From Candidatus Omnitrophota bacterium (GTDB taxonomy: Bacteria; Omnitrophota; Gorgyraeia; Gygaellales; Profunditerraquicolaceae): a DNA stretch of 64,000 bases. Positions within the stretch are counted from its first letter, which is position 1; every line of letters starts with the position of its first letter. The notes beneath the pieces were generated by a model. That model did no database searches, was not told the DNA's origin, and worked only from the letters and a program-made list of their open reading frames with translations. A program made the translations under genes and the position numbers. The stretch covers positions 40,010-104,009 of the forward strand of contig JBAZUE010000002.1 in NCBI GenBank assembly GCA_041661605.1, read 5' to 3'. Shown here one piece after another: positions 1 to 64,000 of this stretch.

Positions 1-600
1 TACTAATCCAGCACCCGCTTCTTCGTGATAAATATCAAAAAATCCTAAGCTAGGCCCCAGCTTTCTATGGTCACGCAGTTTTGCTTCCTCCAAAGAATTT
101 AAATACTCGTCTAATTCTTTTTGCGTGTTAAAACAGGTTCCATAAATTCTCTGCAGCATGGGGTTAGTTTCAATACCGTGCCAGTAAGCACCGGCAACCG
201 ATAATAACTTAAAGAATTTTATTTCTCCGGTAGATTTCACATGCGGCCCGCGGCATAAATCTAAGAAAGCTTTACCGGTTTTATAAATAGAAACTGTCTG
301 CCCTGGTAAATCGTTGATAAGCCCTACTTTATAATCTTCATTTGTTTTCTTAAATAACGCCAGAGCCTCAGATTTATCCAGCTCTTGGCGCAAAAATGGT
401 TCATCTCTGGCGATAATTTTCTGCATCTCCTGTTCGATGTTAAGCAGGTCCTCATTGCTAAACGGTTCTTTTTTGTCAAAATCATAATAAAAGCCGTCTT
501 CAATCGAAGGCCCAATGGCTAATTTTGTCTCTGGCCAGAGAATTTTGACCGCCTCAGCCATAACATGGGAACATGAATGTCGTAAAGTAGATAAATCCAT
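1..600 (-). CDS. thrS: threonyl-tRNA synthetase, 5' portion (gene continues beyond window start); appears to lack the N-terminal TGS domain
   Basis: My own reverse-complement translation reads in frame through position 1: MDLSTLRHSCSHVMAEAV...DHRKLGPSLGFFDIYHEEAGAGLV. It carries the ThrRS N2/editing motifs RHSC(A/S)H and DHRK.G..L.L(Y)H. A GAGGG SD lies about 10 nt upstream of the ATG at 600, an alternative ATG sits at 618, and an in-frame stop at 628-630 forbids a longer N-terminus. Confidence 0.8.
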   Translation of the reverse strand, partial: MDLSTLRHSCSHVMAEAVKILWPETKLAIGPSIEDGFYYDFDKKEPFSNEDLLNIEQEMQKIIARDEPFLRQELDKSEALALFKKTNEDYKVGLINDLPGQTVSIYKTGKAFLDLCRGPHVKSTGEIKFFKLLSVAGAYWHGIETNPMLQRIYGTCFNTQKELDEYLNSLEEAKLRDHRKLGPSLGFFDIYHEEAGAGLV

Positions 601-721
601 TTTAGCAATTTCCCTCATCGAAAAATTAATGCATTAAGGCACTACGTTCGCTACGCCCCTTGTCGGGGCGTTTAACGCTCACTTTAGTGCCAATTAAGTT
701 TTCCTTGTTGGAAAACTTAAT

Positions 722-795
722 TGGGCCCAAGTGGACTTGAACCACTGACCTTTGCGATGTCAACGCAACGCTCTAACCAACTGAGCTATGAGCCC
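722..795 (-). tRNA. tRNA-Val (anticodon GAC)
   Basis: Folded by hand: acceptor GGGCUCA/UGGGCCC, anticodon loop UUGACAU, T-loop UUCAAGU; 74 nt. Confidence 0.85.
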
Positions 796-868
796 GAGCA
801 CAATAAGTTTTAGTCTAGCGAGGCTCTGACACGTTCTCCGTCAGAGCCTTATGTATACAGAATCTAAT

Positions 869-951
869 TGGGCAAGAAGGGAGTCGGACCCTTACGACCT
901 TGCGGCCAACAGATTTTAAGTCTGTCGTGTATGCCATTCCACCACTTGCCC
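869..951 (-). tRNA. tRNA-Leu (anticodon UAA), long variable arm
   Basis: Acceptor GGGCAAG/CUUGCCC, anticodon stem ACAGA/UCUGU with loop CUUAAAA, T-arm AAGGG-UCCGACU-CCCUU, 15-nt variable arm; 83 nt. Confidence 0.8.
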
Positions 952-963
952 GTTAAAATTTCA

Positions 964-1038
964 TGGAGGCGACGAGCGGAATTGAACCGCTGAATAGTTG
1001 TTTTGCAGACAACTGCCTTACCACTTGGCTACGTCGCC
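964..1038 (-). tRNA. tRNA-Cys (anticodon GCA), CCA encoded
   Basis: Acceptor GGCGACG/CGUCGCC, anticodon loop CUGCAAA, T-loop UUCAAUU, 3' UCCA; 75 nt. Confidence 0.85.
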
Positions 1039-1042
1039 AAAA

Positions 1043-1591
1043 CTACAAATATTTTTTTACTTCCTTAACAATATCCTCTGGCTCTGCCAAACAACCTAAT
1101 CCCACCTTGCCGCAGGCAAGCACGCCTTTACGCGGTGCGATAAATTTATAACCACAGGATTTTAATTTCGCAATATTGCTCTGTGTAATCTTGTTATTAT
1201 ACATAACCTCATTCATTGCCGGGGCAATTAAAATTTTCTCGTTACTTGCACAAACTGTACAGGTTAAAAGGTCATCGCAAATACCTGCGGCAAGCTTGGC
1301 AATTATATTAGCTGTCGCCGGGGCAATTAAAATTAAATCCGCCTCTTGCGCCAAAGATACATGCTCGATCTCCCAGGTATCAGGCTCATTAAAAATATCT
1401 GCCTGATAAACCCTGTTGCCGCTTAAACTGGCAAAAACAATCGGCCTGATCAACTCCTCTGCCTCTTTGGTCATAATTACTTTAACTACAAAACCGCATT
1501 CTTTGAGCCTGCGAATAAGTTCACAGGCTTTATAGATTGCAATACTTGCGGTTACGCCTAAAATAATATTTTTCTTGGGCCTCTCCATCAT
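1043..1591 (-). CDS. coaC: phosphopantothenoylcysteine decarboxylase (flavoprotein, CoaC-type, stand-alone 182 aa)
   Basis: ORF-track protein with N-terminal flavoprotein signature ILGVTASIAIYKA and PAMN motif; its length corresponds to the CoaC half of CoaBC. Confidence 0.75.
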   Translation of the reverse strand: MMERPKKNIILGVTASIAIYKACELIRRLKECGFVVKVIMTKEAEELIRPIVFASLSGNRVYQADIFNEPDTWEIEHVSLAQEADLILIAPATANIIAKLAAGICDDLLTCTVCASNEKILIAPAMNEVMYNNKITQSNIAKLKSCGYKFIAPRKGVLACGKVGLGCLAEPEDIVKEVKKYL

Positions 1592-1797
1592 TCTTTTGTT
1601 TTTATTGCCCTGGCTTCTATCTTACCCTGTTCAATTTCATGTAAAGCCACGGTAGAGGGTTTCGTAGAAGCGCTGTCATCCACCAATTTTGGCTGGCCTT
1701 CGGCAATCTCTAAGGCTCTTTTAGAGGCTAGAATTACCAGCTTATAAATAGACCCCAAACTCTTATCTAATAATTTCTCCCTGCCCCGATATCCCAT
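1588..1797 (-). CDS. rpoZ: DNA-directed RNA polymerase subunit omega
   Basis: 69 aa; LVILASKRALEIAEG and TVALHEIEQGKI match the RpoZ consensus; sits in the conserved yicC-gmk-rpoZ arrangement. Confidence 0.8.
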   Translation of the reverse strand: MGYRGREKLLDKSLGSIYKLVILASKRALEIAEGQPKLVDDSASTKPSTVALHEIEQGKIEARAIKTKE

Positions 1798-1819
1798 CTT
1801 TTACCCCCTAAGTAATATG

Positions 1820-2419
1820 TTAAGCGCTGTTTTCCTTCAAAAATATCTTCTTTAATTCCTTAAAAGCAACCCGCAGATTCCGGTTCAAGATACGATAGTC
1901 AAATTGCGACGCTGCCAGAATCTCCCGTTGTGCCAGAAGCAGACGCTGCGTTACTTCTTTTTTATTAGTCTCTCTGCAACGGCCTTCAATCCTTGCCTTA
2001 AGCGCATTAAGCGAAGGAGGAAGGACAAAAATCGTTACCGTATTATGGGGATAGATTTTCTTAAGAATCCTTGCGCCCTTAAGATCTAAACAAAACCCGA
2101 TATGCTTGCCTTTCTTAAGCCGGGCTTCTACCAGCTCCCTGGGCGTCCCGTAATAATATCCCAAATACCTGGTCCATTCAAGAATTTTTTTCGCTTTTAA
2201 TAAACGCTTAAATTTATCTTTAGTAATAAAAAGATAATCCTTGCCCTGTCTTTCCCCAAGACGCCTGGGACGGGTAGTAACAGAGAGCGACTTTGCCAGC
2301 AATTTTCCGGTTTTTTTATCTTGGATTAATTTGGTCAGAAGGGTAGTTTTACCTGAGCCCGAAGGCCCGGAGATTATAAAGATTTTCCCTGGCTTATTTT
2401 GTCTTTTTTTGGCTTTCAC
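1820..2419 (-). CDS. gmk: guanylate kinase
   Basis: P-loop GPSGSGKTT and TTRPRRLGE..G.DY.F motifs. Confidence 0.9.
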   Translation of the reverse strand: MKAKKRQNKPGKIFIISGPSGSGKTTLLTKLIQDKKTGKLLAKSLSVTTRPRRLGERQGKDYLFITKDKFKRLLKAKKILEWTRYLGYYYGTPRELVEARLKKGKHIGFCLDLKGARILKKIYPHNTVTIFVLPPSLNALKARIEGRCRETNKKEVTQRLLLAQREILAASQFDYRILNRNLRVAFKELKKIFLKENSA

Positions 2420-3246
2420 TACTCGATATTCTGCACCTGTTCGCGGATCTTCTCGATCTGGCTTTTCATCTGTACGGCACGCCCCGAAATGATCAGATCA
2501 AATGACTTCGCCGCCAGGGTATTTGCTTCCCTTTGCATCTCCTGAGTAATAAAATCCAACTCCTTGCCTACAGAACCGCCCTTAGCAATCTTCTGCTGAA
2601 AATTCTTTATGTGAAAATTCAACCGATCCATTTCTTCAGAGATATCCGCCCCCTTTAAAAAAGCCGAACGCTCCTCCTCTACTCTTATCTTCTGGAGCCT
2701 GTTTTTTACTGCTGAGACGAACCTGCGCTTAATCAAAGCCAGGTCTTTTTTAAGTAACTCAGTTCTATTTCTTAGCAAAACTGCCAAAGCCCTGCCCTCT
2801 TTCTGGCGCGTCTTTAATAATTCTACAAGTGCCTGCTGCATCAGGGGTTTAAGATGCTCCCAAATATGCATTCCAGCAGGTTTATTTTCTTTGAGCGACA
2901 AAATACCAGGCAACCGTATTAAAGAATCTAGCGCTAAACCATCTTTGATCTTAAACTCTTTCTTAATACTATTTAACTCATGTAAATAATTTTTCAAAAG
3001 CTTGCGGTTTACAAATATCCCCTGTGCTTCTTGTCCTTTTATGTTTATGGCACAAAAGACCCTGCCACGACTGATTTTAGTTTCAATCTCTTTTTTTAAT
3101 TTGTCCTCTAAAGCAAGCATACCTTCCGGAAGATGAAAAACGGTTTCCTGAAATTTGTGGTTAGTGCATCTTAACTCCACAGAAATCCTGCCGATAGAAT
3201 CAATCTCGGCTTCCTGACTACCAAATCCAGTCATACTGCTAATCAT
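2419..3246 (-). CDS. yicC: YicC family stress-induced protein (DUF1732)
   Basis: N-terminal MTGFG and C-terminal GKELDFITQEMQREANTLAAK, typical of YicC; located upstream of gmk as in many bacteria. Confidence 0.8.
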   Translation of the reverse strand: MISSMTGFGSQEAEIDSIGRISVELRCTNHKFQETVFHLPEGMLALEDKLKKEIETKISRGRVFCAINIKGQEAQGIFVNRKLLKNYLHELNSIKKEFKIKDGLALDSLIRLPGILSLKENKPAGMHIWEHLKPLMQQALVELLKTRQKEGRALAVLLRNRTELLKKDLALIKRRFVSAVKNRLQKIRVEEERSAFLKGADISEEMDRLNFHIKNFQQKIAKGGSVGKELDFITQEMQREANTLAAKSFDLIISGRAVQMKSQIEKIREQVQNIE

Positions 3247-3249
3247 TTT

Positions 3250-3753
3250 TTATCTCCAGACTCTGCTTGTTATTTCCTTCTGCGCTAAATCTTTTGTCGA
3301 ATATAAATCAACGATAATTTCACCTGGGCTAAACCAAAGCTTGATCTCTCTTTCCGCTTCGGATTCATTAGACGAAACATGAATTACATTTTCATAAACT
3401 CCGGATGTAGTTATCCTCCCATAAGAACCGCGGATAGAGGTCGAATCAGCCTCCTCGGGATTGGTAGCTCCGGCTAATTCCCGGCATTTTCTAATTGCAT
3501 CCTCTCCCCAATAAACAAGAGCCATAACCTTCTTGCGATCGTGTAATTCCCCTTGGAGATATTTAATAATCTCCCCAAAAAAAGGCTTATCTTCTAAATG
3601 TTTATAGTGCTCCTCTGCCAGCTCTTTTGATACGCGTACCATTTTAGCAGCGACAATTTCGAGTTTGGTCTCGGATAAACGCGTAAGGATGTTTCCGGTA
3701 AGCGATTTTTTTAATCCATCCGGCTTGATAAGAATTAAAACTGCCTGGTCCAT
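3250..3753 (-). CDS. ndk: nucleoside diphosphate kinase (with C-terminal extension)
   Basis: LILIKPDG, AGATNP and IRGSYG motifs. Confidence 0.8.
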   Translation of the reverse strand: MDQAVLILIKPDGLKKSLTGNILTRLSETKLEIVAAKMVRVSKELAEEHYKHLEDKPFFGEIIKYLQGELHDRKKVMALVYWGEDAIRKCRELAGATNPEEADSTSIRGSYGRITTSGVYENVIHVSSNESEAEREIKLWFSPGEIIVDLYSTKDLAQKEITSRVWR

Positions 3754-3756
3754 TAT

Positions 3757-4614
3757 CTATTTTCCTCCTTTGATTACATTAACTATACGCTCAAGATCCT
3801 CTTGAGAATAAAATTCAATATTTATATGCCCACGCTTCTTTCTTTTGCTGATCCTGACTTTAGTAGCCAAGGCATGTTGTAGCTGCTCTTCCAAAATAGC
3901 AACCAGTGGTTCCCGCTGGCCCTGACCGATACTTCTTTTTATTAATTTTGGCCGGCTGCTTTTGATCAAGCTCTCCAGCTCGCGCACAGAAAGCCCCTTG
4001 GAAATAACATCCTGCACAAGTTTACGTTGATGATTTATATCTTCTATTTCTAACAGGGCGCGTCCATGCGCAAAACTAATCCGCCCTTTTTTCATCTCTT
4101 CTTGAATCTCATGAGGAAGTTTGAGCAGGCGTAAAGTGTTTGTAATAGTCACCCTGGCTTTCCCCAGGACTTCGCTAATTTTCTCCTGAGTAACTTGAAA
4201 TTTATCCATTAAGTGCTGATAAGCGTGCGCTTCTTCAATAGGATTTAATCCTTCCCTTTGGATATTTTCAATTAAAGCTAGCTCTAAAGAATCTTGATCA
4301 CTCACATCCCGCACGATAACAGGAATCTCTTTGAGGTTTAAAATAGTGGCAGCGCGGAATCTTCTTTCCCCGGCGATTAATTCATAATTATCCCCCCTAC
4401 GCCTCACCAAAAGCGGCTGGATAACTCCTTTTTCTTTAATAGATTGAGCTAATTCTTCTATACTTTGCTGATCAAAATTCTCTCGCGGCTGAAATGGATT
4501 TGGTTTTATTTGTTCAGATTGAAGATAAACAATCTCTTCTTTGTGCGTTTGGCCTTCAAAAGTTTTTTCCGGAATTAAAGCGCTTAAACCTTTACCCAAA
4601 GCTTTTCTCTCCAT
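3757..4614 (-). CDS. parB: chromosome partitioning protein ParB/Spo0J
   Basis: GERRFRAA ParB box and an HTH region; adjacent to parA. Confidence 0.9.
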   Translation of the reverse strand: MERKALGKGLSALIPEKTFEGQTHKEEIVYLQSEQIKPNPFQPRENFDQQSIEELAQSIKEKGVIQPLLVRRRGDNYELIAGERRFRAATILNLKEIPVIVRDVSDQDSLELALIENIQREGLNPIEEAHAYQHLMDKFQVTQEKISEVLGKARVTITNTLRLLKLPHEIQEEMKKGRISFAHGRALLEIEDINHQRKLVQDVISKGLSVRELESLIKSSRPKLIKRSIGQGQREPLVAILEEQLQHALATKVRISKRKKRGHINIEFYSQEDLERIVNVIKGGK

Positions 4615-5411
4615 TAGACTTCTCCTTGTCCCTGCGGGATTTTAAGATTCAACGGTAAACCCAATATCTCCTTACTAAGCTCCTCATATTTTTGAGCGCC
4701 AAGAGAATCCCGGTCATACAAAGCAATGGGTTTACCAAAGCTTGGTGCCTCGGTTAAACGAATATTCCTGGGAATCACGGTATTATAAACCTTTTCTTTA
4801 AAATGGTTGCGTGCCTCCTGGATTACCTCTTTAGTCAGGTTGGTACGGAAATCCGCCATTGTTAAAAGCACGCCTTCAATTCCCAAAGAAGGATTAAGAT
4901 TTTCTTTCACAAGTCTAATAGTATTATGTAGTTGCGTCAATCCTTCTAAGGCATAATATTCGCATTGTACTGGAATTATTACCGAATCAGCAGCACACAA
5001 ACCATTAATTGTAAGCAATCCCAAAGAAGGCGGGGAATCGATAATTAAAAAGTCAAAATTTTCTTTTACTTTTTGCAGAGCTCTTTTTAACCTATGCTCT
5101 CGCCCTAATGCACCTACTAATTCTACCTCTGCTCCGGTTAAATCCAAATTAGAAGGAGCAAGCACGAGATTATCAACTCCGGTTTTTTGTAATATATCTG
5201 ATATTTCTACCTCTTCTAATAAAATGTGATAAGTACTTTTTTTAATATCATGTTTATTTACCCCAATTCCACTAGTTGCATTTGCTTGAGGATCCAAATC
5301 AAGCAGCATAACCTTCTTACCTGCCATAGCAAGATATGCTGAAAGATTAATAGAAGTAGTAGTTTTACCTACTCCACCCTTTTGATTACAGATTGCAATT
5401 ATCTTACCCAT
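4614..5411 (-). CDS. parA: chromosome partitioning ATPase ParA/Soj (ORF extends to 5450; the internal Met at 5411 gives the canonical MGKIIAICNQKGGVGKTT N-terminus)
   Basis: Deviant Walker A KGGVGKTTT. The start is ambiguous between 5450 and 5411. Confidence 0.88.
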   Translation of the reverse strand: MGKIIAICNQKGGVGKTTTSINLSAYLAMAGKKVMLLDLDPQANATSGIGVNKHDIKKSTYHILLEEVEISDILQKTGVDNLVLAPSNLDLTGAEVELVGALGREHRLKRALQKVKENFDFLIIDSPPSLGLLTINGLCAADSVIIPVQCEYYALEGLTQLHNTIRLVKENLNPSLGIEGVLLTMADFRTNLTKEVIQEARNHFKEKVYNTVIPRNIRLTEAPSFGKPIALYDRDSLGAQKYEELSKEILGLPLNLKIPQGQGEV

Positions 5412-5491
5412 TGATATTCTTACGGTTAAGAATAGTTCCCCGGGAAACATTCCCTTTAGCTAAACTAATTATCCTAAAATTACAGCAAATG

Positions 5492-5692
5492 TCAAGTATT
5501 TTCTTTATTTGAAATTACACTTACACGCACCTTAGCAGGTTCAGCTCCAGGCATACCAAAAAGACCTTTCTTTTCTTCAGATAAAACCTGTATTCTTACA
5601 CTTTTCCGCGGAAGCTTTAATTCTTGCAAAGCCCTTCCAATGGCCTCTTCAACAGTATTCCCCTCAACTTCTAGATATTTTACCTTTTTCAT
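5492..5692 (-). CDS. Jag_N-domain-only protein (truncated Jag/KhpB-like; KH and R3H domains absent)
   Basis: 66 aa, MKKVKYLEVEGNTVEEAIGRALQELKL...KKGLFGMPGAEPAKVRV matches the Jag N-terminal domain consensus; positioned downstream of yidC, as jag is. Confidence 0.6.
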   Translation of the reverse strand: MKKVKYLEVEGNTVEEAIGRALQELKLPRKSVRIQVLSEEKKGLFGMPGAEPAKVRVSVISNKENT

Positions 5693-7218
5693 TTCTGTTT
5701 ATTTATGCGCACTTGATAAACAAGCATCAATATGCTGTTTACAAACCAATAAAGCACTAACCCTGATGGCATATGGTAAAAAATAACCCCAAACATAACA
5801 GGCATAATAATTGCCATCATTTTTTGTTGCTGAGCTGCTTCTCCAGTTGCCTTAACTGTAGAGATCTTTTGTTGTACAAACATACCAATAGCCATTAAAA
5901 TTGGTAAAATATTTATTTGGTTTCCTAAAATAGGTATTGAATTTTTAAAGGTAAAAAGCTGATCCGGAGAAGAAAGATCTTTGATCCAGAAGAAATGGGC
6001 TCCTCTTAAAGCTACTGAACGAATTAATGCCTGATACAGAGCAAAGAAAATCGGCATTTGGAGCAAAAGCGGAAGACACCCACCCAATGGGTTAACCTTA
6101 TGTTCTTTATATAGTTCCATAATTTCTTTATTTAATCTTTGGGGATTATCTTTAAGTTCTTTACGTAAAGCTTCAATCTTGGGTTGCAAAAGTTGCATCT
6201 CCTTCATGGAGCGCATTTGTTTAAGTGAAAGCGGAAAAAGTAGAAAGTAGACAGCGAGACTTAATATAATTATCGCCCATCCCCAGTTATGCACCAAGCC
6301 ATAGAAAAAACCCAGCAACTGTAAAAGTAGCTGGGCAATAAAATCAAAGGTCCCATAATATATAATCCCTGACCATTCTGTCTTAATATTATTTATTGTT
6401 TTCAAATCCTGAGGACCTAAATAAATATGAAATAAATGTCCAATCTGGGCTCCAGGCTTTAAATTTATCTCGGAATCCAAAATACCAACTTCTGATTCCT
6501 GGCTATTGAGCTTTTTAACATAGGCACTGGTTACCATACCAGCGGGTTCCAAAATGGCGCAAAAATATTGATCACGTAACCCAATAAATTTTACATCATG
6601 GGTAGTAAAATCTTTTCCCGCTGGCAGATGAAAGTTCTTTTCTTTGTTACCAACGAAAACATCTTGATAACGAGACTGGTTATTTTTAGCTGATAAATCT
6701 AACCGGCCTAAGATTATTTGAGGATGCAATAGAAGGGGGGAAGAAGACAAGTTTTGAATCTTAATCTCTAAATCTATGGTATAGCTATTGTTAGGAATAA
6801 TAAACTTCTTAATAATGCGTTTGTCTTGATCCTGATAAACAAATGATATTTGTTCCTTAGTTATACTCTCCTGTTTAAATAAACTGCCGTTATCAGAAAG
6901 AAAGCCAATTTTGAGAGGCAGGCGATGCTCAAGTTTATTTTTAAAAACTACCTCCACAATAGCAGCTCTAGCCGGATCAAAAATTATATCCCGACTATCT
7001 TGGATGAATTTTACTAATTCATTTGCAGAGCTCAAAGGAGGCAGAGCTTCACCTGATATTTGATTAACTGGCAGGACTTGTTGAGCTAATGGTTGTTCCT
7101 GTGTTTTATTCAGCGCAACTCCTTTATTATCAATTAGTTGCGATTTCGGAACTAAAGCTGACCAACTCAACAAAACCAACAAAGATAAAGCAATAGCTAA
7201 TACTAAACGTTTTTCCAT
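5689..7218 (-). CDS. yidC: membrane protein insertase YidC
   Basis: 509 aa, N-terminal TM anchor, periplasmic domain, conserved C-terminal core ...NPLGGCLPLLLQMPIFFALY. Confidence 0.92.
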   Translation of the reverse strand: MEKRLVLAIALSLLVLLSWSALVPKSQLIDNKGVALNKTQEQPLAQQVLPVNQISGEALPPLSSANELVKFIQDSRDIIFDPARAAIVEVVFKNKLEHRLPLKIGFLSDNGSLFKQESITKEQISFVYQDQDKRIIKKFIIPNNSYTIDLEIKIQNLSSSPLLLHPQIILGRLDLSAKNNQSRYQDVFVGNKEKNFHLPAGKDFTTHDVKFIGLRDQYFCAILEPAGMVTSAYVKKLNSQESEVGILDSEINLKPGAQIGHLFHIYLGPQDLKTINNIKTEWSGIIYYGTFDFIAQLLLQLLGFFYGLVHNWGWAIIILSLAVYFLLFPLSLKQMRSMKEMQLLQPKIEALRKELKDNPQRLNKEIMELYKEHKVNPLGGCLPLLLQMPIFFALYQALIRSVALRGAHFFWIKDLSSPDQLFTFKNSIPILGNQINILPILMAIGMFVQQKISTVKATGEAAQQQKMMAIIMPVMFGVIFYHMPSGLVLYWFVNSILMLVYQVRINKQK

Positions 7219-7223
7219 AGATT

Positions 7224-7439
7224 TTATGTTAAGGGATCATAACCTGACCGGCCAGAAAAAGGATGGCAACGCAGAATTCTTGTTAGCCCTTTACATACTC
7301 CTTTAAATAACCCATATTTTAAGATAGCCTGTTTTGTATATTCAGAACATCCCGGCTCAAAACGGCAGGTTGCCGGAATAGCCGGCCTTAAATATCTCTG
7401 ATATGCAGATATCAATTTAAGTATCAGGTTCGCCGGCAT
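7224..7439 (-). CDS. yidD: membrane protein insertion efficiency factor YidD
   Basis: CRFEPGCSEY...RILRCHPF..G.DP motif. The ORF-track start at 7448 is TTG; the ATG at 7437-7439 overlaps the rpmH stop in the string TAATG. Confidence 0.85.
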   Translation of the reverse strand: MPANLILKLISAYQRYLRPAIPATCRFEPGCSEYTKQAILKYGLFKGVCKGLTRILRCHPFSGRSGYDPLT

Positions 7440-7576
7440 TAAATACAAAGCTTCTTTCTCCCCTTGTGCCGTCGACGGGCCAAAGTTTTACGCCCGGACT
7501 TAGTAGACATTTTCTTGAGGAAGCCCTGGCTTCTTTTCCCGACGATATTTGATGGCGTTGTTAAATTCTTTTTCAT
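7439..7576 (-). CDS. rpmH: 50S ribosomal protein L34
   Basis: My own translation: MKKNLTTPSNIVGKRSQGFLKKMSTKSGRKTLARRRHKGRKKLCI (45 aa) against the L34 consensus ...HGFRARM.TKNGR.VLARRRAKGRK.L; AAGGAG SD 8 nt upstream. Not in the supplied ORF track because it is shorter than the cutoff. Confidence 0.9.
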   Translation of the reverse strand: MKKNLTTPSNIVGKRSQGFLKKMSTKSGRKTLARRRHKGRKKLCI

Positions 7577-7916
7577 TTTGGATCTCCTTGGTATTATCCC
7601 CCTATTTCTATAAAAACAGCTCGAGGGAGTCCGCTAAATTTCTTCAGCAGTTTTCCTGATTTTTGTGAATTGTAACACACATTCATTCCGTGGTCAAGTT
7701 TTTTATTGACGTTCCAGGATATTACTGTATAATAACTCACGTTTATCTTTTCTACTTGCAAGGTTTTTGAACTCTGTTATAATGTTTATGTTTTTGCCTA
7801 AACCTATAAGCTTATTTTATCCACAGATTTATGCAAGTTGTGCATAAACTGTTAATTCTGTTGATCAGGGAGTTGACTTTTTATAAGTAATTCGGTTTTT
7901 CTAAAACGAGAAAAGC
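7577..7916. promoter_or_regulatory. putative oriC / divergent promoter region between rpmH and dnaA
   Basis: Perfect DnaA box TTATCCACA at 7817-7825; inverted near-box TGTGCATAA at 7839-7847; 2-mismatch box TTATCCCCC at 7594-7602; AT-rich; gene strand bias switches here. Confidence 0.55.
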
Positions 7917-9254
7917 ATGGTAGAACTTACTAAGAACTGGGAAGAAGTGCAAAACGATTTAAAATCCAAGCTGGGAGAAACCATATTTTCCACCTGGATA
8001 GCCCCGTTAAAATTTCATGCCGCAGACACCAAAAACATCAACCTTGAGGCTCCAGATCAATTCTTCAAAGACTGGGTTGAAAAACACTACCTGGGGATTA
8101 TCCAAGAATCCTTAAAAAACAGGGACTTGAATAATCTGTTAGTAAAATTAACCGTAAGCAATATTAAAGAAGACTTGGCCGCACCCAGCAAAACTGTTGA
8201 AGCCAACACTAAAATCACTCCCCCGGGAGGCTTTCTTAATCTTAATCTGCGTTATACATTTGAAAATTTTGTTATCGGACCAGGTAACCGGCACGCTCAC
8301 GCCTATTCGCTCGCAGTTGCTAATTCACCGGCAAAAACATATAACCCATTATTTATTTATGGCGGTGTGGGATTAGGTAAAACACATCTTATTCAAGCTA
8401 TCTGCCACCAAATAAGAAACAACGGTCCTGCAGGGACAAAAATATGTTATATGTCTAGTGAAAAATTTACCAATGAGCTGATTGACGCTATTTTACACCG
8501 CACCACTTCGACCTTCAGGCAAAAATACCGCAATCTTGATGTTCTGGTTATTGACGATATCCACTTTATCGCAGGAAAAGAATCTACCCAGGAAGAATTT
8601 TTTCATACCTTTAACGCTTTATATGATGCACACAAACAAATCGTATTTTCCTCTGACCGTCCGCCAAAAGAAATCACTAATTTACAGGAAAGATTGGTTT
8701 CGCGGTTTGGCTGGGGCCTGGCTACGGATATCCAGCCTCCGGATCTGGAAACCCGGGTTGCGATTCTAAAGAAGAAAATTGAGCGTGAACCCGTAAGCGT
8801 GCCTGATGACGTAATATTTTTTATCGCCCAACTAATTAAAACAAACATCCGCGAATTAGAAGGAGCCTTAATCAGGACAATCGCCTATTCTTTACTGGAA
8901 GAAGAACCGGTAACCCTGCAACTAACCAAAGAAGTTCTTAAGGATTTGTTAAAAGAACCCAAAAGACTAATTACTGTAGATTTTATCCAACGTTGCGTAG
9001 CTGAAGAATTTGGAGTTTCTTTACCGGAATTAAAAACTAAGCGGCGGAATAAACAGGTTGTACTCCCTAGACAAGTTGCCATGTATCTAAGTAGAGAGTT
9101 AACAGATTTATCTCTTCCTGAAATTGGAGAGCTTTTTAATGGAAAAGACCACACCACGGTTTTACATTCTTATAAAAAGATTAAAGAGGATTTACATGCT
9201 AATCCGGAACTAAAAGAGCGGGTAGAAAAAGTTATTCAAGTTATTAAACAGTAA
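7917..9254 (+). CDS. dnaA: chromosomal replication initiator DnaA
   Basis: AAA+ Walker A GGVGLGKTHL, Walker B LVIDDIHF, C-terminal DNA-binding domain. Confidence 0.95.
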   Translation: MVELTKNWEEVQNDLKSKLGETIFSTWIAPLKFHAADTKNINLEAPDQFFKDWVEKHYLGIIQESLKNRDLNNLLVKLTVSNIKEDLAAPSKTVEANTKITPPGGFLNLNLRYTFENFVIGPGNRHAHAYSLAVANSPAKTYNPLFIYGGVGLGKTHLIQAICHQIRNNGPAGTKICYMSSEKFTNELIDAILHRTTSTFRQKYRNLDVLVIDDIHFIAGKESTQEEFFHTFNALYDAHKQIVFSSDRPPKEITNLQERLVSRFGWGLATDIQPPDLETRVAILKKKIEREPVSVPDDVIFFIAQLIKTNIRELEGALIRTIAYSLLEEEPVTLQLTKEVLKDLLKEPKRLITVDFIQRCVAEEFGVSLPELKTKRRNKQVVLPRQVAMYLSRELTDLSLPEIGELFNGKDHTTVLHSYKKIKEDLHANPELKERVEKVIQVIKQ

Positions 9255-9398
9255 TCCCAAGGTTGTTGGACAAAATATTTTATTCTAACTTACTATAAAT
9301 ATATCGGGTTATATAGTTTTTAACAGAAACATAACCCCTTTAATACTACAACGATATTAAGTTTTTAAATATATATATAAATAGAAGGAGATTGAAGA

Positions 9399-10490
9399 AT
9401 GAAATTTAAGGTAGAAAAAAATAATCTAATTATTGCAATTCAGACCGTACAAAATATAATTACCGCAAAATCCGCCTTGCCAATTCTTTCTAATATCCTA
9501 ATTGAGACTCAACAGGATGGTATAAGGCTGACTGCGACTGATTTAGATATAGGGATAACCTGTGTAATCCCTGTGGATATCCAAGAGCAGGGTGCAATCA
9601 CTATACCCGCTAAAAGATTTAGTGATATAGTTAAGGAGTTTCCTGTTGAGGTTATTAGTGTTGCGACTAAAAAAAATAATCTGGTGGTAATTGATTCTGA
9701 ATTGTGCCAGTTTAAAATTATGGGGTTAGCTAAAGAGGAATTTCCTAAATTACCAGAGTTTAAAGATAAAAAAGTTGTTAAGGTTGAACAGGTGAATTTA
9801 AAAGAAATGCTGGCCTTGACTTCTTTTGCGGTGTCTTTTGATGAGTCGAGATATATTTTAAATGGAATACTTTTTAAAATTGATAAGGGGGTTTTGACAC
9901 TTGTTTCTACTGATGGTAAAAGATTAGCAGTCGCAGAGAGAAAATTGAATGTAGATTTAGATGTCAGTGTGAGTATGATTGTTCCAATTAAAACAATACA
10001 TGAGTTGAACCGTAATTTAAAAGAAGAGGGGGAGCTGTCTTTGGTGGTTGGCAGTAACCAGGCGCTTTTTGATTTGGGGGGCGTGGTAATAATTTCGCGT
10101 TTAATTGAAGGTGAATTTCCTGATTATAAACAGGTTGTTCCTCCTGTATCCGATAACAAGGTAAAGATTGGAAGAAACCAATTTTTGTTAGCGGTGAAAA
10201 GAGCGGCGCTTTTAGCCACCCCTGATTATCAGGCGGTAAAATTAGAGGTGTTTAAAAATAAGCTGGTAATTTCTAAGTCTACGCCGGATGTGGGTGAATT
10301 TCATGAAGAATTGGCAGCAGAATACCAGGGCAGGGAAATGATTATTGGGTTTAATCCGGTTTATTTAATGGATATTTTAAAAAATCTCAGCGATGAGGTT
10401 ATTAATCTAGAGTTAACTGATGGAGAAAAACCCGGGGTTGTCCGTATCAGCGGCTATGTTTATATAGTGTTGCCTATGCGCATTAATTAG
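9399..10490 (+). CDS. dnaN: DNA polymerase III beta sliding clamp
   Basis: 363 aa with the three-domain clamp pattern; strong SD GAAGGAG upstream; dnaA-dnaN synteny. Confidence 0.92.
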   Translation: MKFKVEKNNLIIAIQTVQNIITAKSALPILSNILIETQQDGIRLTATDLDIGITCVIPVDIQEQGAITIPAKRFSDIVKEFPVEVISVATKKNNLVVIDSELCQFKIMGLAKEEFPKLPEFKDKKVVKVEQVNLKEMLALTSFAVSFDESRYILNGILFKIDKGVLTLVSTDGKRLAVAERKLNVDLDVSVSMIVPIKTIHELNRNLKEEGELSLVVGSNQALFDLGGVVIISRLIEGEFPDYKQVVPPVSDNKVKIGRNQFLLAVKRAALLATPDYQAVKLEVFKNKLVISKSTPDVGEFHEELAAEYQGREMIIGFNPVYLMDILKNLSDEVINLELTDGEKPGVVRISGYVYIVLPMRIN

Positions 10491-10493
10491 TAG

Positions 10494-13225
<2,732 letters not shown>

Positions 13226-13226
13226 C

Positions 13227-14063
13227 ATGGAAATAATGACGCCGGGAAAATATAAGAAAAGCATCCATCCAGTTGCCATTTTTAAGGAGGCCTGGGGCAT
13301 CTGCAGGAATAATTTAGGAAAATTAGGAGCTATCTATTTTATTTTTAACTTACCGATTATTATTTTTTACTTGACCCCTGTGGCAAGCAAACTACAGGAT
13401 CAGAAACCAAACCTTCAGATGTTTCTCGGGTTTTTTATTCCGGCCTTAATAATCAGCATTTGGTGCCATATTTCTTTATTGTTGGGGGTTAAAAAGGCGG
13501 CTGATCTTGAGGTTTACACAATCGGTCAAAGCATAAAGCAAACAAAAACATTCTTTCTTAAATATTTTGGCACAGTTCTGGTCGTTTTTTTATTTTTGAT
13601 GGGCATGATAATATTGGGGGGTTTATCTGCCGCAATAATTTTACCTTTATTATTGAAAGTTAACAAAATACTGGCTGCGCTGGTTTGTCTTATTTTGGTA
13701 ATCGCACTTATTGTTTTCTTAGCCTATTTTATGATTCTTTGGTCTCTTGCCACAACGGCGTGCGTTCTTGAAAATCTTCGTCCAATTACTGCTTTGAAAA
13801 AAAGCTCATCTTTAATTAAGGACTATGTGCTGGCATCTGCAGGGACTTATTGTTTGATTATACTTGTATATATTGCCTGCCTGCTTCCTTTTATTATTAT
13901 AGGAACATTCCTGGGTCTTGGTAATTATCCCGACCTGGCTAACCGGGTGGGTACAATATACAGCATGTTTATCAATATTGTCTTGGTGCCGTTTTGGTCT
14001 GCGGTCGCAGTAATATTGTATAAAAAATTAAAAGAGGTCTTGGAAAGTCATGTATACGCGTAA
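13227..14063 (+). CDS. hypothetical polytopic membrane protein inserted between gyrB and gyrA
   Basis: 278 aa with about 6 hydrophobic helices and no catalytic motif that I recognise; overlaps the gyrA start by 14 nt. Confidence 0.5.
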
Positions 14064-16482
14064 CGAAAAGATAATACCGGTTTACATCGAAGATGAGGTA
14101 AAAGATTCTTATTTGAATTATGCGATGAGCGTAATCGTTGGCCGCGCCCTGCCTGATGTGCGCGATGGCTTAAAGCCGGTTCATCGCAGGATCCTTTATG
14201 CGATGCAGGAACTTAATCTTGAACACTCCAAGCCTTATAAAAAATGCGCACGCATAGTCGGTGAAACTATGGGTAAGTACCATCCGCATGGAGACATGGC
14301 TATTTATGATACCCTGGTAAGAATGGCGCAGGATTTCACCTTGCGTTATCCTTTAGTCGATGGCCAGGGGAACTTTGGTTCAGTTGACGGAGATGCTGCC
14401 GCAGCTATGCGTTATACCGAAGCCCGGCTTGCCGCAATTTCTGATGAATTGCTCGGGGATATTGAAAAGGATACGGTTGTTTTTGGACCTAATTTCGATT
14501 CTTCTTTAAAAGAGCCTTTGCTGTTGCCAGCCAGCCTGCCTAATCTTTTAGTCAATGGCTCAAGCGGAATTGCCGTAGGCATGGCCACGAATATACCGCC
14601 GCATAATTTAAATGAAGTATGTGATGCGATTGTCTATCTTATCGATAATCCCGATGCAGAAATTAAAGACCTCATGCGTTATATAAAAGGTCCGGATTTT
14701 CCTACCGGAGGATTAATCTGTGGAAAATCCGGGATTAAAGATGCATATATGACAGGAAGAGGCAAGCTTTTGGTGCGCGCCAAAGCAACTGTAGAGCATC
14801 AGAAGAACGGCAAAGACCTGATTATTTTTACCGAGATTCCTTATCAGGTACAGAAATCCGGTGTTATCGAAGCTATTGCAGCTTTAGTTGATGATAAGAA
14901 AATCGAAGGTATATCTGATATACGCGATGAATCGGATAAAGAAGGCATGCGCATTGTGATTGAGCTTAAGCGCGATATTGAACCGCAGATTATTCTAAAC
15001 CAGCTTTTTAAACACACCCAGCTGGAAAATACATTTGGGATTATTATGCTGGCGTTGGTGGATAATCGGCCTAAGGTTTTGAATTTGCGCCAGGTATTGG
15101 ATTGTTATATTGAGCATCGCAAAGTCGTTATCCGCAGGCGTACGCAATTTGAATTAGATAAGGCTTTAAGGCGCGCGCATATTTTAGAAGGATTGAAAAT
15201 CGCGCTTAAATTTATAGACCGGATCATCAAAGTTATTAAGACCTCCAAGAGTGTGGAGAGCGCCAAGGTAAACCTGATTAAGGAGTTCGGGCTTTCCGAG
15301 ATTCAGTCTCAGGCGATTCTTGAGATGCAGTTGCAGCGCCTGACTGCACTTGAACGTGATAAAATTGATGCAGAATATGAAGAACTTTTAAAGAAAATTG
15401 AATTATGCCGGGCGATTTTAGCTTCACAGAAAAAGATCGAAGCCATTATCAAAGAAGAGCTTGAAAACTTAAAGAAAAAGTATGGAGACCAGCGGCGCAC
15501 GGATATTGTAGGGGAAGCAGAAGAGCTGGAGGTCGAAGATTTAATTGCTGAAGAAGACGTGGTGGTAACAATCAGCCACGGAGGTTATATTAAGCGTTTG
15601 CCGGTAAGTTCCTATCGTAAACAAAAACGCGGAGGCACGGGAGCAACGGGCGCGGAGCTTAAGGAAGAGGATTTTAGCGAGCACCTTTTTGTTGCCTCAA
15701 CCAAAGACTATCTGCTTATTTTTACCGATAAAGGCCAGGTGCACTGGTTGAAGGTCTATGAAATACCTCAGGCCAGCCGTATTTCTAAAGGAAAGGCAAT
15801 TGTTAACCTTGTGCAAATGGAGCAGGCAGCTAAGGTTAGTTCAACTATACCGGTAAAGGAATTTTCCCCGGATAAATATTTAGTGATGGTTACTAAGATG
15901 GGCCAAGTCAAAAAAACCAAGCTTGAGGCATACGGCAACCCGCGTAAGGGCGGTATTATCGGGATCACCCTGGATAAAGACGATGTTTTAATTGGAGTAG
16001 AGATGACCGATGGGAAACAAGAGTTGCTTATCGGGACTAAACAGGGTAAGGCAATAAGATTTTCCGAGGAAAAGGTACGCGATATGGGCAGGGGCGCCCA
16101 GGGCGTACGTGCTATATCTTTGGTAAAAAAAGATGAAGTTATCGATATGGTGGTTCCGCAAAAGTCATCTACTATACTTACAGTCACAGCTTTAGGTTTT
16201 GCAAAACGCACCACCATTGATGAATATCGATTGACCAGCCGTGGTGGCAAGGGTGTAATCAATATCAGGGTTACGGAGAAAAACGGTGAAGCCGTAAATT
16301 TAAAATCCGTCAATGATAAGGATGAGCTTATGGTCATTACCCAAAACGGAATATTCTTACGTTGTGCAATAAAGGATATCCGCGAAACCGGCCGTTCATC
16401 CCAAGGTGTGCGGTTAATCAAACTACAGGATAAAGACCGGGTTTCTTGTGTTGCTCCGGTCATTGCCGAAGAAGAAGAGTAA
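14050..16482 (+). CDS. gyrA: DNA gyrase subunit A
   Basis: Active-site region [11 protein letters not shown] and C-terminal beta-pinwheel repeats. Confidence 0.95.
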
Positions 16483-16487
16483 AATCT

Positions 16488-16562
16488 GACCCTGTCGTCT
16501 AGCCTGGTCCAGGACAAGAGCTTTTCAAGCTCTCGACACGGGTTCAAATCCCGTCAGGGTCA
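16488..16562 (+). tRNA. tRNA-Glu (anticodon UUC)
   Basis: Acceptor GACCCUG/CAGGGUC, anticodon loop UUUUCAA, T-loop UUCAAAU; 75 nt, 5 nt after the gyrA stop. Confidence 0.8.
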
Positions 16563-16704
16563 CTAAAAATGTGGTAAGAGTACTTGGGCCCCACCTCATA
16601 ATAATAAAAAATTTGTAACCAAATTTTTTATATTTGGTGGTGTTTCGCTGGACAAAAGATTTAATGTGCTCAAATTTCGCTAGACCAAAATCAAGGGTGT
16701 TTAC

Positions 16705-18540
16705 ATGTGCGGAATAGTTGGATATATTGGTGAAAGGCCGGCTCAAGAAATACTCTTGACCGGCCTTAAACGTTTGGAGTACCGCGGGTATGATTCCAGC
16801 GGCATAGCTGTAATTCTCCCTGGGAAAAATATCCCGGTAGTCAGGAAAGCCTCAGGTAAAATTAGTGTCTTGGAAAAGCTGCTTAAAACAAAGCATCTTG
16901 AGGGTACGACGGGCATTGCGCATACCCGCTGGGCTACTCATGGCGCGCCTACCCGGGCCAATGCCCATCCGCACGCCGACTGTGAAAATGAAATAACGCT
17001 TGTGCATAACGGGATTATCGAAAACTTTGAAGTCTTAAAAATGCAATTGCTCAAGGAAGGGCATTTGTTCCGCAGCCAGACCGATACTGAAGTTATCGTG
17101 CATCTTATTGAAAAGTTTTATAAGAATATTCCATTGGAAGATGCGGTGCGCAAAGCCATGAAATTAGTAACCGGGTCTTTTGCCATTGCGGTTATCGCCA
17201 AACAAGAGCCGGATAAACTTGTCGGCGCCCGTTCAGGAAGCCCTTTGATCGTGGGGATTGGGAAAGGGGAAAATTTCCTCGCCTCGGATGCCCCGGCAAT
17301 CCTTGAGCACACCAAAGAGATAATCTTCTTAGAGGAAAATGAGGTGGCGGTATTAAATAAAACAAGTTGCGTAATAACGGATCTTAATGGTAAGAGGGTG
17401 GCAAAGCAGATAGTGCGGCTTAACTGGGATATTGAACAGGCACAGAAGCAAGGGTATAAACATTTTATGCTCAAAGAAATCAACGAGCAGCCGCGGATTA
17501 TTGCAAGCCTGCTCAACCTAAGGATCAAGAAGGATAATAGGATTGTTTTTAAAGAACAGAACATCCCGCTTGAGAAACTGAAAACTATCAAGAGTATTTT
17601 TATCGTTGCATGCGGAACAGCATATCACGCCGGTCTGGTGGGTAAATATATTTTGGAGTCTCTTTGTAGAATACCTACATATATAGATGTTTCAAGCGAA
17701 TTTCGCTACAGGGATTTACTTATCGATAAAAACACCCTGGTGTTAGCGATCAGCCAATCCGGTGAAACTGCGGATACCCTGGCAGGGATCAGAGAAGCAA
17801 AAAAGATGGGCGCTTCGGTAATTTCTATATGTAATGTACTGGGTTCAACCTTGACTCGTGAATCAGATGGGGTGATGTATACCCACGCCGGACCTGAAAT
17901 CGGGGTTGCCTCTACTAAGGCCTATACTGCGCAGTTAACTGCGATTTATTTGTTTGCCTTTTATCTGGCAGAAGTGCGCAACCTAATTCCCCAGAATAAA
18001 ATAAATAAATTAATCGAAGAATTAGGCAATATACCCAAGAAACAGGAGGAGATTTTGAAAAAGCAGGATGCTATTGCCCGCGTATCGCACCGGCATTCGC
18101 ATCTAGGATCATTTTTATATTTGGGTAGAAATGTAAATTATCCATCGGCATTGGAAGGGGCGCTGAAATTAAAAGAAATTTCATATATTCCGGCAGAAGG
18201 TTATGCTGCAGGCGAAATGAAACATGGCCCTATCGCCTTAATTGATGAATACCGCGCTGTAGTTTGCATCGCCCCGGAGTCTAAGGTATATGAAAAGATG
18301 GTTTCTAATATTCAAGAGATCCGTTCGCGGCGCGGAAAAATCATTGCAATTGCCACCAAGGGGGATGTTAATATCAAAGAACTGACCGGAGAAGTAATCT
18401 ATATCCCTAAATGCGGTGAATTATTTTCTCCCCTTTTGGTAGTATTGCCCCTGCAGTTATTAGCTTACCATATCGCGGTAAAACGCGGATGCGACGTGGA
18501 TCAGCCGCGTAACCTGGCTAAATCAGTAACCGTGGAATAA
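16705..18540 (+). CDS. glmS: glutamine--fructose-6-phosphate aminotransferase
   Basis: N-terminal MCGIVGY (Cys2 nucleophile), two SIS domains, C-terminal ...SVTVE. Confidence 0.95.
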   Translation: MCGIVGYIGERPAQEILLTGLKRLEYRGYDSSGIAVILPGKNIPVVRKASGKISVLEKLLKTKHLEGTTGIAHTRWATHGAPTRANAHPHADCENEITLVHNGIIENFEVLKMQLLKEGHLFRSQTDTEVIVHLIEKFYKNIPLEDAVRKAMKLVTGSFAIAVIAKQEPDKLVGARSGSPLIVGIGKGENFLASDAPAILEHTKEIIFLEENEVAVLNKTSCVITDLNGKRVAKQIVRLNWDIEQAQKQGYKHFMLKEINEQPRIIASLLNLRIKKDNRIVFKEQNIPLEKLKTIKSIFIVACGTAYHAGLVGKYILESLCRIPTYIDVSSEFRYRDLLIDKNTLVLAISQSGETADTLAGIREAKKMGASVISICNVLGSTLTRESDGVMYTHAGPEIGVASTKAYTAQLTAIYLFAFYLAEVRNLIPQNKINKLIEELGNIPKKQEEILKKQDAIARVSHRHSHLGSFLYLGRNVNYPSALEGALKLKEISYIPAEGYAAGEMKHGPIALIDEYRAVVCIAPESKVYEKMVSNIQEIRSRRGKIIAIATKGDVNIKELTGEVIYIPKCGELFSPLLVVLPLQLLAYHIAVKRGCDVDQPRNLAKSVTVE

Positions 18541-19193
18541 TGCTTTATATCGTCGCTACTCCGGTAGGCAACTTAAAAGATATAACTTTGCGGGCAATTG
18601 AAGTTTTAAAAGATGTTGATTTAATTGCTTGTGAGGATACCCGCCATACTAAGATTTTACTTCAGCATTACAACATAAAAACCCCCACCACCAGTTTTTA
18701 TCAGCATAATAGATTTAGTAAAGGCGAATATATTATAGGTCTCTTAAAAGAAGGTAAAAATATCGCTTTGGTTTCTGATGCCGGTACGCCAGGCATACTT
18801 GATCCGGGATACAATCTGATTAATCTGGCGGTAAAAAATAATCTGGAGATGACTTTTATTCCGGGAGCGGCGGCTTTTATAAATGCGCTGGTACTTTCCG
18901 GAAAGCCGGCTCATGAATTTTTCTTTGCCGGGTTTCTTGTGAACCGTCAGCAGGCGCGTAAAAATCAACTGGAAAAATTAAAACAACTCAACTGTACGGT
19001 TATCTTTTATGAATCCTGCCATAGAATTTTGGCCAGCCTGCAAGATATTCAGGCTGTTTTTGGAGACAAGCAAGTGGTTGTAGCCAGGGAACTTACCAAA
19101 AAGTTCGAAGAAGTAAAACGCGCCAGCGCAAAAGATATCCTGGAGTCTTTCAATAAACAAAAACCCCGCGGCGAATTCGTAGTAATTATATAA
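18540..19193 (+). CDS. rsmI: 16S rRNA (cytidine1402-2'-O)-methyltransferase RsmI (short form)
   Basis: LYIVATPVGNLKDITLRAIEVLKDVDLIACEDTRHTKILL matches the RsmI N-terminus; tetrapyrrole-methylase fold. Confidence 0.8.
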   Translation: MLYIVATPVGNLKDITLRAIEVLKDVDLIACEDTRHTKILLQHYNIKTPTTSFYQHNRFSKGEYIIGLLKEGKNIALVSDAGTPGILDPGYNLINLAVKNNLEMTFIPGAAAFINALVLSGKPAHEFFFAGFLVNRQQARKNQLEKLKQLNCTVIFYESCHRILASLQDIQAVFGDKQVVVARELTKKFEEVKRASAKDILESFNKQKPRGEFVVII

Positions 19194-19354
19194 CCGCAAG
19201 AAAGCGCTTTCCTAAAACTCCCAAAATGCCCTTGTAAGCACTTACCTATAATATATACTTTTTCTAACAAGGCTGATAAATGCCCTCTATATATTGACCT
19301 CGGAGGGCATCCTGCGAGGCCCTGATAACGGCGCAGCGGGACCTTAAGAATAAA

Positions 19355-22300
19355 ATGAAGACAAAATCATCAAGAAGTTTTAAAATCATTGCTATTATTA
19401 TATCCTTTTTACTTGTTTTTGAGCAATCCGGGTTTGCTCAGGTTGCCGGAGAGCTGGATATTTCAAGGCACTTCTTTGCTCTGCAAAATAGCTTCTCCCA
19501 GGAAAGATTCCGCCCACTGCACTTAAGATACCTTGCCTATGATCCGGGAGCCAATAACTTCAATCTGCTTTTAGATAAAGGAGATTTTGTGAAGGGGCTG
19601 TCTCCAAAGGGGGCCGTTCCCGAACAGGAGCTCAAGAATCAAACTAAGGAACTTTTAAATTATTTTTTTATCGGTATATCCCTGCCCAACGAATCGTTCT
19701 GGGTAAATTTAAGGCCAGATGCAGAAGATAATATTATAGATAGTGAATTGGCTGAAACGGATGTAGGAAAGATTCTTTTAGAAGCAGACCTGCAGCTTAA
19801 AAAAGATACAGCCAATTTTACCTCTCCTCAGGCTCCAGAAGGAAAAGACTACTGGGATAAGCTCTACAAGAAGGCAGAAGAGCTATATGGGGATGAAAAC
19901 ATAACTATACCCACGCTAACCCGGCCTTGGATTGTGCCGGATGAAATCATTATCAGAGAGAGCTCTGACAATGCCTATATCTACAAAGCAACGCTCAAAG
20001 TTATGCTTGAGCAGGATTACCTTAAGAATTCATCTACATATAGTTTTCAGGATCAGCGATCCAAAACCTTGAATGAATACTCATCTCAGCTCATCAGAGA
20101 AACTATTATCCCCAAGTTAACCAAAGAAATAAATTCTTCCAAAAGATACGCTCCTTTAAGGCAGGTTTATTACTCGCTTATCCTCGCGCAATGGTTTAAG
20201 CAGAAATTCTATGGCAAATCAGGCTTATATTCTTATCTCATAGACAGGCATAAGCTGGATGGTTTAACTTCTGAAACTCCTTGGTCTAAAACAACTTATT
20301 TTAACTCTTACAGGACTTCTTTTCAGCAGGGAGAATATAATATTAAGGAGCCGCGTTACACTCCCTATGGCCAGACTATCAGGAGTTATATGAGCGGGGG
20401 GTTGGATTTAGGGCAAATAGTATCTTCTGCGATTATACAAGGAGTTGTGCAGGGCAATAAAGATTATGGACCCGGGTCGTTAATTTCTAAACATGGATTA
20501 GGCTTCCATTTTTCAGGTGGCACTGTAAGTAATCCTTTTGGGCTGAAAGTAGATGTAGTTTTGCCTATCGATACAGATATACCAAGAGCGATTGGACAGC
20601 TACCTGTTGTTGGCTCTCCGCTTTCCGGTAATAGCCCTTTATTACAAAAGCAGGCTTCTTCTAGATCGTTGATTTCAAAAAATAATGAAACTAATTTTTT
20701 ATCCCGCGCCTTGAAAAATTTAAGCGCGCTAGCAGGGGCAGTGTTTGTATCCGGAGGCAGATTTAAAAGAGGCACGTTAGAGCGTATACTTAACGGCCAA
20801 GGAATTAATCTTAAAATCGATGTTTCAATCGGGGATATCGCGGATGATTTTATGGAACTGTCTGCTTTTACTGTATTTTTAATTCCCAAAAAAATACTAA
20901 AGGAGTGTGTGAGTAGTTTGGAATTTGGCGCAAATCCTTCAGGCGCTTACACAGATGCTGATGAACCGGGTTTGTACTCCAATGAAGACAAAAGAGTTTA
21001 TATATATCAACGGTCATTCGCTTTCTGGGATGCTTACTTGTTGGCAAGGATAATTTTACATGAGGTAGGCCATGGATTCGAGGGCGGTTTTTCCGAAGAA
21101 GACGCGGGTAAGATAAAAGCGGCGTATTCACTTATCAGGCAGAAAATTTCAAATGGCTATAAGGATTATTCCCTGTATCTTAAACATGATGACAATATTT
21201 TAAGCCTAGATAACAGGAAGGCAATTGTAACATATACCGATAAGCCGGACTCGTCGCAATTTATAGCCGAGTTTTTTAGGGAGTATATTTTAAACGGTGA
21301 GGAATTAAGGGATAAGATAGGAAGCCAGAAAGACAGCGAAGTTAAAGAGGCTTTGGCCACAATCTATAGTATTTATAAGAAACGGTTCAATAGGGAATAT
21401 TATCCAAGAGACGTAAAAAGCCTGCGAGGCATACTGGAGAGAATCCCAGAGACAGTTGGAAAGCATATCGCCAGAGATTATAAGCAATTTAGCGAATTTA
21501 GGGGAGTCGCGGGAATCTTTTATTTGCGCTACGGCTTAACGCTAGATGAATATAGCGCATTGGCTGAAAAAGAAGGGCAGGATGTTGCCCTCGAGTCTCT
21601 TTATAAAACAATAGTTAGCGGTCTTGCGAGTAAAACACAGGTTGAGTTTGAGCAATGGAAACTAAAATTGGCAGCGACCAAACAGGCGCTATATGACAAA
21701 CTTATTTCAGTGCTTCATGATTATGCGCAGGCAATTACGAGTATGCACAGCGGTGATATTGATGATGCGGGATTGCAAAGTATATTACAAGATTTTAGGC
21801 GAGTGTTATTAGAAATTAAAACTCAATCTAGCCCAAAGAGTAATGAATATATTCTCGCTACTGAATACGCGCCCATTGTGTTTAACGTATCGCTTTCCGC
21901 ACTAAGCCAAGAATCGCGCTTGCCATCTCTTGATGATATTTTATCAAAACAGTATCAATCTGCTGGGTCTTCGCTGGAAAGGGGGTTTCGGGATTTACTC
22001 GGTGATTATTATTGGCAAGAGCTGGAACGCCTACAGGTTCAAGGATTTAATGCAAATGACCTTAACGTATCCCTGATGTCTTCGGATAAAGAATCCGCCG
22101 AAACAATTATCAAAGTATTTAGAAAACTGGACATTAATGCGGTATTCCATGCGATAAAAAATGACCCTAAAAGTTTTAATCTTTTGCTTAGAAAGATGTT
22201 GGGCTCAGACAAATTTATTCAATATTTAAAAAACACGCTGGAGTCTTTAGATAGAGACAAGTATATCCTTAATAATGCAGAGCGCTTTAACCAATACATG

Positions 22301-25300
22301 GGTATTTTTGATATGTTTTTTCCCCATGATGCGACTCTGCTTCAAAGGATAAAGTTCTGGTTTAATAAAATTCAGAGGCTGGTAAATAACTGGATTAGAA
22401 TGCTGGAGAAACTGGCTATAGCCAACGGGAATATAGCGCCTTTGAATTTACTTTGGGAATATGCGCAGAAGGCAGATTATAAAACGCAGCTTGAGGCTGT
22501 GCGCAAAATCCGGGATTTACAAGGGCAATTTATAAAAGTTTACGAAAGTGGTTATCGGGAATCGGAAGGCTCTATTGTTGCTCAAGTATCAAGAAAATAT
22601 TTCATTACGCTTACCTCATCCCTGGGCATCATTGAACAGATGAAGGCAAATCAGGAATGGCTCGAAAAGTTCAATTTAGCAGAAATAGATAAAGCCTTAA
22701 GCTTAATCAGAAAAAACTTTCTGGGAGTAATTATAGATTTAGTGGCTACGGGAAAAAAGAGCGCAAACCCAATGTTTATATTAAACCGGATGGAGTTGTT
22801 TAAAGACGTAGCGTCATTGGCGAGAAATTTGGAAGTTTTGAAGAAATTACAAAAAGACCCCAAGATTGAAGACGAAACATTTCTGTATTTATCCTTCCTG
22901 CCCTTCGAGGATTTAAATAAAATCATACAGAGGGCAAGTCTAATTTTTAAAGACGCCGGAATAGTAATGCGTTTAAATGTTTCAATATTGGATTGGCTCC
23001 TAAAACTTAATGAAGATGGTTTTGATAATTTAACCCGGAATGTTGACGCCCTATCCGCAGGTAATGAGATGTTTTTATTGACGCTTGGCTCCTCCGACCT
23101 TGAATTTTTATTAAATTTAGAATATGAAGAAGCTAAAACCATGGGCAGTATAATAAGCCGGTTAGGATACGGCTTCGGATATAATTATTTTGAGTTAGTT
23201 TCTAATATGCTGAAAAACGCAAAGAATTCCCCTGGACAAAAGGAAGAAATTTTAAGCATTACTGCTGAAGACATACAGAGGTGGCAGGATCATAACCAGG
23301 AAGATTTCTATCAGCTAAATAAGATATATCGTTCGCTTGCCACATCGGATAACACCGTAAATTTGATCGTAACAGTCATTAAGAAAAAGGATATATCCAT
23401 TATTGTGCCTTTTGAAACGCTGGAAAGTTTTGGCCTTTATCGTCAAGAGATGGAGCCTTTTAATAAATTCATGAATACATCAGCCAGATATGAAAATAAG
23501 AGGGAAATAGCTGTTTTGTTTGCGAGATGGGTTTCGATAATATCTACCGCGGATGCCTCTTTTACGGAGAGCGCCATGCCGGCAATTAAGTCTGCTTTCG
23601 AGGAATATTTTAATTCCGATAGAAGAGATAAATACGCGGCATTAAGGAACAGTTTAGAAGCTGTTTTGGAAGCAACGATAAGGAAGCTATTAGAAGAAGT
23701 TACCGGGGAGGCCATACCGCAAGAAAAGATTTCCAGGCTTGAGGAAGGCGGAAGGTTGCAAAAGATTATTACCGTTGTTTCGCTTTATTACAGCATAATC
23801 GCAAAAAACGAGCAAAGTGAGGCGGATAAGAAACAAATGCAGGAAAGAGTAACAGAAATACTAAAGAAGTTCATTTCAGAAGAAGCTGCCGAATCGGATG
23901 TTGAGCAATGGATAATTGGTAGTATTGAGGAAAACCGGAAAGCAATGGATGCCTTACTTGCGGCAGGATATGACAAGAGGCTGTGGGAAGAAGGGGTCAG
24001 GGTTGAAGGTGAAATAAGGCGCGGATTAGGTGAAGAAGAAAAGAAGGCGCAAATTAACAAACAGGCCCAGGAAATTATCGACAGGGCAAAGAAAATGGGC
24101 TTGCCGGTAAAAAATATTAAGATAGAAAGCTATGAAGATGCGCGAGACGTATTTAAAACTATCTTGGACAGCAAAGAAAATATAATTAATTCCGGAAGGG
24201 CCTCAAATGAGGATTTTGAAGGCCATGTAAATAGAATAAGGGATATTCTGGGAAAAATTAAGGACATATCCGGTAAATACTTAAATGGAAGAAGCGAAAA
24301 AGCGGAAATCGTTATAAAAAAAGATTTCTTTGCCGAATCGCTTTCTGGAAATAATTCTTATTCGGGGTGTTTTAAGGCTTTCGCGGGTTTTCATCAGGAG
24401 ATGCCGCTTAAACACGCTTTGGAAGTGAATACTGCTATAGGGATAGTATATATTGGCGGAAAACCGGTAGCGAATGTTGTGCTGGCTTTGACGGATAAAG
24501 GAGTAGTAGTATATGGTGACTATAAGGAGGACTACGATTTAGGTCCTCTATGGGCAGAAGCCTGGAAAGAATTAGCAAAATTATCGCCTGCGGTAATTCT
24601 CGGTGGTAATTCTGCCGGAAGAAAGGCTTCTGAAAAGTCCGGTAAAATAAGAAATATCTTTTCTTTCAAAGCAATTAAGACCGCAACTCTTTGGGAGCAT
24701 GTTAGTTCGGATTTGGGGCGGACGGATGAAAATGGGGATGTTTATTATATAATACAACCTGCCTTGATATTAACTTCTCGCTCAATTGCCAGGAGTGGCA
24801 GTGATAAGAATGACAATTCTGGAAAAGCTAACCTCGTGATACCTAAAAATCAGCTTTCAGAAAACGAACAGGAGCAGCAAAGAGTTTCTCCGACAGATAA
24901 ATTTAATAAAGACAGAGGCAGGATTGTAAGAGAAATTATGGCTAACCCTGAATTGAATGAGCTGAATTTAAAGCCATTATTAAGCAATTTTGAAAGAGTA
25001 ATATTTGATTTTGACGAGCAAGAGACAGAAGAATTAGCGGCGTCTTTGAATAGCCGGCTTGATGCAAAGCGAAAAATAACAGAAACAGAAAAATCCGCCT
25101 TAACACAAAAATTGGCTGAAATTAAAAGAAAATATAATTCACCCTCAGCCAGTTCACCAATTAAAGCAGGCGAATCCGCCGGCTCTGCGGCTGAGGCTTT
25201 CAGCTCGGGGCTGGCCGTAAAAGATGAGTTAATAGCAAGCGTTAGGGGTAATAGCTGGAGGCCGGTCCTTCCCGCGGACAGTTTTGCCGCAAAGTTTATA

Positions 25301-28300
25301 CCTCTTTTTAATAAGCTGGACCAAAACTCGGTCCCAGAAGAATTCCCGATTGTTTCTGTCGTTGACAACGGATTACAATTGCCGGATTCTGATAAATTAT
25401 GCCTTCAGGATAAAACAACCGCCAGCCGATTAAAAAAAGAAGGCATAGAGTTTCTTTCCGGGGAATTGCTGGGCAGTAATATGTTCCTTAAGACTCTTAA
25501 GGCAGAGTGTGCTAAAGAGGATTCAGATTTGAAAAGATTCTTAAAACAGCATTTTGTATATGCTATGTCCCCGTCTTTGCTTTGGCAAGGAGAAACAAAT
25601 AATTCGTCGATAAAATATGTCCAGGAGATGCTGGGGGATAATATTATAAAGAAGTATCCGCAGACAGCCAAAGCTTTTATCCCGCTGATACAAAGTTTAT
25701 TCCAAAAATTGCCCGCCCGCCAAGGCATTAATTTCTTTGAAAGCGTGACAGGAGGGACGAGCTGCGGGAATACGCGCAGGGCTTTAAGCGGAACCGTTCC
25801 TTTATCTAAAATGCTCGTTTACGTTTATCAATTGAATTCAGCCATGGAGGGGGTTTATTTAAAAACAAATAAAAATCCTGAAGCGCTGGGGGCATTTATA
25901 GATTTAGGGTTTGACCCGCCGTTATATAGCTCTGTTGAGGCAATCAGTTACGCGCTTGAGCTTTTACTCGCGCAGTGGAAGAATGTCGGTTTGAAAGAGG
26001 GCGCCTCAATGTTTTTTGAGCTGGGCCTAAGGCAGGCATTAGAAAGGACATCTGATTCGCCTTATAGGCAATATATATTCCGTTTCGCTGCCCTTAAAGA
26101 AAGTAATTGGTTCGCGCGGATAACGGATGATTTTTCATCCATCGATAATAATTTAACGAGTGAAGAATGGTTTGGTTTTGCAGCGCGCGAAAAAGAATTT
26201 TCTGAATTTATCGATATACTGGCCGGGAATGGTTATAAATTCTCGCGGTTTGACGCAAGAGAATTATTAATGTTGAGCAGCAAAGAAGGGATGAAGGATT
26301 TTGTCGCAGATTTGATTTCATACGGTTATAGGTTTAAAAAAGAACACATTACTGCCTTGTTAGAGATGTTTGGCCGCCGGGAAGAAATTATTAATAAGGT
26401 AAAAGAGATTAAGACAGCTTGTCCCGAATTTACGTATTATATTTTTGATGACGCGACTAGGCTGTCTTATGAGCCAATTAATGTCCTAGCGGATTTTTTA
26501 AAGCGCAATCGCCGCGCGGCGGTTAATATGGTAAACAATCTCGAAACCGCTCTTACGTATATGAATCCTGAAGCCCTTCTTCAAGCGGAAAAAATCAGGG
26601 AAGTTTGCAAGGCTTTCAATTCCCCTGCTTTTCTCATAAGCAGCTTTCTTAGCGGCTCGCTTAACGGCCTGTTGTCAAAATTCACGGGAGAGGATGATTT
26701 TATGCGTTTTGCATTAACCGCGGATGTTATCGAAAAAAACTTTAAAAAAGCATTCATCGCGTTCTTAAGCGGTTATAAGCAAGGCACTCAAAGTCAATTT
26801 GACATATTGATGGAAATATTCCTTTCCAGTATTAGTGATGTGGAGCGGTCTTCAAAGATTGCCGACATCATTGGAAACTGGTTTTCCGCCGCGGATACAA
26901 CCTTTTCTTTGCCCAGGGATATTAATGCAGCAATGCAAAGTATCTCCTCCGGAAATATGGATAATCGTAACCCAGTGCATGTATTTGCCAGTTATTTGGC
27001 CATAAGCAAGGCATTACAGCAAGAGGGAATGCAGCGCGGCGTTACTTATAAAGACGTTTTAGGATTGGCTGAGAAGCGGGCCAATAGAAAAGAGGGATTT
27101 GAGGGCATCCCGCAAGAGCATATGCGTAATATAGAAGGGGTGGTATATGAAGCGGTTATCATCCGGAATAAGCTTTTGGAAATAGAGCGCGCCGGAAAAA
27201 AGCAAATAGTGGTTGCCAATTTGTCTTACGGAGGAGTGGCGGTTACGCCAATCACCGAACAGAAAAACGGCCAGGCGCATATTGTGGGTACGCAAATCCC
27301 TGTATGGTATACAAAAGTCGGCTCTACCGAGGCGCACAACAATGAATACGTGCTGGTTTACGATTTATTCACTCCGGAGCAAATAAAGGTTTTGATTGAA
27401 GAAAAACCGTTTGTCTCGGTGGTTGACGGGAGTACTTCTGTAGCTGATTCCGACAGGAGTTCTCCGCACATACCTGATGCTTTTAAGGGATACCGTAATT
27501 ATTTTATTGTTTTAAACTTCGCGCTGAGTGAATCATTTAACCCGAAGGATTTTGATGTAAATGAAGAATTCGTTAAGAGTTTACTGGCTACTGATGAGGC
27601 CAAGGAACTTATCCGTAAGATACGGTCTATAGCTGTTAAACCGCGTGTGCCCAACGCGTATAAATTCGGGTTTTCTTATGAGCGCAAAGCGGATTCGGAA
27701 AAAGAAGAGTTTTTATATTTGCGGGAGGGGAAAAAAGAAGCTGCTAAAGCAACTAAATTAAATGTAGATGAAATTATAAAGCAACAAAACCCCTTCTGTA
27801 TTTTCATACAGTCCTGTATTCATCCTAATGACGTTGACAAAAAGTTGATGCCCGAAGAATACAGGGCAGGGTATTATGATGATAGAGGCCACTTTAAAGA
27901 ATTCTACCTTGATTATAAAGACGGTTACGGCGTTGTGATTTCCAGGCGTTACGCTGACGCGGCAAGGGAATTCTTCATGCAATTCATGTCGCGAGATGAA
28001 GCTGACTCCGCCGGTTCGTCGGTTGAGCAAAACAAGGAAAGCGGTATTGATTTATCCAGAAGGAAAGGAATATTAATTTCATTAGCCACTGTTTTGACTC
28101 TAAAGATATTAGGGCCGTCAAAGGCGTTGGCAGAACTCCTGGGTTCTGATGAAATATATTATTTGCACTTAGCGAACAGCGAACCTAAAAATGCCGTATT
28201 AGACTTTAAAAAATATAAGGCGCAGCCTTTTGCAAAAAATGTTTTGAAAGCGGCCATAAATAAAAATGCGGATGTGGTATTAGAGCACGCGGAGGTTTTT

Positions 28301-31300
28301 ATCAATGAGACTTATGCGCAGGAACTATTTGAGCTCGCAACCCAAACCTGGCCGCAGTCTATATTACGCCACGCATACCAGATTATTAAGCAGCCATACG
28401 CGCAGGGGATTATTGAAATTGCGGCCAGTAAGTACCCGACGGGAGCTTTGGAATACTCTTTTAATTACGCAAAACAGCCGTACGCGCAGAAGATCATTGA
28501 AACCGCGGCCAAAAGCGAGCCCGTTGCAGCGTTGAAATTCGCGAAAGCTTACATAGAAGAGTCATACGCGAAGGGCATACTCGAGCAAGCAGCTAAGAAA
28601 AATTACCTGGCAACTTTAGAATACTCCCGGAATTATTTTCGAAAAGAGTATATGCGGCCAATTATAGAGCAGTGTGCTAGAAAGAGCGCTTGGGGTGCCT
28701 TGAGATTTGCCTCCGGTTATCTGAATATGCCCGGAGCCAGGCAATTAATTGAAGCAGCGGCAGAATTAAGTCCGGATACGGCTTTGCGTTATTCATTTGA
28801 GTATATGGAAGCGCCGTATGCAAAGGATATTATTATAAAGTCGGCGTTACAAGACCCGGCGGCGGCAATAATAAATACGGGAGGGGTTGGGTGGGTATTG
28901 GAAGAAAAGAGAAAAGATATTCCAGAGATAGATATTATTTTAAGGATAGCAGCAAGCGAATATCGCGGCAAGCAAGAAAGAATAGGAGCGCTGCTTGATA
29001 TGATTATGAATGATATTGCCACTGGCACTGAAGCAGGCAGGGCAATGTATAAAGCAAATAAGATAAGCGAAAATGATAATGAATTCTTTAAGGAGCTTAT
29101 GAAGATAAAAACTAATAAGTCCTCTAGGGGCGTAGCAAGCGTTGACCGGTTTTTAAAACGCCTATCTTCGATCTTAATAAGAGATATGAATGATATGCAT
29201 GATTTAACAGCGGAAAGAAGATTCAGCGCGTTGAGCGATTATGATGCGTCCATGCTTTATACTATGATAGTTTACGGAGAAGATGAGGTCTATACCTCTA
29301 CCTTCAACGGGATCTTCAATATACTCATTAAAAAGATGAAGGGAAATAATATTTCCGGAGAAAAATTATTAGAAATGGTCGGTAAAAATAAATTCCGGGT
29401 GTTTATAAAGCTTACTGCGGCATTTAAACGCTTGAACGAATTTTGGGATATTTTGGAGGCAAAGAATAAAAAAGATGAGCTGATAAAAGAATTTGTCCAG
29501 GGTTTAGCCGGGATAAGAATTGACAACGAGCGATTATCCCAGGCAATAGCGGTAGCGGACACCTTCAGCGTGATTAACGGCGGGTATCAACAGGTTATTT
29601 TACGCGAGGCCATTGAAGAATATAAGAAAATGGAGACCGCAGGCAATAAAGAAGGCGTGAGGATTTATGGGATTTTAATAAGTATTTTCGGCAGGCAGCT
29701 GTCCATAGAAGAGCCGTGGTTTCAGCAGATGTATCAGAATTATCCTGTGCCGGATTTAACGGCGATTGACGGCTCGCAGCTATTTGATCCTAACGGAGCG
29801 CAGGCTAATACGCAGGTGCACTTTTTTTATCATGACCCTTACGGTAAGAATTCTTTTGCTAATTTTAAAAAACTATTTAACAAAAACGAAATTAAAGAAT
29901 CCCCGGACAAAAGTTTTATTGTTATCGCGCGGCAAAGGGCGGACAAAAAAATCATAATATATGCCAATAATCCCTATACAGACGCTGTCAAAGGTCAGAT
30001 GCAGATTGATAAGGCATTGAAAGAACGGGGAATAGAGCCTCAAGTAGTTGTCCATCGCGGCCACAGTTTTCATCTTTCAGATACGATAGAAAGGATAACG
30101 GCTAAGGCCAAGATAGTTTTTCTGGGGGCTTGCGGCGGTTACAATTATATCGTTGATGTGTTGGAGAGGGCGCCATTGGCGCATATTATTTCAACAAAAG
30201 GGACGGGCAAAAACGACGTTAACAATCCGCTCCTTGATATGTTAAATAATGAGCTTCTTTCGGGAAAAGGCATTCAATGGGAGGGCTTCTGGGGAAAAGC
30301 AAAAAAGAGGTTGGGTAATACTAAGGATTTCTTGGATTACGTGCCCCCGCACCGTAATTTGGGCGTGTTATTTCTTAAGACATACTATAATGTTGCGGAG
30401 AATGTTTCTAAAACAATCCCGCAGCCGCGAAACCAAAGCTTTCTCCGGGAAATTATTGACGGCCTGACCATGGAAGCAATTTTACCAATAACAGTATTTA
30501 ATATGGCAATTAATAAAATAGCCGACCGTAGCCCAATGGACAGAAGGGAATTTTTTGGATTAGGGAAGAAAACGAGTCAATCCGGCTCCGCTGATTCATC
30601 TATATCCAGAGAAGTAATGGCTGGGTCTTCATTGCGAAATCCTCTACCCGCAGCCCCGGCATCCGAGTTACAAGAAGGCCAGGAAAATCAAAACGGAATG
30701 GATCGCAGGACGTTCTTAGGTGCCCTTGGCGGCCTTGCCGGGCTAACTTTTCTTCTCGGCTTGTCTGATTCAGGGAATGCGGCAGGGATGCCGCAAGAGA
30801 ATGTCCAGCCTGAAGAAAGCGCGCAAAAGGCCGTTGATTGGGACAAGGCAAGAGGATTTATCATCGATAAACTTGCTGAAAAATACCCCGAAAAGAAGCA
30901 GGCTCAAGATATTAAAGTGGCTTTCGGCGAATATGAAAAAGATAAAAGCAAGGCTTACCGGCAGATAAATAAACTGTTAAACAGCATGGCGAAAGAAATG
31001 GATAAGGAGCAGAGAATCGGCTTGAACAGCAACGGTTGGTATACGGTTTATTTCATTTATATTGACGGTCTGTATGAGGAGTTCGGGCATAAAATATTAT
31101 TTCCTTTTGGCAGAAGGTTTGCATTCCTGGATTCAAAAAATAACCAGGGAACAAGAAAAGTGATGGAGCAGGTGCTCGAGGAAGAAGCGGCTACCGTGAA
31201 AAAAGTGATAGGTACCTTGTTCGGAGGGCTGAGTTTACTCGGCGCGGGAAAGTTTGTTTACGATAAAATAATTAAACCCTTCTTTTCCAGGCGATTTACG

Positions 31301-34300
31301 CGCACGCTTATGGATGAGCTGCGGACAATAAATAATGTCGTATTTAAAGACGATGGAATTGAAGCGGGAATTGAGGTGTATACCCAATCCGTGAAGATCG
31401 TAATGAATACATCCGCTGAAAGCGTAAAAATCTACCGGTTACAAAATAGCCAAGAAAAAATAACGCATGATCAGCGAGATTCTCACCGCTATTATACAAA
31501 TTATGGCTGGCAAATAGAACGGGCTATTGAGGATTATATCTTGGATAAGCATGATAAGGATATGCTTTTAAGTTTTATGCCCGTTAAATTAAGGGATAAC
31601 GAGTATTATGGATACATAACTAATAAATTAAAGTTAGAATCGTTATTAAAAGGGATAGTTAAAATAATAAGTGATTTTAGAGAATACGAGTACCGTGATT
31701 TGGCAGAAATAATTGCTTTATTGCAAAAAGAAGAGCGCGTTAATCAACAACTGCTCATTAATTGGTTGATGGCGGCGCAAAAACAGGGGCGGTCTTTGCG
31801 CTCGGCGCTTGATAAATTACAAGAGTTGTTAAAACTGCTGCAGGGTGAATCTTCGGAAGCCGTGGCCGCAGGAATAAGCCTACTTATTAAACATCCTTAT
31901 TTAAGGGTATCGTATTTACGCGTTTGGCTAGAAGATGCCGCAGCTCGCGGGCAAGACAAGGCAAAGCTTGTCGGCGACCTGAATAATTATTATACCATAA
32001 CAAGGGCATTGTTAAGGGCAGGCAATTATGAAAATGAAATAGCCGGAATGATACAATCTGTATTGACAGATAATATTGAAATCCGCAGGCATAGTTTATT
32101 AAGCTGGCTCAAGGCTGTGAAGCTGCATGGCAAAGACGCAAAAATGTTTTTATCGGAATTAAAGAAATTAGCCTTAATTAATAAAAGATTTATTGAGGAG
32201 TTGGAAACCAGGCGGCCCCGTTCCGGGTACGGGTATGAATATAAATGGTTCGAGGATACCCTTTTATCGCAAAGCGGAAAGCTGCTTTTGGCTTTAGGGG
32301 GAATATATGATTCCGGATATCTTAATAAGCTGCTTCCGTTATATACAGGCGGATATCTTTCTAAGTCTTTGGGTGAAAAAGGGTATATATATCTTGAAAG
32401 AATATCCAGCATTCTGGAAGAGAATATTAATCTCATTGATTCTGGAAGTTTGCTTGAGCTTAAGAAGAGAGAAATTGGCAGTAATGATCGACTGCAGTCT
32501 TTGATATTGGCAAAAGTTTCGGTTGACCCTTCTTTTATCCAGTCGATCACAGATAATATAAAAAAAGAAGAGAATCCGCAAGTTAATAATAATTTATTAA
32601 GATTATTATTCAGCCTTGAAGGCGCGGATGAAGCAATCCACGATATATTAATGAACATTAACCCTGAAGAAATCGCGCGAAAAACGATAAATAACGAATA
32701 TAACTGGCAGTGGAACTTATTAGAGCTATGGCCGGAGAATGAAAAAAGTATAGCCAGGATTATGAAAAAATACCCTGAGTTGCTTTCAAAAGTGTTCGCC
32801 ATAGCCAAGCCTCTAGTGTCAACTTATGAAGACAGGCCGCCGTATTACAAGAGGCATTTCCCGCTTATTATATCCGCCGCGTTAAGCAATTCGCGGGAAC
32901 TGAGTGTTTCTGCGGATGAATTCAGGGATTTATTTAAAATACTTAATAATTGGCGTTACCGTCCGGAATGTTTAGGGGCGATTTCCTACGCCGTGCTTAA
33001 CAATCCTTCTCTTTTTCGGGAACTACTTACAGAAGATCATATATTTGATGCCGATTATTTGCTTGGAGTAAAAATAATTCCAATTGAGCTGCGCATGAAG
33101 CTGCAAAGGCAGTTTCTTGAGAGTTTTAAGGATGCCTTTCGTGAATTAAGGCCGGAAGAGTCTTCCAGGATGCTGGCGGGCATGATCAAGAATATAGTTA
33201 TTTATGGGCGCGTAGAAGCGAAAGATTTGGACCTCTTAGCGGTTTTTCCCGAGCGACAGGCAGTAGCGAATACGGTATTTTTCTGCAGAGAGCTGCGAAA
33301 AATAGGCTATGATTTCAATAAATATGATTATTTTACTTTCGGAGATTTTCGTTTTATTCATGAATTAGCGCAGCAACCGGATATAACGGCATTTTTGCGC
33401 AAATTAAGGAGCTACGGATTCGTCTTCCAAGACGCTTATTGGGGGTATCATTCCAATGACAGAATCGGGATTTTAAGCGATATATTCAATAAAAGAGAGG
33501 AGTACTTTTCAAAAATTGAAGCGATACGCTCCGTGCTCCCGGATTTTAAATACCAGCCTTTACTAGAAGGCCTTAGCCCGGAATCGGTACTGGCTTCTTT
33601 ATTGGAACGTTATCCCAGTCAGGCGGTTAGCATGATGAATGACCCGGAAGGCGTGCTTAAGGCGATTAATCCGGAAGCTGCCCCTTACGCGAAAAAAATA
33701 AGAGAAATTTGTACTGTCTTTAATTTTCCCGTTTTCCTTGTAAGCGGATTTATCAGCGGTTCGCTGAATAATTTATTACCGGGATTAACCACGCCAGATG
33801 ATTTTATCTATTCAGTATTTATCGAAAATTCCGTTGAACAGGAATTTAAGGATAAATTCACGGCATTTTTATCCGGTTACACAAACGGCACCCAGGGCCA
33901 ATTCAATATGTTGATACAGGCATTCCGTTCCGGCCTTAATGGTTCGCGGCAGTCTTCACAGGTTGCCGAAGTCATAGGGGGCTGGTTTTGTAGCGCATAC
34001 ACGGTTTTTTCATTACCCAAGGATATTAGTATGGCCATGCAAAATATATCTTCCGGTAATATGGATAATAGCGACCCGGTGTATGTGCTCGCAAATTACC
34101 TGGCTATTAGCAAGGCGTTGCAAAGGGAAGGAATGCAGCGTAGCGTTACATATAAAGATGTTTTAAGTTTAATTGAAAAACGGGCTGGCGGCAGTGGGGC
34201 GTTCGAGGATATCCCTGAAGAGCATATGCGCAATATAGAAGGGCTGGTGTATGAGGCTGTTATTATTTGGAATAAGCTTTTGGAAACAGAGCGCGCCGGA

Positions 34301-37300
34301 AAAAAGCAAATAGTAGTCGCAAATTTGTCTTACGGAGGGGTAGCGGTTACCCCAATCACCGAAGAGAGAAGCGGTAAGGCTTATGTGGTGGGTACTCAGA
34401 TACCGGTTTGGCATACGAAAGTCGGCTCTACTCCCGCGCACAATAATGAATACGTACTGGTTAATGATTTATTCACTCCAGAACAAATAAAGTATTTGGC
34501 CGAAGAAATGCCGTTTGTTTCGGTGGTAGACGGCAGCACTTCCATAGCCGCATCCGACAGGAGCTCTCCGCACATACCCGATGCTTTTAAAGGATACCGT
34601 AACTATTTTATCGTTTTAAACCACGCGCTGGGTGAATCATTTGACCCGAAAGATTTCGACGTTGATGAGGAATTCGTGAAAGGCTTGCTGGCCACCGTTG
34701 AAGCCCAGGAACTTATTAAAAAGATACAGGCTATGTCAATCAAACCGCGTGCCCCTAACGCTTATAAATTCGGTTTTTCTTATGAGCGTAAAGCGGATTC
34801 CCAAAAAGGGGAATTTTTGTATCTGCGCGTGGGTAAAAAAGAAGCTACTGAAGCAAAAAAGCTGAATATCGGTGAAGCTCTAAAACAAGATAATCCTTTC
34901 TGTATGTTCCTTCAATCCTGCGTTCACCCTGATGACGTTGACAAAAAGTTGATGCCCGAAGAATACAAAGCGGGCTATTATGATGATACGAACCACTTTA
35001 AAGAATTCTACCTTGATTATGAAGACGGTTACGGAGTCGTGCTTTCCAAGCGTTACGCCTATGCGGCAAGAGAGCTATTCAGGAGATTTATGCTGCAAAA
35101 AGGAATTAATGTTATGTCCGGCCGTTTTACTACTGATGCCATTCGCCCGATTGATACATTGGTTCTGGACTTAGACGGCACGCTTACCGAAGCCATTGGA
35201 GGGAATATAGAAAACGGGACGGCCGATATTATTAATTATCTATTAAAAAAAGGCGTAAGGATAATTATCATTACTGATGATATTTTGGAGAATGTTGAAA
35301 AAAGAATCGCAAAATTGGACAAATCCGCTAACCTGGTTGTTCTTACCGATGGTGGGGCAAGAGGAGATGAAGGAATGTTTGAGCAATACAACGCACAAAA
35401 TATAATAAGCCCTGATTTAAGAAGCAGGGTCTTAGGTATAGCTCAGGCGAATTTCCCATTCGGCTCGTGGAAAGAAGGAAAGAAAGACTCTCTTTACCGG
35501 ATTCAAATCACGGATATCCAGGAGAGAACCGATTTTATCAAGCGTTTTCAGGATTTACTTGTTCAGGAAGGTATTGAGGCTAAAGTATATAAAGTTGGCA
35601 GGAATTCGGCGCGCGTTACCATTGCGCACAAAGAAGCGGCCTTCGCCGAAGCAATAAAAATGTTTGGTATTGATGTGTCTAAATCGCTGATTATCGCGGA
35701 TTCAGCCCGGTCTTACCGTATTGACCGTAAACTTTTGACTGCTTTTCCGGAAAGCGTAAGCGTTAATATAGGTAAATTCTCCCCTAGTATCGAGAGCGAG
35801 AATCAGAGAATTATTCAATATGCCGGGCAAGGTACAAGCGCAACAAAAATGCTGCTATCGAGTATAGCGTTTAGGGGCGGGCTGCCGCAGCATCTACTGC
35901 TTTCTTCTATGCAAAACCAGCCTTTGGAATATATGGAGGCCGCCAGTTCGCTTACTCAAAGCGCTTCACTAAGTCTATCCAATCTTTTTGAACCGCGGCA
36001 GCTGTCTTCCGCTGGTTCGGCGCTGGAGGAGGTAAATCTTCAAAAGATCTCGGCGGCGCTGGGGAAAATGGAAAAACAGGCTGTTGACGAAAAAGAAATA
36101 TACGGTTTAGCCGCGAGGTTGAAGGAAGCGTTTAAATGGGATGATTACTTCGGGAATTTTACCCCTGAGATGTGGATTGAGCTTTTGCGTTGTAAGGGAG
36201 TTAAAGAATTAAAGGGCTTAGATATAAAGGATGGAATACTAATAAAACAGGGTGATACCGTAAATGACGAACAGGCAATGTTCCTTATTGAAAAAGGAGG
36301 GGTGAGGGTTAGCGAAGATGCGCATGGAATTTGGATCGCGGATTTAGAGGAAGGGAATTATGTCGGAGAAATAGGCGCGGGCTCTTCAAATAGGCTGCGT
36401 ACAGCCACAGTGCGGATAAAAGAGGGGGCGCCGGAAACGAAATTTTTGGCAATACCTATGAGTGTATTTAGTGCCTTGGGGCTATCCAGGGTATTTTCGG
36501 AAATAAGCAGGCAACGCAGCAACCGTCTGAAAAGCAGAGAGAGATTAGCCGAGAAGGATTACACTCGTATATTGAAAAAATATCCGGATACAGAGTATGA
36601 TGAAGATAGCCCTGTAACAAAAGCTTATAACCTGGCATTAAAAATTATCAATCCAAAAGAAAACCCATTATCCGTGGACGTTACTTACCATAATCCTTAC
36701 CATTGGAATGAGTTGCTTGATTTTATCGATATTGTCCTACAGGGTATGGGGGATAATCTAAAGAATAAAAATAGGAAAATTATATTTATGTTGGCAAGGG
36801 TTGCGGCATATTTGCACGACATAGGGTATTATTTATCTAATGACCAAGGGAAGTTTACCGTTGTTGGACACGAAGACAGAAGCAAGGAATTTGTGCGTAA
36901 CAATATGAAAGAGTTAGGGCTTAGCAGCCGCTATGTCAATGCAATTCAGTTTATGATAGAGCATACTAAGCTTAAAATAGGAGAGGAGTTTGAAAATAAA
37001 TTGGGTTTAATAAACCAGGCGTTAGCGGAAATACACAATGGTAAATTATCTGATAAAACAGGGGTTTTTCTTAAAGAAATTTTGCCTGATTTAGACTTGA
37101 ATCTGGATAGTGATCTTGATTTTGCTAACGATGTTTTAATCGCTGCTAAGGCTCTTGCCGTAGCAGACCTGTATGCGGCAACCGTTGATATGGTTCCGTT
37201 TTTGTGGCTTGAATTTACTTTGGAAGGTTCTCCGGCAGGCAAGACGACTATGTTAGAACAAATAGCGGCCTCCCGCGATTTTCATAAAGGCGTTGTTGAA

Positions 37301-40300
37301 CCGCAACGGTTAAAATTGCTTTTAGAGGGAGGTTTCGGGTTAGAAAAGTTAATAATGGATAGTGGCTCGTTAGAGCGGTTAAAGAACGCCAGAGAGAAAA
37401 ATATCGGTATAATGCAGCAGTATGCCGAAGCGGTAAAACAGATAAAGGCAAGTGATACTGCCGAATCAGTTAAAAAAACAGCTGAAACGAATTTAATAAA
37501 TCTTATTAACGGCCTTAATGATGATATGGTTGGTCCGCTTAAAGATGAGTTGCTGGCTGAAGTAAAAACACTTGTTTTAAAAAGCAGCGCTGTTGGCGCG
37601 GGGTCGGCTTTACAAAATCCGGAAACAGGATTAATCGGCAGTAAAACACTTGGAAATTATAAATTTGTTCTGCAAGGCCAGGGCAAAGAAGGATACTTGT
37701 TAAAAATTTTTGGCAAAAGGGGTGTCGCAGGAGAAATAAAATTTAGATTACATGATCTTCCCGATGGCAGAAAAGGAATCTTTGTAGAAAATGTATTTGC
37801 TAACGATACTTATCGCGAAGATTTTAGGAAAGATTTTGAAAAAGGGATATATTCAAATATGCTAAAAGAGATTATAGAAATAGGGGAACAGTATTCCCGT
37901 GATATAAACAAAGTAACCGAAATAACCGGAGCGATAAATAATATAGAGACTCTGCAGGGTCTTTATGGCGCTATTGCCGGCAGTCGTCCAACAGAAGAGC
38001 GAGAAGAGGTTGAAAGGCTAAGTGGTATAGAGAAAAAGAATTATTATGAACATACAGAACCGCTGATTAAGATGTTAAAGAAAGCCATAATTGAAGAGGT
38101 GGGTAGCGAAGAAGGCAGGATGGAGCTTGATAGGAAACTTCCGGATACCCTTTTAGTAAAAGCCAGGTCAGGTGGGGGGTTCTCGGAAAATCACCGTATG
38201 CGGGTAGAGAGAGATCAGATAATCCTTATATCTAACACGCCGGTTCATTCCGCAGGCTCTTCGCTTGAGATGCGTCCAGAAGAAGCCGCTAAATTAATAA
38301 GGGAAGCGGTGCAGGAAAACTATGAAAAATGGGGCCTTTTATCCGAGCGTTTAAAAACAGCAAGGCGTATTTTGGTCCGGGTTCCCGGACGCGATAACCG
38401 TGGCGGCCACGAATTCCCATTAGGGGAGATAGCTGCTACTCTGCCCATATTAATCAAAACGCTGATTATTTCTGGAGAAAGCATCGAAAAGATAATAGTG
38501 CAATGTGATTCTTATCCGGAATTGGTAGAAGCGCTAGGAGAAAATAGGGTCAAATTAGCTGAGCCTAGTAAGACAACCGACGAATTAAGGTCTATTTATT
38601 CCCCGGATTTGGTTATTGATTTTGACACGGTAGCATTGGGTGAGGAGATTCCGGAAAACACAGTAAAGTTCCCAGTGGCAAAATTATGGATGTCTTTAGA
38701 TCGTCATAGGGAAATGCGTGAAATTTTAACTTCAGCAGGATTAAGCATTCCTAAAGAAGGCGAAGCAATTATCAGGAGAGAAAGGGAAAGGGATGGGCAG
38801 ACGACCATATTTGTAAATCCGCATAGTGATAGCAATAAGAATGATAATGTAGATTTGTGGGTAGGGTTAATACAGGAACTTGTTGCAAGGGGGTATAAAG
38901 TAGTACTTAATTCGGGTAAAGAGGCAGGAAAAGACCAGGCACATTCAAAAAATATATTAGAGAAGCTTAGAGAAGAAGTGAGATTGGGGGATGTGAAAGA
39001 ATTTAAAGGGAGTATTACGGATCTTTTAAATACCTTCTCAAAGAAAATAGACGGAGTAGTAACTATAGATAGCGGCATATTCCACGTAGTGCACAATTTG
39101 TATTCCTTACCTGCAGTCGTTTTTACTACGTCGAACACATTAGGTTGGATTCCGCAGGAAAAGGAGGAGTTATTATTTAAGAGGGTTCAATACTCAGATT
39201 TGAAAGATTCTTCTACTGCAGTAGAGTTATTGCGGAGTTTATTAGAGAGAGAAGAAAAAGCAGACGCCAGCTCGCCGGCTGCGCCGGGAGATTCTGTTGT
39301 GCCTCAAGATTCGACTTCGAACCTTAACGTAGTATTATTGTCGAAAATCGAAGATCATATGAGAACGGAATTAAAAAAAATAGATGATGCGATTGATAGG
39401 GAGATAGAGGGCATGCCCTTTGATGATAAACCGCACCGATTGTCCGACAAAATAATGGAACGTTACCGCCTCTTGTTTATCGAATTTTGCGAAATTGGCC
39501 GTGGCATACCGGAATTTGATCACCTATCATATTTAATGCAGGACGGAAAGTTTACTCCGGCAATGGCTATGAACGCATTGCAGGGATTATTCTTAAAAGA
39601 AAACAGGCTTTTGGTATTTTCTATTGGAAGAGATCCTGTTGATGGAAGAATTATAGAAAATATGCCCGCGCTTTCAGTGTTTAAGGTAAAAGAAACGCAA
39701 CTAGTTACAGAAGATATTATAGATAAGCATGTAGATGCATTGGCAATATTTGTTGATGGCTTGATTGTGCAAGATTACGTCACAAGGCGCCGTATGGGAT
39801 TTGAATCTTATCTAGCATTTGCCATACATGGGGTGACCATCGATGGAGCAATACCAGTTGTAGTAAATAAGGGAAGTATTGCTGCTGAACTTAAGCGTTA
39901 CTACGGAATGCGTTTAGAAATGGAAGCTACGGGTCAGCTTCCGGATTTCTATAGAAAGAATATTCCGCTTCTCAATGAGGCGTTGGCAAAACTTTTGATA
40001 AAACAGTGGCCTCAACCAAACAAAGATATCTCCGATTTTATTGCGAAGCATTTGGACGAATATATACGTAGAATTGTATTGCATGAATTAACGCATGTGC
40101 GTATAGCAGGCACGGATGATGATGAAATATTCGCGTATCTTGTTGAGATCGCGCAGACGCCTTATAGCTGGTTAAGGCTATTTGATGTCGTTTATAGTAT
40201 TAGTCCTCCAGTTAGAAGCACGTCGATCGAGCATGATTATGCCTCAAATAATTTTCTGCGTAACTTTATTCAGGGTATTTTCCAAAAGTACGAACCTGGT

Positions 40301-41530
40301 TCGTTAAAGGGTATTCCTGAGGATCGGCATCGTGCTGCGGCAACCAAATTACCTGATACTTATCCTGCAGGACTATTCATGGCGATCTCTGATATTCCTG
40401 AAGAAGTGCTTAAAGCAGAGGCGAAAACAAAATTTTTGGAATTAAAAGAAAAATCATCGAGTTCCATTATTTCTGCGGATAAACCTGCCAGTTCGGAGAT
40501 ACAATTAGATAACACTTATGATGGACTTTTTAATCGTCTTAAAAACATAAATGGAGGGGAGAAAGAAGTAAATTTAGGATTTTCAAAGGATACAGCCAGG
40601 AGGCTCAAAATAAGAATAACTGGGTGGATGAATGGATTAAAAACGAGGAAGAAAGAATTTGATCTGTTCGCTGCTAATAATCAAGCGTTGAGTGAAGAAA
40701 AATCCCGAAAATTAAATAAATTTATAAGCGGAATCGCTAATTATGTAAAAACAAGACGCAGCCTTGTGAGTCCGCAGGAGCCTCTAGCTGTTGCTGAAAA
40801 GATATTGTTTACTACGGTTGGATATGGGTATCCTTATGCGGAAATCGATATAACAAGCTTGCCTTCAGCCGTGAAATTTTCTACTACAATATTGGCCAAG
40901 AGCTATGATGATAAATTTAGAGAAATAATAGATGAAGCGATGGATAGAATTCAGAGGATACTTAAGGTTTTAGACAAATTGGCAGAAGAGAAATTGGCAG
41001 AAGAAAAAGATATAGACTTGGTTCTTAGCGGAAGAAGTGGACAGGAGACTGTGGTAGTCAGAGAAGAAACGATACGAAGGATTTACAATGAAATATCAGG
41101 AGCTTCCAGCTCTCTAGTAGAGGATGGAAAAGGTGGCATAGACATGCGTTCTTTGTCGCAATATACGGTTATCCAGCCAATGACGGGATCAAACTTTTCC
41201 AAGCAGGGGCACTCCTTTTCGGGAACGGCCCCTCTTCCTGATAAAGAATGGCAGGAGATAGAAAGGATGGCGAATTCAGGAATAGCTCCTTCCTCTGAGC
41301 GATTAAGAGAATACCTTTTGTCTTTGCAGGATCCAAGCAGCCAGACAGATAAAGTCCTTGCCTGTATTGCGGATATCTTAAGACAGGAGGAAGAAAAAGC
41401 CTGCTGCACGGAGTCTTCTTTAAAGGAGATTCTGGCTTTGCTTGAATCAGGCAAGCCGGATAAAGAATTAAGGCTGGCATTAACAAAAATACAGGTTTTA
41501 GCTAAAGAGCCGCAATTGATAGAGCAATAA
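19355..41530 (+). CDS. giant multidomain protein, 7,391 aa, with a signal-peptide-like N-terminus (see findings)
   Basis: Uninterrupted 22,176-nt reading frame. N-terminal segment MKTKSSRSFKIIAIIISFLLVFEQSGFAQVAG. Internal motifs HEVGH, DLDGT, GEIG..RTATV, HD, a GT9-like fold and HELTH. Confidence 0.85.
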   Translation: MKTKSSRSFKIIAIIISFLLVFEQSGFAQVAGELDISRHFFALQNSFSQERFRPLHLRYLAYDPGANNFNLLLDKGDFVKGLSPKGAVPEQELKNQTKELLNYFFIGISLPNESFWVNLRPDAEDNIIDSELAETDVGKILLEADLQLKKDTANFTSPQAPEGKDYWDKLYKKAEELYGDENITIPTLTRPWIVPDEIIIRESSDNAYIYKATLKVMLEQDYLKNSSTYSFQDQRSKTLNEYSSQLIRETIIPKLTKEINSSKRYAPLRQVYYSLILAQWFKQKFYGKSGLYSYLIDRHKLDGLTSETPWSKTTYFNSYRTSFQQGEYNIKEPRYTPYGQTIRSYMSGGLDLGQIVSSAIIQGVVQGNKDYGPGSLISKHGLGFHFSGGTVSNPFGLKVDVVLPIDTDIPRAIGQLPVVGSPLSGNSPLLQKQASSRSLISKNNETNFLSRALKNLSALAGAVFVSGGRFKRGTLERILNGQGINLKIDVSIGDIADDFMELSAFTVFLIPKKILKECVSSLEFGANPSGAYTDADEPGLYSNEDKRVYIYQRSFAFWDAYLLARIILHEVGHGFEGGFSEEDAGKIKAAYSLIRQKISNGYKDYSLYLKHDDNILSLDNRKAIVTYTDKPDSSQFIAEFFREYILNGEELRDKIGSQKDSEVKEALATIYSIYKKRFNREYYPRDVKSLRGILERIPETVGKHIARDYKQFSEFRGVAGIFYLRYGLTLDEYSALAEKEGQDVALESLYKTIVSGLASKTQVEFEQWKLKLAATKQALYDKLISVLHDYAQAITSMHSGDIDDAGLQSILQDFRRVLLEIKTQSSPKSNEYILATEYAPIVFNVSLSALSQESRLPSLDDILSKQYQSAGSSLERGFRDLLGDYYWQELERLQVQGFNANDLNVSLMSSDKESAETIIKVFRKLDINAVFHAIKNDPKSFNLLLRKMLGSDKFIQYLKNTLESLDRDKYILNNAERFNQYMGIFDMFFPHDATLLQRIKFWFNKIQRLVNNWIRMLEKLAIANGNIAPLNLLWEYAQKADYKTQLEAVRKIRDLQGQFIKVYESGYRESEGSIVAQVSRKYFITLTSSLGIIEQMKANQEWLEKFNLAEIDKALSLIRKNFLGVIIDLVATGKKSANPMFILNRMELFKDVASLARNLEVLKKLQKDPKIEDETFLYLSFLPFEDLNKIIQRASLIFKDAGIVMRLNVSILDWLLKLNEDGFDNLTRNVDALSAGNEMFLLTLGSSDLEFLLNLEYEEAKTMGSIISRLGYGFGYNYFELVSNMLKNAKNSPGQKEEILSITAEDIQRWQDHNQEDFYQLNKIYRSLATSDNTVNLIVTVIKKKDISIIVPFETLESFGLYRQEMEPFNKFMNTSARYENKREIAVLFARWVSIISTADASFTESAMPAIKSAFEEYFNSDRRDKYAALRNSLEAVLEATIRKLLEEVTGEAIPQEKISRLEEGGRLQKIITVVSLYYSIIAKNEQSEADKKQMQERVTEILKKFISEEAAESDVEQWIIGSIEENRKAMDALLAAGYDKRLWEEGVRVEGEIRRGLGEEEKKAQINKQAQEIIDRAKKMGLPVKNIKIESYEDARDVFKTILDSKENIINSGRASNEDFEGHVNRIRDILGKIKDISGKYLNGRSEKAEIVIKKDFFAESLSGNNSYSGCFKAFAGFHQEMPLKHALEVNTAIGIVYIGGKPVANVVLALTDKGVVVYGDYKEDYDLGPLWAEAWKELAKLSPAVILGGNSAGRKASEKSGKIRNIFSFKAIKTATLWEHVSSDLGRTDENGDVYYIIQPALILTSRSIARSGSDKNDNSGKANLVIPKNQLSENEQEQQRVSPTDKFNKDRGRIVREIMANPELNELNLKPLLSNFERVIFDFDEQETEELAASLNSRLDAKRKITETEKSALTQKLAEIKRKYNSPSASSPIKAGESAGSAAEAFSSGLAVKDELIASVRGNSWRPVLPADSFAAKFIPLFNKLDQNSVPEEFPIVSVVDNGLQLPDSDKLCLQDKTTASRLKKEGIEFLSGELLGSNMFLKTLKAECAKEDSDLKRFLKQHFVYAMSPSLLWQGETNNSSIKYVQEMLGDNIIKKYPQTAKAFIPLIQSLFQKLPARQGINFFESVTGGTSCGNTRRALSGTVPLSKMLVYVYQLNSAMEGVYLKTNKNPEALGAFIDLGFDPPLYSSVEAISYALELLLAQWKNVGLKEGASMFFELGLRQALERTSDSPYRQYIFRFAALKESNWFARITDDFSSIDNNLTSEEWFGFAAREKEFSEFIDILAGNGYKFSRFDARELLMLSSKEGMKDFVADLISYGYRFKKEHITALLEMFGRREEIINKVKEIKTACPEFTYYIFDDATRLSYEPINVLADFLKRNRRAAVNMVNNLETALTYMNPEALLQAEKIREVCKAFNSPAFLISSFLSGSLNGLLSKFTGEDDFMRFALTADVIEKNFKKAFIAFLSGYKQGTQSQFDILMEIFLSSISDVERSSKIADIIGNWFSAADTTFSLPRDINAAMQSISSGNMDNRNPVHVFASYLAISKALQQEGMQRGVTYKDVLGLAEKRANRKEGFEGIPQEHMRNIEGVVYEAVIIRNKLLEIERAGKKQIVVANLSYGGVAVTPITEQKNGQAHIVGTQIPVWYTKVGSTEAHNNEYVLVYDLFTPEQIKVLIEEKPFVSVVDGSTSVADSDRSSPHIPDAFKGYRNYFIVLNFALSESFNPKDFDVNEEFVKSLLATDEAKELIRKIRSIAVKPRVPNAYKFGFSYERKADSEKEEFLYLREGKKEAAKATKLNVDEIIKQQNPFCIFIQSCIHPNDVDKKLMPEEYRAGYYDDRGHFKEFYLDYKDGYGVVISRRYADAAREFFMQFMSRDEADSAGSSVEQNKESGIDLSRRKGILISLATVLTLKILGPSKALAELLGSDEIYYLHLANSEPKNAVLDFKKYKAQPFAKNVLKAAINKNADVVLEHAEVFINETYAQELFELATQTWPQSILRHAYQIIKQPYAQGIIEIAASKYPTGALEYSFNYAKQPYAQKIIETAAKSEPVAALKFAKAYIEESYAKGILEQAAKKNYLATLEYSRNYFRKEYMRPIIEQCARKSAWGALRFASGYLNMPGARQLIEAAAELSPDTALRYSFEYMEAPYAKDIIIKSALQDPAAAIINTGGVGWVLEEKRKDIPEIDIILRIAASEYRGKQERIGALLDMIMNDIATGTEAGRAMYKANKISENDNEFFKELMKIKTNKSSRGVASVDRFLKRLSSILIRDMNDMHDLTAERRFSALSDYDASMLYTMIVYGEDEVYTSTFNGIFNILIKKMKGNNISGEKLLEMVGKNKFRVFIKLTAAFKRLNEFWDILEAKNKKDELIKEFVQGLAGIRIDNERLSQAIAVADTFSVINGGYQQVILREAIEEYKKMETAGNKEGVRIYGILISIFGRQLSIEEPWFQQMYQNYPVPDLTAIDGSQLFDPNGAQANTQVHFFYHDPYGKNSFANFKKLFNKNEIKESPDKSFIVIARQRADKKIIIYANNPYTDAVKGQMQIDKALKERGIEPQVVVHRGHSFHLSDTIERITAKAKIVFLGACGGYNYIVDVLERAPLAHIISTKGTGKNDVNNPLLDMLNNELLSGKGIQWEGFWGKAKKRLGNTKDFLDYVPPHRNLGVLFLKTYYNVAENVSKTIPQPRNQSFLREIIDGLTMEAILPITVFNMAINKIADRSPMDRREFFGLGKKTSQSGSADSSISREVMAGSSLRNPLPAAPASELQEGQENQNGMDRRTFLGALGGLAGLTFLLGLSDSGNAAGMPQENVQPEESAQKAVDWDKARGFIIDKLAEKYPEKKQAQDIKVAFGEYEKDKSKAYRQINKLLNSMAKEMDKEQRIGLNSNGWYTVYFIYIDGLYEEFGHKILFPFGRRFAFLDSKNNQGTRKVMEQVLEEEAATVKKVIGTLFGGLSLLGAGKFVYDKIIKPFFSRRFTRTLMDELRTINNVVFKDDGIEAGIEVYTQSVKIVMNTSAESVKIYRLQNSQEKITHDQRDSHRYYTNYGWQIERAIEDYILDKHDKDMLLSFMPVKLRDNEYYGYITNKLKLESLLKGIVKIISDFREYEYRDLAEIIALLQKEERVNQQLLINWLMAAQKQGRSLRSALDKLQELLKLLQGESSEAVAAGISLLIKHPYLRVSYLRVWLEDAAARGQDKAKLVGDLNNYYTITRALLRAGNYENEIAGMIQSVLTDNIEIRRHSLLSWLKAVKLHGKDAKMFLSELKKLALINKRFIEELETRRPRSGYGYEYKWFEDTLLSQSGKLLLALGGIYDSGYLNKLLPLYTGGYLSKSLGEKGYIYLERISSILEENINLIDSGSLLELKKREIGSNDRLQSLILAKVSVDPSFIQSITDNIKKEENPQVNNNLLRLLFSLEGADEAIHDILMNINPEEIARKTINNEYNWQWNLLELWPENEKSIARIMKKYPELLSKVFAIAKPLVSTYEDRPPYYKRHFPLIISAALSNSRELSVSADEFRDLFKILNNWRYRPECLGAISYAVLNNPSLFRELLTEDHIFDADYLLGVKIIPIELRMKLQRQFLESFKDAFRELRPEESSRMLAGMIKNIVIYGRVEAKDLDLLAVFPERQAVANTVFFCRELRKIGYDFNKYDYFTFGDFRFIHELAQQPDITAFLRKLRSYGFVFQDAYWGYHSNDRIGILSDIFNKREEYFSKIEAIRSVLPDFKYQPLLEGLSPESVLASLLERYPSQAVSMMNDPEGVLKAINPEAAPYAKKIREICTVFNFPVFLVSGFISGSLNNLLPGLTTPDDFIYSVFIENSVEQEFKDKFTAFLSGYTNGTQGQFNMLIQAFRSGLNGSRQSSQVAEVIGGWFCSAYTVFSLPKDISMAMQNISSGNMDNSDPVYVLANYLAISKALQREGMQRSVTYKDVLSLIEKRAGGSGAFEDIPEEHMRNIEGLVYEAVIIWNKLLETERAGKKQIVVANLSYGGVAVTPITEERSGKAYVVGTQIPVWHTKVGSTPAHNNEYVLVNDLFTPEQIKYLAEEMPFVSVVDGSTSIAASDRSSPHIPDAFKGYRNYFIVLNHALGESFDPKDFDVDEEFVKGLLATVEAQELIKKIQAMSIKPRAPNAYKFGFSYERKADSQKGEFLYLRVGKKEATEAKKLNIGEALKQDNPFCMFLQSCVHPDDVDKKLMPEEYKAGYYDDTNHFKEFYLDYEDGYGVVLSKRYAYAARELFRRFMLQKGINVMSGRFTTDAIRPIDTLVLDLDGTLTEAIGGNIENGTADIINYLLKKGVRIIIITDDILENVEKRIAKLDKSANLVVLTDGGARGDEGMFEQYNAQNIISPDLRSRVLGIAQANFPFGSWKEGKKDSLYRIQITDIQERTDFIKRFQDLLVQEGIEAKVYKVGRNSARVTIAHKEAAFAEAIKMFGIDVSKSLIIADSARSYRIDRKLLTAFPESVSVNIGKFSPSIESENQRIIQYAGQGTSATKMLLSSIAFRGGLPQHLLLSSMQNQPLEYMEAASSLTQSASLSLSNLFEPRQLSSAGSALEEVNLQKISAALGKMEKQAVDEKEIYGLAARLKEAFKWDDYFGNFTPEMWIELLRCKGVKELKGLDIKDGILIKQGDTVNDEQAMFLIEKGGVRVSEDAHGIWIADLEEGNYVGEIGAGSSNRLRTATVRIKEGAPETKFLAIPMSVFSALGLSRVFSEISRQRSNRLKSRERLAEKDYTRILKKYPDTEYDEDSPVTKAYNLALKIINPKENPLSVDVTYHNPYHWNELLDFIDIVLQGMGDNLKNKNRKIIFMLARVAAYLHDIGYYLSNDQGKFTVVGHEDRSKEFVRNNMKELGLSSRYVNAIQFMIEHTKLKIGEEFENKLGLINQALAEIHNGKLSDKTGVFLKEILPDLDLNLDSDLDFANDVLIAAKALAVADLYAATVDMVPFLWLEFTLEGSPAGKTTMLEQIAASRDFHKGVVEPQRLKLLLEGGFGLEKLIMDSGSLERLKNAREKNIGIMQQYAEAVKQIKASDTAESVKKTAETNLINLINGLNDDMVGPLKDELLAEVKTLVLKSSAVGAGSALQNPETGLIGSKTLGNYKFVLQGQGKEGYLLKIFGKRGVAGEIKFRLHDLPDGRKGIFVENVFANDTYREDFRKDFEKGIYSNMLKEIIEIGEQYSRDINKVTEITGAINNIETLQGLYGAIAGSRPTEEREEVERLSGIEKKNYYEHTEPLIKMLKKAIIEEVGSEEGRMELDRKLPDTLLVKARSGGGFSENHRMRVERDQIILISNTPVHSAGSSLEMRPEEAAKLIREAVQENYEKWGLLSERLKTARRILVRVPGRDNRGGHEFPLGEIAATLPILIKTLIISGESIEKIIVQCDSYPELVEALGENRVKLAEPSKTTDELRSIYSPDLVIDFDTVALGEEIPENTVKFPVAKLWMSLDRHREMREILTSAGLSIPKEGEAIIRRERERDGQTTIFVNPHSDSNKNDNVDLWVGLIQELVARGYKVVLNSGKEAGKDQAHSKNILEKLREEVRLGDVKEFKGSITDLLNTFSKKIDGVVTIDSGIFHVVHNLYSLPAVVFTTSNTLGWIPQEKEELLFKRVQYSDLKDSSTAVELLRSLLEREEKADASSPAAPGDSVVPQDSTSNLNVVLLSKIEDHMRTELKKIDDAIDREIEGMPFDDKPHRLSDKIMERYRLLFIEFCEIGRGIPEFDHLSYLMQDGKFTPAMAMNALQGLFLKENRLLVFSIGRDPVDGRIIENMPALSVFKVKETQLVTEDIIDKHVDALAIFVDGLIVQDYVTRRRMGFESYLAFAIHGVTIDGAIPVVVNKGSIAAELKRYYGMRLEMEATGQLPDFYRKNIPLLNEALAKLLIKQWPQPNKDISDFIAKHLDEYIRRIVLHELTHVRIAGTDDDEIFAYLVEIAQTPYSWLRLFDVVYSISPPVRSTSIEHDYASNNFLRNFIQGIFQKYEPGSLKGIPEDRHRAAATKLPDTYPAGLFMAISDIPEEVLKAEAKTKFLELKEKSSSSIISADKPASSEIQLDNTYDGLFNRLKNINGGEKEVNLGFSKDTARRLKIRITGWMNGLKTRKKEFDLFAANNQALSEEKSRKLNKFISGIANYVKTRRSLVSPQEPLAVAEKILFTTVGYGYPYAEIDITSLPSAVKFSTTILAKSYDDKFREIIDEAMDRIQRILKVLDKLAEEKLAEEKDIDLVLSGRSGQETVVVREETIRRIYNEISGASSSLVEDGKGGIDMRSLSQYTVIQPMTGSNFSKQGHSFSGTAPLPDKEWQEIERMANSGIAPSSERLREYLLSLQDPSSQTDKVLACIADILRQEEEKACCTESSLKEILALLESGKPDKELRLALTKIQVLAKEPQLIEQ
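26475..27985 (+). repeat. copy 1 of a roughly 1.5-kb intragenic direct repeat (about 500-aa module) within the giant gene
   Basis: The encoded segment PINVLADFL...YGVVISRRYADAAREFF is about 75-80% identical, over about 500 aa, to the copy at 33580-35090. Shared motifs: GGVAVTPITE, SSPHIPDAFKGYRNYFIVLN, NPFC.F.QSC.HP.DVDKKLMPEEY. Confidence 0.85.
33580..35090 (+). repeat. copy 2 of the roughly 1.5-kb intragenic direct repeat
   Basis: Same as copy 1. The look-alike antisense ORFs 27059..27337 and 34169..34441 are by-products of this duplication. Confidence 0.85.
35147..35855 (+). other. HAD-superfamily (Cof-like) phosphatase module inside the giant protein
   Basis: Motif I LVLDLDGTLTE (DLDGT at nt 35168-35182); later ...VVLTDGGARG and ...IIADSARS. 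Confidence 0.6.
36140..36470 (+). other. cyclic-nucleotide-binding-like module inside the giant protein
   Basis: GILIKQGD...MFLIEKGGVRV...YVGEIGAGSSNRLRTATVRIKEG fits the cNMP-binding beta-roll signature G.E.G..........R.ATV.A. Confidence 0.55.
36660..37000 (+). other. HD-domain phosphohydrolase-like module inside the giant protein
   Basis: H..YHWNELLDF...ARVAAYLHDIGYY...GHEDRSKEF (HD dipeptide at nt 36815-36820). Confidence 0.55.
38340..39180 (+). other. GT9 (ADP-heptose:LPS heptosyltransferase-like) glycosyltransferase module inside the giant protein
   Basis: N-lobe RRILVRVPGRDNRGGHEFPLGEIAATLPIL...IIVQCDSYPELVEAL. C-lobe IFVNPHSDSNKND.VDLWVGLIQELVARGYKVVLNSG...GSITDLLNTFSKKIDGVVTIDSGIFHVVHNLYSLPAVVFTT; compare the GT9 consensus ...GKTSL.EL.ALI..A.L.VGNDSGPMHLAAAL..P.VALFG.T. 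Confidence 0.6.
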
Positions 41531-41624
41531 GAGGGGCGCTTACCTTCCCAAAAGGTTTATCAGCCAGAAAGAAGGTTCCCTAATAAGCGTCCCTTTTTAT
41601 TTGTGCTAGCACGGAGAAATAGCC

Positions 41625-41653
41625 TTGACAAAGCGCCTTTGAAGTGCTATATT
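41625..41653 (+). promoter_or_regulatory. sigma70-like promoter of the pyrR-pyrB-pyrC operon
   Basis: TTGACA (41625-41630), 17-nt spacer, TATATT (41648-41653). Confidence 0.6.
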
Positions 41654-41738
41654 TATATAACTAAATTAACCTTTAAGCTGGCTCTTGAGAAGCTGGCAAG
41701 GCAGATAAAATGAAGAATAAAGTTATGGAAAATATGAA

Positions 41739-41770
41739 CCCTTGGTAGAAAGACCAAGGGTATTTTTTTT
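41739..41770 (+). terminator. leader attenuator (intrinsic-terminator hairpin plus U-tract) 20 nt upstream of the pyrR start codon
   Basis: CCCTTGG-tagaaaga-CCAAGGG followed by TATTTTTTTT. An upstream segment GAGAAGCUGGCAAGG (41687-41701) resembles the PyrR-binding loop consensus and could alternatively pair with the 5' arm of the terminator. Confidence 0.55.
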
Positions 41771-41789
41771 GCCCTTAGAGAATAAAACT

Positions 41790-42329
41790 ATGAAAGAAAA
41801 AGCCAAAATTCTGGATAAAGAAGGGGTGCAGCGCGCGGTTACGCGTATTGCCCATGAGATAATTGAGAAAAATAATGGCATAGAAGAACTTTGTTTAGTA
41901 GGCATCAGGAACCGCGGAGTTTATATAGCTCAAAGGATCGCGGATTGTATTAATAAAATAGAAAGTAAACAGGTTCTCACGGGAGCGCTGGATATTACTC
42001 TTTACCGTGACGACCTGGCTTTAGCCAGCGGACAACCCCTGGTACGTAAAACTGAAATCGATTTTGATATTAACAACAAAACCCTTGTGCTTGTTGATGA
42101 TGTGCTTTATACCGGCAGGACTATCCGCGCCGCCCTGGATGCGTTGATAGATTTTGGCCGGCCAAAGACAATACAACTGGCGGTATTGATTGACAGAGGG
42201 CATCGTGAACTGCCTATCCGGGCGGATTTTGTGGGTAAAAATATACCAACATCTAAAAAAGAATCCGTAGAGGTACATTTGCTTGAGCCTGATGGCAGGG
42301 ATGAAGTAGTAATTATGGAGAAAGATTAG
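41790..42329 (+). CDS. pyrR: bifunctional pyrimidine operon regulator / uracil phosphoribosyltransferase PyrR
   Basis: [30 protein letters not shown]...[20 protein letters not shown] (PRPP-binding motif). The ORF-track start at 41742 is TTG and would read through the terminator, so ATG 41790 is preferred. Confidence 0.88.
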
Positions 42330-43262
42330 ATGTCTTGGACAAAAAAAGATCTTTTAGGGTTGGAATATCTGACCAAGGAAGAAATAGAATTGATCCTGGA
42401 TACCGCGGATTCTTTCAAAGAGGTCTCTACCAGGGAAATCAAAAAAGTCCCTGCCCTGCGCGGCAAGACGGCGGTAAATCTTTTTTATGAACCCTCAACC
42501 AGGACAAGGGTTTCTTTTGAAGTCGCGGCGAAGAGGCTGTCTGCTGACGTAATTAATATCGCTACCGAGACATCCAGCGTGCGCAAAGGGGAAACCTTGA
42601 TTGATACAGGGAAAAATATCCAGGCTCTAAAAGCTGATATAATTATTATGCGGCATAATTGTTCTGGGGCGGCGAATATGCTTGCCCGCGCGCTGGATAT
42701 CAGCGTGGTAAATGCCGGAGATGGCTGGCATGAGCATCCCACACAGGCATTGCTTGATATTTTTACTCTTAAAGAAAAACTGGGAAAAATAAAAGGTTTG
42801 AATATAACTATTGTAGGAGATATCGCGCATTCACGGGTTGCCCGCTCCAATATTTGGGGGCTGACTAAATTAGGGGCCAATGTTACGGTATGCGCACCGG
42901 AGATGCTGCTTCCGGTTGCAATAGAGAAGACCGGGGCCAAAACCTCCAGTAATATTGACGAAGCCTTAAAAGATGCCGACGCGGTAAATGTCTTAAGGAT
43001 GCAGTTTGAGCGCGATGAGGGCGCTGCGTTTCCAGAGCAGTTGGATTATTTTAAGAGGTTCGGTATTACCGGAGAGAGATTAGCTAAAGCCAAGAAAGAT
43101 ATCATTGTCATGCATCCCGGGCCGATTAACCGGGGGATTGAGATGTCTAGTGAGGTGGCGGATGGCGCAAATTCGGTGATCTTAGAGCAGGTAACTAACG
43201 GCATTGCCGTAAGAATGGCGGTTTTGTTCCTGGTATCCCAGGCAAGGGAAGTAAAAACATGA
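42330..43262 (+). CDS. pyrB: aspartate carbamoyltransferase catalytic subunit
   Basis: STRTR, HPTQ and HPGP motifs. Confidence 0.93.
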   Translation: MSWTKKDLLGLEYLTKEEIELILDTADSFKEVSTREIKKVPALRGKTAVNLFYEPSTRTRVSFEVAAKRLSADVINIATETSSVRKGETLIDTGKNIQALKADIIIMRHNCSGAANMLARALDISVVNAGDGWHEHPTQALLDIFTLKEKLGKIKGLNITIVGDIAHSRVARSNIWGLTKLGANVTVCAPEMLLPVAIEKTGAKTSSNIDEALKDADAVNVLRMQFERDEGAAFPEQLDYFKRFGITGERLAKAKKDIIVMHPGPINRGIEMSSEVADGANSVILEQVTNGIAVRMAVLFLVSQAREVKT

Positions 43263-44548
43263 GCATATTGATTAAAGGCGGAAGGGTAATTGATCCGGCA
43301 AATAAAATTGATGCTCTTTTAGATATTTTAATTGAAGATAATAAAATATACAAGGTTGCCAAGAATATTAAAGCACAGGCAAATAGCATAATTGATGCAA
43401 CAGGTAAAATTGTTGCTCCGGGTATAATTGATATGCACGTACACCTGCGCCAGCCAGGCAGGGAGGATAAAGAGACGGTAGCTACTGCCACAGTCGCAGC
43501 TGCCAAGGGCGGAGTAACTACTGTTTTAGCTATGCCGAATACCAATCCGGCTATGGATTGTTTAGAGAATGTTGAATTGTCGAGAGGGATAATTGCTAAG
43601 GACGCCAGAGTTAACGTACTTATCTGCGGTACAATTACTAGGGGCCGCCTGGGGAAGGAATTAAGCGACATTGCCGCGTTAAAGAAAAGCGGGGTTTATG
43701 CTATATCCGATGATGGTTGTTCTGTAGATAGCGACGAGTTGATGTTTGAGGCGCTTAAAGAAGCAAAGCAGTCGGAGGTTTTAACTATCTGCCATTCTGA
43801 AGATAGAAAGCTTTCAAGTAAGGGAGTAATCAATATGGGGTTTAATTCTACGCGGCTGGGGCTGCGCGGGATTTCTAATGAATCAGAATATAAAAGAGTG
43901 GCACGCGATATTGAATTGGCAGAAAAAAGCGGTGCGTCTGTACATATTGCCCATGTCAGCTGCCGGCAGTCAGTAGAAATAATTGCCAAAGCCAAGAAAA
44001 AAGGAGTAAAATTGACTTGTGAAACCGCTCCTCACTACTTCTCTTTAACGGAAGATGCACTTTTGGGTTATGATACAAATATGAAGATGAATCCTCCCTT
44101 AAGAAGTTCCGAAGATGTTGCGGCAATTAAGCAGGGGTTAAAAGATGGTACGATTGATGTCATTGCTTCAGATCATGCCCCGCATACTGAGAATGAAAAA
44201 GATATTGAATTTGAGCGCGCAGAGTTTGGAGTGGTAGGTTTGGAGACTGAATTGTCTGCGGGTATAACCGAGTTGGTTGACCCAAAATTACTAGACTGGA
44301 ATCAACTTTTTGAGAAAATTGCCTTTAATCCTGCCAGGATCCTGGGCTTAGACAGTGGTTCTTTGAGTGAAGGCAGGCCGGCAGACATAGTGGTTATTTC
44401 AGGAGATAAAGAGTGGACAGTTAAGAAAAACGAACTGGTCTCTAAGTCTAAAAACTCCGCATTCCTTGGCCGAGTCTTAAAAGGTGTGGTAGATTATACA
44501 ATTTGTGACGGAAAGATAGTTTATGTTCGTCAGTTAAGCGTTCATTAA
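43259..44548 (+). CDS. pyrC: dihydroorotase (type I)
   Basis: DMHVHLRQPG and the DHAPH metal-binding motif. Confidence 0.9.
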   Translation: MSILIKGGRVIDPANKIDALLDILIEDNKIYKVAKNIKAQANSIIDATGKIVAPGIIDMHVHLRQPGREDKETVATATVAAAKGGVTTVLAMPNTNPAMDCLENVELSRGIIAKDARVNVLICGTITRGRLGKELSDIAALKKSGVYAISDDGCSVDSDELMFEALKEAKQSEVLTICHSEDRKLSSKGVINMGFNSTRLGLRGISNESEYKRVARDIELAEKSGASVHIAHVSCRQSVEIIAKAKKKGVKLTCETAPHYFSLTEDALLGYDTNMKMNPPLRSSEDVAAIKQGLKDGTIDVIASDHAPHTENEKDIEFERAEFGVVGLETELSAGITELVDPKLLDWNQLFEKIAFNPARILGLDSGSLSEGRPADIVVISGDKEWTVKKNELVSKSKNSAFLGRVLKGVVDYTICDGKIVYVRQLSVH

Positions 44549-44550
44549 AA

Positions 44551-45789
44551 ATGGAATTTATCGCCGATTTTCATATTCATTCCAAATATTCCCGGGCAAC
44601 CAGCCGGGATATGGATGTCAAACATCTTGCAGAGTGGGCAAAGCTCAAAGGTGTCACTCTTATGGGCACCGGGGATTTTACGCACCATCTCTGGCTGGAA
44701 GAGCTAAAACATACATTAGAAGATTGCGGCAACGGTTTGTATAAGTACGCGGGCATATATTTTATGCTTACTGCCGAGGTAAGCAGTATTTACTCTAAGA
44801 ATGGGCGTACCTACCGTATCCATAATTTAATTTTTAGCCCTTCTTTTAAAAGTGTGGATAAAATAAATGAAAGGCTGGGCAGGATAGGCAATTTAGCTAG
44901 CGACGGCCGGCCGATATTAGGTTTGGATGCTGCTGAATTAGCGCGTATTGTTTTTGACATAGATGAAAACTGCATGATTGTGCCCGGGCATATCTGGACA
45001 CCCTGGTTTTCCGTATTTGGCTCTATGTCGGGCTTTGATAAGATTGAAGATTGTTTTGAGGCGCAAACGGAGAAGATATTTGCGCTTGAGACCGGTCTTT
45101 CAAGCGATCCGACGATGAATTGGCGCCTGAGCGCTTTAGACAGGTTTACTTTAATTTCTAACAGCGATTCGCATTCCCCTTCAAGAATCGGCCGCGAGGC
45201 CAATGTTTTCAATTGTGAGCTGGATTATAAAACCATAAGAGAGGTTTTAAGAACAAAAGATAAAAAAAGATTTCTTTACACAATAGAATTCTTTCCCGAA
45301 GAAGGCAAATATCATTTTGACGGCCACAGGCTCTGCGGTATTCGTTGGTCGCCCCAGGAAACCAGGGCGCATAATGGGAAATGCCCAAAGTGCGGCAAGA
45401 ACGTAACTGTGGGGGTAGTTAACCGGGTTGAGAAATTAGCTGATCGAGCTGAAGGGTTTGTTCCGGATAATGCTATACCTTTTAAAAATCTTGTTTCGCT
45501 GGATCAGATAATTGCGGAAACAAAAGGCGTTGCCAAGACTAGCGTAGGAGTAGAAAGAGATTATCGAAGCTACTTAGCAAATTTTGGCACAGAGTTTGAT
45601 ATATTGATGCGAGCCTCCAGAGAGGATTTATCTAAAAAGCTACCGGTTAAAGTTGTTGAGGGTATTATGAGGATGCGTGCCGGAAGAGTAAACATAAAAC
45701 CCGGTTATGATGGAGAATACGGGATAATTTCAATATTTGACAAAGACGAGCCTGAAGCAAAACATGAACAGCAGCTCGATTTGTTCTAA
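44551..45789 (+). CDS. PHP-domain protein with a C-terminal zinc ribbon, endonuclease-Q-like (TIGR00375-type)
   Basis: N-terminal ADFHIHSKYSRATSRDM, a PHP His cluster, and a C-terminal C-x-n-CPKCG zinc ribbon; the family call is from memory of EndoQ/TIGR00375 architecture. Confidence 0.5.
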   Translation: MEFIADFHIHSKYSRATSRDMDVKHLAEWAKLKGVTLMGTGDFTHHLWLEELKHTLEDCGNGLYKYAGIYFMLTAEVSSIYSKNGRTYRIHNLIFSPSFKSVDKINERLGRIGNLASDGRPILGLDAAELARIVFDIDENCMIVPGHIWTPWFSVFGSMSGFDKIEDCFEAQTEKIFALETGLSSDPTMNWRLSALDRFTLISNSDSHSPSRIGREANVFNCELDYKTIREVLRTKDKKRFLYTIEFFPEEGKYHFDGHRLCGIRWSPQETRAHNGKCPKCGKNVTVGVVNRVEKLADRAEGFVPDNAIPFKNLVSLDQIIAETKGVAKTSVGVERDYRSYLANFGTEFDILMRASREDLSKKLPVKVVEGIMRMRAGRVNIKPGYDGEYGIISIFDKDEPEAKHEQQLDLF

Positions 45790-45797
45790 GAAATAAC

Positions 45798-45869
45798 GCG
45801 CCTGTGGCTCAACGGATAGAGCACTAGCCTCCGAAGCTGGTGGTGCAGGTTCAATTCCTGCCAGGCGCA
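45798..45869 (+). tRNA. tRNA-Arg (anticodon CCG)
   Basis: Acceptor GCGCCUG/CAGGCGC, anticodon loop CUCCGAA, T-loop UUCAAUU; 72 nt. Confidence 0.8.
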
Positions 45870-45884
45870 AAATAATATAAAAGA

Positions 45885-46343
45885 ATGCAGAAGAGAATAG
45901 TTTCGGTAATAGGAGGACATAATTGTACGAAGAAGGTGGAGCAAATAGCCTTTAATTTAGGCAAAAGTCTGGCTAAAGTGGTTGGTATTTTAGTTTCAGG
46001 CGGTTTACAGGGAACGATGAAGGCAGTTTGTTCTGGTTTTAAGGCTGGTGGAGGCTTAACTATAGGAATTATACCAAGTTATGATAAAAGCGACGCCAAT
46101 AAGTTTGTAGATGTGGTGATTCCTACGGGCTTAGGATTAGCCAGGAATGTGTTGGTTGTTAAATCCGCAGATGTAGTGGTGGCGCTTCCGGGTAAGGCAG
46201 GCACTCTTTCTGAGGTTGCCTATTGTTTACAGTTTGGTATTCCGGTAATCAGCTTAGACTCTTGGGATATCAAGACAGTTATTAAAGTCTCCACTGTCAA
46301 AGAAGCTGTCAGGCAGGTCAAGAGGATTTTAAGAAAGGACTGA
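45885..46343 (+). CDS. LOG-family / TIGR00725 Rossmann-fold nucleotide-binding protein
   Basis: 152 aa; GGG...GLM and PGG.GT..E motifs (VSGGLQGTM ... LPGKAGTLSEV). Confidence 0.6.
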   Translation: MQKRIVSVIGGHNCTKKVEQIAFNLGKSLAKVVGILVSGGLQGTMKAVCSGFKAGGGLTIGIIPSYDKSDANKFVDVVIPTGLGLARNVLVVKSADVVVALPGKAGTLSEVAYCLQFGIPVISLDSWDIKTVIKVSTVKEAVRQVKRILRKD

Positions 46344-46344
46344 A

Positions 46345-47913
46345 ATGCAGAAGAAGGTGATTATTTTAGGGGGTGGTCCAAATAGGATCGGCCAGGGTAT
46401 CGAGTTTGATTATTGCTGCTGTCATGCCGCCTATGCGCTTAAAGAGGAAGGAATATGCAGTATTATGATAAACTGCAATCCGGAAACAGTTTCTACTGAT
46501 TATGATACCTCTGACCGGCTTTATTTTGAACCACTTACATTCGAAGATATTATGAATATCATTGAACTGGAAAAACCAATAGGCGTGATTGTGCAATTCG
46601 GCGGACAAACTCCGCTTAATCTGGCAGTAGCTTTACGGGAGGCGGGGGTAAATATTTTAGGGACCAGTTCAGAAAATATTGATATTGCGGAGGATCGCAA
46701 ACGTTTCAAGCACATGATTGATAAATTGGGCCTGTTGCAGCCGAATAGCGGCACGGTGTTTACCTTTGAAGAGGCGCAGAAAGTAGCCAGCAATATCGGT
46801 TATCCTGTATTGGTCAGGCCGTCGTATGTCTTGGGCGGCCGGGCAATGGAGATTGTTTATGATGCAGAATTATTAGAAAGATTTATTAAGGAGGCAGCTG
46901 AGGTTTCCGGTGAACATCCTATATTGATAGATAAATTCCTGGAGGATGCTATTGAAGTGGATGTGGATTTAATCGGAGACGGCGAGACTTTTGTTATCGG
47001 TGGAATTTTGGAGCACATTGAACAAGCAGGGGTACATTCAGGGGATGCGGCAATGTCTCTGCCTACTTACACTTTGTCTCCGGAGATCTTAAAAAAGATA
47101 AGAGAAGCTACTTACCGTTTAGCCAAAGAATTAAATATCGTTGGCTTGATGAATGTGCAATATGCGGTTAAGGATGCTAAGGTGTATATCCTGGAAGTTA
47201 ACCCCCGTGCTTCCCGTACCGTGCCTTTAGTCTCTAAGGTTATTGGAGTGCCTCTGGCAAAGTTGGCAACTAAGGTTATGTTGGGTAAGAAACTAAAGGA
47301 TTTAGGTTTTACTGAAGAGACCATCCCTCGGCACGTGGCAGTAAAAGAATCAGTTTTTCCTTTTAACCGTTTTCCAGGGGTAGATGTAATGTTGGGGCCG
47401 GAGATGAAATCTACCGGAGAGGTTATGGGGATTGATGCGGATTTTTCCAGCGCTTATATCAAAAGTCAGATTGCCGCCGGACAGAAGATTCCCAAGAAAG
47501 GCAATGTATTTATCTCTGTGCATGATCGGGACAAAAGAGACGTGATTCCTATTGCCAAGAAATTAAAAGAATTGGGGTTTAATATTTTTGCGTCTAGCGG
47601 CACAGCATCAGTCTTGGGGAAAAACAATATATCGGCTAAGGTACTGCCTAAGATCACCGAGGGCAGGCCGAATATCCTGGATTTGATGAAAGATGGTAAG
47701 ATCCAGATGGTTATTAATACTCCTTCAGGCAGGATACCCCGCCAGGATGAGGTAAAGATACGCTCGCAAGTAATCCTTTATAATATTCCCTATACCACTA
47801 CAATTTTTGGAGCGCAGGCAACGGTAAACGGGATTGAAATGTTTATGAAGAAAGATTTAAACGTGAAATCACTGCAGGAGTATCATAAGATTAAAGGAAG
47901 AAAAGTTAAATAG
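46345..47913 (+). CDS. carB: carbamoyl-phosphate synthase large subunit, C-terminal half only (second ATP-grasp plus MGS-like domain), a split CarB
   Basis: Begins VIILGGGPNRIGQGIEFDYCC.HA, which corresponds to about residue 555 of E. coli CarB; collinear to the end (MGS-like GT..L...GI). No N-terminal-half gene is present in this window. Confidence 0.88.
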   Translation: MQKKVIILGGGPNRIGQGIEFDYCCCHAAYALKEEGICSIMINCNPETVSTDYDTSDRLYFEPLTFEDIMNIIELEKPIGVIVQFGGQTPLNLAVALREAGVNILGTSSENIDIAEDRKRFKHMIDKLGLLQPNSGTVFTFEEAQKVASNIGYPVLVRPSYVLGGRAMEIVYDAELLERFIKEAAEVSGEHPILIDKFLEDAIEVDVDLIGDGETFVIGGILEHIEQAGVHSGDAAMSLPTYTLSPEILKKIREATYRLAKELNIVGLMNVQYAVKDAKVYILEVNPRASRTVPLVSKVIGVPLAKLATKVMLGKKLKDLGFTEETIPRHVAVKESVFPFNRFPGVDVMLGPEMKSTGEVMGIDADFSSAYIKSQIAAGQKIPKKGNVFISVHDRDKRDVIPIAKKLKELGFNIFASSGTASVLGKNNISAKVLPKITEGRPNILDLMKDGKIQMVINTPSGRIPRQDEVKIRSQVILYNIPYTTTIFGAQATVNGIEMFMKKDLNVKSLQEYHKIKGRKVK

Positions 47914-47922
47914 GCCAAAAGT

Positions 47923-48723
47923 ATGCCGGAACTTCCAGAAGTAGAGACAATTAAAAGAGATTTACAAAAGATAATTCTGGGTAAGAAAATTATCGAGGTT
48001 TGCGTGTATAACCCCATGGTTATACGTGAGCCATCGCCGTATCTATTTAAGAAATCACTTAAAGGGTTAGTTGTAAAGAATATTTTACGCCGGGGGAAAC
48101 TTTTGATTTTAGAGCTATCAAATGGTCTATCTTTAACCATACACTTAAAGATGACCGGTCAGCTGGTTTACCCCGGAGGATCTAAGAACAGCCGGGTGTC
48201 TTTTCATCTGTCCGGAGGGAAAATCCTGGATTTTAATGACCAGCGTTTATTCGGGGAATTACGTTTGGTTGATGACTGGAGGAAAATAAAATTTGTTCAG
48301 GGGCTTGGTCCTGAACCATTTGATTTGACTTACCCCGATTTTAGGGATATGCTCTCTAAGAAGAAAACCAAAATCAAACCTTTATTGATGGATCAATCGT
48401 TTATCTCCGGGATCGGCAATCTTTATGCTTCTGAGATCTTGTTCCGGGCTAAGATTGACCCGCGCAGGCCCGCACAAAGTTTGACTGGAGCGGAAAAAGA
48501 AGCCCTCTATAAAGAAACCAAAGAGGTCTTAAGCAGCGCGATTGTGCATGGCGGCTCTTCCATTGATGATTATGTACGCCTTTCTGGTAAACCAGGAGGT
48601 TATCGTAAGTTCCACCGTGTTTATGGCAGGCAGGATAAGCCTTGTTTTGTCTGCAAGAGTTTAATTAAAAAGATCACTCAAGGGGGACGAGGTACTTATT
48701 TTTGCCCTAAATGTCAGAGGTAA
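47923..48723 (+). CDS. mutM: formamidopyrimidine-DNA glycosylase
   Basis: N-terminal MPELPEVE (Pro2/Glu3 catalytic residues), H2TH, C-terminal zinc finger C..C...CPKCQ. Confidence 0.9.
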   Translation: MPELPEVETIKRDLQKIILGKKIIEVCVYNPMVIREPSPYLFKKSLKGLVVKNILRRGKLLILELSNGLSLTIHLKMTGQLVYPGGSKNSRVSFHLSGGKILDFNDQRLFGELRLVDDWRKIKFVQGLGPEPFDLTYPDFRDMLSKKKTKIKPLLMDQSFISGIGNLYASEILFRAKIDPRRPAQSLTGAEKEALYKETKEVLSSAIVHGGSSIDDYVRLSGKPGGYRKFHRVYGRQDKPCFVCKSLIKKITQGGRGTYFCPKCQR

Positions 48724-48726
48724 ATT

Positions 48727-49434
48727 GTGAAAAAACGCCTTAAAATAAATGGAATAATTATGGGTTGTGCGGCAATTATGGTTGTGTTCTTCCCGGGGAT
48801 TTTCTTCCGCAGTCATGTTAATGGAGGAATAGAGGAATATATAGAGCTTTTGGGTTTTTCGCTTATTCTCCTGGGCCAAATAATCCGTGTCTCTGCCCGC
48901 GGATATAAAGCAGAACATTCTTGCGAAAGCCAGGCATTAATACAAGGCGGTCCTTATCAAATAGTGCGCAATCCTATGTATCTGGGAATATTTTTAATCG
49001 GCTTAGGTGTGGTGTTGGCAATATTCAAGTGGTGGGCAGTGATAATTTTTATTATAGTTTTTGTTATCCGGTACGTAATGCTTATCTACAAAGAAGAAAG
49101 AAAGCTTTTAACTTTGTTTCCTGAAGCATACAAAGATTATTGCAAGAAGGTGCCGCGCATCCTTCCGGCATTATCTACGATAACCAGGTTGGATATAAGC
49201 GAGTATTTGCCTATAAAGTTAATTTGGTTTAGAAAAGAAATCGGTTCAATTTTAACGCTTCTTTTATTGACCTTATTGGTAGAATCCTGGGAGGACATTT
49301 CCTGCAAGGGGCTTAAGGTATATTTTTATCAATCCGCATGGTTATTCCTGACCTTTGTTTTATTTATAATTTTCGTAATTTTACTAAGCGGTTGGACGCA
49401 TAAAAAAGATGGAAGCGGTACAGTTAAAAGCTAA
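48727..49434 (+). CDS. ICMT/PEMT-family membrane methyltransferase (GTG start)
   Basis: Multi-TM protein with the ICMT motif GGPYQIVRNPMYLG. Confidence 0.6.
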   Translation: MKKRLKINGIIMGCAAIMVVFFPGIFFRSHVNGGIEEYIELLGFSLILLGQIIRVSARGYKAEHSCESQALIQGGPYQIVRNPMYLGIFLIGLGVVLAIFKWWAVIIFIIVFVIRYVMLIYKEERKLLTLFPEAYKDYCKKVPRILPALSTITRLDISEYLPIKLIWFRKEIGSILTLLLLTLLVESWEDISCKGLKVYFYQSAWLFLTFVLFIIFVILLSGWTHKKDGSGTVKS

Positions 49435-50200
49435 AATAATTTCCAACAAAAAGCTCAAATGTAATTATTGGCATTTAGAATTTGACTCTGGCATAATTGC
49501 TAAGAACGCTTTGGCCGGGCAGTTTATAGAGATCAAAGTCAATAATGGGATGGACCCGTTATTAAGAAGGCCAATTAGTATCCACGGTGTAAGCGGAACA
49601 AAGGTTAAGCTCATTTATGAAGTTATTGGTAGGGGCACGCAGATCCTATCTGAAAGAAAACCAGGTGATTCTTTGGATGTTATTGGTCCCCTGGGTAATG
49701 GTTTTGAATATAACCAGCTGACCAAAAAACTGGATAACCGGAAAACTGTCTTAGTTGCCGGGGGCATGGGTGTGGCTCCTTTGGTCTTTCTGGCGGAAAA
49801 GATAAAATTTCATAGGCCAGTGGTGTTGATTGGAGCCAGAAAGAAAGAGCAGGTTCTCTGTTCCCAAGAATTTAAAGCTTTAGGCTGTAAAGTAGTAACC
49901 GCTACGGATGACGGATCTCTGGGGTTTAAGGGCAGAGTTACGGATCTTTTAAAGGAGTTTTTATTGGAAAACCAGAAAACAGGCAAACCAGAAAATATAT
50001 ACACCTGCGGCCCGCAGCCGATGTTAAAAACCGTTGCTCAAATCTCTCATGAAAATAATATTGCCAGCCAGCTTTCACTGGAAACTCATATGGCATGCGG
50101 ATTTGGCGCCTGCCTTGGGTGTGTTGTGTCTACTAAATCCGGATATAAAAGAGTTTGCAAGGATGGCCCGGTTTTTACGGGCAAGGAGCTAATTTGGTAA
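49409..50200 (+). CDS. pyrK: dihydroorotate dehydrogenase (class 1B) electron-transfer subunit
   Basis: FAD/NAD-binding fold and a C-terminal 2Fe-2S cysteine cluster CGFGACLGCVV. Confidence 0.85.
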   Translation: MEAVQLKAKIISNKKLKCNYWHLEFDSGIIAKNALAGQFIEIKVNNGMDPLLRRPISIHGVSGTKVKLIYEVIGRGTQILSERKPGDSLDVIGPLGNGFEYNQLTKKLDNRKTVLVAGGMGVAPLVFLAEKIKFHRPVVLIGARKKEQVLCSQEFKALGCKVVTATDDGSLGFKGRVTDLLKEFLLENQKTGKPENIYTCGPQPMLKTVAQISHENNIASQLSLETHMACGFGACLGCVVSTKSGYKRVCKDGPVFTGKELIW

Positions 50201-51120
50201 AGCATGCAAAGCCAGATTTGAGCGTAAATATAGGAAGCCTTGTTTTAAAGAACCCGGTGATGGTTGCTTCCGGAACTTTCGGTTATGCCGAAGAGTTTAA
50301 TCGTCTCCTGGATTTAAAGAAACTGGGGGCAATTGTTACCAAAACCATTACCATTAAGCCTCGGCATGGCAATCTTCCTCCCCGGACCTGCGAAACTCCT
50401 GCCGGTATGCTTAATTCCATCGGCTTGGAAAATCCCGGTATAGATAATTTTATTAAAATCAAGCTCCCCTTTTTAGAAAAACTGGGTATTCCCATTATTG
50501 TAAGTATCGCTGCTGAAGATGATCCCGGTGAATTTTATATTTTGGTTGGACAATTGGATAAAATAAGCGCGGTTTCCGCGATTGAACTGAATATCTCCTG
50601 TCCGAACATGCAGAAGAATATATTAATTTCTCAAGATGCCAGGGAAACATCTGCGTTAGTCAGTGCAGTGCGCAGACTTACCAAGAAGTGCTTAATTACT
50701 AAATTGTCTCCCAATGTAACTTCAATCTCAGATATTGCTTTAGCCGCTCAGGATGCAGGTAGTGATGCTGTAGCTTTAATTAATACGCTTTCCGGTATGA
50801 GCATAGACGTGCATAAATGTGTGCCCAAGATTGGGTCATGGGTTGGCGGCCTAAGCGGCCCGGCAATCAGGCCGGTAGCAGTAAAGATGGTTTGGGAGGC
50901 TTATAACAAGATTAAGATTCCTATTATCGGCATGGGTGGTATAATGGATACAGAAAGCGCCTTGGAATTTTTTATTGCCGGAGCTACTGCGATCAGCGTG
51001 GGAACAGCAAACTTTATTAATCCGGGAGCGAGCCTTGAAATTATCTCCGGATTAAAAAAATATATGACGGATAACGACATTTTGAATTTGAGTAATATTA
51101 CCGGAAAGCTAAAAGCATGA
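50194..51120 (+). CDS. pyrD: dihydroorotate dehydrogenase catalytic subunit (class 1B); TTG start preferred over the ORF-track start at 50155
   Basis: VMVASGTFGY, NPG...N.SCPN and GGI..G motifs; AAGGAG SD 6 nt before TTG 50194; the 50155 start would overlap pyrK by 46 nt. Confidence 0.85.
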   Translation: MVKHAKPDLSVNIGSLVLKNPVMVASGTFGYAEEFNRLLDLKKLGAIVTKTITIKPRHGNLPPRTCETPAGMLNSIGLENPGIDNFIKIKLPFLEKLGIPIIVSIAAEDDPGEFYILVGQLDKISAVSAIELNISCPNMQKNILISQDARETSALVSAVRRLTKKCLITKLSPNVTSISDIALAAQDAGSDAVALINTLSGMSIDVHKCVPKIGSWVGGLSGPAIRPVAVKMVWEAYNKIKIPIIGMGGIMDTESALEFFIAGATAISVGTANFINPGASLEIISGLKKYMTDNDILNLSNITGKLKA

Positions 51121-51842
51121 GAGGGTTAAGTAACTCCAGGTCCTTTCGCTCGGCGCAAGGATTTCGCCAGACAAAAACTTGTGGTGCTCAAATTATACTT
51201 GCTCTGGATGTGGATACGATTGAAGAGGCAAAAAGATTCTTAGACAGCCTTTATCCAAAGATAAGTATTTTTAAAGTAGGTAGCCAGCTTTTTACTGCTT
51301 ACGGACCTAAGATTATTGAAATGCTGCATCAAAAAGGCGCCCAGGTCTTTTTGGACCTTAAGTATTTTGATATTCCTAACACTGTGGCTAAAGCTGTCGC
51401 AGCGGCTGTGCGTCAAAGAGTAAAAATGCTTACTTTGCATATTTCTGGGGGCAAGGAGATGCTGGAAGCTGCCGTATCTTCTGCAAGAGAACAAGCAAAA
51501 GTTTCTAAAGTAACCCGGCCGCTGTTAATCGGGGTTACGGTTTTAACCAGTAATAACGCCAAGACCGAAGAGATACTTGCACTGGCAAAAATGGGGATTA
51601 ATTGCGGGTTGGATGGCGTTGTTTGTTCAGCATTAGAAACAAAAAAGGTTCGGGAAGAATTTGGAGACGAATTCATAATTGTCACTCCTGGAATTAGACC
51701 CAAAGGCTATTCTGCCAATGATCAAAAAAGGGTTACGACTGCGAAGGAAGCAATTGATGCTGGAGCTAATTATATAGTAGTCGGAAGGCCGATACTAGAT
51801 GCAAAAGACCCATTAAAGGCAATAAAAGATTTATTAGATTAA
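51117..51842 (+). CDS. pyrF: orotidine 5'-phosphate decarboxylase
   Basis: ILALDVD...IFKVG and DLKYFDIPNT (DxKxxD) motifs. Confidence 0.88.
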   Translation: MRGLSNSRSFRSAQGFRQTKTCGAQIILALDVDTIEEAKRFLDSLYPKISIFKVGSQLFTAYGPKIIEMLHQKGAQVFLDLKYFDIPNTVAKAVAAAVRQRVKMLTLHISGGKEMLEAAVSSAREQAKVSKVTRPLLIGVTVLTSNNAKTEEILALAKMGINCGLDGVVCSALETKKVREEFGDEFIIVTPGIRPKGYSANDQKRVTTAKEAIDAGANYIVVGRPILDAKDPLKAIKDLLD

Positions 51843-51852
51843 GGAGTCTATT

Positions 51853-52455
51853 ATGGCGCAGGAAATTAAAGATTTAATTGCCAAAATACAACAGGAAGGG
51901 GTATTGGCGGCTGAAAAGCAGGCGGCACAGATAAAAACTGAGGCAGGTTCTATGGCTCAGAAAATAATCGCTGAAGCAAAAATGCAGGCCGAAAAGATTA
52001 TCGCACAGGCTAACTTTGAGGCAAAGAAGCTGGATGATTCTACTAATGCTTCTTTAAAACAGGCAGGACGGGATTTACTGATTAGTTTAAGAAAAGAGAT
52101 TAACTCTATGCTGGACAGGCTGGTTAAGTCAAACATGCGCCAGGTTTTGACTATGGAAGAATTGACCAGGATTATCAGGGACCTGATTAAGAGCGCGCCC
52201 CTTTCTTTGGGCAGCCAGATCGTTATTTCCCTTGCCCAGCAAGATAAGGATAAAATAGAAAAGGAATTCTTAAAACAGCTGGCGGAAGAGACAAAAAAAC
52301 AGATAGTCTTAAATTCCGCGGATGAAATTGACAGCGGGTTTATAATCAGTTTTGATTCCGGTAAGTCCACATTTGATTTTAGCGCCCATGCTTTAGCAGA
52401 GTATATATCCAGCTCCTTAAGGCCCGGGCTAAGCAAAATTTTAAAATCAGAATAA
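51853..52455 (+). CDS. atpE: V-type ATP synthase subunit E
   Basis: 200 aa, N-terminal coiled coil rich in A, E, K and Q, C-terminal globular part; first gene of the V-ATPase operon. Confidence 0.7.
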   Translation: MAQEIKDLIAKIQQEGVLAAEKQAAQIKTEAGSMAQKIIAEAKMQAEKIIAQANFEAKKLDDSTNASLKQAGRDLLISLRKEINSMLDRLVKSNMRQVLTMEELTRIIRDLIKSAPLSLGSQIVISLAQQDKDKIEKEFLKQLAEETKKQIVLNSADEIDSGFIISFDSGKSTFDFSAHALAEYISSSLRPGLSKILKSE

Positions 52456-52992
52456 ATGGGAGCTTATTATACATATTTGATTTCCAGCCTGCCAATGCTT
52501 AATTTCTCTTCCCGGCCTCCTTTTGGCTTAGAGGATTTTCTTGCCAAGTGTAAAGGTCTAATTCCGGAAACAGGGATCGAGTTTTTGCGCGATGCCTGCT
52601 ATAAAGAGGTATTTATTTTAACCGCAGGGGAAGCTGCAATAGGCACACTGGGGAAATGGATCAATTTTGAGATAGCCTTAAGAAATGAATTGGCCCGCGG
52701 CCGGGCCAGGCGCAAGAAGATAGATGTTTTAAAATTCATCCATCTTCCCGATGAACCTGAGGCCTATATCAGCCATATAGCTATGTCTGCTTATAGGAGT
52801 TCCTCTATATTGGAAGCGGAAAGGATCCTGGACCAGGCCAGATGGGATTTCTTGGAATCTTTAAGCCTTGGGCATTATTTTGATTTTGATTTTCTTTTGA
52901 TCTATCTTTTAAAACTGAAGATTTTAGATCGCTGGGATAAAGTACAAAAAGCGGATAAGGAATATTTGTTTAATCAGGTAGTCGGGAATTAA
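52456..52992 (+). CDS. hypothetical protein in the V-ATPase operon (positional equivalent of the DUF2764 gene of chlamydial and spirochaetal operons)
   Basis: 178 aa between the E and A subunits; no motif recognised; assignment by synteny only. Confidence 0.4.
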   Translation: MGAYYTYLISSLPMLNFSSRPPFGLEDFLAKCKGLIPETGIEFLRDACYKEVFILTAGEAAIGTLGKWINFEIALRNELARGRARRKKIDVLKFIHLPDEPEAYISHIAMSAYRSSSILEAERILDQARWDFLESLSLGHYFDFDFLLIYLLKLKILDRWDKVQKADKEYLFNQVVGN

Positions 52993-52993
52993 T

Positions 52994-54736
52994 ATGAGAA
53001 AGAAAAGAATCGGGCGCATCGTAAAAGTTAATGCCAATATGGTTGTCGCAGAAGTTGATGGGCATATTATTCAGAATGAAGTGGCTTATATTTTGCACGG
53101 CGCTGAACGTTTAAAGGCAGAGGTAATCCGCGTGAGGGGGAATCGCGCGGAGATGCAGGTTTATGAAAATACAGCGGGCTTAAGGGCTGGACAGGAGGTT
53201 GAATTTAGCGATGAGCTGCTTTCTGTTGAGTTGGGGCCCGGGTTGTTAGGCCAGATTTTTGACGGCCTGCAAAACCCGCTTCCGGCATTGGCGGAAAAAT
53301 GCGGTTTTTTCCTTAAACGCGGAATATATCTTGAAGCCCTTCCTGGTGAAGCAGGCTGGGATTTTACTCCTTTGGTAAAACCAGGGGATAAGGTTTTGGC
53401 TGGCAGCTGGCTAGGTTTTGTTCCGGAGAAAATATTTAAACATTATATTATGGTTCCTTTTACGTTTTCCGGCAGTCTTGAGGTAATAAGCATTGTTTCT
53501 CCGGGCAGGTATAATTTAAAACAACCGGTTGCTCAAATTAGAAGTATTGAAGGTAAAATACATGATGTTTTTTTGCAACAGATCTGGCCGGTAAAGATCC
53601 CTATTCAGGCGTACAAAGAAAAACTAAGGCCGCTTGAGCCATTGGTGACAAAAATGCGCTTGATTGATTCTCTTTTTCCGGTTAGCCGAGGCGGCACTTA
53701 TTGTATCCCCGGCCCGTTTGGCGCGGGGAAAACTGTTTTGCAACAACTGACCAGCCGGCATGCAGAAGTGGATATAGTAATTATTGCCGCCTGCGGAGAG
53801 CGCGCCGGCGAGGTGGTCGAAACACTTAAAACATTTCCCGAGTTAATTGATCCGCGCACCAATAAACCGCTTATTGACCGGACAGTGATTATTTGCAATA
53901 CCAGTTCTATGCCTGTAGCTGCCCGGGAATCCAGCGTTTATACCGCGGCAACTATCGCGGAATATTACCGTCAGATGGGCTTAAATGTTTTGCTGCTGGC
54001 GGATTCTACATCGCGTTGGGCCCAGGCCATGCGTGAAATGTCCGGAAGGCTGGAGGAGATTCCCGGAGAAGAGGCTTTCCCTGCTTATCTTGAATCGCGC
54101 ATAGCTTCTTTTTATGAAAGAGCAGGGCTAGTCCGTTTACATAATGGCTTAACCGGATCTGTTACTATTGGAGGCACAATCAGCCCTGCCGGAGGCAACT
54201 TTGAGGAGCCGGTTACTCAGGCTACGCTTAAAGTAGTCGGAGCTTTTCATGGGCTCTCCCGGGAACGCTCTGATGCGCGCAGGTATCCGGCAATCGATCC
54301 TCTGATTAGCTGGAGTAAATATAAAGGGTTTATTGAACAGCAGAAAGAAGATCTTGGCCATGAGATCTTACGCAGAAGCAATGAGATCTTTCAGATGATG
54401 AAAGTTATCGGAGAGGAAGGGACGTCTCTTAAGGACTATATCGAATACCTTAAAGGTGAATTCTTTGACTTTGTTTATCTGCAGCAGAATGCTTTCGATC
54501 CGGTGGATGAGTCTGCTCCTCAGGAAAGGCAGGTTTATATATTTAACTTTATTTATGATATCCTGCTTGCTGAATTTAAACTGGAAGATAAACAGGGGGC
54601 GCTGCATTTCTTCCAGCAGTTAAGGCAATTGCTGCGTACCTGGAATTCTGCCGCATGGAACAGCGAGGAATTTAAGAAAATAGAAGAAGAGATACAGATA
54701 TTTTTGGAAGAGAATAGAATCCAGAAAGCGGAGTAA
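52994..54736 (+). CDS. atpA: V-type ATP synthase catalytic subunit A
   Basis: P-loop GPFGAGKTV and the subunit-A-specific non-homologous insert region. Confidence 0.93.
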
Positions 54737-54738
54737 AG

Positions 54739-56034
54739 ATGCAAAAAGTATATACTAATATTATTCAGATAGCCGGCGATGTTATTACCGTAGAAGCAGA
54801 AGGGGTGGGATATCTGGATATTGCTGAAATTACCACCCGCCGAGGTGTATCCCTGGCTCAAGTTATTCGTATCGATTCCCAAAAGATCTTTCTGCAGGTT
54901 TTTGCCGGCAGCCGAGGCATATCCACAGGCGACAAAGTAAGGTTTTTAGGCCACCCCATGCGTGTTGCTACAGGAGAGAATTTATTGGGCCGAATATTTA
55001 ATGGAAGCGGCCTGCCTTTAGACCACGGCCCGGCTCTATCGGAGGATATGGTTGAAATTGGCGCCCCACCGGTTAATCCGGTAAAAAGAATAATTCCCGG
55101 CAAGATGATCCGTACCGGCATTCCCATGATTGACGTTTTTAATTCTTTGGTAGAATCCCAGAAATTGCCAATTTTTTCAATTGCCGGTGAACCATACAAT
55201 GAGCTTTTATCAAGAATTGCTATCCAGGCTGAAATTGATATTATTATCCTCGGAGGCATGGGTTTAAAATATGACGATTATTTATTCTTTAAAGAAACAT
55301 TAGATAAGCATGGGGCTTTAAGCCGTTCTATATTTTTTATGCATACTGCGGCTGACCCTGTGGTTGAATGCCTGCTTGTGCCGGATATATCCCTGGCCGT
55401 TGCCGAGGATTTTGCTTTAAAGGGGAAGCGTGTACTGGTGCTGCTTAGCGATATGACTAATTTTGCCGATGCCTTAAAGGAAATCTCCATAACTATGGAA
55501 CAGGTCCCTTCTAATCGCGGCTATCCAGGGGACCTTTACAGCCAGTTAGCCAGCCGTTATGAAAAGGCAGTGGATTTTCAGGGAGCCGGCTCAATTACAA
55601 TTCTTGCTGTAACCACTATGCCCGGAGACGATGTAACACATCCTGTGCCTGATAATACAGGCTATATTACCGAAGGACAGCTATACCTTAAGGGTGGAAT
55701 TATCGAGCCATTTGGATCATTGAGCCGGCTTAAACAACAAGTAAACGGAAAAACCCGTTCGGATCACCGTACAATCATGGATATGATGATCCAGCTTTTT
55801 GCCAATTATCGGCAGACTATCGAGAAACAGTCGATGGGTTTTCAGATGAGCGCCTGGGATAATAAGTTGCTTAAATACGGCGGGCTTTTTGAGCAAAATA
55901 TGATGTCGCTTAAGGTAAATATCCCTTTGGAGAAAGCTTTAGACCTGGGTTGGCAGATATTGGCAGAAGCTTTTAGCCCGGAAGAAACCGGGATCAAGCG
56001 TTCAATTATTGAGCAATACTGGCCGAAGAGATAA
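54739..56034 (+). CDS. atpB: V-type ATP synthase subunit B
   Basis: Subunit B homology, with no canonical P-loop. Confidence 0.9.
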
Positions 56035-56651
56035 TGGCAAAGATAAGGCTTACTAAAGGTGAATTAAAGAGGCAGCGGGATGCCTTAAAGCAATTTCAGC
56101 GTTATCTACCCACTTTGCAATTGAAAAAACAGCAGTTGCAGCTGGAAATACTGCAACAGAACTTAATCCTCGAAGAGAGGAAACATTCCTTAATCAATAA
56201 AAGACAAGCGCTCGATCATTGGATTGGTTTACTGAATCATGCGGAAATCGATTTAAAACCTTTTTTATCGCCAAGTAAAACAAATACCCATTTTAAGAAT
56301 ATCGCCGGAGTCAATATCCCTGTTTTTGATTCGCTGGAATTCGAGACTAGCGAATATGATCTATTTTCTACTCCTTTATGGATTGACGCGGCAATTGAGG
56401 CACTTAGGGAAACTGTTATTTTAAGAAAAGAGATTTCTCTGCGTCATGAAGGTGTTGCCGTATTGCGACATGAGCTGCGTATTACGACTCAGCGAGTAAA
56501 TCTCTTCGAGAAGGTTAAAATCCCGCAGGCGGAAGAAAATATCCGCCTGATTAAGATTTACATAGGTGACCAGATGGCTAATGCCGTTGGCCGCTGTAAA
56601 ATCGCCAAGCGAAAGATCGAAGAGCTGGTTTTGGAAGAGGCTTTAGCATGA
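56034..56651 (+). CDS. atpD: V-type ATP synthase subunit D
   Basis: 205 aa coiled-coil protein, [35 protein letters not shown]. Confidence 0.85.
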   Translation: MAKIRLTKGELKRQRDALKQFQRYLPTLQLKKQQLQLEILQQNLILEERKHSLINKRQALDHWIGLLNHAEIDLKPFLSPSKTNTHFKNIAGVNIPVFDSLEFETSEYDLFSTPLWIDAAIEALRETVILRKEISLRHEGVAVLRHELRITTQRVNLFEKVKIPQAEENIRLIKIYIGDQMANAVGRCKIAKRKIEELVLEEALA

Positions 56652-58429
56652 TTATCAAAATGAAAAAAGTTTTTCTGCTCATCCAGCAGGCCCAGGCGCA
56701 AATTGCTTTAGGCCATTTAGGCGCCCTGGGAGTAGTCCATGTTGAGCATGAAAATGTTCCTTCCGGTACTGAGCTTAATGAGATCAATGAAAAGCTGGCC
56801 CTTATTGAACAAGCCAGGTCTGTTTTAGCTACAGCTACCCGGGGGCCTGCCGCAGAACATCCGGGCGTTAAATTAGAAAAGTGGGACTTTGTTTGCCATC
56901 ATGTTATTGATTCGCAGAAAAGATATGACCAGTTAAGGGAATATTCGGTAACCTTGCATAACTGGATAGATTTATGGGGGCCCTGGGGTGATTTTGATCC
57001 CGCGCAGGTAAAGGCCCTGCAACAAAAAAATGTCCTGATTAAATTTTACCAGATCCCCAAAGATAAGATTAAAAGCCTGCCCCAGGGTCTCTTATTAAAA
57101 AAGATTTCTACGCAGGGCGCATTAATAAACTGCCTGGTTGTTGCGACAGAAAACATGGAGATTGGTTTTAAGGAGTTAGAGTTACCTAAGTTATCGCTAT
57201 CCAGCATGCGCAACAGGCTTAATGAAGATACCAGGATCATGCAGGGCATCAGGGATGAGCTGTCTGCTTACCTGGCCTATAATAATGATTTGATTTTTGC
57301 AGAAAAATCTCTTTTAAATCAAAAAGAATTTTATTCTGTTTTAAAAGGAATGGGCCGGGACAGGGAAATAGTTTATTTAAAAGGTTATATACCTATTGAC
57401 GCGGAGGATATGCTGCTTAAGCAGGCAAAACAAAATGGCTGGGGAATTTTAACCCTGGAACCTAATGAAGATGATGCTGTGCCGACCTTGCTGCGTAATC
57501 CCGCCTGGATCTCGCTTATCAAACCATTGTTAAAACTACTGGAGCTTACTCCGGGGTACCGTGAAATTGATATCAGCCCGCTTTTTATTATATTTTTTAG
57601 CCTTTTTTTCGGCATGCTTATCGGGGATGCCGGATGCGGAGCAGTTTATTTCTTGCTTACTTTCTGGCTGCAGAAGAAGATCGGGCATAAAGTTAAAGAT
57701 AAAAGCGTCTTTTTTCTCTTTTATATCCTAAGTTTTTGCGCTATTATATGGGGGTTGTTGAGCGGAGCATTTTTTGGCCAGGAATGGTTATTGAACAGAG
57801 GTATAAAGCCACTGGTTCCGGCGCTGCTTAACACATCATTTGTCCAGGCATTATGTTTTTTTATCGGAGCCCTGCACCTTACTCTGGCCCATAGCTGGAG
57901 AGCGGCGCTGAAGGCCCCGGCATTACCAGCCCTGGCTGATATTGGGTGGATCTCTATTATTTGGGCTGTATTCTTTTTGGCCAAAAGCTTGCTTTTAGGC
58001 GATGCCTTTCCGTTATTCGGCAATTGGCTGATTATGGCCGGATTAGTTCTGGTTTTGTTCTTTACTGCTCCGCAAAAAAACATATTTAAAACAATCGGCG
58101 CAGGTTTAGGTACTATAGCTTTGGGCCTGGTAAATAATTTTACCGACGTAGTTTCTTATATCCGTCTTTTCGCGGTGGGCCTGGCAGGCGTAGCTATTGC
58201 GGATGCTTTTAACGCCATGGCTGCGGGGATAGTTAAAAAAGGGGATTTTTTAACTATAGTCATCGCCGCTTTGATTCTGGTCTGTGGGCATGTGCTTAAT
58301 ATTATCTTGGGCCCGATGTCAGTTTTAGTCCACGGGGTAAGGCTTAATGTGTTGGAGTTTTGCAGCCATGCCAATGTTGTCTGGGATGGTTTTGCCTATA
58401 AACCGTTTGAAAGAAAGAAGGAGAATTAA
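56648..58429 (+). CDS. atpI: V-type ATP synthase subunit I (a-subunit)
   Basis: 593 aa, soluble N-terminal half and a C-terminal half with about 7 TM helices. Confidence 0.85.
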   Translation: MIIKMKKVFLLIQQAQAQIALGHLGALGVVHVEHENVPSGTELNEINEKLALIEQARSVLATATRGPAAEHPGVKLEKWDFVCHHVIDSQKRYDQLREYSVTLHNWIDLWGPWGDFDPAQVKALQQKNVLIKFYQIPKDKIKSLPQGLLLKKISTQGALINCLVVATENMEIGFKELELPKLSLSSMRNRLNEDTRIMQGIRDELSAYLAYNNDLIFAEKSLLNQKEFYSVLKGMGRDREIVYLKGYIPIDAEDMLLKQAKQNGWGILTLEPNEDDAVPTLLRNPAWISLIKPLLKLLELTPGYREIDISPLFIIFFSLFFGMLIGDAGCGAVYFLLTFWLQKKIGHKVKDKSVFFLFYILSFCAIIWGLLSGAFFGQEWLLNRGIKPLVPALLNTSFVQALCFFIGALHLTLAHSWRAALKAPALPALADIGWISIIWAVFFLAKSLLLGDAFPLFGNWLIMAGLVLVLFFTAPQKNIFKTIGAGLGTIALGLVNNFTDVVSYIRLFAVGLAGVAIADAFNAMAAGIVKKGDFLTIVIAALILVCGHVLNIILGPMSVLVHGVRLNVLEFCSHANVVWDGFAYKPFERKKEN

Positions 58430-58431
58430 AA

Positions 58432-58890
58432 ATGGAAACAGGAGCTTTAATGCAATTTAAGGATTTGGGATTAGGGTTGGTGCTCGGCCTTTCTGCTTTA
58501 GGTTCTGCCTCCGGGGCAGGCGTTGCAGGAATGGCTGCTATAGGGGCATGGAAGAAAAACTTTAACCAGAACAAAAGCGCTTCGTTTTTGTTGGTTGCTT
58601 TGGTCGGAGCCCCCCTAACCCAGACAATTTATGGCAATATTGTAATGACCAAGATGATCGAGCTGGCTAATCAAGGCCATTATCTTTGGGGTATCGGAGC
58701 TCTTAGCGGTGCTGCCATAGGCTTGTCAGCGTATTGGCAGGGAAAATGCGCTGCCTGCGCCTGCGACGCTATGGGGGAAACCGGCAAGGGTTTTGGAAAT
58801 TACCTGGCGGTTTTGGGGATCACTGAAACCGTTGCGCTTTTTGTAATGGTTTTTACTTTGATTATCCTGGGGAAACTCTCCGGGGTCTAA
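58432..58890 (+). CDS. atpK: V-type ATP synthase proteolipid subunit K
   Basis: 152 aa, four hydrophobic helices rich in Gly and Ala, conserved acidic residue (GITETVALF). Confidence 0.85.
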   Translation: METGALMQFKDLGLGLVLGLSALGSASGAGVAGMAAIGAWKKNFNQNKSASFLLVALVGAPLTQTIYGNIVMTKMIELANQGHYLWGIGALSGAAIGLSAYWQGKCAACACDAMGETGKGFGNYLAVLGITETVALFVMVFTLIILGKLSGV

Positions 58891-58958
58891 ATCTTGGGGC
58901 GATTAGCTCATCCCCTAGAGGGGATTTCGCTAATCCGCGGTATAGTAACCTGGATTTA

Positions 58959-59035
58959 GGGCGATTAGCTCAGTTGGTTAGAGCGTCTGATTTACATTCA
59001 GAAGGTCAGGGGTTCAACTCCTCTATCGCCCACCA
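58959..59035 (+). tRNA. tRNA-Val (anticodon UAC), CCA encoded
   Basis: Acceptor GGGCGAU/AUCGCCC, anticodon loop UUUACAU, T-loop UUCAACU; 77 nt. Confidence 0.85.
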
Positions 59036-59105
59036 TTAAACTTTGAAATAAATAGTGGATTTTAGTTTAAAAGAAAGTATAATAAATTCCTAAAATTTAT
59101 TTGCG

Positions 59106-59184
59106 GGGGTCGTGGCCTAGTCTGGTTTAAGGCGCCTCCCTGTCACGGAGGAAATCGCGAGTCCAAATCTCGTCGGCCCCGCCA
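59106..59184 (+). tRNA. tRNA-Asp (anticodon GUC), CCA encoded
   Basis: Acceptor GGGGUCG/CGGCCCC (one G-U pair), anticodon stem CCUCC/GGAGG with loop CUGUCAC, discriminator G. The T-loop UCCAAAU is slightly unusual. Confidence 0.7.
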
Positions 59185-59298
59185 ATCTTTACCCTTCCTA
59201 TTAAGATTTTCTAAAGGCATCTTTTGCCTTGAGTTTTCCCGCCGCGAGTGCTACCATAATTTAAGTTTTTAAGCATAAGCTGCCTATAAGCTTAAAAG

Positions 59299-60813
59299 AT
59301 GATAAAGAAAGTCTCGCTTTCTTTAATTATAATCTTTAATTTTATACCTAAGGCCAATAGCTATGAACTGCTTAATAATGAACAGTTAATCTTGGGTTTA
59401 AACACTTATTTCCGCACGGACCTGGTTAATTTTAAGAACGTAGTAGATTTAGACAGCCATAATAAAGACGACCAGACTACTTATTTAGGCATAGACTATA
59501 GTTTTGCTTTTAGCGTCGATTTCAAAGATACGGGAAATAAATTTTATATTAAACTGGAGCGTAACGGGCCGTATGATTACAGCGCTCCAATCTTTATTCA
59601 TAACACATTAATTAACTCCGGCGGCAGGGTAGAGAAATATCGCAACGCAGAATTACTTCCTCAGGTTGAAGAGCTTTGGTTAGATAATAAATTTTGGGGC
59701 AATCTTGGCCTTAAAGCCGGAATATATATTTATGAAGTAGGCAATGGTTTTAGCCTTAATGGCGGGTATGAAAACTACGGAATTGCCCTGTATCAAGAGA
59801 CGCAAAATTACTTTTGGCGCCTTTATTATTGTCGGCCTGACCTGGTCTATAAAAATCAATTAGGCCCGCATATCAAACAAGAAGAAGAGCAGGGGCAAAA
59901 ATATGAGCCTAATGCGGCTAATTTTTTCGCCACAGATATCAAATTTGCCGCAGGCAAACAGGTATTTTGGCCCTATGTTGGCATGCTGGCAGATTATACC
60001 TCTTGCGGTAAAAGGGATAATCTTTTTGCTGCTCCTGTAAAAAGAGATTTGCTGGGTACTTTTGGAACCGCCTGGGAGTATAATGCTGACGAATTCACGC
60101 TAAAATTGGAGGCAGCGCATAATTTCGGTTATGCCCGGAGCCAGGATAGTGTTTATAAGGATATCCAGCATACCGGTTATATGTTTTATTCCGGGTTAGA
60201 TTATACCCTTGGAAAGTTCGTTCCGGAATTTCAATTTCTGTTTTGTTCCGGGAATAAGACCACTCCGGAGATGGCGGAGAGCGGTGATGTCCTGTATCCC
60301 GGGAGTAAGAATCGAGCTTTTAGCTATTATTCTCCAACTAACGTTAATTTGGGGGATTCAATAAGCAGCAGCAATGTAAATATGCTTCCCATCGTAGCGA
60401 TGGGTGGCGGTTATGGTTTAAATTATGGAGTTGCGCGGCCGGGCACGTTTTCTTCGGGGGATTTTGAGAATCTGATCATGCCTTCAATCGGCTTTGATTA
60501 TAATCTTACTGAAAAGCTTTGCTTGGGTTTGTATGGATATTACCTTAGCGCATTTAGCCGTCCGGTGGGCAGATTAAACGGAGAAGGCAAGTATCTTTCC
60601 CGGGATTTAGGTTATGAGGCAGATATTTATATTGATTATAAGGCAAGCCAGCATATGACTATTGGTTTCTTAAGCGGGTGTTTTATCCCTGGTAAGTTTT
60701 ATAAAGAGAAACGCGATGACACAGGCGGAAGCTTATTTAGCCCTTATTTGCGCGGCGATGGTTCGGCAAATAATGCATATCAGCTTGAGTTTTACGTAGA
60801 GTTAAAATTTTAA
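59299..60813 (+). CDS. putative outer-membrane beta-barrel protein
   Basis: N-terminal signal peptide, alternating hydrophobic/aromatic beta-strand pattern rich in Tyr and Gly, C-terminal ...YQLEFYVELKF ending in Phe (the OMP beta-barrel signature). Confidence 0.5.
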   Translation: MIKKVSLSLIIIFNFIPKANSYELLNNEQLILGLNTYFRTDLVNFKNVVDLDSHNKDDQTTYLGIDYSFAFSVDFKDTGNKFYIKLERNGPYDYSAPIFIHNTLINSGGRVEKYRNAELLPQVEELWLDNKFWGNLGLKAGIYIYEVGNGFSLNGGYENYGIALYQETQNYFWRLYYCRPDLVYKNQLGPHIKQEEEQGQKYEPNAANFFATDIKFAAGKQVFWPYVGMLADYTSCGKRDNLFAAPVKRDLLGTFGTAWEYNADEFTLKLEAAHNFGYARSQDSVYKDIQHTGYMFYSGLDYTLGKFVPEFQFLFCSGNKTTPEMAESGDVLYPGSKNRAFSYYSPTNVNLGDSISSSNVNMLPIVAMGGGYGLNYGVARPGTFSSGDFENLIMPSIGFDYNLTEKLCLGLYGYYLSAFSRPVGRLNGEGKYLSRDLGYEADIYIDYKASQHMTIGFLSGCFIPGKFYKEKRDDTGGSLFSPYLRGDGSANNAYQLEFYVELKF

Positions 60814-60828
60814 AGGCGGAGGAAGAAA

Positions 60829-61149
60829 ATGGCTACTATTGATGATTTTAGAAAGCTGGATTTAAGAATAGCAGAGATAAAAGAGGTTAATGAGCACCCG
60901 AATGCGGATAAACTGTTAATTTTAACCCTGGATTTAGGCGACAGGCAGAAACAGGTGGTTGCTGGAATCAGAAGTTTTTATTCCAGGGAAGAGCTTTTAG
61001 GTAAACAGGTGGTTGTGGTAGATAATCTTGAGCCGGCAATCTTGCGCGGGGTAGAAAGCCAAGGGATGATTTTAGCCGGGTCCGATGAAAACACCCTGGC
61101 CATACTTAATCCTGAGAAGAAACTTAAATTAGGAAGTATTGTTAAATGA
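60829..61149 (+). CDS. tRNA-binding protein (CsaA/Trbp111, EMAP-like domain)
   Basis: 106 aa; LDLRIAEIKEV..HPNADKLLILTLDLGD...VVAGI matches the Myf/EMAP tRNA-binding domain. Confidence 0.75.
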   Translation: MATIDDFRKLDLRIAEIKEVNEHPNADKLLILTLDLGDRQKQVVAGIRSFYSREELLGKQVVVVDNLEPAILRGVESQGMILAGSDENTLAILNPEKKLKLGSIVK

Positions 61150-61655
61150 TTAAACAATTTGTCCCGCAGGAATTTTGCCTTAAATGCCAGGGTTGTTGCA
61201 GGTTTAAAGAAGCTGACTCAGTATGGAGCCCGTGTCTCCTGGATGAAGAGATCCAGGAGCTATTAGACAGAAAAGGCATCCCCGTTGCTTCTATTTCTAT
61301 TGATCGCCGCATACAACCTATATCCGGACCCAATGGATTAGATTTTATCTGCCCGTTTTTAAGCAGCCTGGATAATAAATGCGGAATTTACGGCATCCGG
61401 CCATTTGAATGCCAGCTGTATCCTTTTTTGATTAATTTGCGCAAGGATAAAGTGCTCCTGACCGTTGATTTAAATTGTCCTTATGTTTGCGAAAAGATAA
61501 ATAGCCCGGAGATCAAAGATTATATCTCTTATCTTGCGGGTTATCTGAATTCTCCGGAACAGATAGAGATGCTGGAAAACAATCCACAGCTTATCCAGGC
61601 TTATGAAGAGGTTAGAGAGGTTGCTGAACTAAGATTCCCCCGTGAAATTAAATAA
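61146..61655 (+). CDS. YkgJ-family cysteine-cluster protein
   Basis: CLKCQGCC ... CPFL...CGIY..RP.ECQLYPF, the PF03692-type CxxCxxCC pattern. Confidence 0.7.
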   Translation: MIKQFVPQEFCLKCQGCCRFKEADSVWSPCLLDEEIQELLDRKGIPVASISIDRRIQPISGPNGLDFICPFLSSLDNKCGIYGIRPFECQLYPFLINLRKDKVLLTVDLNCPYVCEKINSPEIKDYISYLAGYLNSPEQIEMLENNPQLIQAYEEVREVAELRFPREIK

Positions 61656-62538
61656 ATTAGCTTTAAGAAATAAGAAGTTATTTAATAGGCACCTTGCTTT
61701 TTCCAGACGGGAATTGGCGGCATTTTCCTTTGCGAATATCTATATTTGGCGGGCGATCTTTGATATCCAATGGGTTTTAATTGAGCACAGCCTTTGCATA
61801 TTCTTTCGCGATAATATCGGTTGTTTTATGTACCTGCCGCCGCTGGAAAAAGAGCGCCACCCCCTGGTTATAAAGCAGGCATTTACGATCATGGATGGCT
61901 TTAATAAAAACAAGGACATCTCGCGCATTGAAAATATCGGAAAGGAAGATTTAGAATATTACCGGGCTTTGGGTTATTTGTGCCACCAGAAATACCCTGA
62001 TTATCTTTGTTCAAGAAGCGACCTGGCGTTTCTTAAAGGGAATAAATTCAAATCTCAACGCGCCTCGTATAATTATTTTATCAAGCATTATAATTTTGAA
62101 GCGCTAGAATTTAACTCAGAGGATAAAGTCGGCTGCCTAAGCCTGTTTAATGATTGGGTAGAAGACCGTAAAGCGCATTGTAATGAAGATATCTATTGTG
62201 GCATGTTAGAGGATAACCGCAAAGTAATTAAAGAAGCATTGCATAATTATAAGCAACTTGGTTTAGAGGGGTTAGTAGTTAAGATTGATAAGCAGGTCAA
62301 GGGGTTTACTTTGGGCTATAAATTAAATAATGATACATTTTGTATACTCTATGAGATTACAGATCTTTCTATCAAAGGGTTGGCGCAATTTATATTCCGC
62401 CGTTTCAGCGAGGAATTAAAAGATTATAAATATATCAATATCATGGATGATTCAGGTTTGGATAACCTTAAGAAAGTAAAACTTTCTTATAAACCGGAGC
62501 GGTTGATTGCCGCCTATATCGCGACTAGGGATGTTTAA
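61642..62538 (+). CDS. DUF2156 (phosphatidylglycerol lysyltransferase C-terminal-like, GNAT-fold) protein
   Basis: FSFANIYIWR....W..IEHSLCIFF and C-terminal INIMDDSGLDNLKKVKLSYKPERL resemble DUF2156 family members as I remember them. Confidence 0.5.
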   Translation: MKLNKLALRNKKLFNRHLAFSRRELAAFSFANIYIWRAIFDIQWVLIEHSLCIFFRDNIGCFMYLPPLEKERHPLVIKQAFTIMDGFNKNKDISRIENIGKEDLEYYRALGYLCHQKYPDYLCSRSDLAFLKGNKFKSQRASYNYFIKHYNFEALEFNSEDKVGCLSLFNDWVEDRKAHCNEDIYCGMLEDNRKVIKEALHNYKQLGLEGLVVKIDKQVKGFTLGYKLNNDTFCILYEITDLSIKGLAQFIFRRFSEELKDYKYINIMDDSGLDNLKKVKLSYKPERLIAAYIATRDV

Positions 62539-63358
62539 ACATATTGATGAAGTAGAATTTACTATATTTGACACCGAGACTACTGGGCTTAATCCAAATT
62601 CCGGAGACCGTATAGTTGAACTGGCTGGTTTAAGGGTTAAAGGCAAAGAGAGGATCGCGAAATTTGACGCGTTAGTTAATCCGGGAAGAGAAATCTCTCC
62701 GGAAGCTTTTGCGGTGAATAAAATCACTCCGGAAATGCTCAAGGATGCCTCTGATATAGGGATAATAATGCCGAAGTTTCTGGATTTTATCCAGGGCAGC
62801 TATCTTTGCTCCTACAATGTAGAATTTGATTTGAGTTTCCTGAACAATGAATTAAAGATTAGCGGCCTGCCGGCATTAAGCGGGCAGACTACCTTTGATA
62901 TATTGACCATGGCAAGGCGCCTTATGCCAAATCAAGAGCGTTACGCGCTTTGGTTTATTGCCGATAAATTAGGGTTTAAGACTAAGCAGCAGCACCGGGC
63001 TTTTACTGATGTGGAAATGGCCTGGGAAGTCTTTGATAGGTTCAAAGATATGTGCCAAGAAAAAGGAATTACGGGCTTTACAGATTTCTCCAGTCTTTTT
63101 GCTTTCAACCCGGTCTTTTTGGAAAGCCCCGCTTTTTTAAAAATATCCCAGGTTGAGAAAGCGATCAATTTAAAGGCACATTTAAAGATAAAATATTTGT
63201 CTACAAAAGATGCGGGTATTTCTTTAAGAGAGGTAATCCCCAGGCAAATCCGGCAGAATGGTAAAAATAAATATTTAATCGGTTTCTGTTGCTTGAAACA
63301 AGAGGAGCGCATGTTTAAGATCGATAATATACTGGGGCTGGAGATAGTTCAGCAATAG
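62531..63358 (+). CDS. DnaQ-like 3'-5' exonuclease (DNA polymerase III epsilon-type fold) with a C-terminal extension
   Basis: Exo I motif FTIFDTETTGL, Exo II ..YNVEFD..FL, Exo III H.A..DVEMAWEVF. Start taken at MFKHIDE rather than the ORF-track 62507. Confidence 0.75.
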   Translation: MFKHIDEVEFTIFDTETTGLNPNSGDRIVELAGLRVKGKERIAKFDALVNPGREISPEAFAVNKITPEMLKDASDIGIIMPKFLDFIQGSYLCSYNVEFDLSFLNNELKISGLPALSGQTTFDILTMARRLMPNQERYALWFIADKLGFKTKQQHRAFTDVEMAWEVFDRFKDMCQEKGITGFTDFSSLFAFNPVFLESPAFLKISQVEKAINLKAHLKIKYLSTKDAGISLREVIPRQIRQNGKNKYLIGFCCLKQEERMFKIDNILGLEIVQQ

Positions 63359-63374
63359 ATGAAAGGCAGAAATT

Positions 63375-64000
63375 ATGTTTGCCAGGCATAAGGATAATTT
63401 AGGCGCGGAACGCAGAAAATATATCCGGTTGGATACTGTTTTACCTGTGCAATTCCGCCTGGAAAGTTTGGATAGCAAGCAATCCCTTTCACCCTGGATC
63501 CAGGGGTTTACCAATAATATCGGACACGGAGGCATCTGTCTTTCAGTAAATGATCTTTCGCCCGAGTTTATTAAGCTAATTCGGGAGAAGAAGGTTAGGC
63601 TGGCCATAGAGATTGAGATGCCGTTAGGTGGTAAATCAATATGCGCATTGGTCTCGCTGGCCTGGACAAAAGAGAACGGCGGCCTGTCAAACCGTTTTAT
63701 GCTGGGTTTGGATTATGAAAAGATCAACCAGGGGCAAAATTATATTCTTATACGTTATGCCTGGGCAAAAAAACTATTTCTTCCCTTGGTGGTTTTGGCT
63801 ATTGCCATTTTGAGCTTGTCTTTGGGCTTTGGCGCCTATTTAAACATGCAGCTGACCCATAAGAACAAGATGCTTGTTGAGGAACTCGTAGGAGTATTGC
63901 AGGAATCCAAACTTGTCAAACAGCAGTTAGAGCAGATAGCCCGGGAAAGAATTATATTACAAGGCAAGATTGAATCACTGACCCTGCAAATTAAATCTGC
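63375..64000 (+). CDS. PilZ-domain protein with a TM segment and coiled coil; 3' end beyond the window
   Basis: My own translation: MFARHKDNLGAERRKYIRLDTVLPVQFRL...NNIGHGGICLSV (PilZ RxxxR and D/NxSxGG motifs), then a hydrophobic helix LFLPLVVLAIAILSLSLGFGAY and a coiled coil. Not in the ORF track because it is truncated by the window edge. Confidence 0.7.
   Translation, partial: MFARHKDNLGAERRKYIRLDTVLPVQFRLESLDSKQSLSPWIQGFTNNIGHGGICLSVNDLSPEFIKLIREKKVRLAIEIEMPLGGKSICALVSLAWTKENGGLSNRFMLGLDYEKINQGQNYILIRYAWAKKLFLPLVVLAIAILSLSLGFGAYLNMQLTHKNKMLVEELVGVLQESKLVKQQLEQIARERIILQGKIESLTLQIKS

Follow-up and report, generated by a model that had tools for sequence, protein, structure and literature searches.

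The stretch of DNA analysed here (the window, 64 kb) carries on one strand, in this order, gyrB, a 278-aa ORF with zero Pfam matches, gyrA, tRNA-Glu, glmS, rsmI, a giant gene, pyrR, pyrB and pyrC. The giant gene starts with ATG and runs for 22,176 nt without an internal stop, encoding 7,391 aa plus the stop codon. Its product is identical to P0001 (NCBI WC731_05245), which was deposited from a Candidatus Omnitrophota MAG under the label “hypothetical protein”. The original prediction had described a single unbroken reading frame of this length between rsmI and pyrR on the same strand, in an uncultivated lineage with giant ORFs and without flanking transport, chaperone or immunity genes. All of this held, and genes of these three kinds were found nowhere in the whole 64-kb window. 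An Rfam search of the window returned tRNAs only. Transcription signals are tentative: a consensus scan of the 161-bp spacer between rsmI and the giant gene gave a weak promoter candidate (9/12), and downstream of the stop codon a possible terminator can be read, on which the terminator scan made no call because the loop is long.

19232..19259, + strand: sigma-70-like promoter candidate in the rsmI-giant gene spacer, weak
19355..41530, + strand: giant ORF, 7,391 aa
41533..41600, + strand: possible terminator, GGGGCGCTTA...TAAGCGTCCC then TTTTTATTT, read from the sequence

The giant gene is confirmed as real and single. At its GC content of ~41%, stops are expected at ~6% of codons by our own arithmetic, so that an open run of 7,391 codons is not due to chance. 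GC content and GC skew agree with those of the flanks. Long exact repeats are absent from the ORF, whose repeats are limited to an internal duplication that has diverged and a micro-tandem of 15 nt. A Logan contig from an independent assembly was compared over 5,683 bp, which take in rsmI and the gene's first 2.8 kb, and shows 100% identity; the gene call on this contig reaches aa 2,215 of the giant protein. Aa 1-875 and 2886-7391 (~5,400 aa) have a collinear counterpart in the 6,811-aa orthologue P0002, with 81-88% identity. Together, the independent assembly and this orthologue support most of the length of the giant protein. A chimeric assembly, several genes read through or a decaying pseudogene might be suspected in a metagenome-assembled genome, and the junctions in aa ~2426-2886 are without a strictly collinear orthologue. 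However, a 22-kb unbroken frame of uniform composition at 41% GC, the identical contig, the collinear orthologue and the presence of both family-defining ends make an artefact highly improbable.

These two ends define a large protein family. In ~117 of 119 homologues the match is limited to the first ~350-400 aa of the giant protein and lies at the homologue's own N-terminus; at least 101 of the 119 also match the last ~130 aa, again at their own C-terminus. A profile search with the conserved N-terminal domain (NTD) retrieved 7,740 cluster representatives and, in GTDB genomes, 421 loci, almost all of them from Omnitrophota. The family ranges from a cargo-free member of 609 aa over members of ~770-1,600 aa up to the giant protein itself, which is the longest member retrieved and scores 608 bits against the A1 profile.

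19355..19438, + strand: Sec-type signal peptide, aa 1-28 (MKTKSSRSFK-IIAIIISFLLVF-EQSGFA, cut before Q), read from the sequence
19439..20410, + strand: NTD, aa 29-352, ending in the invariant SGG motif
41117..41527, + strand: conserved C-terminal domain (CTD), aa 7255-7391, with GGIDMRSL motif, disordered spacer and five-helix bundle

The giant protein shows the NTD motifs FRPLHLRYL, FWVNLRPD, LEADLQLKKDTA, IPTLTRPWIVP, LRQVYYSLILAQWFK and the terminal SGG, and in its CTD, which aligns to the C-termini of the members named above, GGIDMRSL lies at aa 7260. SGG at the end of the NTD and GGxD at the start of the CTD are invariant in the family and flank the cargo. Both domains gave confident AlphaFold models, the NTD being mixed alpha/beta. 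Neither model has a structural relative among the solved structures in the PDB, and PDB sequence searches with the NTD and CTD profiles retrieved no relatives either. The “unrecognised architecture” of the original prediction has to be corrected, because the order of conserved NTD, variable cassettes and conserved CTD is clearly common to thousands of proteins. Giant ORFs of Omnitrophota are already known; the two-ended architecture of this family appears to be undescribed, and the literature searched contained no description of the NTD or CTD.

The N-terminus, predicted early on to be signal-peptide-like, indeed has a positive n-region (net charge +2.7 over the first 15 residues), an h-region of 12 residues, and small amino acids at positions -3 and -1. 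This n/h/c layout is conserved in the family, with an almost invariant EQxGFAQ motif, and the AF2 model places a helix at residues 7-26 followed by a disordered stretch. The h-region is, as read from the sequence, too short to anchor the protein in the membrane, and we infer Sec export of the giant protein. Its Cys content is 0.31%, compared with 0.83% in the housekeeping proteins of the window. According to a published prediction, 94% of Omnitrophota proteins of at least 10 kAA have a signal peptide or transmembrane (TM) helices. Two internal segments of the giant protein also resemble signal sequences.

28052..28141, + strand: internal signal-peptide-like segment 1, aa 2900-2929 (SRRKGILISLATVLTLKILGPSKALA, then E), kept in P0002
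30698..30799, + strand: internal twin-arginine signal-like segment 2, aa 3782-3815 (MDRRTFLGALGGLAGLTFLLGLSDSGNAA, then G), RRTFL at aa 3784, hydropathy peak 1.66

In a hydropathy scan, aa 9-27 and 3786-3804 stood out as TM-like stretches, with aa 2905-2925 weaker. Both internal segments are oriented N-in, so a simple alternating topology is not given. Across the family, 150 of 208 complete members are without a strongly hydrophobic internal segment. At the starts of cargo, segments resembling canonical twin-arginine signals are found repeatedly (22 observed, 1.2 expected family-wide), which fits modules captured from exported proteins.

The region between the two ends was searched in tiles against Pfam and NCBIfam with matches considered at E<=1, and contains the following cargo.

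20411..21979, + strand: module 1, aa 353-875, HEVGH at aa 569, ending at linker SAGSSLE (aa 869), no family match
21980..25189, + strand: module 2, aa 876-1945, no family, ending at linkers ASSPIK/SAGSAAE
26231..27988, + strand: duplicated module copy 1, aa 2293-2878, 62.7% aa identity to copy 2
28397..28894, + strand: six 28-aa helical repeats, aa 3015-3180, register set by regex
30053..30139, + strand: HRGHS...GACGG motif pair, aa 3567-3595, motifs at aa 3567 and 3591, kept in P0002
33305..35092, + strand: duplicated module copy 2, aa 4651-5246
35159..35683, + strand: HAD-type phosphatase-like module, Pfam match at aa 5269-5443, DLDGT at aa 5272
36239..36544, + strand: cNMP-binding-like stretch, aa 5629-5730, weak
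36791..36985, + strand: HD phosphohydrolase core, aa 5813-5877, PF01966
37613..38251, + strand: module aa 6087-6299, no family, bounded by linkers GAGSALQ and SAGSSLE
38267..39268, + strand: GT9 (heptosyltransferase)-like module, aa 6305-6638, sub-threshold
39287..40456, + strand: module aa 6645-7034, HELTH at aa 6910, kept in P0002
40472..41104, + strand: last cargo module, aa 7040-7250, no family in domain and PDB searches

The picture of divergent enzyme-like modules (HD, HAD, GT9-like, cNMP-like) on one chain, with most of the length free of family matches, stood up to these searches, and all motif coordinates given by the original prediction were correct, including HEVGH at nt 21059-21073 and RRTFL. 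Best supported is the HD domain (E=1.6e-5, 25.6 bits against a cut-off of 22) with LHDIGY at aa 5820; orthologue P0002 carries the NCBI name “HD domain-containing protein”. The HAD assignment is near threshold: there are the DLDGT motif, several HAD matches in NCBIfam, including TIGR00099 (E=3.9e-4), and a weak PDB match to 3dnp (YhaX, E=0.028), but PF08282 (E=6.7e-4) scored 19.9 bits, just under its cut-off of 20.9. For the suggested cNMP-binding roll there is a match to the CRP model NF008732 (E=1.6e-4), which is weak and far under cut-off. A “complete” GT9-like fold was overstated: PF01075 (E=0.003) reached 16-17 bits against 22 and covered only profile positions 118-199 of 247, and TIGR02193 (E=1.6e-5) and TIGR02201 (E=1.1e-4) matched in the C-terminal half of the profiles only. 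The predicted HEAT-like helical repeats exist, but with a period of 28 aa instead of 35 (regex starts at aa 3015, 3043, 3071, 3099, 3127 and 3155). Likewise, the HRGHS/GACGG pair taken as a caspase-like signature is present, but its region has no caspase, clan-CD or peptidase HMM match at E<=1 and no PDB sequence match, and the HELTHV motif thought to be DUF4157-like is a bare HELTH motif in a module without a DUF4157 (PF13699) or peptidase match at E<=1. The predicted internal duplication is real: its two copies agree in 62.7% of residues across 600 aa and in 75% of nucleotides across 1,476 nt. Its copy 1 matches nothing in the PDB or Pfam and is shared with P0003, P0004, P0005, P0008, P0010 and P0248. 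HEVGH, HELTH, DLDGT, HRGHS/GACGG, RRTFL and LHDIGY also occur in P0002, the exception being RREFF (aa 3730). Methyltransferase, NUDIX and GH families gave no match in the Pfam and NCBIfam tiles. PDB sequence searches with the duplicated module, the “caspase” region and two ~2,000-aa blocks returned the weak HAD match only; summed PPR-like repeat matches were rejected as spurious because every individual stretch had E>10.

The modules are delimited by short Ser-rich linkers. Ten clusters of such motifs occur in the giant protein, where 1.3 are expected. All 11 of 11 homology boundaries with other members are at most 30 aa away from a linker, whereas such linker-near positions make up just 8.7% of the protein. 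Alignments with P0002 break exactly at linkers, its initial collinearity ending exactly at aa 875, and at the end of module 2 the HSPs to other members stop at aa 1924-1964. Individual modules travel as units: aa 6087-6299 recur in P0003 (q6076-6331, 52%) and L005 (q6102-6305, 45%), the GT9-like module in P0009 and P0003 (q6293-6643, 78%), and aa 6645-7034 in P0130 (q6661-7058, 41%). The linkers are thus module boundaries. Family-wide, the most enriched k-mers are linkers of the ASSPV and QKDGG types, and the linker varies by lineage (ASSPV, QKDGG, SAGSSLE). As strict cleavage motifs the linkers were rejected: they are between orthologues conserved no better than their flanks and were therefore treated as junctions.

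The chromosomal position is conserved while the cargo is not. The slot between glmS-rsmI and pyrR lies ~12 kb from dnaA, and in close relatives it holds versions of 1,450 to 4,873 aa with almost unrelated cargo. Directly upstream of the family gene, glmS-rsmI is found in 27 of the ~80 best family loci, and at locus L001 pyrR, pyrB and pyrC follow downstream as well. The genome encoding P0009 is a close case, its glmS and rsmI being 91% and 94% identical to those of the window, yet P0009 (4,873 aa) has in common with the giant protein only the NTD (77%), the GT9-like module (78%) and the CTD (70%). Cargo is thus replaced rapidly at a conserved chromosomal slot near the replication origin. Upstream of 78 family loci no conserved accessory gene was found, the recurring neighbours being only housekeeping glmS, rsmI and gyrA and antisense artefacts.

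We propose that the giant protein, the longest member retrieved from a phylum-wide Omnitrophota family, is exported by Sec and serves as a carrier for exchangeable enzyme cassettes, which it displays or delivers; we give this reading somewhat better than even chances. Each member combines a predicted Sec-type signal peptide and a conserved NTD of ~330 aa with a changing series of cargo modules, from none up to 10 or more, mostly divergent enzymes with short Ser-rich linkers between them, and is closed C-terminally by an invariant GGIDxRxLP-type peptide, a disordered spacer and the five-helix bundle. The signal peptide would carry the polypeptide across the cytoplasmic membrane, and the constant NTD and CTD may supply the common steps, be it recognition, anchoring, assembly or further translocation. 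The cargo would be an interchangeable enzyme set, displayed on or delivered from the surface of an ultra-small, probably host-dependent bacterium, and gain, loss and duplication of cassettes at the linkers would create new versions.

Several observations stand against the carrier reading. Much of the family cargo is normally cytoplasmic and needs ATP, NAD, SAM, acetyl-CoA or nucleotide sugars; such cargo includes GAPDH, PGK, TIM, enolase, methyltransferases, HATPase, GNAT and GGDEF in the family and the cNMP-binding-like and GT9-like modules here. Furthermore, the neighbourhood of the gene contains neither a secretion system nor a chaperone or processing protease, and none of these shows recurrent linkage in relatives. 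The N-in orientation of both internal signal-like segments and the lack of structural or sequence relatives of the NTD and CTD also count against it. The original prediction had suggested a task that stays speculative, the remodelling of LPS or glycans plus proteolysis on another cell's envelope, possibly regulated by a cyclic nucleotide. The dominance of cytoplasm-type enzymes (glycolytic enzymes, SAM methyltransferases, HATPase, GNAT) in the family cargo makes a poor fit with envelope remodelling.

The cytoplasm-type cargo and the missing secretion machinery would suit a cytoplasmic or membrane-tethered multi-enzyme scaffold. Here the N-terminal hydrophobic helix would be buried or serve as a tether only, and the string of enzymes would work within the cell, fused into one metabolic or signalling unit. 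In P0061, GAPDH, PGK, TIM and enolase are fused, other members contain transketolase, hexokinase, methyltransferases, HATPase_c, GNAT and radical SAM domains, and the giant protein adds its cNMP-binding-like, HD and GT9-like modules, with secretion machinery not found among the neighbours. Such a scaffold is nevertheless rather unlikely in our view, given the cleavable-Sec layout of the N-terminus with its charge of +2.7 and short h-region, the low Cys content and the recurrence of internal twin-arginine signal-like segments. In addition, Nielsen & Lui (10.64898/2026.06.07.730766) withdrew the intracellular reading of their longest multi-enzyme protein after topology prediction. Export would be compatible with a further alternative, a polyprotein precursor cut at double-glycine motifs, AxA sites or linkers to free single enzymes. 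The invariant SGG and GG-ID bracket the cargo, the internal signal-like segments end in ALA, then E, and NAA, then G, the modules are discrete evolutionary units, and C39 double-glycine peptidase domains occur in other Omnitrophota giant proteins, for which cleavage has been proposed in the literature. However, searches of the giant protein (Pfam/NCBIfam) and of the window yielded no protease domain or gene, and linkers that are lineage-specific and no better conserved than their flanks resemble flexible linkers rather than strict cleavage sites. We therefore hold processing into single enzymes to be doubtful, more so than the scaffold.

In Omnitrophota, giant ORFs of more than 20 kb have been reported (Seymour et al. 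[quoted passage not shown] The gene described here comes from the same phylum, exceeds the same 20-kb threshold (22.2 kb) and likewise has few annotated domains and a poorly conserved body; in contrast to that description, which does not mention conserved terminal domains, its family has strongly conserved ends. Archaeovorins (West-Roberts et al. 2023, 10.1101/2023.11.21.568195) are larger than 30,000 aa, with many TM helices, SecA_DEAD domains and often a C39 peptidase, and combine divergent glycosyltransferases, methyltransferases, peptidases and hydrolases, for which a prey-directed role was proposed. The giant protein carries a sub-threshold GT9-like module, HAD and HD modules and two HExxH motifs; it falls outside the archaeovorin class in length (7,391 aa) and hydrophobic segments (at most 2-3), and no tile matched SecA_DEAD, SecA preprotein-binding, C39 or S8 peptidase domains (Pfam/NCBIfam, E<=1). 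A further class is the “multi-enzyme metabolic cluster” of Nielsen & Lui (2026, 10.64898/2026.06.07.730766), proteins of at least 10,000 aa with many Pfams, none dominant, for most of which TM helices or a signal peptide are predicted. Common features are the tiling of one chain by many enzyme families and a content of HAD, HD, methyltransferase, HATPase and sugar-metabolism domains. The giant protein follows the pattern qualitatively while staying under the 10,000-aa limit; conserved terminal domains, linkers and the rsmI slot are not mentioned for that class.

The logic of conserved ends bracketing variable enzyme modules is also that of MARTX toxins, in which conserved N- and C-terminal regions surround a variable, recombining array of effector modules. 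Hallmarks of MARTX toxins are Gly-rich repeats of the RTX type at either end, a cysteine protease domain of the C80 family, and genes for T1SS and RtxC linked to the toxin gene. In contrast, the giant protein has no HemolysinCabind or Peptidase_C80 match, is flanked by housekeeping genes and has a predicted N-terminal Sec signal instead of the C-terminal T1SS signal of MARTX. TpsA/CdiA proteins and T9SS cargo are likewise exported and very large, and their recognition function resides in a conserved domain at one end instead of in the polymorphic cargo. TpsA/CdiA proteins start with a TPS (Haemagg_act) beta-helix and have a TpsB partner gene, whereas the giant protein has no PF05860 match, a mixed alpha/beta NTD and no TpsB gene nearby; its CTD is a helical bundle and not the beta-sandwich of T9SS cargo, and T9SS genes were not found. 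Membership in a characterised giant toxin or adhesin family, be it RTX/MARTX, Rhs, TpsA/CdiA or autotransporter, was weighed as well. The resemblance is one of logic only, namely conserved ends, a variable middle and very large size. No tile matched RTX, Rhs, TPS (Haemagg_act), autotransporter or C80 families at E<=1, the NTD and CTD folds match nothing solved, and T1SS, TpsB or RtxC genes were not found nearby, so that we see hardly any chance for such a membership.

More speculatively, and we consider this unlikely, the NTD and CTD could constitute an Omnitrophota-specific, undescribed export and assembly architecture, a polymorphic “effector-array” carrier by which entire sets of enzymes of the cytoplasmic type are brought onto or into a host cell. 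Its users would be episymbiotic or predatory nanobacteria, with some members bringing complete stretches of glycolysis. Linker junctions would be the places of cassette exchange, and cleavage at double-glycine motifs or internal signal-peptidase sites might set cargo free, as in a functional analogue of MARTX or polymorphic toxins made of two new folds. Should the ends prove to be a novel signal for export or delivery, an entire uncultivated phylum would become more accessible to biological study, and a modular scaffold for protein engineering might be at hand.

Giant Omnitrophota proteins are widely suspected of acting in host attachment or predation, but were regarded as little conserved and difficult to study. 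Here, a family with thousands of such proteins is defined by two short domains that are strongly conserved and have confident models. NTD and CTD are small enough to be expressed and solved, the NTD profile can be used to count and classify members in every genome, and the defined junctions are targets to seek in proteomics. The natural cargo swaps at the syntenic locus can be correlated with hosts or habitats.

The giant open reading frame (window 19355-41530, + strand) starts with ATG and comprises 7,391 codons without an internal stop. By our own arithmetic, a GC content of about 41% would make roughly 6% of codons stops, and chance therefore cannot account for so long an open stretch. GC content and GC skew within the frame are the same as in its flanks, and, apart from a diverged internal duplication and a 15-nt micro-tandem, the DNA is free of repeats, so that nothing invites assembly collapse. 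A database entry is identical over 7,391 amino acids ([quoted passage not shown], 113,887-bp contig). Run SRR18595301, assembled independently by Logan, covers glmS and rsmI together with the beginning of the giant gene; the 5,683 bp that were compared are 100% identical to the window, and the gene call reaches residue 2,215. The orthologue P0002 (6,811 aa, recorded as "HD domain-containing protein") is collinear with the giant protein (87% over residues 1-875, 88% over 2886-3753 and 81% over 3753-7391). Frame, uniform composition, independent assembly and orthologue thus support the original prediction of a single unbroken gene, and we consider an artefact or pseudogene extremely improbable.

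The architecture, initially described as unrecognised, is the layout of a family: a conserved N-terminal domain (NTD, residues 29-352), variable cassettes and a conserved C-terminal domain (CTD, residues 7255-7391). Among 119 non-self homologues (2,751-7,111 aa), 117 align only to the first ~350-400 residues of the giant protein, always with their own residues ~1-350 and at 50-82% identity; at least 101 of the 119 also align to its last ~130 residues, through the very C-terminal end of their own chain (30-75% identity). The intervening 6,800 residues have almost no homologue among these matches. A profile search with the NTD alignment against 1.84 billion library proteins yielded 7,740 cluster representatives, 6,433 of them at E ≤ 1e-30, with the match always N-terminal. 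Scanning GTDB species genomes revealed 421 NTD-family loci, essentially all in Omnitrophota MAGs. Several genomes contribute two or three of the best 80 loci out of the 421, and paralogues within a genome usually share just 62-70% NTD identity. On one contig (L039), two NTD-family genes lie head to head (2065-3213, - strand; 5688-6743, + strand), showing local paralogue clustering.

Complete members range from 609 to 7,391 aa, the giant protein being the longest among 247 family sequences retrieved; members of ~770-1,600 aa also occur, and the 609-aa protein P0214 consists of NTD, a ~140-aa linker and CTD without any cargo. NTD identity across genomes is 60-86%, compared with 68-94% for rsmI, and judged by sequence the NTD is conserved about on par with the neighbouring housekeeping genes. 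The CTD starts with an invariant GG-I-D-x-R motif (GGIDMRSL in the giant protein, GGIDFRxLP in the consensus), followed by a disordered spacer and a five-helix bundle that is confidently modelled in the predicted structure; the search for structural relatives of this model gave generic helical matches only. The family architecture includes two new predicted folds.

Between the ends, the cargo is assembled from cassettes. Ser-rich motifs of the SAGSSLE/ASSPx type form 10 clusters in the giant protein, in comparison to 1.3 ± 1.2 in shuffled sequence.

Ser-rich linker clusters in the giant protein (residues)
869; 1931/1941; 2885; 3756; 5529/5552
6082; 6299; 6638; 7034; 7250

Homology with other members begins or ends no more than 30 aa from such a motif in every case (seven clusters of 3' ends and four 5' starts), although only 8.7% of the protein is that close to one. 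Wherever the giant protein and P0002 differ, alignments start or stop exactly at linkers. In the middles of family members, k-mer over-representation is strongest for ASSPV, ASSPA and AGSPV, with QKDGG taking this place in other lineages; the motifs recur at intervals of 150-400 aa. A cassette of ~590 aa is duplicated within the molecule (62.7% amino acid and 75% nucleotide identity between copies) and is also present in six other members. Two internal segments, at residue 2900 (SRRKG-ILISLATVLTLKIL-GPSKALA/E) and residue 3782 (M-DRRTFL-GALGGLAGLTFLLGL-SDSGNAA/G), look like complete signal peptides. Across the family, canonical [ST]RRxF[LMI] segments occur 22 times at cargo starts, against 1.2 expected by shuffling; the layout is SRRxFLK, an Ala/Gly-rich stretch and then AxA, often right after the NTD.

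Members with internal twin-arginine signal-like segments (residues ~390-700)
P0140, P0151, P0156, P0160, P0163, P0209 and others

In 27 of the ~80 best-matching loci, glmS-rsmI is located immediately upstream as in the window; the syntenic relative L001 additionally has pyrR, pyrB, pyrC and LOG downstream of the family member.

Family members at this slot
L008: ~1,450 aa (rsmI 90% identical)
L005: ~1,585 aa
L001: 3,814 aa
L006 (protein P0009): 4,873 aa
window: 7,391 aa

The genome of P0009 encodes glmS and rsmI that are 91% and 94% identical to those of the window, but P0009 and the giant protein have in common only the NTD (77%), the GT9-like cassette (78%, residues 6293-6643) and the CTD (70%). 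Cargo is thus replaced far faster than the genome around it diverges, while the ends are kept. At the same slot in L001, six small genes without Pfam matches (5497-9660, - strand) lie between rsmI and the family protein P0008; the window has none of them, its spacer between rsmI and the giant gene measuring only 161 bp.

In its interpretation and in its individual domains, the original prediction holds in part only. The HD domain was recovered (PF01966, 25.6 bits at a cut-off of 22), and over two thirds of the chain do indeed match no family. For HAD, several models agree and the DLDGT motif is present, but the score is just near threshold. A cNMP-binding domain has a CRP match that is single and weak, and the two HExxH motifs exist and are kept in P0002 but match no peptidase family. 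The "complete GT9-like fold" stayed sub-threshold, matching the profiles in their C-terminal half alone, although in length the cassette equals a full GT-B enzyme. Neither the caspase-like nor the DUF4157-like label found HMM or PDB support, and the helical repeat, predicted at 35 aa, has a period of 28 aa. In P0061 (L003 10001-20803), P0053, P0056 and P0070, several glycolytic or pentose-phosphate enzymes (GAPDH, PGK, TIM, enolase, transketolase, PGM) are fused between the common NTD and CTD; the NCBI name of each protein gives one enzyme.

We regard as demonstrated the family with its two ends, the junctions between cassettes and the dynamics of the locus. As to the working of the protein, a signal peptide would route the giant chain through Sec, NTD and CTD would provide constant functions (recognition, anchoring, assembly or onward translocation), and the cargo would be a swappable enzyme set, displayed at or delivered from the surface of what is probably a host-dependent nanobacterium. 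We lean towards this combination of Sec export, constant ends and exchangeable surface-displayed or delivered cargo. Export is suggested by the signal layout, the short h-region, the low Cys content (0.31% compared with 0.83% in the window's housekeeping proteins), the internal twin-arginine signal-like segments, which may be working signals or remnants of captured exported genes, and published topology predictions for longer Omnitrophota proteins. It is likewise suggested by the lack of a strongly hydrophobic internal segment in 150 of 208 complete members.

The main difficulty for export is that much of the family cargo is of cytoplasmic type (glycolytic enzymes, methyltransferases, HATPase, GNAT), which favours either delivery of the enzymes into another cell, a rather unlikely case in our estimate, or a cytoplasmic scaffold, which we regard as possible but doubtful given the features pointing to export. 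Export would also allow a polyprotein whose chain is cut at its invariant double glycines, at the AxA site of either internal signal-like segment or in the linkers; as no protease was identified in the protein or the window and the linkers resemble flexible junctions, we consider it improbable.

Giant ORFs as such are an already known kind of Omnitrophota gene, and those above 20 kb were reported in most classes (Seymour et al. 2023, PMC10066038). Described types include "Archaeovorins" of >30 kAA, rich in TM helices and carrying SecA_DEAD and C39 domains (West-Roberts et al. 2023, 10.1101/2023.11.21.568195) and "multi-enzyme metabolic clusters" of ≥10 kAA (Nielsen & Lui 2026, 10.64898/2026.06.07.730766); one more preprint interprets such proteins as effector batteries. 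The giant protein fits the general kind but differs from these named classes in length, TM helices, SecA and C39. In term searches and the sections consulted, these papers did not refer to conserved end domains, to linkers or to the rsmI slot, and the architecture with its two predicted folds, cassette design and hypervariable syntenic slot appears to be undescribed. The upper length of ~7.4 kAA among sequences sampled may explain the family's absence from catalogues starting at 10 kAA. The closest analogues in logic are MARTX toxins and TpsA/CdiA exoproteins; all their defining features testable by Pfam/NCBIfam tiles and flanking genes are absent, which makes membership very improbable.

Gene and Pfam annotation confirmed the predicted placement between rsmI and pyrR on the same strand: gyrB, a 278-aa ORF, gyrA, tRNA-Glu, glmS and rsmI lie upstream, and pyrR, pyrB and pyrC downstream. 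The window further encodes parAB, yidC, dnaA, dnaN, more pyr genes and a V/A-type ATPase operon. The lack of flanking transport, chaperone or immunity genes holds for the whole window, which has no secretion or processing genes either. Window 1-16500 is the replication-origin region.

Genes of the origin region
3757-5450, - strand: parB/parA
5689-7218, - strand: yidC
7917-9254: dnaA
9399-10490: dnaN
also gyrB and gyrA

GC skew switches sign at ~7-8 kb next to dnaA, and the giant gene thus begins ~12 kb from the probable origin, co-directional with replication (leading strand). The 278-aa ORF (13227-14063, + strand) has no Pfam match; in L001, gyrB and gyrA directly adjoin. Before pyrR (41625-41761, + strand), a strong sigma-70-like promoter (TTGACA-17-TATATT with TG, 11/12 matches) precedes a 9-bp hairpin and T-run (41738-41761), which together look like a pyr attenuator. 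The hairpin overlaps the annotated TTG start of pyrR, so that the true start may be further downstream. A 412-aa ORF 3' of pyrC (44551-45789, + strand) has no Pfam match, and its L001 counterpart only a weak MJ0043_C match. The carB-like gene (46345-47913, + strand) encodes only 522 aa with preATP-grasp, ATP-grasp and MGS domains and lacks an adjacent carA, whereas L001 carries carA (362 aa) and a complete carB (1,089 aa) between a LOG-family gene and fpg. The V/A-type ATPase operon (51853-58890, + strand) includes subunits E, A, B and D by Pfam; adjacent ORFs, two of them outside the Pfam scan, presumably belong to it.

What the first reader, a model, noticed from the sequence alone, without database searches (positions are those of the whole stretch)
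30698..30790. Internal twin-arginine signal-like segment (MDRRTFLGALGGLAGLTFLLGLSDSGNAAG) at aa 3782 in the middle of the giant ORF
A textbook Tat-type motif (RRxFLx followed by a Gly/Ala/Leu-rich helix and a small-residue-rich end) occurs about 11.3 kb into the gene. It follows a Ser/Gly/Pro/Glu-rich low-complexity linker and has an AGGAAA SD-like sequence about 13 nt upstream of its Met codon. Inference: either (a) a fusion seam where a once-separate Tat-exported gene was joined to the upstream gene, (b) an internal translation start giving a C-terminal 3,600-aa Tat-exported product that carries the HAD/cNMP/HD/GT9 block, or (c) simply a membrane anchor helix. Any of these would change how the 'single 7,391-aa protein' should be interpreted.
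Basis: partly seen in the sequence, partly recalled or inferred. Interest (0 to 1): 0.55.

Follow-up and report, generated by a model that had tools for sequence, protein, structure and literature searches.

The report
Leftover export signal at a gene-fusion seam
The Tat-like stretch is real, but it is most likely the leftover export signal of a once-separate gene, now a membrane-spanning helix at a junction inside a 7,391-residue mosaic protein of an uncultured Omnitrophota bacterium; nothing indicates a working Tat signal or a second translation start.

Summary
MDRRTFLGALGGLAGLTFLLGLSDSGNAAG is aa 3782-3811 of a 7,391-aa ORF (NCBI MFA6130369.1, Candidatus Omnitrophota MAG).

Three results place it at a module junction:
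- All 69 stand-alone homologues of the upstream block end 0-17 residues after giant aa 3675-3687.
- The only orthologue carries a 255-aa insert between the two RR motifs.
- Synonymous divergence between the two genomes jumps at aa 3793 (support interval 3773-3904).

The segment is the most hydrophobic 19-mer in the protein. A second conserved hydrophobic segment lies 145 aa downstream. The domains beyond it are HAD, cNMP-binding, HD and GT9, which are cytoplasmic types.

Tat-signal HMMs are its top hits but fall below cut-off (14.9 vs 22.7 bits; 15.4 vs 16.7). I found no signal for an internal start: Shine-Dalgarno rank is 32 of 138 in-frame ATGs, there is no promoter-like site, and synonymous sites are not unusually conserved. 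The ORF is unbroken in both genomes, with dN/dS 0.2.

Best reading: a fusion seam whose leftover signal-anchor now works as an internal transmembrane helix.

One puzzle remains. No single-chain topology satisfies all four hydrophobic signals, so processing into separate polypeptides is not excluded.

The parts
19355..41530 (+). Giant ORF of 7,391 aa (NCBI MFA6130369.1, hypothetical protein, Candidatus Omnitrophota MAG). It is a mosaic of at least three units: A, B and C.
   Evidence: The orthologue in L002 is also a single ORF. dN/dS is 0.20 overall.
19355..19450 (+). H1: N-terminal Sec-type signal peptide or anchor of unit A (MKTKSSRSFKIIAIIISFLLVFEQSGFAQVAG)
   Evidence: Hydropathy peak at aa 9-27. 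Conserved in the orthologue.
28058..28129 (+). H2: internal signal-like segment RRKGILISLATVLTLKILGPSKAL (aa 2902-2925) at the start of unit B. It sits where stand-alone homologues carry their N-terminal signal or anchor.
28130..30415 (+). Unit B (aa 2926-3687): helical PYAxxI repeats, a middle region and a C-terminal alpha/beta domain with invariant R-G-H-S and G-x-C. It matches a complete member of an unannotated family of stand-alone exported proteins.
   Evidence: 69 homologues, all ending 0-17 aa after the position aligned to aa 3675-3687. AF2 pLDDT 90.6, with the fold ending at about aa 3685.
30416..30697 (+). Inter-unit linker (aa 3688-3781): a predicted helix, then RR1, then a low-complexity tract rich in Ser, Gly, Pro, Glu and Gln. 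Selection is relaxed here (dN/dS 0.49). The orthologue has a 255-aa insertion at this site.
30536..30571 (+). RR1: MDRREFFGLGKK (aa 3728-3739), a second copy of the M-D-R-R-x-F-[FL]-G motif with no hydrophobic region after it
   Evidence: No Tat HMM hit.
30698..30787 (+). The finding: RR2 plus H3 (aa 3782-3811). It has a twin-arginine-like n-region, a 19-residue Gly/Ala/Leu hydrophobic stretch and a small-residue acidic end. I read it as a leftover signal-anchor that is now an internal TM helix with its N-side in the cytoplasm.
30788..31204 (+). Conserved 139-aa loop between H3 and H4 (aa 3812-3950), with no Cys. Predicted to be extracytoplasmic in the hairpin model.
   Evidence: dN/dS 0.12. 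No homologues and no family hit.
31205..31303 (+). H4 (aa 3951-3969, VIGTLFGGLSLLGAGKFVY) with a basic C-flank, DKIIKPFFSRRFTR. Putative return helix of the hairpin.
35159..39097 (+). Cytoplasm-type domain block of unit C: HAD (aa 5269-5448), cNMP-binding (5628-5707), HD (5813-5877) and a GT9-like region (6494-6581)

Best explanation
The segment marks the junction between the second and third units of a mosaic giant protein built by in-frame joining of genes that each carried their own N-terminal export or anchoring signal.

The motif (RR, then 19 hydrophobic residues, then a small-residue acidic end) is the retained signal-anchor of the downstream unit. It now sits 3,781 residues into the chain. 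There it most likely acts as an ordinary internal transmembrane helix, inserted by Sec/YidC. The two arginines hold its N-side in the cytoplasm.

Together with the second hydrophobic segment 145 residues later (aa 3951-3969, basic C-flank), it would form a two-helix hairpin. That hairpin displays a conserved ~140-aa loop outside the membrane and leaves the 3,400-aa C-terminal part (HAD, cNMP-binding, HD, GT9-like) in the cytoplasm.

Shown: the module boundary, the hydrophobic character, conservation in the one orthologue, and an unbroken reading frame under purifying selection.

Inferred: the former independence of the downstream unit, the orientation of the helix, the hairpin, and insertion by Sec rather than Tat.
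For: 1. Upstream boundary. All 69 homologues of aa ~2930-3680 are stand-alone proteins of 579-1,438 aa. Each ends 0-17 residues after the position aligned to giant aa 3675-3687. They are independent genes with their own stops and unrelated neighbours. At least 47 of 69 have an N-terminal signal or anchor. The giant protein has the signal-like H2 at the equivalent position. So one internal signal-like segment in this protein is demonstrably a captured N-terminal signal.

2. The AF2 model of aa 3400-3700 (pLDDT 90.6) ends its fold at about aa 3685 and is disordered after that.

3. The orthologue (Omnitrophota STD1_97, L002) keeps one ORF. It conserves MNRRTFLGILGLGGLAVLLGLSDSGNAG and has a 255-aa extra block inserted between RR1 and RR2.

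4. Synonymous divergence changes at aa 3793 (2-log-likelihood support interval 3773-3904; LRT 76). The fraction of identical-residue codons that differ is 0.168 before and 0.384 after. dS is 0.32-0.41 upstream and 1.0-1.2 downstream.

5. H3 is the best transmembrane candidate in both proteins (Hessa sum +1.3 and +2.7). H4 and its KP[FW]F[SA]RRF[TA]R flank are conserved.

6. The downstream domains are cytoplasmic types.

7. dN/dS is 0.17 upstream and 0.12-0.19 downstream, so both sides are expressed as coding sequence.

8. Multiple TM helices plus a signal peptide is the common architecture of long Omnitrophota proteins (10.1101/2023.11.21.568195; 10.64898/2026.06.07.730766).
Against: - I found no stand-alone homologue of the downstream unit (aa 3720-4650) in 5.8 billion clustered proteins or 1.84 billion representatives. 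Its past as a separate gene is therefore an analogy with unit B.
- Only two genomes are available, and they are close (83% aa identity). Conservation of RR and Met therefore says little.
- Topology conflict. With H1-H4 alternating, unit B would lie in the cytoplasm, although its family is exported. H2 would also be a weak stop-transfer with its RRK outside.
- No topology or signal predictor (DeepTMHMM, TatP, SignalP) could be run.
Confidence: 0.55

Rival explanations
1. Stop-transfer anchor in the opposite orientation. Units A and B are both threaded outside after the N-terminal signal, because H2 is too weak to stop transfer. H3 is then the single true membrane anchor, with its N-side outside and C-side inside. 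H4 is not membrane-spanning, and unit C is cytoplasmic.
For: - This places unit B outside, like its stand-alone family, and unit C inside.
- H2 and H4 are weak TM candidates (Hessa sums 6.5 and 4.5), whereas H3 scores 1.3.
Against: - The charge distribution is the wrong way round. RR sits directly on the N-side, and there is no K/R for 21 residues on the acidic C-side (12 in the orthologue).
- The conserved hydrophobic H4 with its basic flank would be left unexplained.
- The duplicated module (aa 2296-2884 versus 4651-5250) would lie on opposite sides of the membrane.
Confidence: 0.15
2. Internal signal peptide of a polyprotein. H3 inserts with its N-side in the cytoplasm, and signal peptidase I cuts after the small-residue end (A-A-G / M). 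This separates units A and B from a C-terminal product anchored by H4.
For: - The end of the segment is rich in small residues (SDSGNAAG; GNAG in the orthologue).
- H1, H2 and H3 all have the polarity of N-terminal signals, and only separate polypeptides satisfy every signal at once.
- Cleavage of giant Omnitrophota proteins has been suggested in the literature (10.1101/2023.11.21.568195).
- Precedents: the Bradyrhizobium FbcH cytochrome b/c1 precursor (my own knowledge, not retrieved) and Flaviviridae polyproteins (PMC7601889, listed, not read).
Against: - No cleavage-site predictor was run.
- The -3/-1 pattern is weak and differs between the two genomes.
- Cleavage after H3 would not solve the position of unit B relative to H3.
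- There are no proteomic data.
Confidence: 0.1
3. Internal translation start at Met3782. This would give a separate 3,610-aa membrane protein with an N-terminal RR signal-anchor, made alongside the full-length chain.
For: - Met is conserved in both genomes, and MDRR/MNRR is a typical N-terminus.
- The upstream 15 nt are A-rich (0.60, rank 5 of 137), like real starts in this genome (mean 0.45).
- The Shine-Dalgarno score of -4.3 kcal/mol is close to the median of real starts (-4.15).
- It would remove the topology conflict.
Against: - Shine-Dalgarno score ranks 32 of 138 in-frame ATGs.
- Start-context PWM ranks 98 of 137.
- The local fold of -12.4 kcal/mol is more stable than at real starts (-6.9).
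- Synonymous conservation upstream is 0.87-0.89, against a gene-wide mean of 0.77 with SD 0.17.
- Promoter-like sites are at chance level, and none lies within 500 nt upstream.
- The AGGAAA is forced by the conserved residues Q-E-N.
- No gene caller has recorded a protein starting here.
Confidence: 0.1
4. A functional internal Tat signal. [quoted passage not shown]
For: - Tat-signal HMMs are the top hits of the isolated 60-mer: PF10518 at 14.9 bits and TIGR01409 at 15.4 bits; the orthologue scores 17.4 and 14.8.
- The helix is Gly/Ala-rich and of marginal hydrophobicity, as described for Tat-dependent helices (PMC5449189).
- Internal Tat motifs have precedent (PMC3471235, PMC5449189).
Against: - All four HMM scores are below the curated cut-offs of 22.7 and 16.7 bits.
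- There are no positive charges after the helix, which the known mechanism requires.
- H3 is not the final helix.
- The loop has no Cys and no recognisable cofactor domain.
- The large C-terminal part is cytoplasm-type.
- No tat gene lies in the 64-kb window, and the rest of the genome could not be checked.
Confidence: 0.05

Closest known systems
Twin-arginine (Tat) signal peptides (Pfam PF10518 TAT_signal; NCBIfam TIGR01409)
   Same: - R-R-x-F-L core directly after a polar residue.
- Gly/Ala/Leu-rich hydrophobic region of moderate hydrophobicity.
- Small-residue end.
- Both HMMs rank first for the isolated peptide.
   Different: - It lies 3,781 residues from the N-terminus.
- Scores are below both curated cut-offs.
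- There is no Lys after F-L and no basic residue in the c-region.
- What follows is not a cofactor-binding passenger but a 140-aa loop, a second hydrophobic segment and 3,400 residues of cytoplasm-type domains.
Internal Tat motif before the last helix of dual Sec/Tat-targeted polytopic proteins (Streptomyces Rieske protein Sco2149, Sco3746, polyferredoxins; PMC3471235, PMC5449189)
   Same: - An RR motif inside a chain, directly before a helix of low hydrophobicity.
- It is preceded by other membrane-targeting segments.
   Different: - In those proteins the helix is the final one, carries positive charges at its C-end, and is followed by an exported cofactor domain.
- None of these three features holds here.
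Long Omnitrophota proteins with a signal peptide plus several TM helices (10.1101/2023.11.21.568195; 10.64898/2026.06.07.730766)
   Same: - Same phylum and same general architecture: N-terminal signal, sparse TM helices, few recognisable domains, regulatory and glycosyltransferase domains on the cytoplasmic side.
- Cleavage into smaller polypeptides has been proposed for them.
   Different: - At 7,391 aa this protein is far smaller than the >30,000-aa giants.
- I detected no SecA-like or C39 domain.
- Those papers do not describe twin-arginine-like internal segments: the term has zero occurrences.
- The 2026 study suppressed signal-peptide calls on the non-first chunks of its four >=100-kAA proteins, treating them as chunking artefacts.
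Internal signal peptides of polyproteins cut by signal peptidase (Bradyrhizobium FbcH cytochrome b/c1 precursor, from my own knowledge; Flaviviridae polyproteins, PMC7601889)
   Same: An N-terminal-type signal embedded between two functional units of one translation product.
   Different: Cleavage has been demonstrated for those proteins. Here it is untested and the -3/-1 pattern is weak.

Membership tests
Tat signal peptide (PF10518 / TIGR01409) | Scores at or above the curated cut-off of the family HMM | tested here: not met
   As an isolated 60-mer: PF10518 14.9 bits against a cut-off of 22.7; TIGR01409 15.4 against 16.7. Orthologue: 17.4 and 14.8. These are the top hits, with E values of 0.004-0.03.
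Tat signal peptide (PF10518 / TIGR01409) | Consensus S/T-R-R-x-F-L-K followed by an uncharged, moderately hydrophobic region | tested here: met
   D-R-R-T-F-L-G followed by 19 uncharged residues. RR, F and L match; S/T is replaced by D (N in the orthologue) and K by G.
Tat signal peptide (PF10518 / TIGR01409) | Lies at the N-terminus of the translated polypeptide | tested here: not met
   It is aa 3782 of an uninterrupted ORF in two genomes. There is no sequence support for an internal start. Direct evidence would need ribosome profiling or proteomics.
Tat signal peptide (PF10518 / TIGR01409) | The genome encodes TatA and TatC | not testable with these tools
   The annotated ORFs of the 64-kb window gave no Tat family hit. 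The rest of the 113.9-kb contig and of the MAG was not available.
Tat signal peptide (PF10518 / TIGR01409) | The passenger is a folded, usually cofactor-bearing exported domain | tested here: not met
   The loop aa 3812-3950 has no Cys and no family hit. The downstream domains are HAD, cNMP-binding, HD and GT9-like, and follow a second hydrophobic segment.
[quoted passage not shown] 2017) | The RR motif immediately precedes the final TM helix | tested here: not met
   The RR motif does precede H3, but H4 follows 145 aa later.
[quoted passage not shown] 2017) | Low hydrophobicity of that helix (positive apparent insertion free energy) | tested here: inconclusive
   A simple sum on the Hessa-2005 scale gives +1.3 kcal/mol (+2.7 in the orthologue). 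The position-dependent dGpred server used in the paper could not be run.
[quoted passage not shown] 2017) | [quoted passage not shown] | tested here: not met
   The C-flank SDSGNAAGMPQENVQPEESAQK is acidic. The first K/R is 22 residues after the helix, or 13 in the orthologue.
Unannotated stand-alone family of unit B (CPR and Chitinophagaceae proteins P0001-P0069) | Full-length collinear similarity, including the C-terminal RGHS...GxC domain, ending at the protein's C-terminus | tested here: met
   For example, giant aa 2932-3677 aligns to P0004 residues 86-794 of 802 in a single HSP. All 69 homologues end within 17 residues of the aligned end. Invariant residues are R169, G170, H171, S172, G192 and C194 of the query.
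Long Omnitrophota membrane-associated proteins | Omnitrophota origin, N-terminal signal plus internal TM helices, very long ORF | tested here: met
   NCBI calls it a Candidatus Omnitrophota MAG, and the orthologue is also from Omnitrophota. Four conserved hydrophobic segments. Length 7,391 aa.

The most novel reading that the evidence does not exclude
The giant ORF is a bacterial polyprotein. Its three units each keep a working N-terminal-type targeting signal (H1, H2, RR-H3). The chain would then be split into separately localised products: secreted A, anchored-outside B, and hairpin-anchored cytoplasmic C. The split could come from signal-peptidase cleavage at the internal signals or from initiation at Met3782. 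This is the only arrangement in which every signal's charge polarity and every unit's expected compartment agree. If true, internal signal-like segments could serve as markers for cutting points in other long Omnitrophota proteins.
Probability: 0.15. Interest if true: 0.7.

Novelty: new member of a known kind. Interest (0 to 1): 0.3.

Why it matters
Very long Omnitrophota proteins are hard to interpret because few domains are recognisable and their membrane topology is uncertain. This case shows concretely how such a gene can grow. A complete gene for an exported protein, signal included, has been captured in frame. The junctions remain places where modules are inserted and exchanged between lineages.

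It also shows that N-terminal-type signals can persist deep inside such proteins. Topology predictions that assume one continuous chain, or pipelines that discard internal signal-peptide calls, may therefore mislead.

For annotation, the protein should be treated as three units with boundaries at about aa 2900 and 3690-3780. The Tat resemblance should not be used to infer Tat export.

Tried and rejected
- **Homologues of the downstream unit.** Searches with aa 3720-4650 found nothing beyond the protein itself and one weak local hit. A stand-alone version starting with the RR signal could therefore not be sought.
- **Homologues of the orthologue's 255-aa insert.** None found, and no Pfam hit.
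- **More orthologues.** Two metagenome scans found none. The genome scan found one.
- **Exact-sequence look-up of a product starting at Met3782.** Not on record.
- **Is the C-terminal domain of unit B, with its invariant His and Cys, a clan-CD-like peptidase that could cut the linker?** The PDB profile search hit nothing in that domain. Foldseek returned only generic Arf/FeoB-like alpha/beta matches at TM 0.2-0.46. I dropped the idea as unsupported; it is not excluded.
- **Single-sequence AF2 of aa 3700-4010, to look for a hairpin.** pLDDT was 38, so the model is uninformative.
- **Internal promoter scan.** At chance level.
- **Tat components.** Pfam annotation of the window's large ORFs found no Tat component, but this covers only 64 kb.
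- **Literature.** The papers consulted on Omnitrophota giant proteins contain no occurrence of "twin-arginine". The three papers that contain both the Omnitrophota and twin-arginine terms were not opened.
- **Assembly artefact.** Rejected, because an independent assembly from another sample has the same unbroken junction.
- **Chance occurrence.** Rejected on the shuffle expectation of 0.04 and on the repeated motif.
Full report
**Observation**

Window 30698-30787 reads MDRRTFLGALGGLAGLTFLLGLSDSGNAAG in the frame of the single ORF 19355-41530 (7,391 aa). The protein is in NCBI as MFA6130369.1, a hypothetical protein of a Candidatus Omnitrophota MAG, on a 113,887-bp contig.

The stretch after RR has 19 uncharged residues. 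On a simple Hessa-2005 sum it is the best transmembrane candidate in the whole protein (+1.3), and no other 19-mer scores below 4. A Tat-like pattern occurs once, against 0.04 expected in composition-shuffled copies.

Three features were not in the finding:
- A second copy of the n-region motif, MDRREFFGLGKK, lies at aa 3728 and has no hydrophobic region. The pattern M[DN]RRxF[FL]G occurs twice against 2e-5 expected.
- A further signal-like segment, SRRKGILISLATVLTLKILGPSKALA, lies at aa 2901-2926.
- A hydrophobic segment at aa 3951-3969 is followed by DKIIKPFFSRRFTR.

Pfam on sub-fragments confirms HAD (22.4 bits), cNMP-binding (28.5) and HD (27.8), each just above its cut-off. GT9 scores just below its cut-off (19.9 against 22). 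NCBIfam gives weak matches to heptosyltransferase and CRP models.

**What lies upstream**

A search with aa 3400-4400 returned 69 proteins, and all matched only aa ~3400-3680. They are stand-alone proteins of 579-1,438 aa from CPR bacteria (for example Candidatus Jorgensenbacteria) and Chitinophagaceae.

In every one the alignment ends 0-17 residues before the protein's own C-terminus, at giant aa 3675-3687. The closest ones are collinear over the whole of aa ~2930-3680; P0004 residues 86-794 of 802 align in one HSP. At least 47 of the 69 start with a signal peptide or an N-terminal anchor, and only one has a later TM-like segment. They are ordinary separate genes with unrelated neighbours.

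An AF2 model of aa 3400-3700 built on this alignment is confident (pLDDT 90.6). Its fold stops at about aa 3685 and is followed by disorder.

Giant aa ~2902-3687 is therefore an entire member of this family captured in frame. It includes a segment (H2) at the position of the family's own N-terminal signal. A protein-end boundary lies about 95 residues upstream of the finding.

**What lies downstream**

The region aa 3720-4650 has no detectable relative. Nothing was found in the 5.8-billion-cluster collection. The exhaustive 1.84-billion-representative library returned only the protein itself and one weak local hit. A stand-alone gene starting with this RR signal could therefore not be found.

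**The orthologue**

One relative was found, Omnitrophota isolate STD1_97 (L002). Two metagenome scans found none.

In L002 the gene is again one ORF in the same neighbourhood. The segment is conserved as MNRRTFLGILGLGGLAVLLGLSDSGNAG, and RR1 as MDRREFLGLGRK. H4 is conserved in character, with the flank KPWFARRFAR.

The two proteins differ by whole blocks:
- G1 aa 876-1861 is absent from the orthologue.
- The orthologue has a 255-aa orphan block inserted exactly between RR1 and RR2.

dN/dS is 0.20 overall, 0.17 in unit B, and 0.12-0.19 downstream of the segment. It is relaxed in the linker (0.49) and in the short H3 and H4 windows (0.36 and 0.63, from few codons).

Synonymous divergence is not uniform. 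A single change-point fitted to identical-residue codons between aa 2926 and 4650 falls at aa 3793 (2-log-likelihood support 3773-3904; LRT 76). The fraction of such codons that differ is 0.168 before and 0.384 after. dS is 0.32-0.41 upstream and 1.0-1.2 for aa 3812-5250.

The segment thus coincides with a break in evolutionary history between the two genomes, as expected if modules are exchanged at this junction. With two genomes this is suggestive, not proof.

**Is it a Tat signal?**

Submitted as an isolated 60-mer, its best hits are the Tat-signal models. All scores are below the curated cut-offs:

| Model | This protein | Orthologue | Cut-off |
|---|---|---|---|
| PF10518 | 14.9 bits | 17.4 bits | 22.7 bits |
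| TIGR01409 | 15.4 bits | 14.8 bits | 16.7 bits |

RR1, H2 and H1 do not hit these models.

The c-region is acidic and has no basic residue. The following 139-aa loop has no Cys and no family hit. Then come a second hydrophobic segment with a basic C-flank and 3,400 residues of cytoplasm-type domains.

The known cases of internal Tat motifs are Sco2149 and related families. They require the RR helix to be the last one, to have C-terminal positive charges, and to precede an exported cofactor domain (PMC5449189). None of these holds here.

The annotated ORFs of the window gave no Tat family hit. The rest of the genome could not be examined.

**Is it an internal start?**

- The AGGAAA at 30681-30686 pairs with the anti-SD at -4.3 kcal/mol. 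That ranks 32 of 138 in-frame ATGs and is close to the median of real starts (-4.15), because this genome often lacks a strong Shine-Dalgarno sequence.
- A-richness upstream is high (rank 5 of 137). However, a start-context matrix ranks the site 98 of 137.
- The local RNA fold (-12.4 kcal/mol) is more stable than at real starts (-6.9).
- Synonymous conservation upstream (0.87-0.89) is within one SD of the gene-wide mean (0.77, SD 0.17).
- Promoter-like sites are at chance frequency, and none lies within 500 nt upstream.
- The upstream nucleotides are explained by the conserved residues G-Q-E-N-x-N-G.

An internal start is not excluded, but nothing in the sequence calls for it.

**Most likely mechanism**

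The segment is the retained signal-anchor of the third fused unit, now working as an internal TM helix with its RR side in the cytoplasm. It is paired with H4 into a hairpin that exposes the conserved loop and keeps the enzymatic and regulatory C-terminal part in the cytoplasm. The even number of conserved hydrophobic segments (four in both genomes) fits a cytoplasmic C-terminus.

This matches what is reported for long Omnitrophota proteins in general: a signal peptide plus TM helices, with regulatory and glycosyltransferase content on the cytoplasmic face.

**What remains unexplained**

H1, H2 and H3 all have the charge polarity of N-terminal signals. No single-chain topology satisfies everything:
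- The alternating model puts the normally exported unit B in the cytoplasm and makes the weak H2 a stop-transfer with its RRK outside.
- Placing unit B outside forces the RR of H3 outside and leaves H4 unexplained.

Separate polypeptides would satisfy all signals. This keeps open, at low probability, cleavage at internal signals or internal initiation.

**Verdict**

"Fusion seam" and "membrane helix" are two sides of the same answer. "Tat-exported 3,600-aa product from an internal start" is not supported.

It is an instructive but ordinary member of the class of mosaic, membrane-anchored long Omnitrophota proteins.

Noticed in passing
window 28130-30415 (giant aa 2926-3687): Unit B belongs to an unannotated family (no Pfam or NCBIfam hit) of stand-alone exported proteins in CPR bacteria and Chitinophagaceae. 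Its C-terminal alpha/beta domain has invariant R-G-H-S and G-x-C residues. The AF2 model is confident (pLDDT 90.6), but Foldseek finds only generic Arf/FeoB-like folds (TM 0.2-0.46). Its function is unknown; a His/Cys hydrolase is a guess.
   Followed up: partly
window 30536-30571 (aa 3728-3739): A second twin-arginine n-region, MDRREFFGLGKK, with no hydrophobic stretch. It is conserved in the orthologue as MDRREFLGLGRK and shares M-D-R-R-x-F-[FL]-G with the finding. It may be the stump of another captured signal.
   Followed up: partly
L002 about 10470-11230: The orthologue has a 255-aa block inserted between the two RR motifs. It contains FYHGTSS, which loosely recalls ADP-ribosyltransferase-type motifs. 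It has no homologues and no Pfam hit.
   Followed up: partly
window about 21980-24937 (aa 876-1861): A block of about 985 aa that is present in this protein and absent from the orthologue. It is another whole-module difference.
   Followed up: no
window 26240-28006 and 33305-35104 (aa 2296-2884 and 4651-5250): An internal duplication of a ~590-aa module. The first copy is 64% identical to the orthologue's second copy. The two copies sit on opposite sides of the membrane in most topology models.
   Followed up: no
window about 37300-40400 (aa ~5990-7010): Many 30-codon windows are 100% identical at codon level between the two genomes, whereas aa 3812-5250 has dS of about 1.0-1.2. The divergence is strongly mosaic, which suggests recent exchange of the C-terminal part.
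   Followed up: partly
window 1043-19193 and 41742-58890: The giant gene sits in a housekeeping region near the probable replication origin. Upstream are parA, parB and yidC (minus strand), then dnaA, dnaN, gyrB, gyrA, glmS and a TP_methylase gene. Downstream are pyrR-like, pyrB and pyrC, further pyrimidine-biosynthesis genes, and a V-type ATPase operon.
   Followed up: yes
window 13227-14063 and 44551-45789: Two ORFs with no significant family hit. One (278 aa) lies between gyrB and gyrA. The other (412 aa) lies after pyrC.
   Followed up: no
window 30725-30744: Terminator-like hairpins followed by a T-run lie inside the H3 coding sequence. They are most likely a by-product of the GC-rich Gly/Ala/Leu codons followed by TTT/CTT codons, and the count in the region is near chance (3 against 1.5 expected).
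   Followed up: no

What the first reader, a model, noticed from the sequence alone, without database searches (positions are those of the whole stretch)
35147..40100. C-terminal third of the giant protein is a block of small-molecule enzyme modules: HAD phosphatase, cNMP-binding, HD hydrolase, GT9 heptosyltransferase-like, HELTHV zincin-like
Motifs are read directly: DLDGT at 35168-35182; GEIG...RTATV at about 36360-36410; HD at 36815-36820; GT9 N- and C-lobes at 38340-39180; HELTH at 40082-40096. Established: GT9 enzymes transfer heptose to the LPS inner core; HAD and HD domains are phosphohydrolases; cNMP-binding domains are allosteric sensors; the HE(L/A)xHV motif resembles DUF4157-type zincin domains seen in polymorphic or large effector proteins. 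Inference: a sugar-nucleotide or envelope-modifying enzymatic cassette delivered on a giant secreted scaffold. I do not know of a described system with this combination.
Basis: partly seen in the sequence, partly recalled or inferred. Interest (0 to 1): 0.65.

Follow-up and report, generated by a model that had tools for sequence, protein, structure and literature searches.

The report
Enzyme cassettes on Omnitrophota giant protein

Summary
HAD, cNMP-binding and HD modules pass Pfam's own cut-offs when scanned alone. The GT9-like module falls below cut-off, but a family profile and a confident AlphaFold model both place it nearest WaaF/WaaC/TibC. HELTH is a conserved HExxH(+Glu) site in a roughly 390-residue module that has no Pfam, PDB-sequence or significant fold match. 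It is not DUF4157.

The block is not one pathway. It is a row of autonomous cassettes separated by an enriched junction peptide (AGS[SA]L / ASSP). The cassettes lie between a signal-peptide-bearing head and a C-terminal tail, both conserved in at least 552 loci, almost all of them in Omnitrophota. One family member always sits between rsmI and pyrR. Its length there ranges from 850 to 7,391 aa and its cargo is almost never shared.

Multi-enzyme giant proteins with HAD, HD and glycosyltransferase domains are already described for this phylum, so this is a new member of a known kind. Which compartment the modules work in, and whether the protein is cleaved at the junctions, remains open.

The parts
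19355..41530 (+). Giant ORF, 7,391 aa (NCBI MFA6130369.1, 'hypothetical protein', Candidatus Omnitrophota MAG)
19355..20464 (+). N-terminal Sec-type signal peptide (aa 1-28) plus the conserved family 'head' domain (aa 29-370)
   Evidence: Kyte-Doolittle (KD) hydrophobicity peak 1.81. The head is 62-87% identical in relatives. No Pfam, NCBIfam or PDB match.
33305..35092 (+). Second copy of an internally duplicated ~600-aa domain of unknown function (aa 4651-5246; first copy aa 2293-2878). It abuts the HAD module with no junction motif between them.
   Evidence: 63% identity between the two copies. The same domain-then-HAD order occurs in P0031. No PDB match.
35117..35938 (+). HAD-IIB (Cof-type)-like phosphatase module, aa 5255-5528. 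Motif I is D5272-x-D5274-G-T5276 and motif II is T5307. K5426 is the putative motif III. Motif IV is D5449 with a second Asp (D5457) at unusual spacing.
   Evidence: Pfam Hydrolase_3 23.3 bits against cut-off 20.9. NCBIfam Cof-subfamily E=3.7e-5. PDB YhaX 3DNP E=1.2e-3, aligning motifs I-II. The same motif residues are present in the P0031 homologue.
35939..36025 (+). Inter-module spacer with two junction peptides, AASSL (aa 5529) and AGSAL (aa 5553)
36026..37597 (+). One cassette with no junction motif inside it. It holds a cNMP-binding domain (Pfam match aa 5628-5707; phosphate-binding cassette G5671-E5672...R5682-T5683-A) followed by an HD phosphohydrolase domain (H5821-D5822; candidate H5779/H5783, H5839, H5870, D5938).
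   Evidence: Pfam cNMP_binding 28.4 against 27.5 and HD 27.9 against 22. The alignment to CRP and PycTIR keeps the Glu and the Arg-Thr. CRP NCBIfam E=8e-6. Pycsar effector sensor domains E about 1e-6.
37598..38266 (+). Junction AGSAL (aa 6082), a module of unknown fold (aa 6087-6299) and junction AGSSL (aa 6300)
   Evidence: Homologues only in P0030, P0031, P0032 and P0035. No Pfam, NCBIfam or PDB hit. The GNAT idea was rejected.
38267..39265 (+). Divergent GT9-like GT-B glycosyltransferase module, aa 6305-6637. The N-lobe has 'PLGE6358IAATLP'. The C-lobe has 'FVNPHSDSNK6495' and 'T-I-D6572-S-G-I-F-H6577'.
39266..39280 (+). Junction peptide ASSPA (aa 6638)
39302..40453 (+). HExxH module of about 390 aa with no known relatives (aa 6650-7033). 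The site is H6910-E6911-L-T-H6914 with conserved E6924 and E6931. The predicted architecture is an N-terminal helical bundle, a long beta-hairpin sheet and a C-terminal helical domain that carries the motif.
   Evidence: 18-sequence alignment. AF2 pLDDT 91.7, pTM 0.89. No Pfam hit, no PDB sequence hit and no significant PDB or BFVD fold hit.
40454..41116 (+). Junction SSSSI (aa 7034), a small module of unknown function (aa 7039-7249) and junction ASSSL (aa 7250)
   Evidence: Homologues P0039, P0048 and P0033. No family hit.
41117..41527 (+). Conserved family 'tail' (GGIDMRSL ... ACIADILRQEEEKA ... KEPQLIEQ)
   Evidence: Shared with P0001, P0030, P0031, P0033, P0035, P0036 and P0039. Found in 40 of the 80 head-bearing loci within the DNA held.

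Best explanation
Identity (about 0.85 confidence). The region is the cargo end of an Omnitrophota 'head-cargo-tail' giant protein. A signal peptide and a conserved ~340-aa head open the protein, and a conserved ~140-aa tail closes it. Between them lie autonomous cassettes, each bounded by a short junction peptide of small residues.

In window 35117-41527 the cassettes are:
1. A Mg-dependent HAD-IIB-type phosphomonoesterase, joined to the duplicated domain upstream of it.
2. A cyclic-nucleotide-binding domain fused to an HD metal-dependent phosphohydrolase. This most simply reads as a cNMP-gated hydrolase.
3. A module of unknown fold.
4. A divergent GT9-like GT-B glycosyltransferase that keeps the donor-site D-S-G-x-x-H.
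5. A previously undescribed HExxH/Glu metallohydrolase-like module.
6. A small unknown module, followed by the tail.

Mechanism (inferred, about 0.4 confidence). Head and tail provide export and anchoring. The cassettes are interchangeable effector activities, not steps of one pathway. They act on envelope, nucleotide or protein substrates at or inside the partner (host or prey) cell of this episymbiotic lineage. That compartment would supply the cofactors they need, namely nucleotide sugars and cyclic nucleotides. Cargo is exchanged between species at the junctions.

What is shown and what is not. The folds, motifs, cassette boundaries, family architecture and cargo turnover are shown. Catalysis, substrates, compartment and any cleavage are not.
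For: Source and context:
- Neighbouring genes are exact matches to proteins of a Candidatus Omnitrophota MAG.
- The protein itself is MFA6130369.1.

Module assignments:
-.
- HExxH conservation and the confident novel model.

Family architecture:
- The head is 62% identical to P0001 and the tail is shared.
- The head profile finds at least 552 loci in GTDB species genomes. The best 80 are almost all Omnitrophota, with several loci per genome.
- All 80 have the head and 40 have the tail. The giant's cargo modules are found in only 2 of them.

Conserved chromosomal slot:
- At least 20 of the 80 loci show the family gene directly downstream of glmS-rsmI, and 8 of them also show pyrR-pyrB downstream of it.
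- Of 13 family genes measured, 12 are complete and span 850-2,971 aa. The gene in L002 runs off the fetched DNA and corresponds to the 4,873-aa P0033. The giant is 7,391 aa.
- Their cargo differs from species to species: methyltransferase, kinase-like plus GT4, GNAT, GT9-like.

Junction peptides:
- AGS[SA]L occurs 5 times against 0.04 expected.
- The broader motif occurs 91 times against 9.6 expected in 18 family proteins, and it sits at every module boundary in this region.
- Codons at the sites differ synonymously, so the motif is selected as a peptide.

Export:
- Most of the measured family genes have only the N-terminal signal peptide as a strongly hydrophobic segment.

Literature:
- Multi-enzyme and signal-peptide/TM-bearing giant proteins and a host-dependent lifestyle are reported for this phylum.
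Against: - All single-sequence scores are weak, at 19-28 bits.
- The GT9-like module fails the Pfam and NCBIfam cut-offs. It has Glu where WaaC has Asp13, and its family does not conserve the WaaC Lys192 position.
- HAD motif IV is atypical.
- The HD residues other than the HD doublet were assigned by eye.
- The HExxH module has no demonstrable zincin fold neighbour.
- No activity data exist.
- This giant, unlike most relatives, has one strong internal hydrophobic segment (aa 3786-3804) and two weaker ones (aa 2905-2925 and 3951-3968). These could put the C-terminal third on the cytoplasmic side. I could not run a proper topology predictor.
- The flanks are housekeeping genes, not the secretion or pilus genes reported next to the largest giants.
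- No delivery mechanism into a partner cell is known.
Confidence: 0.6

Rival explanations
1. Membrane-anchored protein with a cytoplasmic C-terminal third. After the exported N-terminal ~2,900 aa, three hydrophobic segments re-thread the chain, so that aa ~3970-7391 face the producer's own cytoplasm. There the cNMP-gated HD hydrolase, the HAD phosphatase and the GT9-like transferase act on the cell's own nucleotide and envelope precursors. This is the signal-transduction/regulatory module that Nielsen & Lui describe.
For: - Hydrophobic segments lie at aa 2905-2925, 3786-3804 (RR on its N-side) and 3951-3968 (Lys/Arg-rich C-side). Together they give a self-consistent out-in-out-in path.
- All recognisable modules need cytoplasmic cofactors.
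- HAD, HD, GNAT and methyltransferase domains co-occur in a 'signal-transduction/regulatory' community in the 916-protein catalogue.
Against: - Most of the measured family genes carry the same tail and cofactor-dependent transferases but have no hydrophobic segment after the signal peptide. In those proteins the tail and cargo would be outside. The tail would then have to work in different compartments in different family members.
- Two of the three segments fall below the usual hydropathy threshold.
- The strongest one looks like a Tat signal peptide rather than a transmembrane helix.
Confidence: 0.3
2. Polyprotein. The giant chain is cut at the junction peptides, possibly by its own HExxH modules, into separate enzymes that are then sorted individually. 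The fragment that starts after AGSSL-3756 would begin with a Met-Asp-Arg-Arg-x-Phe-Leu Tat signal and would carry the duplicated domain and the HAD module out of the cytoplasm.
For: - Junction peptides are about 10-fold enriched, lie at every module boundary and are conserved at the peptide level, not the DNA level.
- Unrelated lineages that carry the same HExxH module use other, equally regular junction peptides. P0037 has 21 copies of R[SA]E[VAL]R about 300 aa apart, against 0.1 expected.
- Internal Sec-like and Tat-like signal sequences follow junctions here and in P0033, P0051, P0054 and P0063.
- West-Roberts et al. proposed cleavage of giant proteins but had no candidate cleavage points.
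Against: - There is no proteomic evidence.
- Many family members with junction peptides lack any HExxH module.
- Ser/Ala/Gly/Pro-rich linkers are common flexible spacers and O-glycosylation sites.
- Internal signal-like segments could be relics of gene fusion or ordinary membrane anchors.
- No known protease family was detected.
Confidence: 0.15
3. One reading: one coherent sugar-nucleotide or LPS-core (ADP-heptose) modifying pathway, with the HAD as a GmhB-like sugar-bisphosphate phosphatase that feeds a heptosyltransferase.
For: - HAD phosphatase and GT9-like transferase occur in the same chain.
- The best GT hits are heptosyltransferases I, II and III.
- There is a weak HAD-IIIA hit.
Against: - The HAD has a ~115-aa cap between motifs II and III, and its best matches are IIB/Cof-type, not the capless GmhB type.
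- No GmhA- or HldE-like modules are present.
- The modules are separated by other cassettes and by junctions.
- The GT9-like module occurs without the HAD in P0033, P0036, P0060 and P0066, and the HAD occurs in P0031 in another arrangement.
- The genes measured in the same slot in other species carry GNAT, methyltransferase or GT4 instead.
Confidence: 0.1
4. The modules are decayed pseudo-enzymes that serve only as structural or binding units of a surface coat.
For: - Scores are very low.
- HAD motif IV is atypical.
- Glu replaces Asp in the GT9-like N-lobe.
- Some homologues of the HExxH module have lost both histidines (P0047, P0051, P0052).
Against: - In this protein the HAD nucleophile motif, the cNMP phosphate-binding cassette, the HD doublet, the GT9 D-S-G-x-x-H and the full HExxH+Glu are all present.
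- The nearly invariant positions of the GT9-like family include the donor-site Thr and Asp of T-x-D-[ST]-G.
Confidence: 0.1
5. Assembly or gene-calling artefact that fuses several genes.
For: Internal signal-peptide-like segments preceded by Met; the internal duplication.
Against: - 22,176 nt run without a stop in 41% GC DNA.
- The two duplicated copies are only 63% identical, so they are not a collapsed repeat.
- Head and tail are found at the two ends of many independent assemblies.
- The same protein is recorded by NCBI and IMG.
Confidence: 0.02

Closest known systems
Omnitrophota giant proteins: 'Archaeovorin'-type (West-Roberts et al. 2023, bioRxiv 10.1101/2023.11.21.568195) and 'multi-enzyme metabolic cluster' class (Nielsen & Lui 2026, bioRxiv 10.64898/2026.06.07.730766); giant ORFs >20 kb (Seymour et al. 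2023, PMC10066038)
   Same: - Same phylum.
- The ORF is longer than 20 kb.
- Signal peptide plus few recognisable, highly divergent domains.
- Many different enzyme domains tiled along one chain with none dominating (HAD, HD, glycosyltransferase, peptidase-like).
- Cleavage into smaller products has been suggested.
   Different: - At 7,391 aa it is below the 10-kAA and 30-kAA thresholds of those catalogues.
- It has no SecA-DEAD, C39, S8, dockerin or TSP3 domain.
- Its flanks are housekeeping genes, not T2SS/pilus/GH2 genes.
- The conserved head and tail, the fixed rsmI|pyrR slot, the junction peptides, and GT9-like or cNMP-binding cargo did not come up in my term searches and section reads of those papers.
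GT9 heptosyltransferases WaaC/WaaF and protein O-heptosyltransferase TibC (PDB 2H1H, 1PSW, 4RAP)
   Same: - GT-B two-lobe fold, with these structures as the nearest solved neighbours (E about 1e-7, TM 0.57-0.60).
- The profile hits them by sequence.
- The donor-site motif D-[ST]-G-x-x-H is kept.
   Different: - Only 12-18% identity.
- Below the Pfam and NCBIfam cut-offs.
- Glu replaces the catalytic Asp13.
- The Lys192 position is not conserved in the family.
- It is embedded as a cassette in a giant protein.
- Donor and acceptor are unknown.
MARTX toxins (conserved N- and C-terminal arms, exchangeable central effector domains released by an internal protease). This comparison is from my own knowledge and was not tested here.
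   Same: - Conserved ends with strain-variable central enzyme modules.
- Unstructured inter-module linkers that could be processing sites.
   Different: - No C80 cysteine protease domain or glycine-rich repeats were detected.
- The signal peptide points to Sec export rather than type I secretion.
- No homology.
- This is an analogy for how the protein might work, not membership.
HAD-IIB (Cof-type) phosphatases; CRP and Pycsar-effector cNMP-binding domains; HD phosphohydrolases
   Same: - Pfam cut-offs are passed.
- Signature residues are present.
   Different: - Far below every equivalog or subfamily cut-off, so no specific enzyme can be named.
- HAD motif IV has unusual spacing.
- I did not look for described cNMP-HD fusions, so I cannot say whether this pairing is known.
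DUF4157 (PF13699) and other zincins (e.g. M49 DPP III)
   Same: - An HExxH motif on a helix, followed by a helix that carries conserved Glu.
- A beta-sheet lies upstream.
- The best, though non-significant, fold hit is the Zn peptidase DPP III.
   Different: - No DUF4157 hit.
- No significant sequence or fold match to any peptidase family.
- At ~390 aa the module is much larger than DUF4157.

Membership tests
HAD superfamily, subfamily IIB (Cof-type) | Motif I DxDx(T/V), containing the Asp nucleophile | tested here: met
   D5272-L-D5274-G-T5276. It aligns with motif I of YhaX 3DNP.
HAD superfamily, subfamily IIB (Cof-type) | Motif II Ser/Thr; motif III Lys; motif IV acidic pair | tested here: inconclusive
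   T5307 aligns with the YhaX motif II Thr. K5426 and D5449 were assigned by eye and are conserved in P0031. The second acidic residue (D5457) lies 8 residues after the first, not the usual 3-4.
HAD superfamily, subfamily IIB (Cof-type) | Score above curated cut-offs | tested here: inconclusive
   Pfam Hydrolase_3 scores 23.3 against 20.9, so it passes. NCBIfam Cof-subfamily scores 23.4 against 137 and HAD-SF-IIB 16.2 against 41.8, so both fail. This supports superfamily membership only.
Cyclic nucleotide-binding domain (PF00027) | Pfam gathering score, and a phosphate-binding cassette with Gly-Glu and Arg-Ser/Thr-Ala | tested here: met
   28.4 against 27.5, a marginal pass. G5671-E5672 and R5682-T5683-A5684 align with CRP E72 and R82-S83.
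HD phosphohydrolase superfamily (PF01966) | Pfam gathering score and the His-Asp doublet; the full H...HD...D metal-ligand set | tested here: inconclusive
   27.9 against 22, with H5821-D5822 inside the match. The first His and the distal Asp (H5779/H5783, D5938) lie outside the aligned stretch and were assigned by eye.
Glycosyltransferase family 9 (PF01075; WaaC/WaaF/TibC) | Score above curated cut-offs | tested here: not met
   Pfam 19.6 against 22. TIGR02193 26.9 against 185.
Glycosyltransferase family 9 (PF01075; WaaC/WaaF/TibC) | GT-B fold with GT9 enzymes as the nearest structures | tested here: met
   AF2 pLDDT 88.4. The top 17 Foldseek PDB hits are all GT9. The profile hits 1PSW at E=1.3e-6.
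Glycosyltransferase family 9 (PF01075; WaaC/WaaF/TibC) | Catalytic and donor-site residues (WaaC Asp13, Lys192, Asp261-Thr-Gly-x-x-His) | tested here: inconclusive
   D6572-S-G-I-F-H6577 is present, and the Thr and Asp of T-x-D are nearly invariant in the family. E6358 replaces Asp13. A Lys (K6495) lies near, but is not aligned to, Lys192 and is not conserved.
Glycosyltransferase family 9 (PF01075; WaaC/WaaF/TibC) | Transfers heptose from ADP-heptose to the LPS core or to protein Ser | not testable with these tools
   Needs enzymology.
DUF4157 zincin (PF13699) | Match to the family model | tested here: not met
   No PF13699 hit at E<=10 for aa 6645-7045, nor for any of 18 homologous modules at E<=1.
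Zincin / gluzincin metallopeptidases in general | Conserved HExxH plus a third ligand on the following helix | tested here: inconclusive
   H6910 is present in 16/18 modules, E6911 is invariant and H6914 is present in 15/18. E6924 is nearly invariant and E6931 is at least 70% conserved. The motif lies at the end of a helix and the Glu residues are on the next helix.
Zincin / gluzincin metallopeptidases in general | Fold similarity to a known zincin | tested here: not met
Omnitrophota giant multi-enzyme proteins | Omnitrophota origin; ORF >20 kb; many different enzyme domains; signal peptide or TM | tested here: met
.
Omnitrophota giant multi-enzyme proteins | Length >=10,000 aa (Nielsen & Lui catalogue) or >30,000 aa (West-Roberts); SecA-DEAD or C39 domains; secretion or pilus genes in the flanks | tested here: not met
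   The protein is 7,391 aa. No such Pfam hits were found. The flanks are dnaA-gyrA-glmS-rsmI and the pyr operon.

The most novel reading that the evidence does not exclude
The giant is a bacterial polyprotein of junction-delimited cassettes. The lineage-specific junction peptides (AGS[SA]L/ASSP here; RSEVR or LRPLAA in other lineages) would be processing sites, cut by the previously undescribed HExxH module carried in the same chains. Cleavage would release individually targeted enzymes, including one fragment with its own Tat signal. The conserved head and tail, together with a fixed oriC-proximal slot, would form a platform on which Omnitrophota species swap effector cargo. If so, this gives the missing 'cleavage points' for Omnitrophota giant proteins.
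Probability: 0.15. Interest if true: 0.8.

Novelty: new member of a known kind. Interest (0 to 1): 0.45.

Why it matters
The finding itself, enzyme-like domains on an Omnitrophota giant protein, adds an example to a class described since 2023.

Three by-products of the check are more useful:
- A well-defined family with a conserved head, swapped cargo and a conserved tail. One copy is fixed between rsmI and pyrR, which gives a natural comparative system for studying how giant proteins gain and lose modules.
- Short junction peptides, selected at the protein level, that mark every module boundary. They give concrete, testable candidates for the cleavage points that earlier work said were missing.
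- A confidently modelled ~390-aa HExxH module, present in giant proteins annotated to at least Omnitrophota and Elusimicrobiota, with no sequence or fold relatives among solved structures.

Together these make the open question of whether giant proteins act whole or as processed pieces directly addressable by proteomics or by expressing single cassettes.

Tried and rejected
Searches that led nowhere:
- Word-indexed homologue searches were nearly blind to these sequences. Searches gave one tail-only hit, nothing, and one fragment. The exhaustive HMMER search was what found relatives.
- Single-sequence PDB searches of the GT9-like, HD, HExxH and duplicated-domain segments gave only noise.
- The head-domain profile against PDB gave nothing.
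- PADLOC shows no defence-system membership. Only the cNMP domain matches, and it matches the sensor domains of Pycsar effectors.

Ideas rejected:
- DUF4157 for the HELTH module: no hit.
- GNAT fold for the unknown module aa 6087-6299, which I suspected by eye. There is no Pfam, NCBIfam or PDB support, and hhalign against GNAT modules of orthologues gave probability 0.1.
- Junction motifs as DNA microhomology for recombination: codons differ synonymously.
- GT9-like or HExxH modules as common cargo of the family: found in only 1/80 and 0/80 loci.

Idea left undecided:
- Internal translation start at Met3782. There is no distinctive ribosome-binding site, but the genome's ordinary genes lack one too, so the test is uninformative.

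Full report
**What is there.** The window is an oriC-proximal piece of a bacterial chromosome. The gene order is dnaA, dnaN, gyrB, gyrA, glmS, rsmI, one 22,176-nt ORF (19355-41530, +), then pyrR-pyrB-pyrC, the rest of the pyr genes and a V-type ATPase operon. Ten neighbouring proteins are exact matches to proteins of one Candidatus Omnitrophota MAG, on a 113,887-bp contig. The giant itself is MFA6130369.1, annotated 'hypothetical protein'. The ORF has no internal stop and base composition is even across it.

**Check of the observation.** All motifs lie at the stated coordinates.

When the chain is scanned in 2,500-aa pieces, only HD reaches significance. When it is cut at the low-complexity spacers, the Pfam scores are as follows:

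| Module | Pfam model | Bits | Cut-off |
|---|---|---|---|
| HAD | Hydrolase_3 | 23.3 | 20.9 |
| cNMP-binding | cNMP_binding | 28.4 | 27.5 |
| HD | HD | 27.9 | 22 |
| GT9-like | Glyco_transf_9 | 19.6 | 22 |

- NCBIfam agrees at the superfamily level only: Cof-type HAD-IIB, CRP, HDIG and heptosyltransferases I/III, all far below the equivalog cut-offs.
- HAD motif I (D5272-x-D5274-G-T5276) and motif II (T5307) align with YhaX.
- The cNMP phosphate-binding cassette keeps the Glu and the Arg-Thr of CRP.

**GT9-like module.** An exhaustive HMMER search with aa 6086-7285 found 40 relatives.
- A 15-sequence alignment of the module hits WaaF at E=1.3e-6 and WaaC at E=4e-4 in the PDB.
- Nine of the 15 members hit PF01075.
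- The AlphaFold model is confident, with pLDDT 88.4 and pTM 0.87.
- Its best PDB neighbours are exclusively GT9: WaaF, WaaC, a Veillonella GT9 and the protein heptosyltransferase TibC.
- The donor-site D6572-S-G-x-x-H6577 is kept, and the Thr and Asp of T-x-D are nearly invariant in the family.
- The WaaC Asp13 position is Glu, and the Lys192 position is not conserved.

I therefore call it GT9-like, not a heptosyltransferase.

**HELTH module.** Eighteen homologous ~370-390-aa modules share an invariant Glu, both His (16/18 and 15/18) and a nearly invariant Glu 13 residues further on.
- The model is confident, with pLDDT 91.7.
- There is no Pfam match, no PDB sequence match and no significant PDB or viral fold match.
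- The best fold hit, which is not significant, is the zinc peptidase DPP III.
- It is not DUF4157.
- A metallohydrolase is the most economical reading, but it is an inference.

**Other parts of the block.** Two further modules (aa 6087-6299 and 7039-7249) have homologues only in close relatives and no family assignment.

**What the block belongs to.** The relatives show a family architecture. A signal peptide and a ~340-aa head (62-87% identical) open the protein, a ~140-aa tail beginning GGIDMRSL closes it, and different modules lie between them.
- A head profile finds at least 552 loci in GTDB species genomes. The best 80 are almost all Omnitrophota, with up to four loci per genome.
- All 80 have the head and 40 have the tail within the DNA held. 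The giant's cargo is found in only two of them.
- In at least 20 of the 80 loci the family gene follows glmS-rsmI directly, and 8 of these also show pyrR-pyrB downstream, as in the window.
- Thirteen family genes were measured. Twelve are complete and span 850-2,971 aa. The one in L002 runs off the fetched DNA and corresponds to the 4,873-aa P0033.
- Their cargo varies. L012 has a methyltransferase, L046 has a kinase-like module plus GT4, L027/L038/L039 have GNAT, and L004 and P0033 have the GT9-like module. The transferase is usually next to the tail.

**Junction peptides.**
- AGS[SA]L occurs five times in the giant, against 0.04 expected.
- The broader pattern [AGS][AGS]S[PSA][LVIAM] occurs 12 times in the giant and 91 times in 18 family proteins, against 9.6 expected. 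It marks every module boundary in the finding's region.
- There is no junction between the cNMP and HD domains, or between the duplicated domain and the HAD. Each of these pairs is therefore one cassette.
- Codons at the sites differ synonymously, so selection acts on the peptide.
- Other lineages that carry the HExxH module use other junction peptides just as regularly. P0037, for example, has 21 copies of R[SA]E[VAL]R.

**How it most likely works.**
- Shown: the region is a row of independent cassettes on a conserved carrier, and cargo is exchanged between species.
- Inferred: each cassette is an autonomous enzyme, namely a phosphatase, a cNMP-gated HD hydrolase, a glycosyltransferase and a metallohydrolase.
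- Inferred: head and tail handle export or anchoring.

The compartment is the main unknown. Most of the measured family genes have only the N-terminal signal peptide as a strongly hydrophobic segment. That argues for export of cargo which nevertheless needs acetyl-CoA, SAM, nucleotide sugars or ATP, and so for action in or on a partner cell. This fits the host-dependent lifestyle proposed for the phylum. This giant, however, has one strong internal hydrophobic segment (Tat-signal-like) and two weaker ones, which could return the last third to the cytoplasm.

I give about 0.4 to the exported-effector reading, 0.3 to the cytoplasmic-face reading and 0.15 to processing into separate proteins.

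**Comparison with what is known.**
- Seymour et al. 2023 report giant ORFs longer than 20 kb in most Omnitrophota.
- West-Roberts et al. 2023 define Archaeovorin-type giants with glycosyltransferases, methyltransferases, hydrolases, peptidases and NUDIX domains. They suggest cleavage but note that cleavage points are unknown.
- Nielsen & Lui 2026 describe 'multi-enzyme metabolic clusters' and a co-occurrence module containing HAD, HD, GNAT and methyltransferase domains.

My term searches and section reads of those papers did not turn up the head/tail family, the fixed slot, the junction peptides, the GT9-like or cNMP cargo, or the HExxH module.

**Verdict.** Interest is moderate at 0.45. It comes mainly from the junction peptides and the cargo-swapping locus, not from the domain list.

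Noticed in passing
window 26231-27988 and 33305-35092: A ~600-aa domain of unknown function is present twice in the giant (aa 2293-2878 and 4651-5246; 63% identical overall, 78% in the C-terminal half). The second copy abuts the HAD module, and the same order recurs in P0031. It has no Pfam or PDB match.
   Followed up: partly
giant aa 870, 1932, 1942, 2886, 3756, 5529, 5553, 6082, 6300, 6638, 7034, 7250 (e.g. window 36011-36025, 37598-37612, 38252-38266): A junction peptide of small residues (AGS[SA]L / ASSP) recurs at module boundaries. It is about 10-fold enriched across the family and conserved as a peptide, not as DNA. These sites are candidates for processing, modification or linker function.
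   Followed up: partly
window 28055-28135 and 30698-30790 (also 30536-30568): Signal-peptide-like segments lie inside the ORF, each shortly after a junction peptide. One is Sec-like (SRRKGILISLATVLTLKILGPSKALA) and one is a textbook Tat-like signal (M-D-R-R-T-F-L-G + Gly/Ala-rich core + NAAG). Similar internal Met-x-Arg-Arg-x-Phe segments occur in P0033, P0051, P0054 and P0063.
   Followed up: partly
window 21059-21073: A second HExxH motif (HEVGH, aa 569-573) lies in the N-terminal part of the giant, outside the finding. The surrounding region (aa 400-870) has one 31%-identical relative, in L011.
   Followed up: no
window 18540-42329; loci L001, L002, L004, L007, L008, L011-L013, L018, L022, L027, L030, L031, L037-L040, L046, L050, L054, L062: A head-cargo-tail gene occupies the same slot, directly downstream of glmS-rsmI, in at least 20 Omnitrophota species genomes; 8 of them also show pyrR-pyrB after it. 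Complete family genes measured across 12 loci span 850-2,971 aa, against 7,391 aa for the giant, and cargo is almost entirely different between species.
   Followed up: yes
L012, L046, L027, L038, L039, L004 (family genes in the same slot): The module just before the conserved tail is usually a group transferase: a methyltransferase, a GT4 or GT9-like glycosyltransferase, or a GNAT acetyltransferase.
   Followed up: partly
P0037 (7,044 aa; no taxon name in the sources), P0038/P0041/P0045/P0049/P0050/P0054: Proteins from other lineages that share the HExxH module use their own regular junction peptides. P0037 has 21 copies of R[SA]E[VAL]R spaced about 300 aa apart. Others have LRPLA(A/S), also placed directly after their N-terminal signal peptides.
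   Followed up: partly
window 36236-36475: Among defence-system models, the cNMP-binding domain's best matches are the sensor domains of Pycsar effectors (PycTIR, E about 1e-6). The ligand could therefore be a pyrimidine cyclic nucleotide rather than cAMP or cGMP.
   Followed up: no
L001 1522-5274; L040 3-7236; L054 594-4304: In some related genomes the gyrA or gyrB matches are split by gaps of about 1.2-1.4 kb. This may reflect inteins or insertions. The window's own gyrB and gyrA are uninterrupted, but an unannotated 278-aa ORF (13227-14063, no Pfam hit) sits between them.
   Followed up: no
window 46345-47913: The carbamoyl-phosphate synthase large-subunit gene encodes only 522 aa, about half the usual length (one ATP-grasp unit plus an MGS domain). 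The collection holds it only from IMG, not from NCBI.
   Followed up: no
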